Virus record (IMG/VR): IMGVR_UViG_3300044676_000856
Location: 1 to 35,005 of that record
Source of the DNA: a virus
Lineage: Duplodnaviria > Caudoviricetes
DNA length: 35,005 nucleotides
Strand: one strand, 5' to 3'
The translations under genes were made by a program, and so were the position numbers. Shown one piece after another: positions 1-35,005 of this stretch; the stretch's first letter is position 1; the number at the start of each line of letters is the position of its first letter. The notes below the pieces were generated by a model that searched no databases, was not told the DNA's origin, and was given only the letters and a program-made list of their open reading frames with translations.

Positions 1-403
1 GCTTCTGTGCAAGCTCAGCCGCCTGCCTCTGATCTTCCTCTAGGTCTTTGGCCTTCTGCTCGGACAGCATCCTGATCTGTTCGCGCTCCTTGTCGGTCAT
101 CTTATGGTTCACCGCATTGTCAGGCTTCCAAGTCGCGGTCGGCTCATCGTTGCTCACCGTGCGGTCACCACAGCGACCGAAGGGTACGTCCTGATCCAGC
201 CACACCTGATACCACCCGACGAGCTTCTGCTTGCCACCAACGTCCATGTAGGCGCGACCAATGTCGCCGCCTATGACTAACCCCTTCTTTGACTCTACCG
301 TCATGCCATTCGACAAAAGAAAAGACTCGAACTCACCGCGCAGGTCACCACTCAATGGTCGGCTGAAGTCTTTGCTTTTGCCGTCAGTTATTTTTAATCC
401 CAT
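1..403 (-). CDS. Probable DNA primase (TraC/P4-alpha-like) N-terminal part, truncated by window edge
   Basis: Not in ORF track; hand translation from ATG at 403: MGLKITDGKSKDFSRPLSGDLRGEFESFLLSNGMTVESKKGLVIGGDIGRAYMDVGGKQKLVGWYQVWLDQDVPFGRCGDR...TWKP...AAELAQK, open to position 1. The GWY..., PFG..GD, W and charged-helix pattern resembles TraC-type primase N-termini; divergent from an SSB-like gene. Confidence 0.65.
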   Translation of the reverse strand, partial: MGLKITDGKSKDFSRPLSGDLRGEFESFLLSNGMTVESKKGLVIGGDIGRAYMDVGGKQKLVGWYQVWLDQDVPFGRCGDRTVSNDEPTATWKPDNAVNHKMTDKEREQIRMLSEQKAKDLEEDQRQAAELAQK

Positions 404-415
404 GTAAAATTCACC

Positions 416-444
416 TTGATCACGTTTTCCCAGATGTGCATAAT
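416..444 (+). promoter_or_regulatory. Putative sigma70 promoter for the replication/recombination operon
   Basis: TTGATC (416-421), 17-nt spacer, CATAAT (439-444), in the divergent intergenic gap; RBS AAGGA upstream of ATG 479. Confidence 0.45.
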
Positions 445-478
445 AGTACAACATTTTGCAAACACACAAGGAAAAACG

Positions 479-1186
479 ATGGGAATCATAGCAACTGGTG
501 GCGGCGGATCAGACTTCGAGCAAGTCCCGACTGGCACACACAACGCAATCTGCTACAAGTTGGTGGATGCTGGAACCACACTGAACGAGTATCAAGGCGA
601 GGTGAACAAGCGTCACAACGTCTTTATCTTTTGGGAGTTACCCGAGCTTCGTATGGCAGACGATCGACCCATGTCAATCAACTGCCAGTATACGTTAAGC
701 CTGAATGAGCGCGCAAAACTGCGGCAACATTTACAGGCATGGCGCAACAAATCTTTCACCGAAGAAGAGTTGGCATCCTTTGACCTGACCAAGATCTTGG
801 GCACAACGTGCAAGGTCGATGTCGGCTTAACCAGTGGCGGCAACGCTAAGGTTCAGGGTGTCTTCTGCGCCGACGGTGGGGCAAAGAAAGTTGCAACCGT
901 CAACGATCAAGTGGTCTTTGATCTTGAAGACTACTGCAAAGAGTTTTCTGGGAAGTCGGATAAAGCCAGCAAGGATGCATGCGATATCTTCGAGGAATTG
1001 CCTCGGTTCATGCAGTGGCAGATTGGCGGGTGCGACGAGCCGGGCAAAGATCATGTCGAGCCATGTTTTGAGCTTCAGGCTGCGATGAAGAAGGGCGTCC
1101 CAGAACCTGAGATCGAGCCACAGAAGAAGGCGAAGAAGACAGAGCTAGTCGGCGAGGAATTCGTTGACGATGACATTCCATTTTAA
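479..1186 (+). CDS. Phage ssDNA-binding / replication protein (OB-fold-like, acidic DDDIPF tail)
   Basis: Start moved to ATG 479 behind AAGGAAAAACG; N-terminal DFEQVPTGTHNAICY..VD.GT, YTLSL.ERAKLR..L.AWR.K.FT.EE...FDL..ILG..C; C-terminal EFVDDDIPF is the SSB-type tail. Confidence 0.75.
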   Translation: MGIIATGGGGSDFEQVPTGTHNAICYKLVDAGTTLNEYQGEVNKRHNVFIFWELPELRMADDRPMSINCQYTLSLNERAKLRQHLQAWRNKSFTEEELASFDLTKILGTTCKVDVGLTSGGNAKVQGVFCADGGAKKVATVNDQVVFDLEDYCKEFSGKSDKASKDACDIFEELPRFMQWQIGGCDEPGKDHVEPCFELQAAMKKGVPEPEIEPQKKAKKTELVGEEFVDDDIPF

Positions 1187-1197
1187 GGGGGGCGGCA

Positions 1198-1596
1198 ATG
1201 AAGAATAAAAAGCATAACCGTAAGTCGGTAAAGAGCGACTCAGTCATTGACTACCTGAGTCAGCATGGTGATACCAAGGCCGAAGTCTTGGCCTCTGAGC
1301 TAGGCGTTAGCAAGAGCCTAGCGGCCAAGAACCTGCGGAACTGGCACAATGCCCAGCGCAAGGTTGCCGAGGTATTGTCTGTCTCTGACGGCTCGACAGC
1401 GCGTTATTACGAGCTGCCGTTCAAGGCTCGGGAACTGCAAGATCTGATTTCTTTCAAGAACATGAACGCTCAGATTGGCGAGATCTTTAGGGCAACCTAT
1501 CGATACGGTCAGTCGTCGCATAGCAGTGAACTGCGTGATGCTAAGAAGATTCGTTTCTACATTGACGCTGAGATCAAGCGACTGGAGCAGTTATGA
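1198..1596 (+). CDS. HTH domain fused to DUF3310 (SaV-like) domain
   Basis: N-terminal AEVLASELGVSKSLAAKNL helix-turn-helix; C-terminal YYELP...ELQDLI...MNAQIGEIFRATYRYG...RDAKKIRFYIDAEIKRL resembles DUF3310. Confidence 0.6.
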   Translation: MKNKKHNRKSVKSDSVIDYLSQHGDTKAEVLASELGVSKSLAAKNLRNWHNAQRKVAEVLSVSDGSTARYYELPFKARELQDLISFKNMNAQIGEIFRATYRYGQSSHSSELRDAKKIRFYIDAEIKRLEQL

Positions 1597-1700
1597 GGAT
1601 TCGACAGATGATTGCGGACGCAAAGCACCCAATCTTTACCCCATATGCTGTGATGGTAGCATTCGGTATCGGATTGATTTTAGGATTCGGTTTAGGCTAA
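1593..1700 (+). CDS. Small single-pass membrane protein (35 aa)
   Basis: ATGA overlap with upstream stop; MRIRQMIADAKHPIFTPYAVMVAFGIGLILGFGLG*, hydrophobic with GxxxG motifs; below ORF-track cutoff. Confidence 0.55.
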   Translation: MRIRQMIADAKHPIFTPYAVMVAFGIGLILGFGLG

Positions 1701-1771
1701 GGGTTCCATCACGGCCCTCCAACAGTGTTCCCGTCCACTGAGCCGCCCCGGCGGGACTAATTAGGAAACCC
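1695..1771 (+). ncRNA. Candidate structured leader RNA (three-way junction plus pseudoknot)
   Basis: GGCU/AGCC closes AGGGUU/GGCCCU and AGUG/CACU hairpins; loop UCCCGUC is complementary (one G-U) to downstream GGCGGGA. Confidence 0.45.
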
Positions 1772-1772
1772 A

Positions 1773-2543
1773 ATGGAATTCAAAGAAGGTATCTACGAAG
1801 ACCTCGACTACCCCACCTACGATTCGATCCCTGCATGGAGATCACACGACCTAACCTCAATCGCTAAGTGCCCGTTCACTTGGAAGAACCGGACGTTCAA
1901 CAACTCTCCGGCACTGCTTGAAGGCCGGGTGCAACACACCGTGTTCTTAGAACATCACAAGTTCTTCGATGAGTTTGCGATCGAGCCGCCAGTCGATAGG
2001 CGCACAAAGGCAGGCAAGCAAGAGTACGCCGAGTGGCTGGAAGATCTTGGTGACAAGACACCCTGCAAGCAGGATATGTACGACATCTGCATGGAGCGCC
2101 GGGAGGTTGTCTCTGACTTCATACCCGAGCCAGATCATCGGGTCGAGCTGACGCTCTGCTGGATATGGAACGGCCAACCCTGCAAGGGAAAGCTAGACTG
2201 GCATACCGGGACGGACATCTGGGATCTCAAGACCTGCCGGGACGCTTCACCCCGTGGATTCAGGAGTGCGATCAACACGTTCCGATACCACCAGCAGGCT
2301 GCGTATTATCTTGCTGGTTGTCGGGCGGTTGGCCTACCGACAGAGAAGTTCTACTTCTTGGCTCAGGAAAAGACAGCGCCCTATCCCTATTGCGTGTACA
2401 CGTTGTCTGACGAAGCCATAGCCTATGCTGACGCTCAGAATGAGCAAGCCATGGCCATTGGCATCAAGTGCCGGGAGCAAGACCTCTACCTGCCATACAA
2501 TCAAGAAGGCATCAAGGAGTTTGGCCTTGCTGACCTTAACTAA
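1773..2543 (+). CDS. RecE / exonuclease VIII-like PD-(D/E)XK nuclease (DUF3799-like)
   Basis: G.Y......Y, S.S.L, PAL..GR..H...LE, CKGKLDW, DLKT..DAS..GF......YH.QAAYY, F.F.AQEK.APY motifs. Confidence 0.85.
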   Translation: MEFKEGIYEDLDYPTYDSIPAWRSHDLTSIAKCPFTWKNRTFNNSPALLEGRVQHTVFLEHHKFFDEFAIEPPVDRRTKAGKQEYAEWLEDLGDKTPCKQDMYDICMERREVVSDFIPEPDHRVELTLCWIWNGQPCKGKLDWHTGTDIWDLKTCRDASPRGFRSAINTFRYHQQAAYYLAGCRAVGLPTEKFYFLAQEKTAPYPYCVYTLSDEAIAYADAQNEQAMAIGIKCREQDLYLPYNQEGIKEFGLADLN

Positions 2544-2754
2544 AGAGGAAAGGGAGCGGGAAGCGAAGTGGGCGGCGGATATCAAATATCACGCTGCCCG
2601 AAGCGTCTGGAAGAAAAGGCACGAGGCCACGCCGAACAATCCGCCGCACCGCCGGGTAACTTGGGGGCAGTGGTTCGAGAAAAAGTTTGGCGAGAATCTT
2701 ATTGAGTATGCTGAGAGAAAGGCAAAGGAAAAGAAAAAGTCAAAGCCTGTTTAG
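2527..2754 (+). CDS. Hypothetical basic protein
   Basis: TTG start at 2527, 7 nt after AAGGAG, in frame with track ORF 2425..2754; overlaps end of nuclease gene. Confidence 0.55.
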   Translation: MLTLTKEEREREAKWAADIKYHAARSVWKKRHEATPNNPPHRRVTWGQWFEKKFGENLIEYAERKAKEKKKSKPV

Positions 2755-2916
2755 TTCTTCACTTGCCAGCCTTCCGGTTTCCCTGTTGAACTTCATCGCA
2801 AGGTAGTCGTGGATTCGGCTCAGCTCATAAGCTCTTACATCGTCGTCTTCCTCATCGACAATCTTATCTATCATCGCTAACACGCGGATGGTTGGTATGT
2901 TTGATTCTCTTTGCAT
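2740..2916 (-). CDS. Hypothetical protein (58 aa)
   Basis: Hand translation MQRESNIPTIRVLAMIDKIVDEEDDDVRAYELSRIHDYLAMKFNRETGRLASEELNRL*; AGGA upstream; fills an otherwise empty gap. Confidence 0.55.
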   Translation of the reverse strand: MQRESNIPTIRVLAMIDKIVDEEDDDVRAYELSRIHDYLAMKFNRETGRLASEELNRL

Positions 2917-2943
2917 AGCTTAATCCTAAGTCAAATTGCTGGC

Positions 2944-2965
2944 AAAAAAAAGCGGCCTAAGCCGC
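2944..2965 (-). terminator. Rho-independent terminator of left accessory cassette
   Basis: Minus strand GCGGC-TTAG-GCCGC followed by T8; stop codon of 2957..3364 lies in the loop. Confidence 0.8.
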
Positions 2966-3364
2966 CTCTCCCAACAATTCGGTAAGAACACTCAGCACTT
3001 CACAAAGCTTTACAGTCTGCTTGTCGCTGATATTCTTGCCCTCAAACCTAGCTTTATTAATTTTCTCAGCCAGTAGGTGAGCTGAGTCGGCCAAGACCTG
3101 CGCCCTGCGAGATTCTTTATGCGAAGGCTTAATTGCGCTTGAGATAAACTTACAATCAGCAAGATCTTCGAGATCTGCCGTCTCGCAGTTGATCTGAATG
3201 ATCGTCCCGTTCATCCCTGCAAAGGTCACCCCAGAACTGAGGGAGTGTCTGTTCAGGCTTCCAAAAAATACGTCAAGCCGAGGCGCGACCATGTTGATCA
3301 GGTCGCAAATGTTGTCGTTGGTCAAATCGTTTACGACTTCTAAAAGTTGTTGTTGTTCCATCAT
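2957..3364 (-). CDS. Hypothetical accessory (early) protein
   Basis: AAGGA RBS, ATGATG start, ends GEAA*; directly downstream of hammerhead. Confidence 0.7.
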   Translation of the reverse strand: MMEQQQLLEVVNDLTNDNICDLINMVAPRLDVFFGSLNRHSLSSGVTFAGMNGTIIQINCETADLEDLADCKFISSAIKPSHKESRRAQVLADSAHLLAEKINKARFEGKNISDKQTVKLCEVLSVLTELLGEAA

Positions 3365-3379
3365 GTTTTTCCTTGTTTT

Positions 3380-3429
3380 GGGTTTCGGCCTAGTGGCCTC
3401 ATCAGTACCAGCTCCGAACTGGTAGACCC
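3380..3429 (-). ncRNA. Type III hammerhead ribozyme
   Basis: Minus strand reads GGGUC-UACCAG-UUCGGAG-CUGGUA-CUGAUGA-GGCC-ACUA-GGCC-GAAA-CCC: exact CUGAUGA and GAAA core, GUC cleavage triplet, 6-bp stem I, 4-bp stem II, 4-bp stem III; intergenic and on the sense strand. Confidence 0.92.
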
Positions 3430-3442
3430 GGAGGGGCGGTGA

Positions 3443-3877
3443 TTAAGCCGCCGCCACCTTGTCAATGTCGTAATAAGGAATGTTGCTGTATCTGGGCAAT
3501 TTATCGGTCATGATAAAAACACCTGTCGACGGTTTTACAAAAACTCGCTCGTCAAAGTAAAATCCTGCGGGGGAAAGCAACTCGCTGTCAGTCATTACAT
3601 ACTTGGTTGAAACGTAAATAAGCTCTACTTTTAAACTGCCTTCAAGAAGCTCTATCTCTCTAAGGAACTGAGCAGCATGAACCGCATCTTCGTTTTCGAT
3701 CAACCAAGTTTGATGATCCATCAAATCAAATCCTTCTTCGTCCTTCCATTTTTTAAAAAGAGATCTTTGGTGAGCTGACGCTTTTCTTGCGACATCAGCA
3801 TCGATGTTGCATTTTGCAAACTCTTCTTTAGCCTTTGCGATTTTTTCTAAAACAATTTCGTGGTACTTGTTCATCAT
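3443..3877 (-). CDS. Hypothetical accessory (early) protein
   Basis: Start moved to ATGATG at 3877 behind AAGGAG; AT-rich; ends VAAA*. Confidence 0.7.
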   Translation of the reverse strand: MMNKYHEIVLEKIAKAKEEFAKCNIDADVARKASAHQRSLFKKWKDEEGFDLMDHQTWLIENEDAVHAAQFLREIELLEGSLKVELIYVSTKYVMTDSELLSPAGFYFDERVFVKPSTGVFIMTDKLPRYSNIPYYDIDKVAAA

Positions 3878-3905
3878 CTTCTCCTTGCGGCGGCTTACGC
3901 CGCCT
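3870..3905 (-). repeat. Gene-junction module, copy 1 (hairpin with AA-stop, RBS, ATGATG)
   Basis: AGGCGGCGTAAGCCGCCGCAAGGAGAAGATGATGAA; identical except for one indel to 25616-25650 (+). Confidence 0.9.
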
Positions 3906-4416
3906 TCCTTGTTGCTGTTAATGTTGCATCCCCGTACCATCCTGAGACTCTTGGCTTCCAGCCATCAACCTTGAGTTCTTCGGCCCTAGCATATGCCTTG
4001 CGAATGTCCGTGAATCTTTCGTGGATTCGATCAACCTTTTCTTCTTTAGGTGCGGGATAAAGATCTTGGCCTTGACGCTTCTCAATCAACTTGCGAAGAG
4101 AGGCAACGTGATCGGTCATTGCTTGATACTGGAGGTTGTTTTTGCGAGCAGCTCGAAACTCTTCGTCGTAGTGGTCGAGGCCGTTTAGGTCGATCAACTT
4201 CATACCAGCAAGCTGGCCTTGAATGGAGTTGATGATTTGAGTTGTTAGCTTGTGGCTCTTCTCAATCGGAAGCTCATTCGATCCCGGGCACTCGCCCTGA
4301 AACATCCCCCAATCGACGGTGTAGCCGTGCTTAGCAATCATGCCGGTCTTGTTGTTAACCGCCTGCACTGAACCGCATACTTGGCAGGTTCCTCTGTGTG
4401 TGTGTCTTGCCATCAT
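3895..4416 (-). CDS. Hypothetical accessory protein with putative Zn-binding CxxC-H-C motif
   Basis: Start moved to ATGATG at 4416 behind AAGGGA; GTCQVCG...AKHGY...GECPGS; ends RKAA*. Confidence 0.7.
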   Translation of the reverse strand: MMARHTHRGTCQVCGSVQAVNNKTGMIAKHGYTVDWGMFQGECPGSNELPIEKSHKLTTQIINSIQGQLAGMKLIDLNGLDHYDEEFRAARKNNLQYQAMTDHVASLRKLIEKRQGQDLYPAPKEEKVDRIHERFTDIRKAYARAEELKVDGWKPRVSGWYGDATLTATRKAA

Positions 4417-4433
4417 GTTTTCCCTTTGGTTAT

Positions 4434-4506
4434 GGGGGCAAGCGCCCCCGACAAAGGAATAATCGCATAATGCCGTGTCGTTGTACACACTTTTATGCAA
4501 ATAAAT
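4434..4506 (-). promoter_or_regulatory. Putative early promoter plus 5' stem-loop of left cassette
   Basis: TGTACA (4487-4482), 17 nt, TGn-GATTAT (4464-4459); spacer contains CGACACGG; upstream ATTTATTTG; followed by hairpin GGGGGC-GCTT-GCCCCC (4434-4449). Confidence 0.55.
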
Positions 4507-4521
4507 GTAAATATTTGCAGG

Positions 4522-5235
4522 TCAGTCTAAGTTGTTGTACCGCTCGATCAGGCGCTTCTTGTCGTGCAGCCAGAAAACCAACAGGTATCGGTCTCCACTC
4601 TCTACCGCTAAACCACGGTGCAGATTGGTGAAGGAAGGGAATATCAATGCGTGTCCACTGGGCAGAGGATTCAGGATGCCGTGGCGATGAAACTCTGTGC
4701 CACCACCCTTGTACTCATCGGTGTTGAGGGGAACCACCACGCTGATGTCGGCGCTCTCGTCGTGATGCCACGCACCTTTTTGCTTATCCTTGGGGTTATA
4801 GTTTGCAATCTGGATCGAGGAAACGTCCCGGCAGTCCCTGTGGTACAGCGTATTGAAGATCGGATTCAGCACGTTCTGCACGACAAACCACATCGTGCGG
4901 TACAGCTCAGGCACATGCTCTTGCAGCACAATCTCTGGGATCTGCCTCAGCTCATCCTCAGCCTCATTCGGCTCAAAGGGTATCTCCTGCTCCATGTGCT
5001 TGATCTCTTCGACCAACATCTTGCAGAACTGCCTGCGAAACAACGGCACCTTGTATACCTCGGGGAAGACCTTCTTGCATAGCTGAGACACAGGAGTCTT
5101 CTGTAGGCGCTCCCTGCCATCCCTAGCCCTGAACTCAGCAATCATCGGAACAGTCGCCTGAACCGCCTTGTAGAGCGGCTGGTTGACCATCCAATGCGAC
5201 TGCATTGACAACATATAATTTTTCATTTCATACAT
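4522..5235 (-). CDS. 2OG-Fe(II) oxygenase (PLOD/lysyl-hydroxylase C-terminal-like); start codon uncertain
   Basis: HHD..DISVVVPLN..Y.GGGT.F, GHALIFP...LHRGL.V.SGDRYLLVFW: HxD...H triad and 2OG-binding Arg. Confidence 0.85.
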   Translation of the reverse strand: MYEMKNYMLSMQSHWMVNQPLYKAVQATVPMIAEFRARDGRERLQKTPVSQLCKKVFPEVYKVPLFRRQFCKMLVEEIKHMEQEIPFEPNEAEDELRQIPEIVLQEHVPELYRTMWFVVQNVLNPIFNTLYHRDCRDVSSIQIANYNPKDKQKGAWHHDESADISVVVPLNTDEYKGGGTEFHRHGILNPLPSGHALIFPSFTNLHRGLAVESGDRYLLVFWLHDKKRLIERYNNLD

Positions 5236-5272
5236 TTGTGCAATGATATACAATCCTATACAATTGCTCAAT
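5236..5272 (+). promoter_or_regulatory. Putative promoter with 10-bp-phased direct repeats
   Basis: TTGTGC (5236-5241), 17 nt, TACAAT (5259-5264); TGTGCAAT/TATACAAT/TATACAAT at 5237, 5247, 5257. Confidence 0.5.
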
Positions 5273-5290
5273 ATTAATTAGAGATCCGTC

Positions 5291-5467
5291 ATGGAAACCG
5301 AAGACCAAGCAGCGTTAGACAGAAAAAGAAAGTCGCTGGCGATTGACCTCGAAACATACGAGAGGCTACGCGACATCTGTGCGCGAGAGCGACGAACAAT
5401 AATCAGCCAGTTGCAACTTATGATTGAGCAGAAGCACGACGACCTGTTCGATAGGGATAATCATTGA
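5291..5467 (+). CDS. Ribbon-helix-helix (Arc/CopG-like) DNA-binding protein, 58 aa
   Basis: Hand translation METEDQAALDRKRKSLAIDLETYERLRDICARERRTIISQLQLMIEQKHDDLFDRDNH*; KSLAI strand, helix, RRT turn, helix. Confidence 0.7.
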   Translation: METEDQAALDRKRKSLAIDLETYERLRDICARERRTIISQLQLMIEQKHDDLFDRDNH

Positions 5468-5736
5468 AAAATTTATTTAAGAGAAGACCGACCCAGATTC
5501 CTCAATCCTACCGCCCTGTAGCGGATTCTAAAGAGGTTATCGATCTATTTGGTAGGATGACCTTACACCAACAAGCCGCGCTCCTGCGGCTCTGTAGTCG
5601 CAACCTGATGATCGACATTGACGGTGATTACCACATGGGCTATGACTTCGACTGGAACGTCAGTGGCGCAATGATCATCGCCACCCCAGCCGAGCCAGAC
5701 CTACCAATGCTAGGCGAGGGAAGCGATCCCGCCTAA
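5464..5736 (+). CDS. Hypothetical protein
   Basis: TTG start overlapping the RHH stop (TTGA); converges on and overlaps the end of 5710..8310. Confidence 0.55.
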   Translation: MKNLFKRRPTQIPQSYRPVADSKEVIDLFGRMTLHQQAALLRLCSRNLMIDIDGDYHMGYDFDWNVSGAMIIATPAEPDLPMLGEGSDPA

Positions 5737-8310
5737 TGGCCCTCTGAGCCGCATAGCAAGCTCCCTGTCCTTGTCTGAGGGCAGAATAGTAGGAGACATC
5801 GCCGGATCTATCTTTCCCATTGCTGGAGCCGTTGATGGCTTCTGTGATAGCGGTTCAAATGCAGGCGAATCCATTCCAACATCTGGCACATACATGCTGT
5901 CTAGGATAGAAGGCTTTGGAGATGCCGGAGCCTTTGGGCCGGTCACTTCTTTGGCGCTCTCAATCATCCTTGCGCCTTGAACGCCTCGCTCTAATTGACC
6001 CGTCTCTGGGTTGACCTCATCAGGCTTGAAGCTTTCATCTGTTAGCTGATCAAAAACATCTGTAGCGCCGCGAGAAACCGCCTGCGTGACAAAATAAACG
6101 CCGGGCTTTACTGCATCTATTTGTGCCGCCAACTCTCCAGCCACCTTGGGATCTATTAGCGCCTCAATAAGCTTGTCCTCGTAGGCCTCTCTTTGAAAGC
6201 CAAGGGTAGCTGACATGGTGTCATCAAAGCCACGAATTGCGATTCTCTGGGGAATCTCCACGACAGCCCTGAGCGCATTGGCCGCAATTCGACCACCGCC
6301 GGTAACGTCTTTCTCTAAGAAGTTTCTGAGCGCCAACAACGGCTGTGTTGGTGATCCACCCTGCGTAGCAATGTAACTTGTTGCCTGCATCATCTCGACG
6401 AGATCAACAAAATTCTTTAACTCTTGCGGATCCATCATAGCCTCAAAGACCTTTGCCTTTGTGCCTCTGGCCTTAGCTCCACCGCGACCCATCATTACCT
6501 TTCCGCGAATCCCGAGCCTCGACAAAAATTTATTCTGAACACCTAGAGGGTTGATGCTTGATGTAATTGCATCGTCAAACTGTGTGCGTAACCATGTGCC
6601 TTTGATGTTCTGCCAAACCTGCGGGTCTTGGGTCTGGATAAGTCGTCTAAGATCTCTAATATCTTTAGGTTTGGCTGTACCGTTGAACAACCTCTTGGTT
6701 ATCCTCGCCGCAGCCTCTCCGCCTAACTCAGCCGCCTCAGCAAAGCTCCTGACAACGCCACGCTCTAAAGCCTGAAGGTGACCCTTTGAGGGATCATAGA
6801 TTGCAGCAGCTCTAGCATATTCTGGGTTGGCAACCTTTAATCGCTCAGAAACCTGCGCCCTGATTTGGCTAACCTCTCGCTTTAACCCTCTCTGCCCATC
6901 TTTAGTAAGACCCTCGATAAGCGGCCTGAAATCGTTGGTTAGGGCGTTATGTAGCATCTCAGTGTTATCTTTTAGCCCCATCTCGGCTCGATTAGATCCC
7001 CTGATGGGCACTTTGTTAGGAGAAAATCCAGTGAAGTCGCTAAGCGCATCAACCATTGCCTGCTTAATGCGTCTAGCTTCGCCTCTTAGATTTGCGTCTC
7101 CCAGCTCAGCCTCAAGCTTTGTCACAATGTCAGAAACGTCAATGGGTATGTCCAGCTCAAAGGCGTTCTTGTACACCGCGCCAGCTCTTTCTTGACGCTT
7201 GGTCGCAAGCTTTTTTAATACCTCGTCAGCAGCCTTAGCTAAATCTGACTCTGGGTCTAAAGCCGTCCTTCCCGAAAGCCGAGCTTGCTTCAGATCTTGC
7301 AGGTATTTGCCCCGAAGGATCTCGTCAAAAAAAACGTCAGCGGCTTCCTCGACCTGCATTTGTCGGTTGTGGTAAAAGTCCCAGAGCTTTTGTGAGCCGG
7401 GCTGCATCTGTAGGTAACGCTGAATCTGGCCAGCGTTTGACATTATTCCTTGAGCCTCTGCTCTTGTAAGGTCTACATTGAACTTCTCTTTCGCAAACGC
7501 GATCTTTTCGTCAACAGTCTTTCCACCGTCTGTCAAAATAGTCTGCAAGGCGGTTCTACCATCCCCACCGGGAAATTTCTTTGATGTGGTTCTAAACGCA
7601 TTACCAGCAAGCTGAGCGGCCTTCGTTCCGAACGGTAACGCGCCAAAAGCCGCGCTTACCATCAGGTCATCTTTTAGCTGAGAGACTTTCAAGGGAGGCC
7701 CGTCAAACATGGCAGATATCCCCGCCCTGCCTGCATAAGCCGCGCCGCCACTTGCTGCGGTGCCCGTGCTTCCACCTCCCATAGCGCCAGCAATAGCGCC
7801 AATAGGATTTCCTGTGGTTGCTGCACCTAAAAATGCGCCGCCCACTAAACCTACCGTGCCACCACCAAGTTCAGCTAAAAATTGCGCTGTCGGCCCTGCC
7901 CATCTGGCTGAGTCAACCAGCAGGCTATCCCTGAACTCCTTTACTGGCTCGTTGGTGTATGGGTCTATGTATGCGATATCGCCTTCTTCATCTAAGAAGT
8001 AAAAGTCAACGGGGTCGATGCCCCTTTCAACTAGCTCTGGGAACCTTTGCTGAGCAAGCCAAGCTGTCTGGTAACCTTGGTCGTTCGACATGCCCTGAAG
8101 CAACGCCATCCCGACACCAGATTTGTTTTCTTCTCTCTCTAAAAGAGCTTGTTCTCTAGGGGAAGGTGCAACGAGCTGAGACGTTTGAGCCAGCATGTTG
8201 TTTCTGTGTAGCTGAACAAATTCAGGAGTGTTTGCCAAATCCTCTTCCGTAACGCCTTCTTCAACTTCGTAAACAATCCCGTCATTGTTGTAGTTAATCT
8301 TTACAGGCAT
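5710..8310 (-). CDS. Large internal virion / DNA ejection protein
   Basis: 866 aa, last gene of late operon; Gly/Ala-rich hydrophobic hairpin near aa 150-200 followed by long helical region, as in podovirus injection proteins; ends GGIASLA. Confidence 0.65.
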   Translation of the reverse strand: MPVKINYNNDGIVYEVEEGVTEEDLANTPEFVQLHRNNMLAQTSQLVAPSPREQALLEREENKSGVGMALLQGMSNDQGYQTAWLAQQRFPELVERGIDPVDFYFLDEEGDIAYIDPYTNEPVKEFRDSLLVDSARWAGPTAQFLAELGGGTVGLVGGAFLGAATTGNPIGAIAGAMGGGSTGTAASGGAAYAGRAGISAMFDGPPLKVSQLKDDLMVSAAFGALPFGTKAAQLAGNAFRTTSKKFPGGDGRTALQTILTDGGKTVDEKIAFAKEKFNVDLTRAEAQGIMSNAGQIQRYLQMQPGSQKLWDFYHNRQMQVEEAADVFFDEILRGKYLQDLKQARLSGRTALDPESDLAKAADEVLKKLATKRQERAGAVYKNAFELDIPIDVSDIVTKLEAELGDANLRGEARRIKQAMVDALSDFTGFSPNKVPIRGSNRAEMGLKDNTEMLHNALTNDFRPLIEGLTKDGQRGLKREVSQIRAQVSERLKVANPEYARAAAIYDPSKGHLQALERGVVRSFAEAAELGGEAAARITKRLFNGTAKPKDIRDLRRLIQTQDPQVWQNIKGTWLRTQFDDAITSSINPLGVQNKFLSRLGIRGKVMMGRGGAKARGTKAKVFEAMMDPQELKNFVDLVEMMQATSYIATQGGSPTQPLLALRNFLEKDVTGGGRIAANALRAVVEIPQRIAIRGFDDTMSATLGFQREAYEDKLIEALIDPKVAGELAAQIDAVKPGVYFVTQAVSRGATDVFDQLTDESFKPDEVNPETGQLERGVQGARMIESAKEVTGPKAPASPKPSILDSMYVPDVGMDSPAFEPLSQKPSTAPAMGKIDPAMSPTILPSDKDRELAMRLRGPLGGIASLA

Positions 8311-9702
8311 TTATTCCCCCGACTTCGGAACTTTTTGAATAGTAATACCAGATAGGTCAGTATTTACCGAGGGCGAAGTTTGCATATCAGCAAAGAAACT
8401 CTCCCTAAAGGCTTTTGCAGCTTCAGGCTCTTGTGATGCTAAAGCCTGCAATTCAGACCTTTCTTCCGCCGTCAAAAATTGGTTCTCAGACTTTTGCCGC
8501 CAAGAAAGTTCCCACCCTTGGGCCAGCCGAAGTTTATCCGAATCAGTTTCCGCATCCTTCAAAAGCCCTTCTGCAACGGCCTTATTGTAATCCTCAGCCT
8601 TCTTTATGTTTAAATTGGCGATCCTTTGCAAAAAAGCCGCCTGCTTCATTGCGCCGTTATAGGTGGAAGAAAGCGTTGGGGACGCGGCAAGAAACAGTCT
8701 CATCTCCATTTCTGTGATCGCGCCTTTAGTTTCGCCAATTAATCCCATTGCTATTCTGGTGCCCAAGGTCAGCGCGAGCTGTTGATTATCGAGACTTTCG
8801 TCCGGCCTAACACCAAGCTCGCTCAAAACCTGCCTAGCAGGTAGGGTGCCAGTCGCTATCCGCCCCCAACCTTCTGGGCCAAGTCTAGCGAGTTGCAACA
8901 TAAATTGATTTGTTAACTGGTTCTGAGAAACAGCAGTCGAGGCATCTTTAATCCATTTCTCTTCTAACTCGATTAAAGCCTCCCCGGCTTTTTTCTCTAA
9001 AGTCGAAGGAGGCATGACCCTGCTATCAACACTAACGGTAGAAGTCGGGAGTTTGATTTGCTTAGCGCCCGGAATCATCCTGATAGCTGCAACTTCAAGT
9101 TGATTGCTCGGGTTCACCTCTACAGTTTTTACCCCCCCGTCCTCTGTAGGCACTTCGTAAATTATTGGAGCATACGGCTTGTTAGCAAGCTTTATTCTTT
9201 CAAGCTCGATCTTGTTCAGATAATCTTTTGCAGCCTTTTCGTCAGTTATAGCCATCTGCATTGCCTGCAAGCCGACCTGTCGATCAAGCGCGATCCTGCT
9301 TTCTTTAGACTTCCGAAGCCGATCGTTGAAGTTAGAAAAGCCAACTCCCGCACTGCGGAACGCACCAGCCGTCGGGTCAGCAGAAAGCATTGCTGCGCCT
9401 ATATCGGAGGCCAAGTCATAAAAAGTTGGGCGCGTTGACTGAGAAAAATACGGCTTCAACCGCTCGGCATACTTTTTATAACTCTTGTCAAAATCAAAAG
9501 GCTCTGGGGTTTTTGGCTTCATGGCGGCAAGCATATTGTTAATTTGCGCTTGCATCGGATCAACGGTTGTTTCTGGAGCTTCTGGTTCAACCTCCAAAAC
9601 TTCGGTCTCTGAAACCACTTCGGGTGTCTTCGAGGGATCAATAATCCCGCCGTCAGCAAGCCGTTGGATCTGCTGCTCTAACTGCGCTCTTGATGTGGCC
9701 AT
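8311..9702 (-). CDS. Internal virion / ejection protein
   Basis: 463 aa helical; LADGGII motif; KGAITEMEMRLFLAASPTLS segment; position in ejection cluster. Confidence 0.6.
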   Translation of the reverse strand: MATSRAQLEQQIQRLADGGIIDPSKTPEVVSETEVLEVEPEAPETTVDPMQAQINNMLAAMKPKTPEPFDFDKSYKKYAERLKPYFSQSTRPTFYDLASDIGAAMLSADPTAGAFRSAGVGFSNFNDRLRKSKESRIALDRQVGLQAMQMAITDEKAAKDYLNKIELERIKLANKPYAPIIYEVPTEDGGVKTVEVNPSNQLEVAAIRMIPGAKQIKLPTSTVSVDSRVMPPSTLEKKAGEALIELEEKWIKDASTAVSQNQLTNQFMLQLARLGPEGWGRIATGTLPARQVLSELGVRPDESLDNQQLALTLGTRIAMGLIGETKGAITEMEMRLFLAASPTLSSTYNGAMKQAAFLQRIANLNIKKAEDYNKAVAEGLLKDAETDSDKLRLAQGWELSWRQKSENQFLTAEERSELQALASQEPEAAKAFRESFFADMQTSPSVNTDLSGITIQKVPKSGE

Positions 9703-11778
9703 TTATCGACTCCCAGAAAGCTGGTTAGACGGGTTGTAGTAATTACCCAGCGCCCCAATCGTTGCAAGACCTGTTCCTATGCCTGCCTGCGTTGCAGACG
9801 GCGCAGGCCCAAAGTTGGTTTGGAACTGCGTCTGACCCGCTGGTGCCATCTGGACAAACGGCATCAGAGACTGGTACTGAGCCAGAGGTGCCTGCTGTGC
9901 TTGCAACAATCCAGCGCGTTGCGCGTCAAGCTGTTGCTGCCTGTTCTGCTGAGCCATGCCTCCGATGCCCTGCATTGCGGCGACATCCTGTGCGCCTGCC
10001 TGCTGAGCCTGACTGCCAAGTCCGCTCAGGAAGCCACCATAGCCCGTCTGAGCCTGACCAAGTGCCTGACCTCCAGCCGCTTGCTGCGCTCCGATTTGGC
10101 CGTACTGGCCAGCAAGAGTGCCTGCTACGTTCATTCCTGTCTGTCCTGCCGCCTGTCTTGCTGCCGCGCTCTGCTGACCGTAGCCAGACAATGTCTGACC
10201 TAAGCCGGTGCCAGCCGCGTATCGTTGCTGCGCCATCTGTCCTAGCTGGCCACCTAATTGCTGCTGAGCGCCCAACTGCGCTTGAGCGGTTTGCTGGAGT
10301 AGATTTCCATAGCCTTGTCCAGCCGCAAGTTTCTGCCCTGCCGCCTGTTGAGCCATGCCAGCGACCTGCTGGCCTGCGCCATACCTTTGCTGGGCACCTT
10401 GTCCCAACATGCTGGCTAAGCCTCTAGAAGCGGCCAGCTCGCTCGCTGCGCGTTGTTGTCTTGAGCCGGCAATGTTTTGCGCGGCCCCAAATCTTTGTTG
10501 AGAGGCCTGTTGCGCTCGATCTACTAATCCTCTTGCGCCACTCAGCTCTTGACCGGCCAATGATGCCAATCCAGAAGATGCAGCTCTCTGAGCCTGTCTT
10601 TGTCGCTCATCCTCTCCAATAGCCGTCTGCTGAGCCTGCTGGAAGCCGCGTGAGCGTAATTCTCCAACAGCCTTACCCAAACCCCTGCCCATTGCCTCGG
10701 CTCGCTCTTGGCCAGTTAGCCTAGCCCTAGAGCCAAAGGCCGACTGTCCGCCGGTCTGAATATCTCTAGCAAGCTGAGCAGTGTCTTGCTTAGCCAGTCC
10801 CTCTCTAGCATCTTCGATCATCTGCTGAACGACTTGATTCTCGTAGGGGTCTTGGTATTTAGCAGTAGCGCCTGCTACGTCAAAATCGCCAGTAGTCTGC
10901 CGTAACTGCCCCCGGGCTTCGCCTACATTTTCTCCAAAGCCACCAAGAAGCTCTCGCTCCGCGCCAACCTGTCTGTCAAGGTCTCGGCCTAATCGTGAGG
11001 CCGCGCCGGTCAAACCAAGCTCTGCTAATCCCAATCGTTGACGCTGAACGTCACCGGCCTGAGCGGCAATCTGTTCGCCGCGCTGCAAACCTCGGTCTAA
11101 TCCTTCTGCGCTGATCATTCCCATGCCAAGCGAATCGGTTATGTCGCGCCCGAACTCGTCATATGACCTTCTGCCCTGCTGTCGAGCACTGGCCAAGTCC
11201 ATGCCAAATCTTTGTGTATCCCTAATACCACGGCGAGAGAGGTCGCTTATATCTCCACGCAGACGCTCCTCTGCCGCAATGGCCCGTCCACGGCCCTCCT
11301 GAGTCCCTCTGAGCGACTCCATCAAACCTCGATCTCTTTGGTCGAGTGCGAAGCGAGAACCCTCCTGCTGGGCTTGTAAGGCCTGCTGTGAGGCTACGGC
11401 TTGATCTGCTAATCCTTGCTGAATGGAACCAATACCCTCTTGGCCTCTTCGCATAGCCTCATCGATAAATGGTTGTTGCACACCGACATTGGCTCTGGCC
11501 ATTTCCATAGCCCTGATCTGGTCTGGGCTGAAGCCTGCAATCTCCTGAGGTATGACAATCGGGCGACCCTCTTCATCGAAGAAGGTGCGCTCTGCCGCTC
11601 GGAACGCTCCCGGGATAAAGCCGCCCTGACCGTCCAAACCAAACAATAGCTGCTGAGTTATCGGATCTATGCGGGTCTCGGTCTTGGTTACGCCAGAGAC
11701 GTAAGGTTGTGTCGTAGCTGCTCCACCCTCTTCAAATCGACGGACGCGAGAAAGCTGTCCGGGGGTTAATATGCTCAT
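9703..11778 (-). CDS. Gln/Ala/Gly-rich internal virion (DNA transfer) protein
   Basis: 691 aa; IAGFSPDQ..A, Y.DPY...V, AFGSR, L...GFQQA motifs and C-terminal hydrophobic GIGTGLATIGALG typical of podovirus pilot proteins. Confidence 0.65.
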   Translation of the reverse strand: MSILTPGQLSRVRRFEEGGAATTQPYVSGVTKTETRIDPITQQLLFGLDGQGGFIPGAFRAAERTFFDEEGRPIVIPQEIAGFSPDQIRAMEMARANVGVQQPFIDEAMRRGQEGIGSIQQGLADQAVASQQALQAQQEGSRFALDQRDRGLMESLRGTQEGRGRAIAAEERLRGDISDLSRRGIRDTQRFGMDLASARQQGRRSYDEFGRDITDSLGMGMISAEGLDRGLQRGEQIAAQAGDVQRQRLGLAELGLTGAASRLGRDLDRQVGAERELLGGFGENVGEARGQLRQTTGDFDVAGATAKYQDPYENQVVQQMIEDAREGLAKQDTAQLARDIQTGGQSAFGSRARLTGQERAEAMGRGLGKAVGELRSRGFQQAQQTAIGEDERQRQAQRAASSGLASLAGQELSGARGLVDRAQQASQQRFGAAQNIAGSRQQRAASELAASRGLASMLGQGAQQRYGAGQQVAGMAQQAAGQKLAAGQGYGNLLQQTAQAQLGAQQQLGGQLGQMAQQRYAAGTGLGQTLSGYGQQSAAARQAAGQTGMNVAGTLAGQYGQIGAQQAAGGQALGQAQTGYGGFLSGLGSQAQQAGAQDVAAMQGIGGMAQQNRQQQLDAQRAGLLQAQQAPLAQYQSLMPFVQMAPAGQTQFQTNFGPAPSATQAGIGTGLATIGALGNYYNPSNQLSGSR

Positions 11779-13886
11779 GCTGCCCTCCCCCTCTTTGACT
11801 TGGGCTTATCTGCAAACTCTGCAAACAGATTCATCATCTCGTACATAAGTGCTGTGCCACCGTCACGGTTTTCACTGCCGTTGGGTGTCAGGGTAATAAT
11901 TCCACCATCCCCTTGCGCTAGGTCAAAAGCGCCAGCGCCTCTTACTGCCTGACCTGTCATGACGAACTCGCCATCTGACAGCATCGCAGGGACATCGTCG
12001 CTAGTCTCTGTGCCTTCGCCATTGATACCGCCGTTCATGCGCTCAAAATCTTCGGTAGACACCTTCCCACCCTTCTTGTAAGCCATTGGAACCATGCCGC
12101 CGTAGCGCATCTGCATCGGCATTACTTCGCCGCCGTAGCGCATTCCGGTTACAGGCTCTTCTGTCGGATTGTTTACCTCCATCTCATTTTGGCTTTCCCC
12201 AAAGCCATAAACCGAATCTTCTGGCCTTTTCCTGCCGCCGCTAAGCGGGGGTAAAGTGCCTGCTGGGAGTAAACCAAACTCGACAGGGTTGGGGGCAGGT
12301 TGTCCTGAGCGTCGAGCAATCTCGGCTTCAATGTTGTAACGCCCGGTAGACCCTTCCTGAGTAAGCGGTGTTAACGGTACACCCCTCATATTCTTGGTTT
12401 CATCATAAGCCAGCTTGCCAAGTCCACCCGCTGCGAGTAGAGGTAACAGGCTTCCAATTCCGCCACCGCCGCCAGCGCCCAAGCCTAGCATGCCGCCTAC
12501 GCCGCTCATAAACTGCTGAAGAATCCCCGGCTGCTGGGTTTCAAGCTGCTTTGCAATATCTTCTGGAGACACGCCCTCGTCTAACATTTTTTGAATGGAT
12601 TCCGCAGTGTTTTTGGGCGCTGCACTCACGAACTTATCCAAAGTCCTTCTAAAGAAGTCTTGGTTCTCTGCGCCGCCCGGATTAAAGCCACCATAAGTAG
12701 ACCCTTTCCCACCAAATATGCCGCCAGCAAGCGGGTTTTTTAAAGCGCCGCCGATTGTGGAAAGTGCCCCTCCTGACACGCCTTGGGAAATACCACCAGC
12801 TATCGGAGAAATTCCCGGTATACCTAGAGATCCAAGTCCGCCCAATGCAGTCTTGGCAAGACCTCCTAATTTGCTCAACCCGGGTATTGCGCCTGCCACG
12901 GTACTCAATCCGGGTATCGACGCAGCCAACCCGCCGATACCGCCGAGGGCCGCGCCGATTGCGGTTCCAACTCCCGGTATAAGCATTGCGATAGGGGCAA
13001 CAACCTTTGCAACCTTCTTCAGACTCTTAAAAGTTTTCTTGAACCAGCCGAACTCTTCCAAGCCAGTGATTGGGTTAAGGCTTGCGATGCCGCCGCCTAC
13101 CACGTACTGCTCTGGGTCTAGGTCTAGCTCTTTAAACTTAGCGCCAACCATGCTCTCGAACTGCTCGTCCTCGAAAGCCTCTGGAGGTAAAACCACCTCA
13201 CCAATTCTTAGGTGTGCAAGCTTGGTGTCTCCGCCGCGACCTTCTGCTGCAAGCATTGCCGCCTGCTCTGCCATCGGGGCTTGAGCCGCCGCCTGTAAGT
13301 TTTCGCCTACAGCCTGCAAAGATTTTTGTTCATCAGGGTCGTTGGTCGCCTGCTGCTCTTGCATGAGCATCATAATTGTCTGCTCTAGATCACCATTTGG
13401 TGATGACTCCATCATCATCATCTCTCCTTGATCGACTTCTCCGCCCTCAGCCATGCCGCGAAACTTTTTCATATCGGCTTCTGAGAACGAGCCTCTACCC
13501 ATACCGCCCATGCCGCGAGCCATCGCCATTTCTTTATCAGAAACCATACCGCCCCTCATGCCACCCTCTCCAACGATGCCTTGCAGCCGTTGCAATTCTT
13601 TGATGGCAGGTTTCTCTGGCAGGGACTCAAGAAACCTTGAGATGGCCCTAGTATCACTAACGCCGTTTGGCAGGGCGCTTTCCAGCTCCCAAGGCCAAAA
13701 GAACTGACCACCAATGTTCAAGTAGTCTCGGCCCTCGACCATATCTCCGTTTTGTGACTGAGGAATCACCGAGACCGAAGAAAAATCTTTCATCTCGGTG
13801 TCACTAGGCATTTCCGTGGTCATAAGATTCGGCATGTCCGCGCCGCCTAGAAGGCCTTTAATACGGTTTTGTAGCATTTCATCCAT
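11775..13886 (-). CDS. Internal virion / DNA transfer protein (P22 gp7-like position)
   Basis: GRGGDT.LAH...GE.V and INP.TGLEEF motifs, amphipathic FKKTFKSLKKVAKVVAPIA then Gly-rich hydrophobic tract, G.GT.TSDD.PAMLSDGEFV; follows tail hub. Confidence 0.6.
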   Translation of the reverse strand: MDEMLQNRIKGLLGGADMPNLMTTEMPSDTEMKDFSSVSVIPQSQNGDMVEGRDYLNIGGQFFWPWELESALPNGVSDTRAISRFLESLPEKPAIKELQRLQGIVGEGGMRGGMVSDKEMAMARGMGGMGRGSFSEADMKKFRGMAEGGEVDQGEMMMMESSPNGDLEQTIMMLMQEQQATNDPDEQKSLQAVGENLQAAAQAPMAEQAAMLAAEGRGGDTKLAHLRIGEVVLPPEAFEDEQFESMVGAKFKELDLDPEQYVVGGGIASLNPITGLEEFGWFKKTFKSLKKVAKVVAPIAMLIPGVGTAIGAALGGIGGLAASIPGLSTVAGAIPGLSKLGGLAKTALGGLGSLGIPGISPIAGGISQGVSGGALSTIGGALKNPLAGGIFGGKGSTYGGFNPGGAENQDFFRRTLDKFVSAAPKNTAESIQKMLDEGVSPEDIAKQLETQQPGILQQFMSGVGGMLGLGAGGGGGIGSLLPLLAAGGLGKLAYDETKNMRGVPLTPLTQEGSTGRYNIEAEIARRSGQPAPNPVEFGLLPAGTLPPLSGGRKRPEDSVYGFGESQNEMEVNNPTEEPVTGMRYGGEVMPMQMRYGGMVPMAYKKGGKVSTEDFERMNGGINGEGTETSDDVPAMLSDGEFVMTGQAVRGAGAFDLAQGDGGIITLTPNGSENRDGGTALMYEMMNLFAEFADKPKSKRGRAA

Positions 13887-14197
13887 TAGGGTGTACTCAC
13901 TGTTACATTCCCAACTGAAGCCGTAACCGACTGGCCTGATGGGTATGTTTGATGGCTATAGAGGTCTCTAAAACTATTACCGTCAAACGCTTGGTGGATT
14001 TGATTAGTAGTATTGAAGATTATACTGCCTGTTGCAAATTGAAGCTCGCTAATCTCATCAGCGTTAAAATGAGGCGAGATCGTAAAATCCACCGCCCCAA
14101 GGTTCAATTCTAGAATGCGAACCAAGCGATTAAAAGTTTCTGAGCTGACAGATTCCCCCAAAGAGAAGGGTAATCTTGTCTCAAGCAGCCTGCTCAT
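13886..14197 (-). CDS. Hypothetical tail-associated protein
   Basis: Translationally coupled between tail hub and ejection genes; GSIIFNTT motif. Confidence 0.6.
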   Translation of the reverse strand: MSRLLETRLPFSLGESVSSETFNRLVRILELNLGAVDFTISPHFNADEISELQFATGSIIFNTTNQIHQAFDGNSFRDLYSHQTYPSGQSVTASVGNVTVSTP

Positions 14198-16092
14198 GCA
14201 CGTCTGCCACTCGGTTGCATATCAATTCTTGTCGATCCAAGCCGCCACTTGTAGCCTTTTTGGTTGGCAGCATTATTATCATCATCACTTTCAAACCGAA
14301 ACGCTACCTGTCGCGCCCGGGTTCTTACATTGCTGAAGGTGCTTGTCGGGGTAACCTGACTGGTTGAGTCCGTCGTCAGGCTCTGCCCGGGATAGTCTCG
14401 ACTCTTCAGCACGATATTCATTGCGGGATTCACGCTTACGCCAGCCTGAGTGACAAACTTCATATCTGGGATGATATTCTTGACAAAGGTAAACGTATCG
14501 CCAGAGGAAATATCCAAGTCCGCACTTTCAATGTAGACATCGGTCATTGCGTCTTGGTTGTCATCAAAGCCAGTCTCATGCTCAAAGACACACTGCTGAG
14601 AGCTGCTAGTCGCCGTGGCAAGTGGAAGATCCTCGATACCCGCATCAAGCCATGCATAACGAATCAGCGAACCGATTGACCAATGATTCTCTTCGTAATT
14701 GTAGATCACGTAACGACTAATCTCGCCAGTACCGTCCGTAATGCTCGGGTAAAAAAACCAGATCTCGCTAAACTCAGTGTTCACACCCATATGGCACTTA
14801 AACGCTTGGTCTAGATCTAAATCTTCAAAGACGTACTCTTGCACAGTGCAGGGCAGGCGCTTGACCGAGCCGCTGTAAAAGTAAAAGCCCGTTTTACTGG
14901 CATAGAACACGCCGTTTGGTGCGTTGACAGCGGACTTCGGTGATAGCAAGCCAGAACCTTCATTAATTAAATTAATGGCAAAGGTCAGCGGTGGCCCAAT
15001 GAAATTCATGCTGTACAGGCTGGTATCAGTAAATATCAAGATCTCTTGGCGAGACTTGATGCCGCCAACGATGAAAGAGCCAGAAGATAATCGTAGAGAT
15101 CCTGCCGTGTTGGTTGCTGTTGGCTCAAAATCTAGGTCGTTCTCTTGGTCGGAGAACGCCACCAACATCGGATCAATCACGCCAGTTCTGCTGCTACCTG
15201 ATATTGGATCTGCGCCCAGAACCACTAAGTGACGGTCGGTTTCTGAGGTAATTACCTGCAAGCTCACGGTAGGCACCAAGTTAGCACCGCTAACCTGAGA
15301 AAGCTCTTGCGCCCTGATGCTGGTTCCGCTGTTCTCGACCCACCGATAGATTCCCGCGCCGCGAGGATTGATAATCAAGTTTTCACCGTAATTGTCGTGC
15401 GTCCAAAGCCGAAGCTGGTTTACCGAACTGATCGATGAAGCAGAGCCAAACCCACCCGCGCCCCAAGTACCAACGCCCCAGCCTGAAGACTTTACGAAGG
15501 TATCTAGGCCTACGTTAATTTGATAAGCGCCAACCACGCTAGAGCCACCGTTGCCGCTATCGGATGCGTTCGCGGTAACTGTTGCGCCAGAGGTGTCCTT
15601 GGCAGTGATCTCGTAAGCGTCAGGGCCAGTAACTAGAGATATCTGGTACTCTTGATTAAGAACCGTTGCAGTAACATTGCCGCCAAGAGATACCGCGCCA
15701 CTAAAGGTAACAAAGTCATCATTAACCGCACCGTGAGCGGTGTCGGTCACCGTGATTGTGGATGAGCCGTTAGTTGCGGAAAAGGTAACGTCGCCAGCGG
15801 ACGTTGTTGTTCTGATAGGGGTTATATCGTAGTAGCTGTTGCCCTCTTCGATATAATACTTCCACGTAGAACCAACACCGAGGTAGCGCACACCCCCAAG
15901 ACTAATCCAAGAGTGCAGCGCCCGACCTACGCCGAGGTAATAGTTGGTGCCAAGCTTTAGCCAGCCACCCACCTTCTCGACTCGGCCTTTTCTAAACCGA
16001 ATGAGGTTACCATCCACCCAGCCGCCTTTTGCTGAATAATCAGTACCTTCTTTGTCGATCCCGGGTTGAAAATCTAGTGTTTGTAGCGGCAT
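14194..16092 (-). CDS. Tail hub / packaged-DNA stabilization protein (P22 gp10-like)
   Basis: 632 aa beta-rich; FQPGI......Y...GGW.DG..IRF..G..EK.GGW, FSDQE......PTATNTAG..RL, FSEIWFFYPS, G.R C-terminus. Confidence 0.75.
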   Translation of the reverse strand: MPLQTLDFQPGIDKEGTDYSAKGGWVDGNLIRFRKGRVEKVGGWLKLGTNYYLGVGRALHSWISLGGVRYLGVGSTWKYYIEEGNSYYDITPIRTTTSAGDVTFSATNGSSTITVTDTAHGAVNDDFVTFSGAVSLGGNVTATVLNQEYQISLVTGPDAYEITAKDTSGATVTANASDSGNGGSSVVGAYQINVGLDTFVKSSGWGVGTWGAGGFGSASSISSVNQLRLWTHDNYGENLIINPRGAGIYRWVENSGTSIRAQELSQVSGANLVPTVSLQVITSETDRHLVVLGADPISGSSRTGVIDPMLVAFSDQENDLDFEPTATNTAGSLRLSSGSFIVGGIKSRQEILIFTDTSLYSMNFIGPPLTFAINLINEGSGLLSPKSAVNAPNGVFYASKTGFYFYSGSVKRLPCTVQEYVFEDLDLDQAFKCHMGVNTEFSEIWFFYPSITDGTGEISRYVIYNYEENHWSIGSLIRYAWLDAGIEDLPLATATSSSQQCVFEHETGFDDNQDAMTDVYIESADLDISSGDTFTFVKNIIPDMKFVTQAGVSVNPAMNIVLKSRDYPGQSLTTDSTSQVTPTSTFSNVRTRARQVAFRFESDDDNNAANQKGYKWRLGSTRIDMQPSGRRA

Positions 16093-16098
16093 GAGCCA

Positions 16099-16527
16099 TT
16101 ACGCCAACCGTATGATCGCGCCAGTAGCCGTTGGGCTAGGGAAGACGATGGTGAAATCGCCAGCGGTGCTGGTCTTGTCGCCACCGAAGTCGATTACCGC
16201 GCAAGCCTTGTCCGACTGGGTGTCATTGTAGATCATACAGCCCCTCGCCGTGATTGTTGCCGTACCAAAAGTTTTGTCGGCAAAATCACACAGGGCGACC
16301 GCCCCGCTAGTGGTTGGGGTGACCGATGTTATGGTTCCACCGCCCGACGTATAGTTTGTGCCACTAGCTTGGCCGGTTGTGGTAAAAGCCGTAGTCGCAG
16401 CGCCTAAAGTCGCGCTAGACGTATAAAGCGCAAGCTTAAATGCGTCGCCGGTAGAGGCTGTAAAGTTATGTGTACCTACTAGCAACTCTTGCTTAAAGCT
16501 GGTAGGAATCGCACTGGTGATTGCCAT
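16099..16527 (-). CDS. Small virion structural (tail) protein
   Basis: MAITSA...SFK.ELL...HNF.....FKLALY, YT.GG, DFG.DKTST.G.FTI.FP...AIIR; Thr/Ala-rich beta protein. Confidence 0.65.
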   Translation of the reverse strand: MAITSAIPTSFKQELLVGTHNFTASTGDAFKLALYTSSATLGAATTAFTTTGQASGTNYTSGGGTITSVTPTTSGAVALCDFADKTFGTATITARGCMIYNDTQSDKACAVIDFGGDKTSTAGDFTIVFPSPTATGAIIRLA

Positions 16528-16528
16528 G

Positions 16529-16813
16529 TCAAAGCTCCTTGATTATTTTCGCCATGTCTTCATGCCCTTGAGATGCTAATAAGCCTCTAATTGTTACACG
16601 ATCAGAAGCTACAGCGTTTTTCATACCCATCCATATTAAGGTATAAACTTGATCTCGGAAAGCCTCCGCCTGTAAACGAATGTGAGGCGCTGCCTCCTCC
16701 GAAATACCTAATATCTTTTTCGTTGTTTCTTTTGCCCAAAAATCCACGTCATGGCCGCGATTGTCGGTGGTAGAAACCATTACCTGCCCTAACTGAAAAT
16801 TTCCTTGCGACAT
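16529..16813 (-). CDS. Conserved phage hypothetical protein
   Basis: V.TT.NRGH, I..QAEAF, SDR.T motifs; tightly packed in operon. Confidence 0.65.
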   Translation of the reverse strand: MSQGNFQLGQVMVSTTDNRGHDVDFWAKETTKKILGISEEAAPHIRLQAEAFRDQVYTLIWMGMKNAVASDRVTIRGLLASQGHEDMAKIIKEL

Positions 16814-16817
16814 ATGA

Positions 16818-17540
16818 CTACCCCTTGTACGGCTCTGGTGATGACGGCAACTCCACCGTCTCTAGATTGTGCTTCTTGACCATCTGAGCCAACTCAGACC
16901 GATCACAGACAACCCACTCACCCTCTGGGTTTGGCATTGCCACCTTTGGATTAGCCAGTCGGTGGTAGCCATAAAGCCTCTCTTGGAGGGGCACGTTCTG
17001 GTCTAGCAACGACGACCTCGGGCTAACGCCAACCTTTATGCCAATGGCAATCATCTTACATATCCAGAACTCTAAACATGCCCGGCCAGCTTCAGCAAAG
17101 TGCAAGTTATTCTTATAGCTAAAATCCATCCCAAACAGGTCAACAGACCCAACCTTATTATACGCCGCGAAAGCCAGCGAGTAAGCAACTGTCGTATTCA
17201 TGTAAGCGCAACGCTGATCCTTAATAACTTCCTCTAAAGGATACTCAACCAACGCCGGCACACGGTCATCTAGCTCGCACGTATAGATCGGCTTTTCAAA
17301 CTTCGGTAGCATTTTTCGCATGACCTCGGTTTGGTTTCCCGCATCTTCGGTGTCAAGAAAACGGCTTACTGGGTCAAGCATGAAGACCCTGTCGCACTCA
17401 AAGACAGATAAGGCAGAGTTAATGACCCAGACCTCGTCCCACTCGACGCTATTTTCTTTTCCTATAACGTAATCGATCTGGCTTGCGCCTAAGCCTATAA
17501 TCGCTACCTTTTTACCTTCTAACTCTTTTATTGGTTCCAA
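16818..17540 (-). CDS. Glycosyltransferase-like protein (sialyltransferase/DUF115-type Rossmann fold)
   Basis: KKVAIIGLGAS, DEVWVIN, D.VF.LD, TTVAYSLAFA, V.LFGMDF motif order; TTG start. Confidence 0.55.
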   Translation of the reverse strand: MEPIKELEGKKVAIIGLGASQIDYVIGKENSVEWDEVWVINSALSVFECDRVFMLDPVSRFLDTEDAGNQTEVMRKMLPKFEKPIYTCELDDRVPALVEYPLEEVIKDQRCAYMNTTVAYSLAFAAYNKVGSVDLFGMDFSYKNNLHFAEAGRACLEFWICKMIAIGIKVGVSPRSSLLDQNVPLQERLYGYHRLANPKVAMPNPEGEWVVCDRSELAQMVKKHNLETVELPSSPEPYKG

Positions 17541-18191
17541 TTAGGTCACCCCTGTCCGTAATAAGTCATACCTGTACTCGTCGCGGGTTCCACGGCCTTC
17601 GCTAAGATTCTTCATCCTAGATATGCCTTCCTTGAAACGAGCCTCGAAGTTGGCTATTACGTCAGGAGCTTCCTTGAGAAACACAGCAGCCTCAACCAAG
17701 GTGCCGTACAGCAATGGATCAGGGTGATCCGTAGACAGAAGCGTCGTACCTGAGTCGCTTCCAGCCGTCAAAGACGCTGGCTTGTACAGGTAGTGCAGCT
17801 CTGCCGTGTAACCAGAATCTGGAATCGGCGACAGCTCAAAGGCTGCTTCATCAAACAATGAGTAATACTTTGGCCGACCAGTTGTTGTTGTGATCGGGCT
17901 GTATTCCTTGATGAATGATGGGTGCTTGAAGTCCAGATAATGGTACTTGTTGTTGCTATCAATGACCGCTAATGAGAACGGTGCGTAGTAATCGCTTGGG
18001 GTTGCCAAGAACCGATTGCTCGCAGTCAACGTACCCTGCACGTTTTTTCTTTGCTCTGGAAGCTGAACCATCTTGAAGATTCGGCTCTCAGACTCCTGAA
18101 TAAACGTGTTCAGGTTGTTGTTGAACGTAGTTTCATTAACCTGCAAGTAATCCTGCACGGTCGATTTAAGCGTTGCTAAAGTGAAGCTCAT
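17541..18191 (-). CDS. Head-tail adaptor-like virion protein
   Basis: L...VQDY, FI..SE.RI, P.DY, G.PKYY, L.P.PD..Y..EL.Y, LLYG.L.EA..F. Confidence 0.7.
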   Translation of the reverse strand: MSFTLATLKSTVQDYLQVNETTFNNNLNTFIQESESRIFKMVQLPEQRKNVQGTLTASNRFLATPSDYYAPFSLAVIDSNNKYHYLDFKHPSFIKEYSPITTTTGRPKYYSLFDEAAFELSPIPDSGYTAELHYLYKPASLTAGSDSGTTLLSTDHPDPLLYGTLVEAAVFLKEAPDVIANFEARFKEGISRMKNLSEGRGTRDEYRYDLLRTGVT

Positions 18192-18511
18192 GACGTAATT
18201 ACCTCCACAGTACCAACACTACAGGTTATCCCAAAAGTTTGCAAAGTTGTGCCCAAAATTCCATCTCCCACGTTGGTGTAGACGGTAAAAAAATTGTTAT
18301 CGTTCCCATCAGCAGCTTGGTCTGGCCTTGTGATCTGCAATGCCTGCGGGTCAAAGGGCGCAGGCTTGGGCATAAGCTGCGGGTGTTTTGGTGACCATTG
18401 GTCTGGCCCAACCAAAAGGCCATCCCAAGTCATCTTCATATCCTTCAGGCGATAGCGAAAACCCGTGATATCACAGATTCCCCAAGCTTTCTTGTTGGAT
18501 GCGTAAGCCAT
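18188..18511 (-). CDS. Conserved phage hypothetical protein
   Basis: A.GICD.TGFRY....M...W.GL.V....W.PKHPQL...DPQAL...RP. Confidence 0.65.
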   Translation of the reverse strand: MAYASNKKAWGICDITGFRYRLKDMKMTWDGLLVGPDQWSPKHPQLMPKPAPFDPQALQITRPDQAADGNDNNFFTVYTNVGDGILGTTLQTFGITCSVGTVEVITS

Positions 18512-19206
18512 TAGGCTATGTTATACCCGCGAAGATCAGGGGCTATCCTGAACGACGCCCGGTCTTCGTCTTGACTCAAGGCTCGTTGAAACTCTTCTTC
18601 GTACAACGCTTTGAGCATTTGCACCTTGTCCGGCGCTCGCTTCATGGCCAAGTAGTAAGCCAAACCTGCGGCTAGGCATGGATAAAACCGAAAAGGTATT
18701 TGCAATGTATTGGCCCCAGCATCGGCGTCATCCATTCGGCTTAATACGTTTAGGTAAATGTCGTACTTGGCGCTCTGATCTGGGGCAGGCCAAACCGTTA
18801 CGGTTGGGCTAATCTGCTTGTCTACAAAGTATTGATTAGGCTTTCCGGTGCTAGACTTAACCGACATATTGGCGTATTCAGACCGAGACATGCGGGTCAT
18901 CGGCACGTCTGTAGATACGCCTCCGATCGTCTCCCGAATGAACACGTCAAGTACATCGATAGTCGCGGTTGGAGTGACTGCATCAATGGTGTAGGAGGTA
19001 GTGTCTTTGACCATGGCCAAAGTTTTTTGATTGATCGTCCACTGATTCAAACCCCTATTTGCCCACTCAGCAAGCATTAGGTTCAGGGATCTGTTAGCAG
19101 TTTTCAGGTCGTAACCTGTGCGTAACTCCAAGCCGCAACGCTCAAAGGCCTCTTCAACGTAATCTGCTACGTCTAATTCAAAATCTTTACTTCCGCTTAC
19201 CGCCAT
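18511..19206 (-). CDS. Head-to-tail connector / tail tubular protein A-like
   Basis: Start moved to ATG 19206 (MAVSGS); EEAFERCG....GYDLKTA.RSLNL...EW.NRGLN.W, G.P.QY, WP.P, P.RF.PCL..GLAYYL..K. Confidence 0.7.
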   Translation of the reverse strand: MAVSGSKDFELDVADYVEEAFERCGLELRTGYDLKTANRSLNLMLAEWANRGLNQWTINQKTLAMVKDTTSYTIDAVTPTATIDVLDVFIRETIGGVSTDVPMTRMSRSEYANMSVKSSTGKPNQYFVDKQISPTVTVWPAPDQSAKYDIYLNVLSRMDDADAGANTLQIPFRFYPCLAAGLAYYLAMKRAPDKVQMLKALYEEEFQRALSQDEDRASFRIAPDLRGYNIA

Positions 19207-19885
19207 CTTCGTCACCCGCGTATAGGTTGTTAAAAACCTGATTTACGTCAAGAGTATAGTCTAAATCACTTTTCGAGTAGTGAATATGCTGGCTTGGTTT
19301 AAAGTCTGGGGCACCATCCCCTGTCTCAAACCAAGCAGGGTGTGTTACCCGTACTCTGTTGTTAGGTAAAGCAACAATGTTGCCCGTCCACTCTCCAGCA
19401 TCAAGCAGCTCTAAAATGTGGCTTTGCTTGTGTTGAGCTGGGTCATCCGCTATCTCATTTTCTGCATAATCCACTGTGAGATAATACTTCGCTGGATAAA
19501 ACTCACCATCAATCTTGGCAAGCCAAGGGCAAGGTGTGCAACGGTCAAGGACGTAAGTAGCGTGATTATAAGAACTGCAATCCCAAGGTTGAGCAGCCCA
19601 GACAGGCATTGCCTCAGGCCAATCGTCAAGTGGCGTGTCAGCAACCAAGGCCGTGATAGGCATTCTTGCCCACATGGCTCCACCATGTGCGTTTTGCTCA
19701 TCGTCATCGTCGTATGTCTCTGCGCCGGTAAAAATCACCTGAAATGACAAGCACCGAGTCGGCATGGTGGTTACAGCAATGGCCATCGCATGGATGAACT
19801 CCCCATGATACTTCTCATGGTTGTGCGTGTACTCCTTCCGAACCCAGCACTTGAAGTGAGGGATGTTGCTCTGAAGGTACGCCAC
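19187..19885 (-). CDS. Conserved phage hypothetical protein
   Basis: 232 aa; YLQSNIP.FKCWVR.EY, GGAMWARMPITAL, QPWDC.S, QHKQSH, PNNRVR. Confidence 0.75.
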   Translation of the reverse strand: MAYLQSNIPHFKCWVRKEYTHNHEKYHGEFIHAMAIAVTTMPTRCLSFQVIFTGAETYDDDDEQNAHGGAMWARMPITALVADTPLDDWPEAMPVWAAQPWDCSSYNHATYVLDRCTPCPWLAKIDGEFYPAKYYLTVDYAENEIADDPAQHKQSHILELLDAGEWTGNIVALPNNRVRVTHPAWFETGDGAPDFKPSQHIHYSKSDLDYTLDVNQVFNNLYAGDEDGGKRK

Positions 19886-20319
19886 TATCTACGACCAAAT
19901 AATCCCGTCTTTTTGGCGGATGGTTTCTTGATTCCGCCTTTTGCTGCGCCCTTGGTCTTCATCGCGGCACCGCCTTTAGCGTAACCTTTAGTTTTCATGG
20001 CTGCACCGCCCATGTTCATGCGGCGAGGGCCAGTACCTCTTACGCCAGCTTGTCTCCTGCCTCTTTTTACGCCTTTCGCTGCGGACATATTGGCCTCTTT
20101 GGCCGCGTTCAAGTCGCCGTACATGCCGGTTAATCGCTGCACTTCAGCAGGATTTTGCCCGGTTTCCTTGGCGTATGATTGAGCTTGACGTAACAAATTC
20201 TCTTGAGCAGAACTTAACTTAGGCGACTTTTTGCCCGGACGAACAATTTCATTTCCCGGCTTTTTCATACCCATTGGAGCGCCGCCACGACTGTACCCTT
20301 TTGCCTTCATCTTTTTCAT
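19885..20319 (-). CDS. Basic Lys/Gly/Met-rich low-complexity protein (possible internal head protein)
   Basis: Repeats of KGYxxGG / MKTKGxAKGG; ends GLFGRR. Confidence 0.65.
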   Translation of the reverse strand: MKKMKAKGYSRGGAPMGMKKPGNEIVRPGKKSPKLSSAQENLLRQAQSYAKETGQNPAEVQRLTGMYGDLNAAKEANMSAAKGVKRGRRQAGVRGTGPRRMNMGGAAMKTKGYAKGGAAMKTKGAAKGGIKKPSAKKTGLFGRR

Positions 20320-20630
20320 TATTGCCTCCCAAATAAACCGGAATTACCGGGTTTTTTCCTGATAGATCCGCCATGAGCGGCGAATGTTTTCACCATTGTA
20401 GGCTTTCCGCCCACACCTTGTCTCTTAGATCTTTTTCGCGCTACCGCACTTTTTTTCTGACCTTCCGTCATGCTTGCGGCTTTTGCCGCCGGTACGCACT
20501 TTGGGTAAGCTCGGCCATTTTTTTTTGATGCGTTTTTTCGGCCACACGATTGATACTTGCCATCCTTCTTTGGGGCACCGATATCTACCCAATCTTCGCT
20601 AAACCATTTCTTTAGCCCAGTTCTAGCCAC
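20319..20630 (-). CDS. Small basic conserved phage protein
   Basis: GLKKWF.E.WVD, CGR, YPKCVP..KA..M, ends GLFGRQ. Confidence 0.7.
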   Translation of the reverse strand: MARTGLKKWFSEDWVDIGAPKKDGKYQSCGRKNASKKNGRAYPKCVPAAKAASMTEGQKKSAVARKRSKRQGVGGKPTMVKTFAAHGGSIRKKPGNSGLFGRQ

Positions 20631-20877
20631 GGGGCACTTTTACCATTTTACGCTTAGATTCCATAACCGCACCACAGCCTTTTGGCTTCATGAAAACCGC
20701 GCCACCCTTGTTCATTTTCTTAGGAGTCTTGTAAGTGCCGCCCATCTTCTTGTATTGCTTCACCATGTACGCATTTGCGTATGCTGACGGATAAACGTCA
20801 AACTTTGCCTTTGCCTTGGCCTTTGCCTTGGCGTAAAGGCTCGGGTTAGCTACATTTTTAGGGGCAGAAGATTTCAC
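20623..20877 (-). CDS. Small basic conserved phage protein
   Basis: NP.LY...K..AK.KF.VYPSAYAN...V..YK..GG.Y; GTG start. Confidence 0.7.
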   Translation of the reverse strand: MKSSAPKNVANPSLYAKAKAKAKAKFDVYPSAYANAYMVKQYKKMGGTYKTPKKMNKGGAVFMKPKGCGAVMESKRKMVKVPRG

Positions 20878-20879
20878 AG

Positions 20880-22892
20880 CTACCGCCTCCTTCTAGAACC
20901 TGCGTATGAAAACTTAGGAGCCGCTTGCAGTGCTGGGGCTTGCGTAACTTGAAATGGCCCTGAAAAGCTCCCGTCCGGAGGTATCTCTCCTGCAAGAAAT
21001 CCTGACCCGGTATTGCCCATTGAGCCAACTGGAGCATTGCCGTAAAAGTCAGCGGATGCCGACCCACCTTGTCCGTAAATGCTTTGATTGCCTCCGCCCA
21101 TTGAGCCTCCGCCAGCAGGGTTTAAAGTTTGCTGATTATAAAAGTCAAGATAGCCAGAATTATCTACAATGCCTTGATTACCTACGCCGCCAGAGCCTCC
21201 GCCAGCAGGGTTGAAACCAGCCGCCTCTGAAGCTGAAGGGCCAACGTCGATATATCCGGTTGGAATGTTGCCGCCCATAAAGTTTTCATAGGGCGTTCCG
21301 CTAAACCCGGGGCTGGGTTCAACAACAACGTCGCCAACATCTACATCTGTGCCGGTGCCACCCGTGCCGCCGCCAGCGGGAGGTGCTTGATTGGCCATCT
21401 GAGCCATGATGTCTTCGGTAATTTGTTTGCGTAAGGCCTCGGTGTCAACCTCCCCGGGTATTTGGCCGCGAAGCGCCTCAATCTGCTGCTGTACAGGGTC
21501 TAGGGCGGAAGTGATGTCCGTCTGCCTTTGGCTTGCAATCGACTCAGACAAGCCAGACAGGTCGTCTTGGGTCAAACCAGCAGCCTGCAACGCCTCTATC
21601 CTTGCGGCGAGGTCAGTTCTTTCTGTGCCAGCAGTGTCAATTGCCTGCTGAAAAGCAACCGTCTGGTCGTTGACTGTGGCAAGCTCTGCCTGAATCTGGT
21701 CGATCGGCAGAGCACCAAGGTTTTCTTGAATGCCACCTATCCTGCTTTCTAAGCCAGAAATTAATTCAGAAACCTCTCCACGCAACAATTCAGATTGATC
21801 CACATTCCCGGTTTCTACATCGCTGTAAAGAGATTCTAACTGTGCGTTTAGGTCGTCAATCTCGGTTTGTGCCGCTAGAGCAGATTCCTGCGAGGCTTGG
21901 TTAAGACTTAAAATTTCGGAGTCAATACGCTCATTAATGGCCGCGAGATCAGAGCTTACACCCTCGATTCTTGTAGAAAGATCTGCGGTTCCAGAAGCCT
22001 GCTGCCCTGAAAGCTCATCAATTTGCTGAGCAAGCGCAGTATTATCGGTTGAGAGGGCTGCTATCTGCTGTTGCAGTTCAGGTATTGGGAGTTCGCTTAA
22101 CTGGCCTGTAACGCCGCTAATTTTGCCTTCTAGGCCTGCAAGCAAGCTTCCGGTCTCTGCTCTTAAAGCTTCTGACTGAGCTAAATTTTCTTCGTTAATT
22201 GACTGCTCTATAGTCTTGAGCTGGTCGTTAAGGGATGTAATTTCATCTTGAGCGAGCTGAGCCGAGGCCTGCTGGTCTTGGTCGAGCTGCAAATACTTTT
22301 CATCGATCGTTTGGTTAACCTGAGTAAGATCTTCGCTGAGAACACCTATTCTCTCTTTTAAATCGCCAACCAAAGAACCTTGCCGGTCTTCCAAGTCGCC
22401 AATGGCCTGAACCTGCGCCTCTCTAACCAGCTTGTCGCCTTCTTCAATCTGGCGAGCAAGCGCAGCCCTCTCGTCGAGTCCAGCTTGGCGAAGATCTATG
22501 GTTTCTGCGTCAACGCCACGACGCATATCCTCTATCTGCGCCTCAAGAGACTTGGAAAGCTCAGACCTCTCGCCCAGAGCCGCCTGCTCTGACGTGGCAA
22601 GGTCTTCTCTCAACAGGTCTCTTAGGCTGTCAATTTCCGTCTGACGAGCCGCCGCAGATGCCTCTTGAGCATCTCTCTGCTCCGCCATTATCTTCTCGTA
22701 CTGATTGGCCAAAAGCTGGTCAGTATCTGGAGTAATAGCGTCAAGCGTTCTCATCGTTGGAGCCGCTGGCGCAGCCCTAGCGCCCCTATCGTAAGCTGGG
22801 CGCTGCATCAAATAATCGCTTAGACTGGCATAAGGGGATGCTGAGCTACCGTACTCGTCCTGAGCTGCCTGTAAATCGCTGGATATAGCCAT
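20880..22892 (-). CDS. Acidic coiled-coil protein with internal duplication and Gly-rich tail
   Basis: 670 aa; heptad pattern over about 450 aa; two similar blocks 127 aa apart. Confidence 0.75.
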   Translation of the reverse strand: MAISSDLQAAQDEYGSSASPYASLSDYLMQRPAYDRGARAAPAAPTMRTLDAITPDTDQLLANQYEKIMAEQRDAQEASAAARQTEIDSLRDLLREDLATSEQAALGERSELSKSLEAQIEDMRRGVDAETIDLRQAGLDERAALARQIEEGDKLVREAQVQAIGDLEDRQGSLVGDLKERIGVLSEDLTQVNQTIDEKYLQLDQDQQASAQLAQDEITSLNDQLKTIEQSINEENLAQSEALRAETGSLLAGLEGKISGVTGQLSELPIPELQQQIAALSTDNTALAQQIDELSGQQASGTADLSTRIEGVSSDLAAINERIDSEILSLNQASQESALAAQTEIDDLNAQLESLYSDVETGNVDQSELLRGEVSELISGLESRIGGIQENLGALPIDQIQAELATVNDQTVAFQQAIDTAGTERTDLAARIEALQAAGLTQDDLSGLSESIASQRQTDITSALDPVQQQIEALRGQIPGEVDTEALRKQITEDIMAQMANQAPPAGGGTGGTGTDVDVGDVVVEPSPGFSGTPYENFMGGNIPTGYIDVGPSASEAAGFNPAGGGSGGVGNQGIVDNSGYLDFYNQQTLNPAGGGSMGGGNQSIYGQGGSASADFYGNAPVGSMGNTGSGFLAGEIPPDGSFSGPFQVTQAPALQAAPKFSYAGSRRRR
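21103..21212. repeat. Exact 20-bp direct repeat (NPAGGGS peptide)
   Basis: GAGCCTCCGCCAGCAGGGTT at 21103-21122 and 21193-21212. Confidence 0.85.
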
Positions 22893-23812
22893 TAGATGCC
22901 AATGCCCCTTATTCTCATGTTTTGCATGATCTGCCTGCGTATTGCTTCCATATCCGGCGCATCCATCTCTCGCCGGTTTCTTTCTGCAAAGTATTGCTCA
23001 GGAGGCGGCGCAAGCATATTTTGCAGAGGAGCTTGCATGCGCGGCTCATCTCGTTCCGACTGAACTCTACGCATGAGATCTCTGAACATGCCTCCACGGG
23101 GCATAGGTCTATCTTCCCGACCTCGCATCTGCTCGGTAAGCTGTGCAATCCGTCCCGCTAAACCGCCCCTTTGTCGATAAGAATCTTTGATCCTGCGACT
23201 CGGAACCTTTCTGCCTTTGCCGCCGCCCTTTTCGTCTCTGTCATCGATACGGTTTCCATTTCGGTCTTGAAAATCGTTAGTCCGCATCATTGGAGGAAGC
23301 TGGCCTTCGTCCCCAAAAATATCATCTAGGATAGAAGGTCTTGGAGGTCTCCGGCCTTCGCTTCCGAAAGGATTCTCGAAAATAGGAGGTCTTGGCGGCT
23401 TTGGTGGTGCCGTCTTTATGTAATCAGGAAAGTCACCGCGCTGTGGCTTTGGGGTGCGATCTAGAATTGGGAAATCAACTATCAAATCGTCGTTCCCACT
23501 CGGAACCGGCACAGTATCTGGGTACTGCCCGGGGCTTCTTTGTCCGCCTTGCAGCCTTTGTAGCATTTCTGCCAAACCCTCGATACCGCCAGAGCTGCCG
23601 GGAATTTGTGGCATTTGCTGTTGCTGTGGAGCGACTCCGCCAGCCGCTTGATCTTGCATGGCAAAGAGTTTCGCCTTGAGCATCTCATACTGAGGGGTGC
23701 CCTCTTGCATCTGGTTCAGTTGCGAATTCATGTACTGAATTTGCGGATAAAGGGGGCTGGCTTTTATTCTTTCCTGCCGCTCGTAAAACTCTTTGGGTGC
23801 TGCAAAGCTCAT
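22892..23812 (-). CDS. Pro/Gln/Arg/Met-rich, probably disordered protein
   Basis: 306 aa ORF coupled to neighbours; low complexity; DxNxNxxDDRD calcium-binding-like loop (DRNGNRIDDRD). Confidence 0.65.
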   Translation of the reverse strand: MSFAAPKEFYERQERIKASPLYPQIQYMNSQLNQMQEGTPQYEMLKAKLFAMQDQAAGGVAPQQQQMPQIPGSSGGIEGLAEMLQRLQGGQRSPGQYPDTVPVPSGNDDLIVDFPILDRTPKPQRGDFPDYIKTAPPKPPRPPIFENPFGSEGRRPPRPSILDDIFGDEGQLPPMMRTNDFQDRNGNRIDDRDEKGGGKGRKVPSRRIKDSYRQRGGLAGRIAQLTEQMRGREDRPMPRGGMFRDLMRRVQSERDEPRMQAPLQNMLAPPPEQYFAERNRREMDAPDMEAIRRQIMQNMRIRGIGI

Positions 23813-23818
23813 ATTAGG

Positions 23819-24112
23819 TCACCAATTTTTACACGACCAGTAAGAGGCCGCGAAAACGTCTTTTTTCTTCTGAACCGAGTCGCAATTGTGCCTCGCACGA
23901 AAATTGCGCCTACGCTCAGGGTTATCTCGCTTGATTTCCATGTTACTGTCGCCGTAGCGAACCACCTTAACTTGATCACCCTTCTTGGCTAGAACCTTAA
24001 ACTTCTTGCTCTCGCCGGAGGTGCGAACCTGCTTGTTATAGCCGGGGAACGTCTGGCCGCGATACCGCAGCCGTCCGCTCTTTAACCGCTCTACGTCAGA
24101 GGTGGTAGCCAT
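23819..24112 (-). CDS. Small basic conserved phage protein
   Basis: KKFKV.......VKVVRYGD..M.IK...P.RR.NFRARH.C......A.YWSC..W; TGATG coupling. Confidence 0.7.
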   Translation of the reverse strand: MATTSDVERLKSGRLRYRGQTFPGYNKQVRTSGESKKFKVLAKKGDQVKVVRYGDSNMEIKRDNPERRRNFRARHNCDSVQKKKDVFAASYWSCKNW

Positions 24113-24516
24113 CAAGCATACTCTTTTATGACTTCTAAAATGACGGTGTAAGTGTCCGCACTGCTTGCGCCGATTGTCGTGAACAGAATGTCCCCGGTCA
24201 CACCGCTGCCGGCATTATTAGGAATGCCGGTGAAGTCAGAGTAATCGTGGAAACCATTGCTGTCTGGTGACAAGCCGATGATTAGGGTATTTACTGTTGC
24301 ATCGCACAATAGCTCAACCCCCATCCCAACACACTGCCACCATATCTTACACACGGTAACTTTAGTGCAAGCTTTACCGGCAGAGTTAGCCGTCAAGGCT
24401 GAGACATCAACCTTGACTACATTCGCTTCTCCGGTTCCGTCACTAATGTTAGTGAATTTAAGGACAGCCTTACGCTCTCCATCCTGAATGGTTTGACTTG
24501 TTACTGCATCTGCCAT
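24112..24516 (-). CDS. Virion structural protein
   Basis: MADAVTSQTI.DG.R.AV.KFTN.SDGTGE..V.KVDVS.L, NNAGSG.TGDI.FTT; AGGAG RBS. Confidence 0.65.
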   Translation of the reverse strand: MADAVTSQTIQDGERKAVLKFTNISDGTGEANVVKVDVSALTANSAGKACTKVTVCKIWWQCVGMGVELLCDATVNTLIIGLSPDSNGFHDYSDFTGIPNNAGSGVTGDILFTTIGASSADTYTVILEVIKEYA

Positions 24517-24538
24517 TGCCTATCTCCTATTCTGTGGA

Positions 24539-25048
24539 TTAAGCGTCAGCGAAGGGCGTAACAATCGTTCCTGAACCAAGCAGTAAGGTGTTATGTACAA
24601 GGTAGCTGGCTGTATCAATTGCTGTTACCTGAATGACGCTACCGACCAAACCGCCTTTGGTTGATCCGTTCAAAGTCATCACGTCGTTCGCGGCAGCGGG
24701 GAAGAAAGCTTTCATTGCGCCGTCATCGACAGCAACCATCGCTGCACCTTTGAACTTGTCAGTGCCATCGGTAAGGATGTCCAAGTCAGTGGCTGCGGTT
24801 TCAATGTAGAAAAAGAAAGACGCGCCAATGTTGTTGCCTTGGTTTGGAGACGTTGGGTCAGCGGGAGTGCTGGAGTCGATAGATGGCAAGGTGAACTTAC
24901 CGTCTGCGTCGTTGAGCAAAATAATCTTGCCAGCGTGAGCCGCCACGGTAAGCGTGGTGTCTGCTGATAAGCTGATGCTGCTGTTTACGCCTGCGGTGAT
25001 GAAGCCACCAAGCGAGCGTACTGGGCCGGAGAATGTTGTTTGTGACAT
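24539..25048 (-). CDS. Virion structural protein (possible head decoration)
   Basis: M..TTFSGPVRS..GF N-terminus, LT...HAG, TLP, LNG.T.GG..G, GSG...TPF; GAGG RBS. Confidence 0.65.
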   Translation of the reverse strand: MSQTTFSGPVRSLGGFITAGVNSSISLSADTTLTVAAHAGKIILLNDADGKFTLPSIDSSTPADPTSPNQGNNIGASFFFYIETAATDLDILTDGTDKFKGAAMVAVDDGAMKAFFPAAANDVMTLNGSTKGGLVGSVIQVTAIDTASYLVHNTLLLGSGTIVTPFADA

Positions 25049-25056
25049 TAGTATAA

Positions 25057-25140
25057 CCTCTTTACGAAAGGATTCGCCCCAGAGTCTTCGTAAACGTCTG
25101 CTGAGTCAGTCGCTGGGGCTGGGTTTATCTCAGACCTACA
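25057..25140 (-). ncRNA. Candidate pseudoknotted cis-regulatory leader RNA
   Basis: Stem GCCCCAG/CUGGGGC (25119-25113 with 25082-25076); enclosed UUUACGAA (25094-25087) pairs 8 bp with UUCGUAAA (25068-25061) abutting RBS; upstream GUCUGAG can pair with CUCAG or CAGAC. Confidence 0.6.
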
Positions 25141-25182
25141 GTCTATGACAACTGGGCAGTAAAAAAAAGTTCATTTATTTCG

Positions 25183-25230
25183 ATTTATTTGTGTATACAT
25201 TGTTGCACATCGACACGGGATCAGTATAAT
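25183..25230 (+). promoter_or_regulatory. Putative strong early promoter of right cassette
   Basis: TTGCAC (25203-25208), 16 nt, TATAAT (25225-25230); spacer contains CGACACGG; AT-rich upstream with ATTTATTTG. Confidence 0.7.
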
Positions 25231-25257
25231 AAAGGACATCAACAACGCAAACGGAGA

Positions 25258-25626
25258 ATGATGATGACAGTTAAAGTTTACCAGTTTCACCTAACGCAAG
25301 CCGACGAAGCTCTTTTGAATAAAGATGGTTGGCTGGCTTCAGAAAAGATCACCGCCTACGCCGACAAGGGCTGTAGCTGGAAAATCGAAGACGGTAGCTA
25401 CGATGCAGCAAAATGGTTCCACGCTTACTCTCACGTTGCCACGGTAGATTCCGATGATCTGGACGAGGTCTTTCACCTCACGAACCTTTGGCACAAGCCT
25501 GAGCTGGTAGAGAAGCACTCAAGAATGCACAGCGTTTCTGTCGGTGACATCTTGGAAATGAACGGCGAGTTCTTCCTAGTAGCCGGATGCGGCTTTGAAG
25601 CTCTTAACATAAACGAGGCGGCGTAA
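25258..25626 (+). CDS. YodL-like domain protein
   Basis: Start moved to ATGATGATG 25258 behind GGAG; VYQ, Y..VA, LDEVF..TN, HSVSVGDI....G..F.V...GF; ends NEAA*. Confidence 0.65.
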   Translation: MMMTVKVYQFHLTQADEALLNKDGWLASEKITAYADKGCSWKIEDGSYDAAKWFHAYSHVATVDSDDLDEVFHLTNLWHKPELVEKHSRMHSVSVGDILEMNGEFFLVAGCGFEALNINEAA

Positions 25627-25650
25627 GCCGCCCAAGGAGAAGATGATGAA
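25616..25650 (+). repeat. Gene-junction module, copy 2
   Basis: AGGCGGCGTAAGCCGCCCAAGGAGAAGATGATGAA; matches 3870-3905 (-). Confidence 0.9.
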
Positions 25651-25882
25651 AACAGCATACCTATCGCAGTGGGAAATTCAGCAAATGGCAGAAGCCGCTT
25701 TAACTTCATATGAGTTCAGTTGTTGTTGGAAGCGAGCTTTTCAAGAGGCCGCTGAGTTTGCTGCTGATGAGCTGGGTGTAAAGGCTACTCGCGCCCAAGC
25801 AGCAACAGCGGTAAGGATCGCGCAAACAGGCTGGGAAGGCATACGCATGTCAGTTCAGCAAGTCGTATATACCCCTCAGTAA
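25643..25882 (+). CDS. Hypothetical accessory protein
   Basis: AAGGAG RBS, ATGATG start, Ala-rich helical. Confidence 0.7.
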   Translation: MMKTAYLSQWEIQQMAEAALTSYEFSCCWKRAFQEAAEFAADELGVKATRAQAATAVRIAQTGWEGIRMSVQQVVYTPQ

Positions 25883-25895
25883 CAAAGGAGCAAGC

Positions 25896-26102
25896 ATGAT
25901 TCACGCGCCATTCACCAAGCCGGTCAAGAAGGGCCGGCCACTAACCACTGGTCGGTTTGACACAAGGGCCGAGCTAGAAGAAAACGTCATAGACCGTCAC
26001 GGCAGGGGCTGGTCAGTTCGTCGGATCGGGGTTTATTCAGGAATCACTTGGAAAACCGTTAAGACAATAATCGATAAATCAAAAGAAAAAAAAGGGGGCT
26101 AA
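25896..26102 (+). CDS. Small HTH DNA-binding protein
   Basis: AAGGAG RBS; KKGRP minor-groove arm; GWSVRRIGVYSGITWKTVKTII helix-turn-helix. Confidence 0.65.
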   Translation: MIHAPFTKPVKKGRPLTTGRFDTRAELEENVIDRHGRGWSVRRIGVYSGITWKTVKTIIDKSKEKKGG

Positions 26103-26116
26103 TGCCCCCTCCTTTC
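26081..26116. terminator. Intrinsic terminator of capsid gene (probably bidirectional)
   Basis: AGGGGGC-TAAT-GCCCCCT; long T tract on minus strand, weaker CCTTTC on plus; between convergent genes. Confidence 0.8.
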
Positions 26117-26118
26117 AT

Positions 26119-26134
26119 TGTTTCACATGAAGCA
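26119..26134. promoter_or_regulatory. parS-like palindrome
   Basis: TGTTTCACATGAAGCA versus consensus TGTTTCACGTGAAACA, 14/16; intergenic. Confidence 0.5.
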
Positions 26135-26135
26135 A

Positions 26136-27053
26136 TTAAGCGCCTTGTGAACCGTAGATTCCACGCCAGTCACTCCATCCGTAAGAGTAACGCTCACGGG
26201 CTTTGTAACGAATGTTGCCAGTCGTGAAGTCTGGCTCCATTGTGGTTTCCATCGCAGTACGTTGGAACATCTTCAGGCCTTCGCCAGCGTCAGTGACGCT
26301 AGTCAGCAAGAAGAAGGCATCAGGGTCAGTCAGGTAATGATTGACCGTATAGCCCCCGGGCAATACACCCGTGTTGCGTACAGCGTTGATGTCATTGTCG
26401 GCGGTGCCAGAACGCAAAGTTGAGTTCAGGATACGGTCAGCAACAAAAACCAACTGAGGTGGTACGACAAGCTTTGATGCTTGAACAGAGATCGTAAGAC
26501 CCTTGTCATCAGTAAATGTGCTGATATCAATCAACGCATCTTCCAAGGACGTTTCGTTCAAGTCAGCCATTGAGGTAGCACGGTTTGCAGCAGTGCCGCC
26601 ACCCGCTAGAGGGTGTGCCGTGTTAATCAATGTTACACCGTCGCCGCCAGTGTAGTCAGAATCGAACGCATTGTTCAATACATCTGCACCTTTGACTTCT
26701 TTGGTGTTAGCCATAGATCGGGCCAAAGCCTTCACGTATCGCTTGCCTAAACTATCATAAAGATTATCTTCCACGGCCTCGTCGGTAAGACTGAAGGCCA
26801 AAGCCACGGTCTCATGGGTGTAGCGAGCCGTATAAGACTCAGAGGCGTTGTCAAACTGTACGCCCTGACCTTCGGTTTTAGTTGGCGCTCCGCCGAAACC
26901 AGTAATCAAAACCTCTTCCTCGAAGGCTCGCTGTGAGTCTTCAATAGCAAAGATTTCTTCATACTGGCGGTCGTAGCTGTCGTAGCTCATACCGAATAAG
27001 GAGTTTAACCCCGGCTCCAGTTCTTTAGCGAGCTGTGCTCTTGAAATAGCCAT
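26136..27053 (-). CDS. Major capsid protein (Mu gpT-related HK97 fold)
   Basis: MAISRAQL.KELEPGLN.LFG..Y, S.RAFEEEV...GFG.A..K.EG, ARY.HET.ALAF..T.EA.EDNLY, NHYLTD.DAFF, YKARERYS.GWSDWRG..GS.GA; followed by terminator. Confidence 0.9.
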   Translation of the reverse strand: MAISRAQLAKELEPGLNSLFGMSYDSYDRQYEEIFAIEDSQRAFEEEVLITGFGGAPTKTEGQGVQFDNASESYTARYTHETVALAFSLTDEAVEDNLYDSLGKRYVKALARSMANTKEVKGADVLNNAFDSDYTGGDGVTLINTAHPLAGGGTAANRATSMADLNETSLEDALIDISTFTDDKGLTISVQASKLVVPPQLVFVADRILNSTLRSGTADNDINAVRNTGVLPGGYTVNHYLTDPDAFFLLTSVTDAGEGLKMFQRTAMETTMEPDFTTGNIRYKARERYSYGWSDWRGIYGSQGA

Positions 27054-27064
27054 TATTTAGCTCC

Positions 27065-27649
27065 TTATGCTAAGCCAGCGCCTTTAACGCCGAAGATTGA
27101 GTTTTGAATTACTACTAACACGTTAGTGTTTGCAGCGCCCGTGTCCGAGTTGTTCGGATCTTGCGATATGTCAATCGCCTTGATTGGCAAGGTTGTAGCT
27201 GTAGCACCAGTGCTTACTTCCAGCTCAGCACCTGAGATGCCAGTCAAAGTGCTACCCGCTGTGGTGTACACGATATCAAAGTTACCGAACAAGTCAGCAA
27301 CAGGGAAAGCCGCGTCAGCCTGCACTTCGTAGACAACATTCGGATCATCAATGATGAAAGCGATGATGTCTGAAGCGTTTGTGCTTGCAGGGTAGTAGTT
27401 GCTGTAAACCTGCTCACCAGAGGTGGGGTCGGTGTATTGGCAACCATTAAAAACACCAACTACAGGCACAGTGCCTCCGTCAGCGTGTACTTCCACCGTA
27501 CCTCCGGTGACCTGAGCAACCATATCGCCTTGAAAAATGGATGTTCCATAATTCGCAGCAATACGATATCGACTCTGTCCGCCAGTGTAAGGTGCGCCAC
27601 CGATCATTCTGACCGGCTTCATTCCAAATGCAGCGTCTTTATTCGCCAT
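27065..27649 (-). CDS. Capsid decoration / stabilizing protein
   Basis: MAN.D..FG..P, IF.GD.V, GVF.GC.Y.DP..G, DDP....E.Q; immediately upstream of MCP; AAGGAG RBS between genes. Confidence 0.7.
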   Translation of the reverse strand: MANKDAAFGMKPVRMIGGAPYTGGQSRYRIAANYGTSIFQGDMVAQVTGGTVEVHADGGTVPVVGVFNGCQYTDPTSGEQVYSNYYPASTNASDIIAFIIDDPNVVYEVQADAAFPVADLFGNFDIVYTTAGSTLTGISGAELEVSTGATATTLPIKAIDISQDPNNSDTGAANTNVLVVIQNSIFGVKGAGLA

Positions 27650-27660
27650 TTTGAATACCT

Positions 27661-28134
27661 CTATTTACGTCCAAATGTGACGTTGCTATCGCGCTGAGGA
27701 TCATATTTAACGTAACGACTGTCACCACGGGTTTCGTTGAACATATTATTGTCCAGCGCATCCGTAGCTTGTCTGCTCTTCGCCCGATAATAGGTTCTGC
27801 GCTCTTCAATCGTTTCGTTAGGGATCTTAGCTAATAACAACCCTTCGTTGTAAACCACGCCTTCGTGTCGGCCATTATCCATAGTTGGTAAAGAACGCCA
27901 TTCTGGAGGTAATTCGGTTCCTCTTACGAGTTCCCAGCCCTCCCGAATTCGACGCGAGACATTAGCTCGGTCTTCTTGTCCCAGCATAGACTCCCTGATC
28001 CACCTGTAGGTATAACCTGCCGGTGCTGGGGGAGTTTCTAATGACCTGACTGGTCGCCATGGTGTCCTGCGAGTCTGATTATCGTGTGACTGCGAATCAC
28101 GGGATGAACGTGCGTTTGCTTTTATTTCTGCCAT
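27661..28134 (-). CDS. Conserved head-module protein
   Basis: Start moved to ATG 28134; W.P...L..P..P.G..YRWIR....G..D..NV..R.REGWELV, GLLLAKIP. Confidence 0.7.
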   Translation of the reverse strand: MAEIKANARSSRDSQSHDNQTRRTPWRPVRSLETPPAPAGYTYRWIRESMLGQEDRANVSRRIREGWELVRGTELPPEWRSLPTMDNGRHEGVVYNEGLLLAKIPNETIEERRTYYRAKSRQATDALDNNMFNETRGDSRYVKYDPQRDSNVTFGRK

Positions 28135-28135
28135 T

Positions 28136-29086
28136 TTAGCTTGCCTCTCTTGATGCAATTTTTTGCTTCTCTTTTGCCACTCGCTGCAACCATGCCTCTT
28201 CAGACATATTATGCGGCTTGAGGCTCCTGAGTCGCTCTAGCTCAGACTTAGAAAAGCTCACGCCATTCTTTTTGCCTTGTGTTTTTGACCGACCACCACC
28301 TTGGGTAGCTGAAGCGACTCTTTGCACAGCGGGTCTGCTTCTACCTTGAACGGTCTTCGAGTTGCCATTACTGGCGCTCTTAGTGTGAGGATAAACCGTA
28401 CCGACGCGGCTGTCCAATTCTTCGTAATATTCATCGGAACCAACGTCGAAGCCTTCGTTCGCTAAATTATAGTGAACATAGTAGGCGTACTGGGTCGCCT
28501 TCATGTCATCTTCGTTATCTTGGTTCGCGTACCAAGGGTTTCTTTCGTGCCACTCCAACGCATCTTCTGTTGGCGTAACCTCTTGCTGAACCTGCTGCTC
28601 TTGGTAATTAACTACCCGCTCGTTACCTTGAGACTGATAAGACTCTTCCTGAGCAGCCCTTTGTCGAGACTTTGCTACACGAAGCTTTTCCTTCTGAATA
28701 GCAATATCATTCTGGAGCTTAGAGGCCTTGGTGATGAGATCCGCGTCTCCGCTTTCAACCGCCTTGCGGTAAACGTCATCGATCTGAGACTCTTTGGAGT
28801 TTATAGCCTCCTCTTCCTTAGCCAAAACAGTATTAGATTGTTGAATCGAATACTGGCGATACTGCTGAAGCTCAGCCTCTTTCTGCAAGGCAATTTGCTC
28901 AAGCTGCTGCGCCCTTTGCTCAGCCTCTCGGTGCCTCTGGTTAAGCTTGTTAATCCTTTTAGAAACCGACTTGGTGTAGTTTTCAAGCTCATCGCCATCA
29001 CCGCCAGATCCCTCTACCGGATCTTCGGTAACCTCAATAGAGACTTGCTCCTCTTCCATCTGCTCTGCGTTTTGATTTTCTATCAT
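28136..29086 (-). CDS. Probable scaffolding protein
   Basis: Acidic N-terminus, Y...V.KRI.KL, coiled coil, W...NPW, SDEYY.ELD, basic C-terminal helix; between portal and capsid genes. Confidence 0.7.
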   Translation of the reverse strand: MIENQNAEQMEEEQVSIEVTEDPVEGSGGDGDELENYTKSVSKRINKLNQRHREAEQRAQQLEQIALQKEAELQQYRQYSIQQSNTVLAKEEEAINSKESQIDDVYRKAVESGDADLITKASKLQNDIAIQKEKLRVAKSRQRAAQEESYQSQGNERVVNYQEQQVQQEVTPTEDALEWHERNPWYANQDNEDDMKATQYAYYVHYNLANEGFDVGSDEYYEELDSRVGTVYPHTKSASNGNSKTVQGRSRPAVQRVASATQGGGRSKTQGKKNGVSFSKSELERLRSLKPHNMSEEAWLQRVAKEKQKIASREAS

Positions 29087-29502
29087 GCGAAACTCACTAT
29101 GTCGTCTGGGTCTATAATTGTGCCAATGACCTCGTCGTCATTGATTATTCTGACTTCGCCGCCGTCCTCAAGCTTGAACCTAGCTCCGGCATAACGACCG
29201 ATTAGCACCCACTGTTTTTCTTCACACCAAGGCTTGTCTCCAAACTTTTCAGTGTCTCCGTAGCAGAGCGGCCCCATCTTTACAACATAGGCGACCACCG
29301 TGGCTAAAGCCTCTCGGTCTACCGTTTCTTTCAGGAGGTGGATGCCGCCTTCGCTTTTGGCTTTTCCTTGGTAGGGCAGAACCAACATGCGCCACCCTGA
29401 TGGGTTAGGCATTCTTTCGACGGCGGATTTTTCAAGCAAGGTTGGATCAAGAACTCGTTCGTCGCTTGAGACGTAAGCCGAGTCTGTTATTGGAGTTGTC
29501 AT
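29083..29502 (-). CDS. groES: Co-chaperonin GroES (Cpn10) homologue
   Basis: P.GWRMLV.P, K.EGGI.L, V..V...GP..Y, RYAG.R, EVRIINDDEV.G.I. Confidence 0.85.
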   Translation of the reverse strand: MTTPITDSAYVSSDERVLDPTLLEKSAVERMPNPSGWRMLVLPYQGKAKSEGGIHLLKETVDREALATVVAYVVKMGPLCYGDTEKFGDKPWCEEKQWVLIGRYAGARFKLEDGGEVRIINDDEVIGTIIDPDDIVSFA

Positions 29503-29685
29503 TTAGATTTCCTTGTAGAACTCTCTGATTGTTTCCTCCACCAAGTTTATAACAGTTAGCTCACCTTGCAAAGATTTATAATGTTCTATATCTTTCAACA
29601 TTCCATCCATCAAGACCTCTTGGATGAGTTTTCGCCGGTCACCCATTACCCGTTTTAGGCGAGAACCCAGATCGATGTCATCCAC
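29503..29685 (-). CDS. Conserved small hypothetical protein
   Basis: L..G...D.E.Y..L.G motif; GTG start overlapping upstream stop. Confidence 0.6.
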   Translation of the reverse strand: MDDIDLGSRLKRVMGDRRKLIQEVLMDGMLKDIEHYKSLQGELTVINLVEETIREFYKEI

Positions 29686-29855
29686 TACACTTTCTCGTGA
29701 AAGTCAAATCCGCGAGTAGCAGCACCAGCTCCGCGAGCCTTGATGACTTTTATCTTTCCGCCCATTGTCCGACGAACCAAAGCTGGGTCGGTGGGTATTG
29801 ATTTGATGCTCTTCTTTGGCGAGTCAACCTTTTTAACTCTGCTTAAATCTTTCAT
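29685..29855 (-). CDS. Small basic protein (56 aa)
   Basis: Hand translation MKDLSRVKKVDSPKKSIKSIPTDPALVRRTMGGKIKVIKARGAGAATRGFDFHEKV*; TGATG and TAGTG coupling on both sides. Confidence 0.7.
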   Translation of the reverse strand: MKDLSRVKKVDSPKKSIKSIPTDPALVRRTMGGKIKVIKARGAGAATRGFDFHEKV

Positions 29856-30196
29856 CATTCTTCCTCAGTTTGTTCGGTTTGCTTCTTCGCAGAAGATTTC
29901 TTTGGAGCTTTCTTGATAACAGGCTCTTCCTCTACTGCGATTTCTTCCTGAACCTCTACAGGCTCTTCGGCCTTGACCTCTTCAGGCTCAGGCGCTTTTG
30001 CTGCGGGAGCTTCAGCTCCAGAGAGCCTAGCCATCTTGGCTGCAATTCGCGCATCGCTTTTTTGCTTCTTCTCTTCAGCGTCCTTGGCTTTTTTTTCTTC
30101 GAGAGCGGCTTCTACGTCACGGGCGAGTCTTTTTCTTTCACGCAGCTCTTCAATTCTTTTTCTTACATAGCTTGTTGATGATATTAAATCAGGCAT
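29855..30196 (-). CDS. Charged Glu/Lys/Ala-rich hypothetical protein
   Basis: Coupled to portal stop (TAATG); low complexity. Confidence 0.65.
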   Translation of the reverse strand: MPDLISSTSYVRKRIEELRERKRLARDVEAALEEKKAKDAEEKKQKSDARIAAKMARLSGAEAPAAKAPEPEEVKAEEPVEVQEEIAVEEEPVIKKAPKKSSAKKQTEQTEEE

Positions 30197-32700
30197 TATC
30201 GGCCTCCCATGTTTTTGTTTTGCATGTCAAGCAGCTTTAAATCCGCCTGTTGATCTAGGCGGCGGATAGCTACGTCTAGCTTATCATCAGCAACCTCCCT
30301 TTGGATATTCATACGCTGCTTGGCGATTTCATTCTCCAAAAGCTTTTCCTCAGCACGTTGCTGTTGTTTTGCCTCAAACTGCTCATTCTCTGAGTCGATT
30401 GCCTTTTCCTTCAGCATCAACTCTTGCTGCCTGATTTGAACCAGAGGATCGGTCTCGTTGCCCTGCCCAATAGACTCCAAAAGCTCTTGAGTCAATTGCG
30501 CCAAGACGGGAGAAGATATCTTCTCGATCTGCATCTGAATTTGACTTTGCTGCTGCTGCAACTGATCAGGAGGAATCTGCCCTGACTGGGCAGCCGCCTG
30601 CATTTCTTGCATCTGCTGGTTAAGCTCTGGGGGTATCTGTCCCTGAACCATCTGCCCAGCCATAAACTGGAGGTGCTGCATCATGTGGCCAATTATCGCA
30701 CCCTGCAAAGGCGGGTTCTGCTTAACGACATCTGTCAAGAATAAAGACCTATGCGTGTCAATGTGCGCCTGATGGTTTTGAGGTTCAAAAGCCTGAGACG
30801 GCTGTCCCATCAGGAATCCGCTATTTTCAATACCCGCATCAACAGGCATTGGCTGCGGGGGCGGTGGTGGCGGCTGTATAAGGCTGTCAATATCATCGAC
30901 ACCTAGCGCCGCGTACATTCGCCTGTAGGCCTCGTAAATGCCTGTAGGGCCATGAATTTCAGGGTTAGATTGAACCATGGTAAGCAGCTCTTGAGCCATT
31001 GTGATCCGCTGGCTTTGGCTAAATATGTTGGGGTCAGATACGGGTATTACGTCAACCCGACCATCAAAATCCTGCCCCATAATCTCTTGTGGGCCGTTCT
31101 TTGATACATAAGGGTAATTTGGAGGCAAATACTCCGCAAACACCTTGGCGAGCAATTGAAACTCAAGCTTCTGGCTGTAGTGCAGTCGCTTATGAATTGC
31201 CGACATAACCTTGGTGCCGCGCTCCAATAGAGCCACCGTAGTGCCCACAGGCATCGCTTGGTTCATGTCGCCCACGTTCATATCACCGATGCTTGCAAAC
31301 CGCTTGCCAGACTCTACAAGCAGCCCTAATAGCTGCATAAGCACGTTACTGGGTTCTTTGATCGGAAGCGGTATCAGGTTTTCTCGCAATGACGCGCCTG
31401 TGGTGTCGATGTCGCGGAACTCGCCCGGCTGTAGCGGGGTGTCCTCGTCACGAATACGCATCCCGCGAGCCTTGAAACCTGCCGGGAGATTAGCCAAGGT
31501 TCCTGCATCAATTAACTGTCTTAGGATTGATGTGGCTGACTTAGATATACCACCAATCATATGGCTTAGGCCTAGGCCATAAAAGCCGAGGCCCGGTAAA
31601 AATTTGTACTGCACGAAAAAGTTGATCTTAGCCTTGCGAGGGTCTGTCTCAACGTAGTTTCGACGAATCGACAAGACCTTCTGAGATCCCTCGTCGATTG
31701 TGACGATATAAGGCAGCTTTAAGCCTGTAGGCTCGCCGTCTTCACCGACATCTTCAAATCCGGGGATATCTAAGATGGTGTGGGTCTCGTAGATGACGTG
31801 GTCACGATCCTCTTGGTACGATGGCCCCATGCCCTCTATTTCGTCAATCTGCTCCTCAATATCGCTCCTAGATACGTTGACAGAGCCGCCTTTTAGCTCC
31901 ACGTCAGCGTAAAACCCGTTGACCTGTTGCTTCTTGATTTCATTCCGACTCATGTTTAGAACGTGGGTCACGCGCTCGGCGCTAAAAAGATCGGTAGCTT
32001 CGTAGGGCACGATGAGGTCTTGGGGTTGAATAAACTTGCTCATCGCACGGCTTACGCCTGTGTCAAAGTAGACCTTCTTAAAGGCGCTGCCTGCGAGCGG
32101 CAGGTAGAACAAAAGCATATCTAGCTCTGGGTCATACTCTTCCATGACGTTGAGAATGTAGTAATTCATGAAGTCCTGAACCCGAGACGCTTGAGTCTCT
32201 ACGTCAGGATTTCTGGCCCCAACAATCTCCGCCTTGACTGGCCCCTTGGCTGGCAAAAGCTCTTTGTAAGCCTGAGCCTGAAACTGGGTCACTGACTCAG
32301 CCAAGATGGGGTGGATAACGCCAGAAGAACCTTCAAAGGGCTGGCTTCTGGAGTCGTCGAACTTCATCCCTAAATACTTTAAGCCGTCAGTATAAGTCTT
32401 TTCCCATTCAGATCGGCTTTCTTTGTCAGCCTTAATAGAGCTTACGACATCACCCGCCAGCTTGGAGAGGTCACTGTCTTCAATAAAATCGACTAAATTG
32501 GCGTTAAAGTCTGTTGCTATCTCCTCTTCCTCTTCGTCGATCTCGTCATCGACAAGAATCTCTTCTTCGCGCACCAGTATCTCTGCTGCATTGCGGATCT
32601 CATCGTTGCGAGTCATTTCCGGCTCGATCTCCATGGCGCTGCCAGTTGGCATAACGTCAGGATTGTCTTCGGTGCCTAAACCTCTTTTTTCAATAGCCAT
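30196..32700 (-). CDS. Portal protein (P22-like, long C-terminal barrel)
   Basis: 834 aa directly after terminase; D..SR.EWE, HP.LAE...QFQA, LF.L.L.GSAFKKVY.D, GFYG.GL, LRQL.DAG.L.N; Gln-rich coiled-coil C-terminus. Confidence 0.88.
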   Translation of the reverse strand: MAIEKRGLGTEDNPDVMPTGSAMEIEPEMTRNDEIRNAAEILVREEEILVDDEIDEEEEEIATDFNANLVDFIEDSDLSKLAGDVVSSIKADKESRSEWEKTYTDGLKYLGMKFDDSRSQPFEGSSGVIHPILAESVTQFQAQAYKELLPAKGPVKAEIVGARNPDVETQASRVQDFMNYYILNVMEEYDPELDMLLFYLPLAGSAFKKVYFDTGVSRAMSKFIQPQDLIVPYEATDLFSAERVTHVLNMSRNEIKKQQVNGFYADVELKGGSVNVSRSDIEEQIDEIEGMGPSYQEDRDHVIYETHTILDIPGFEDVGEDGEPTGLKLPYIVTIDEGSQKVLSIRRNYVETDPRKAKINFFVQYKFLPGLGFYGLGLSHMIGGISKSATSILRQLIDAGTLANLPAGFKARGMRIRDEDTPLQPGEFRDIDTTGASLRENLIPLPIKEPSNVLMQLLGLLVESGKRFASIGDMNVGDMNQAMPVGTTVALLERGTKVMSAIHKRLHYSQKLEFQLLAKVFAEYLPPNYPYVSKNGPQEIMGQDFDGRVDVIPVSDPNIFSQSQRITMAQELLTMVQSNPEIHGPTGIYEAYRRMYAALGVDDIDSLIQPPPPPPQPMPVDAGIENSGFLMGQPSQAFEPQNHQAHIDTHRSLFLTDVVKQNPPLQGAIIGHMMQHLQFMAGQMVQGQIPPELNQQMQEMQAAAQSGQIPPDQLQQQQSQIQMQIEKISSPVLAQLTQELLESIGQGNETDPLVQIRQQELMLKEKAIDSENEQFEAKQQQRAEEKLLENEIAKQRMNIQREVADDKLDVAIRRLDQQADLKLLDMQNKNMGGR

Positions 32701-34187
32701 TAGTAGTATACCTGTCTGTCACGCCTCAAAAACTCAGCTTCTTCAGGGTAATCGTCGTGGAGGCTTAAAAACCCGCCCTGACGGAACCGCATCAGCGCCA
32801 TCGTTGACGAATCGCAATAATCGTCATTGTCCCCAAACGGAAAGCTTGCCATCTCCTCGATAACCTCATCCGCAAAAGTTTCGTCTGGTGCCCAAACCAT
32901 CCCCGATTCAAATATCGGGGCAACACTGTTCATTCTTGCAATCTTATCTTGACCTCGGCTTGGTGTATAGGCTGTGACTGGAATGCCCATGCGCCTAAGC
33001 TCTTGGGTCAAAGGTGTGCCAGATGCCTTGGCTTCGATCAGCACACAGTCTGGCTCCCAGTATTTCCATTCCTCGTAGGCCAGTCTTTTCAGCTCAGGAA
33101 AGTCTAACCTGACCCTCTTTGCGTCTAAAAGTATAATAGCTTGCACATCTTCGTCTGGCGACTGGAATATCGCCCACGTAGTAATGGCCGAGTAGTCGGC
33201 GGTCTCTTTCTTGCTAAACGCGGTGTCATAGCTCTGGATGACGTACTCGTATGAGGGCACCCAGTCGTTCTCCCACTTGCGCCACCACTCGCGCTTCACG
33301 ATAGAGCCGGCCTCTGCCGTGGGGTTTTGCATCCACTGAGCATTCCACTTGCTAATCGGAAGCGAGGCCTTAACCGACAAAAGCTCTTCTTTTTTCCAAA
33401 ATTCTGGCCATAAAGGTGTCTCAGACTCGGGCATGATTGCCGGGAACTCTACAACCTCCCACTGGTCGGCGTGTTCATCCTTTCCTTGGTTCTTGAGAAC
33501 CTTGCCAACCAAGTCCTTGGTGCTCCACCGCGTCATCACAATAATAATAATTCCACCCGGCTGGAGACGCTGTCGTGGCCCCGAGGTGTACCAGTCGTAA
33601 GCCGATTCCATTGCTGTGGGCGACATCGCATCCTGCTCTGAGTGCGGATCGTCAATGATCAATAGGTCAGCACCACGCCCCGTAATCGCGCCACCCACAC
33701 CCGCGTAGAAGGATTCGCCTTCGTGATTCGTTGTCCAGCGCCCCGCTGACTTGTTGTCTGACTGAAGTTTTACGTCTGGAAAGATTTGCGAGTAATCGTC
33801 CGAGTCAATAAGGTTTCTGACCTTTCGACCAAACCTGACAGCCAGCTCAGCGGTGTGCGTTGTCTGGATGATTTTAAGGTCGGGCTTACGGCCCATCATC
33901 CAGCTCGGAAAGTATGTACTGGCAAACTCAGACTTAGAGTGTCGAGGGGGTAGGCAGACTATCAGACGCTTCAGTTTGCCTTGGGCGATCCGATTAAATT
34001 TTTCACCGATGATCTTGTGGTGCCTGCCAAGGATACATTCGGGCCACATATGCTGAACAAAATTTATAAAGTCGTTCTGGCACTTGTCCTGCTTGTCCAT
34101 TTGGTCATAGCGGGACAGCAGGGCCAGAGCTTCGTTTTGATCTTGCTCGCTTAGAATCTCAAAGTCTTTGAGCGAGAGGCTAGACAT
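32700..34187 (-). CDS. terL: Terminase large subunit
   Basis: Walker A-like PPRHSKS, ITGRGADLLIIDDP, MTRW..DL.G, QSYDTA, IE.KASG, C-terminal DDYCDS nuclease acidic residues. Confidence 0.95.
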   Translation of the reverse strand: MSSLSLKDFEILSEQDQNEALALLSRYDQMDKQDKCQNDFINFVQHMWPECILGRHHKIIGEKFNRIAQGKLKRLIVCLPPRHSKSEFASTYFPSWMMGRKPDLKIIQTTHTAELAVRFGRKVRNLIDSDDYSQIFPDVKLQSDNKSAGRWTTNHEGESFYAGVGGAITGRGADLLIIDDPHSEQDAMSPTAMESAYDWYTSGPRQRLQPGGIIIIVMTRWSTKDLVGKVLKNQGKDEHADQWEVVEFPAIMPESETPLWPEFWKKEELLSVKASLPISKWNAQWMQNPTAEAGSIVKREWWRKWENDWVPSYEYVIQSYDTAFSKKETADYSAITTWAIFQSPDEDVQAIILLDAKRVRLDFPELKRLAYEEWKYWEPDCVLIEAKASGTPLTQELRRMGIPVTAYTPSRGQDKIARMNSVAPIFESGMVWAPDETFADEVIEEMASFPFGDNDDYCDSSTMALMRFRQGGFLSLHDDYPEEAEFLRRDRQVYY

Positions 34188-34626
34188 TTTCCCAAGCTTC
34201 CCCCTTAAACAACAAGGCCTCCGCCTCGCGTCTGCGGATTAATCCGTCCAGAACCTGACCTCCTGCCTTGTTCCAACGACGGATCTGATGGGGCACGTCA
34301 TCCATGTCACCTTCGTTAAGTCGCTTCAATAGCGTTGATGATTTCAGGTTTGTAGGGCCAAGGTTATACGTCCAAGATACCAAGGCGTCGAACTGGCTTT
34401 GGTTAAGCTCAGTATCAACCAGATCGTTGACGTAACCTTCAAACTCTTGGAGGTCTTCAGCAAGAATTTCTTCTGCCTCTTTCTTCGTGCAGGTATCTCC
34501 AGCAGAGACACCTTTAGTGTGCCCGTAGCCTATCGTCCAGACATCGGCAGAGCATTGGTAAGACTCTAGCTTGCACCCTTCAAATTTTTTGATAAGGCAT
34601 ACGCCCTCTTCGCTAAGAACTCTCAT
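34180..34626 (-). CDS. Endolysin, GH24 phage lysozyme
   Basis: IK.FEG..L..Y.C.ADVWTIGYGHT (E-x8-D-x5-T triad), QFDALVSW.YNLG, STLL..LN, GL.RRR.AE..LF; start moved to ATG 34626. Confidence 0.93.
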   Translation of the reverse strand: MRVLSEEGVCLIKKFEGCKLESYQCSADVWTIGYGHTKGVSAGDTCTKKEAEEILAEDLQEFEGYVNDLVDTELNQSQFDALVSWTYNLGPTNLKSSTLLKRLNEGDMDDVPHQIRRWNKAGGQVLDGLIRRREAEALLFKGEAWENV

Positions 34627-34640
34627 GTTAATTAACCGCA

Positions 34641-35005
34641 TTATTCGTCATGTTTGTGGGAAGCGCCGTAGTAAAAAGATATGATACTGCTGACGATCCC
34701 ACCCAAATAACCAAGCACAAGATTAACAATGCCATTGTCTGTAGCAACAGGGTCTTGTAGTGTGACCAGCGCGATGTAACCTCCGAAGAATAGGACGCAA
34801 GCAACCGCAATAAATTTTGGCGTCCAGTCACCTTTGAAAGCCATTCGCGCATTCTGGATATCATCTGTTTCAAGTTTGAAAACATCTACGTCTAGCTCCT
34901 TCATCCGCGCCTGAAAATCAAATTCCGCTTTTTTAATTTCTGCAAGTTGTTCGGGGGTTGCCGCTTGGACGGCTTTCTCAATGCTCTTTTCATCAGCCTT
35001 GCACC
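34641..35005 (-). CDS. Holin-like membrane protein, 5' end outside window
   Basis: Frame open from window edge (CKADEKSIEKAVQAATPEQLAEIKKAE...); D...AR motif then two TM helices ending FYYGAS; directly upstream of lysozyme. Confidence 0.65.
   Translation of the reverse strand, partial: CKADEKSIEKAVQAATPEQLAEIKKAEFDFQARMKELDVDVFKLETDDIQNARMAFKGDWTPKFIAVACVLFFGGYIALVTLQDPVATDNGIVNLVLGYLGGIVSSIISFYYGASHKHDE

What the first reader, a model, noticed from the sequence alone, without database searches (positions are those of the whole stretch)
3870..25650. Shared 36-bp junction module links two distant, inverted accessory cassettes: a possible gene-shuffling system
Seen: AGGCGGCGTAAGCCGCC(G)CAAGGAGAAGATGATGAA occurs at 3905-3870 (-) and 25616-25650 (+), identical but for one indel, while flanking genes are unrelated. 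One unit encodes the end of the upstream protein (xAA-stop), a 6-bp stem with a GNRA loop (GTAA), a strong RBS and the Met-Met start of the next gene. Established: PeSL elements of T4-like phages shuffle genes by recombination between repeated regulatory elements, and phage recombination systems can use short homologies; a RecE-like gene is present at 1773. Inference: a plug-and-play junction that lets accessory genes be swapped between cassettes or genomes without an integrase, always in an expressible state. Recombination between these two inverted copies would invert about 21.7 kb.
Basis: partly seen in the sequence, partly recalled or inferred. Interest (0 to 1): 0.85.

Follow-up and report, generated by a model that had tools for sequence, protein, structure and literature searches.

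The report
Stop-codon hairpin joints shuffle phage genes
In a group of uncultured coastal phages, many small accessory genes end in a tiny hairpin that holds the stop codon in its loop and is followed by the next gene's ribosome-binding site; related phages differ by whole genes swapped at or next to this joint, likely through recombination over its short shared sequence.

Summary
The repeat is real (3905-3870 minus, 25616-25650 plus, one indel). The conserved unit is smaller than 36 bp: a 6-bp hairpin whose 5' arm encodes Ala-Ala, with the stop codon in the loop, followed by an RBS, a T-tract (terminator) or a hammerhead. It marks gene joints in two or three hypervariable accessory slots of about 50-kb coastal phages. 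162 such joints link about 87 upstream and 92 downstream families in 149 pairs; window gene A has 6 partners and gene D 8. The stem covaries (50 of 51 unselected copies pair), so the structure is selected. The same hairpin sits in bacterial rplE-rpsN and exbB-exbD operons. Breakpoints are enriched at the hairpin but also fall at plain RBS and promoter boundaries. No 21.7-kb inversion product was seen, and no RecT, Erf, Rad52 or Sak4 gene was found; a serine resolvase is present in 4 of 4 near-complete relatives. A type III hammerhead at 3429-3380 is a second joint type. Verdict: PeSL-like gene shuffling at promoter-less joints, a new variant of a known kind. This scan has reported similar joints in other phages.

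The parts
4458..4490 (-). Slot-1 cassette promoter (inferred), with the conserved spacer motif CGACACGG at 4480-4473
   Evidence: Sequence; motif conserved upstream of slot genes in relatives; not flagged by the sigma-70 scan
3895..4416 (-). Gene A, 173 aa, ends RKAA; unknown function (phrog_17208)
   Evidence: 6 downstream partner families
3870..3905 (-). Junction copy 1: hairpin 3904-3889 with the stop TAA (3897-3895) in the loop, RBS 3886-3881, ATG ATG from 3877
3443..3877 (-). Gene B, 144 aa, ends VAAA; absent with the hammerhead in relatives where A joins C directly
3380..3429 (-). Type III hammerhead ribozyme (predicted): GUC site, intact CUGAUGA/GAAA core, between the stop of B and the RBS of C
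   Evidence: Rfam RF00008 29.4 bits, E 0.019, below the gathering score 48.5; structural search; fold
2957..3364 (-). Gene C, 135 aa, ends GEAA; last gene here, internal gene in relatives
2944..2966 (-). The same stop-in-loop hairpin (loop TTAG) followed by T8: cassette terminator (inferred)
   Evidence: z -3.55; 11 of 27 slot-1 breakpoints fall here
25203..25230 (+). Slot-2 cassette promoter (inferred): TTGCAC, CGACACGG spacer motif, TATAAT
   Evidence: not flagged by the sigma-70 scan
25261..25626 (+). Gene D, 121 aa, ends NEAA; weak YodL-like match (E 0.027, below cut-off)
   Evidence: 8 downstream partner families
25616..25650 (+). Junction copy 2: hairpin 25617-25632, stop 25624-25626 in the loop, RBS 25634-25639, ATG ATG from 25643
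   Evidence: 7 of 30 slot-2 breakpoints
25643..25882 (+). Gene E, 79 aa; preceded by 3 other genes in relatives; missing in a contig of run X8 that joins the hairpin to gene F
25896..26102 (+). Gene F, 68 aa, weak HTH match; plain RBS joint upstream that is also an exchange point
26087..26116 (.). Terminator between the capsid gene (minus) and slot 2 (plus); likely works in both directions
1773..2543 (+).

Best explanation
The repeat is a gene-end RNA hairpin (Ala-Ala codons in the 5' arm, stop codon in the loop) fused to a standard ribosome-binding site, and it likely doubles as a 16-36 bp homology patch through which co-infecting relatives swap whole accessory genes. Shown: the joint recurs between many unrelated gene pairs, its stem covaries, and close relatives diverge at it. 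Inferred: the hairpin is kept first as an RNA structure. Followed by a U-tract it would terminate the cassette; without one it would be a pause or 3'-end barrier that separates one gene's message end from the next gene's own RBS. Because many genes carry this end, short-homology recombination between two such ends, or between their RBS/ATG parts, would exchange, add or delete exactly one gene, or turn a last gene into an internal one, without breaking a reading frame. Hammerheads and the cassette promoter would act as further shared patches. The enzyme is not identified; general host or phage recombination is assumed.
For: 162 distinct joints, about 87 upstream and 92 downstream families, 149 pairs; 26 of 28 upstream families seen twice or more have 2 or more partners (motif-selected loci, single-linkage clusters). 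Close relatives (98-99% exonuclease identity) carry A-B-C, A-C, A-H-C-K-L, A-C-K, B-C and other strings in slot 1. Covariation at the variable stem pair: 145 G/C and 122 C/G, 0 mixed, in all loci; 18 and 32 with 1 mismatch in loci fetched by protein anchors only. Two non-Ala-Ala ends keep the stem by double changes. Stop-in-loop stems occur in 26 of 104 slot families but only 4 of 1397 non-slot ORFs. Breakpoints: 5 of 27 at the module and 11 of 27 at the terminator copy in slot 1; 7 of 30 at the module in slot 2 (binomial p 9e-4, 2e-12, 3e-4 against length share). The spacer follows the downstream gene more (similarity 0.84) than the upstream gene (0.73) or neither (0.57), and exchanging partners share the stem type in 93-98% of pairs against 49%. 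A contig of another study lacks gene E exactly between hairpin and next RBS. Precedent: PeSL recombination with crossovers in loop or SD region (PMC2839356 passages).
Against: Plain joints also exchange: partner differs in 24 of 33 hairpin pairs (4 of 5 families) and 6 of 8 hammerhead pairs (4 of 5) but also 40 of 108 plain pairs (5 of 12 families); family-level Fisher p 0.10; pairs are not independent. The plain RBS before gene F has 4 of 30 breakpoints, and gene A is deleted in L097 between RBS regions, not at the hairpin. 120 of 170 distinct slot gene ends have neither hairpin nor Ala-Ala. Shared stem type may reflect clade rather than homology. Many loci were fetched by the motif, which favours it. 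The hairpin also sits in fixed bacterial operons (rplE-rpsN, exbB-exbD). No single-strand annealing protein was found. RBS accessibility is not clearly better behind hairpins (0.55 against 0.51, p 0.09). No recombination event or RNA end was observed directly.
Confidence: 0.6

Rival explanations
1. Illegitimate recombination plus selection: breakpoints form anywhere and only those at gene boundaries survive. The hairpin is an ordinary gene-end structure that travels with its gene and plays no part in exchange.
For: Plain, RBS and promoter boundaries also carry breakpoints. The hairpin moves intact with the upstream gene when stem types differ (L460 against L206). The motif exists in bacterial core operons. 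This is the standard alternative to boundary-sequence models (PMC3029335 passages).
Against: It does not explain why dozens of unrelated genes share a near-identical 16-30 nt end that core genes of the same phages lack, nor the 54-nt near-identical hammerhead between different gene pairs. Hairpin joints are about twice as labile in pair counts.
Confidence: 0.25
2. The palindrome is a site for the phage's serine resolvase, giving integron-like site-specific cassette exchange.
For: A Resolvase (PF00239) gene is present in 4 of 4 near-complete relatives and lies beside a third accessory slot. Symmetric changes would also fit a palindromic binding site.
Against: Both stem types occur in one genome. 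Crossover positions spread over hairpin, RBS and start codon. The motif occurs in loci of 39-69% GC and in bacterial operons. Serine recombinases cut at a fixed 2-bp core within longer sites (general knowledge, not tested here).
Confidence: 0.07
3. The selected feature is the C-terminal Ala-Ala, a ClpXP-type degradation signal that makes early accessory proteins short-lived; hairpin and homology are by-products. This is not exclusive of the best explanation.
For: 32 of 104 slot families end in AA against 32 of 1397 non-slot ORFs; 13 distinct AA ends have no hairpin. Stem variation is almost confined to synonymous Ala codons (GCG 82, GCC 80). Terminal Ala-Ala is critical for ClpXP tags (PMC10862746 passages).
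Against: That paper finds Ala-Ala necessary but not sufficient, with Leu favoured upstream and neutral or basic tags enriched; here position -3 is Glu in 36, Lys in 13 and Leu in 3 of 87 families. Ribosomal protein L5 ends the same way in several sphingomonads. The 3' arm is non-coding and still covaries.
Confidence: 0.15
4. The two inverted copies act as an inversion switch that flips 21.7 kb.
For: The copies are inverted and share 35 of 36 bases; a serine recombinase exists in relatives.
Against: 0 loci join the post-capsid gene to the exonuclease or the oxygenase to the capsid gene, against 91 and 79 loci in the normal arrangement (redundant; only 14 distinct close slot-2 and 8 close slot-1 relatives bear on it). 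No inversion contig among the listed contigs of 7 runs (tables truncated, contigs drop rare forms). The flip would turn the tail genes against the capsid operon.
Confidence: 0.03

Closest known systems
PeSL (promoter-early stem-loop) cassettes of T4-type phages (Arbiol 2010, PMC2839356; Comeau 2014, PMC4122927)
   Same: Repeated intergenic element with a GC stem-loop, SD and start codon in hypervariable regions; single ORFans gained, lost or swapped at it; no dedicated recombinase shown.
   Different: No promoter inside the joint; only 16-36 bp; the stem overlaps the upstream gene, with its stop in the loop and Ala-Ala in the arm; the phage is a 50-kb non-T4 type; mini-circles not tested.
Short conserved boundary sequences of mosaic phage genomes (as summarised in PMC3029335; the primary papers were not read)
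   Same: Homologous recombination at short shared sequences at gene boundaries is proposed to create mosaicism.
   Different: Here the boundary is a covarying RNA hairpin that doubles as terminator, shared by about 87 gene families.
Clustered hammerhead ribozymes flanking single prophage genes (Perreault 2011, PMC3088659)
   Same: Hammerheads between small, non-constant accessory genes, proposed to cut transcripts into single-gene messages.
   Different: Here type I and III hammerheads alternate or combine with the stop-in-loop hairpin and appear to be exchange points; cleavage was not tested.
Ribosome termination structure, RTS (Chemla 2020, PMC7518266; abstract only)
   Same: Stable mRNA structure at a gene end that may insulate the next gene, which has its own RBS.
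   Different: RTS lies immediately downstream of the stop; this stem straddles the stop and has a conserved sequence.
Integron attC cassette arrays (recalled, not from a call)
   Same: One hairpin per gene at the 3' end of exchangeable cassettes.
   Different: Far shorter than attC, and the GTTRRRY core (recalled) is absent from the aligned joints; crossover is not at a fixed base.

Membership tests
PeSL | sigma-70-like promoter within each repeat | tested here: not met
   No -35/-10 in the joint; the promoter-like motif lies at cassette starts
PeSL | GC-rich stem-loop acting as terminator or attenuator | tested here: inconclusive
   Stem present and covarying; U-tract only in terminal copies; activity not measured
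PeSL | SD and start codon at the 3' end | tested here: met
   80 of 94 distinct contexts have an ORF upstream and one downstream
PeSL | Located in hypervariable regions, with indels bounded by the element | tested here: met
   Slot 1 is 741-4084 bp with about 100 families; breakpoints enriched
PeSL | Mini-circles formed between neighbouring copies | not testable with these tools
   Only assembled contigs were available
Hammerhead ribozyme type III (element 3429-3380) | CUGANGA and GAAA core, NUH site, three stems | tested here: met
   35 raw hits against 0 in sequence read backwards
Hammerhead ribozyme type III (element 3429-3380) | Rfam RF00008 gathering score | tested here: not met
   29.4 against 48.5 bits; 0 gathering-level hits in 12 related loci
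Hammerhead ribozyme type III (element 3429-3380) | Self-cleavage | not testable with these tools
   No raw RNA reads among the runs offered
Integron/attC cassette array | attC core sites and crossover at a fixed base | tested here: not met
   Joints aligned show no such core; crossovers vary in position
RecET-type recombination module | ExoVIII plus an annealing protein (RecT, or Erf, Rad52, Sak4) | tested here: not met
   Exonuclease present; 0 of 5 records for each of PF03837, PF04404, PF04098, PF13479; divergent members could be missed
HTVC023P-type pelagiphages | Related major capsid protein | tested here: inconclusive
   60-64% identity to HTVC023P, 023Pt_psg01 and DSL-LC04 capsids; relatives have a VapE/Toprim primase-helicase; membership and host not established
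ssrA-like ClpXP degron | Terminal Ala-Ala with hydrophobic, non-acidic upstream residues | tested here: inconclusive
   Ala-Ala met; upstream mostly Glu or Lys; degradation not measured

The most novel reading that the evidence does not exclude
These phages run a natural parts standard: each accessory gene is closed by one of a few interchangeable RNA devices (stop-in-loop hairpin, self-cleaving hammerhead, terminator, promoter) that serve at once as expression insulators, as a shared Ala-Ala degradation tag and as targeted recombination handles, possibly served by the conserved serine resolvase, so that a pool of about 100 genes is assembled combinatorially into three fixed slots.
Probability: 0.15. 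Interest if true: 0.8.

Novelty: new variant of a known kind. Interest (0 to 1): 0.45.

Why it matters
Whether phage mosaicism comes from random joins plus selection or from recombination at short shared boundaries is a long-standing question. Here about 150 natural gene pairs share a defined 16-36 bp joint that comes in two compensatory versions, which gives a ready test: exchange should follow sequence identity if homology drives it, and only structure if it does not. The slots also give a compact natural case of hammerheads and hairpins used as interchangeable gene separators. The principle itself (PeSLs, gene-flanking hammerheads) is published, and this scan has met similar joints in other phages, which limits the surprise.

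Tried and rejected
The repeat finder did not list the pair among its longest inverted repeats. The sigma-70 scan missed both cassette promoters. Rfam at gathering level found nothing in 12 related loci, so hammerheads rest on my structural search. Opposite-strand terminator reading: flagged for both window copies, but only 15% of 87 families have 5 or more A in the 8 bases before the stem; not general. RBS insulation by folding: no clear gain. GNRA recognition: rejected as essential, since 47 of 162 loops are not GTAA or GTGA. RNA evidence: RNA run X15 was contigs only and cannot show ends or strand. The 236-aa gene at 476-1183 has no Pfam match; Atlas neighbours are unnamed phage proteins with a weak DUF669 lead, so an annealing role is neither shown nor excluded. 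GTDB scan gave 40 scattered hits and no host clue; 9 passed my junction filter. The 58-aa ORF at 2916-2740 was treated as spurious and left out of junction counts, as was family F3. Literature searches returned no paper on this stop-in-loop Ala-Ala joint; the library lacks most subscription papers, and no supplements were read.
Full report
Observation. Each holds the last two Ala codons and stop of one gene, a 6-bp stem with the stop in its 4-nt loop, an AAGGAG ribosome-binding site and an ATG ATG start. The longest distant inverted exact word in the window is 18 nt against 13-17 in 20 codon shuffles; here an exact 17-mer and an exact 18-mer lie side by side, which chance does not give.

Context. 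The window is a 35-kb fragment (67% complete) of a tailed phage: terminase, portal, capsid, GroES and structural genes on the minus strand, exonuclease VIII operon at the left. Its capsid is 60-64% identical to DSL-LC04, 023Pt_psg01 and HTVC023P; membership of that group and the host are not established. Runs that hold it are estuary and marine metagenomes. The copies lie in two small cassettes: slot 1 (about 4490-2944, minus; genes A, B, C) between a 2OG-Fe(II) oxygenase and the exonuclease operon, and slot 2 (about 25203-26116, plus; genes D, E, F) antisense behind the capsid gene. Both start with a related promoter-like motif. A third slot with the same promoter motif and joints lies in relative G002.

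Relatives. An exact viral scan gave 15 loci with 7 gene pairs counting the window. Protein-anchored scans show slot 1 varying from 741 to 4084 bp with about 100 gene families (simple gene caller, single-linkage clusters). Slot 2 is filled in a narrow clade and empty (176 bp) in L303 and L305. With degenerate and variant patterns, 162 distinct viral or metagenome joints link 87 upstream and 92 downstream clusters in 149 pairs; 26 of 28 upstream and 34 of 36 downstream clusters seen at least twice have several partners. Gene A has 6 partners and gene D 8. 80 of 94 distinct contexts of the degenerate pattern have an ORF on both sides, in loci of 39-69% GC. These sets were selected by the motif.

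What is conserved. The unit is the hairpin, not the 36-mer. It comes in two forms, GGCGGC/GCCGCC and GGCCGC/GCGGCC, which differ by a compensatory swap that is synonymous for Ala: 145 and 122 copies with no mixed stem, and 18 and 32 with one mismatch in loci not chosen by the motif. Two ends that lost Ala-Ala kept the stem by double changes. Both forms occur in one genome. Behind it comes an RBS, a T-tract (window 2966-2944) or a hammerhead. It closes 26 of 104 slot families and 4 of 1397 non-slot ORFs. It also occurs in bacterial chromosomes, for example rplE-rpsN and exbB-exbD, so it is a gene-end RNA structure in its own right.

Breakpoints. BLAST ends against the window fall at the module in 5 of 27 (slot 1) and 7 of 30 (slot 2) cases and at the terminator copy in 11 of 27, well above length share; others fall at promoters or first codons, at a plain RBS (4 of 30) and in genes (3 and 8; four of the 8 are within a few bases of the start codon). 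Among near-identical flank pairs the spacer follows the downstream gene more than the upstream gene, and some exchanges keep the whole spacer up to the ATG, so crossovers spread over hairpin, RBS and start. Partner change is seen in 24 of 33 hairpin pairs, 6 of 8 hammerhead pairs and 40 of 108 plain pairs; at family level 8 of 10 against 5 of 12, p 0.10. The joint is a favoured but not exclusive exchange point. Run contigs agree: X7 has another gene in front of the full module and a module followed directly by the hammerhead; X8 lacks gene E between hairpin and next RBS.

Hammerheads. The B-C joint holds a type III hammerhead (Rfam E 0.019, below gathering). A structural search found 29 distinct contexts (22 type I, 7 type III; 28 GUC, 1 GUU), all within 30 nt of an RBS and start codon, with 0 hits in the backwards control. 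One near-identical 54-nt type I element lies between several different gene pairs. Gene-flanking hammerheads in prophages are published (PMC3088659, section 6 and passages).

Mechanism. Shown: recurrence, covariation, combinatorial neighbours and enriched breakpoints. Inferred: RNA function of the hairpin (terminator with U-tract, barrier without) and recombination through the shared patch. The RecE link lacks its partner: RecT, Erf, Rad52 and Sak4 families were found in none of the records searched, 4 of them near-complete, whereas a serine resolvase is in 4 of 4 near-complete relatives; variable crossover positions argue against its use here. The inversion has no support, though the test set is small. 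The Ala-Ala degron is possible but weak: acidic residues dominate upstream and ribosomal protein L5 can end the same way.

Comparison. It works like a PeSL (PMC2839356: part 1 of 6 and passages; PMC4122927: part 1 of 3) but fails membership because the joint has no promoter. It fits the boundary-sequence model (PMC3029335 passages) and differs from the RTS (PMC7518266 abstract) by straddling the stop. Eight literature searches found no description of this particular joint. Earlier notes of this scan describe similar stop/RBS joints and hammerhead arrays in other phages; none matched this sequence; I did not test them.

Verdict. Real, widespread and well supported as a marker of gene exchange; a new variant of a known kind; interest 0.45.

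Noticed in passing
window 3429-3380 (-): Type III hammerhead between genes B and C; 29 distinct hammerhead contexts in relatives, each between a gene end and an RBS.
   Followed up: yes
window 4480-4473 (-) and 25211-25218 (+): Conserved CGACACGG motif in the spacer of the cassette promoters of many relatives; possible binding site of a phage or host regulator.
   Followed up: partly
L513:6639-7427, L514:15452-16240, L517:3879-4664: Serine resolvase (PF00239, 262-263 aa) conserved in 4 of 4 near-complete relatives, beside a third accessory slot; role unknown.
   Followed up: partly
L514:1-5673 against window 5675-1: Record G002 is 99.97% identical to the window over 5.7 kb but carries a different structural region: a module-scale recombinant or a chimeric assembly.
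   Followed up: no
window 25203-26116 (+): Slot 2 is an antisense cassette inside the virion gene run, present in a narrow clade and empty in L303 and L305; late transcription must read across it or restart.
   Followed up: partly
L376:1501-1524, L381:1501-1526: The same stop-in-loop hairpin plus RBS joins rplE-rpsN in sphingomonads and exbB-exbD in Ramlibacter.
   Followed up: partly
L114, L122, L163, L164, L103 slot-1 3' ends: Other recurrent unexplained intergenic motifs after the last gene (containing GACAGAAAG, or GCCGTAGCTCGACCCTGCAAG) that may be further structured RNAs; no Rfam hit at gathering level.
   Followed up: no
L292, and a contig of run X7 (joint 2965-3880): Module followed after about 12 bases by the terminator hairpin with no gene between: an apparently emptied cassette position.
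   Followed up: no
L006:2140-3010 on the cassette strand: A 289-aa slot gene ending in the module resembles ArdC-type anti-restriction proteins (recalled from its motifs, not tested).
   Followed up: no
window 21078-21126 and 21168-21216: 49-nt direct repeat at 90-bp spacing inside the 670-aa structural gene, probably a protein repeat.
   Followed up: no
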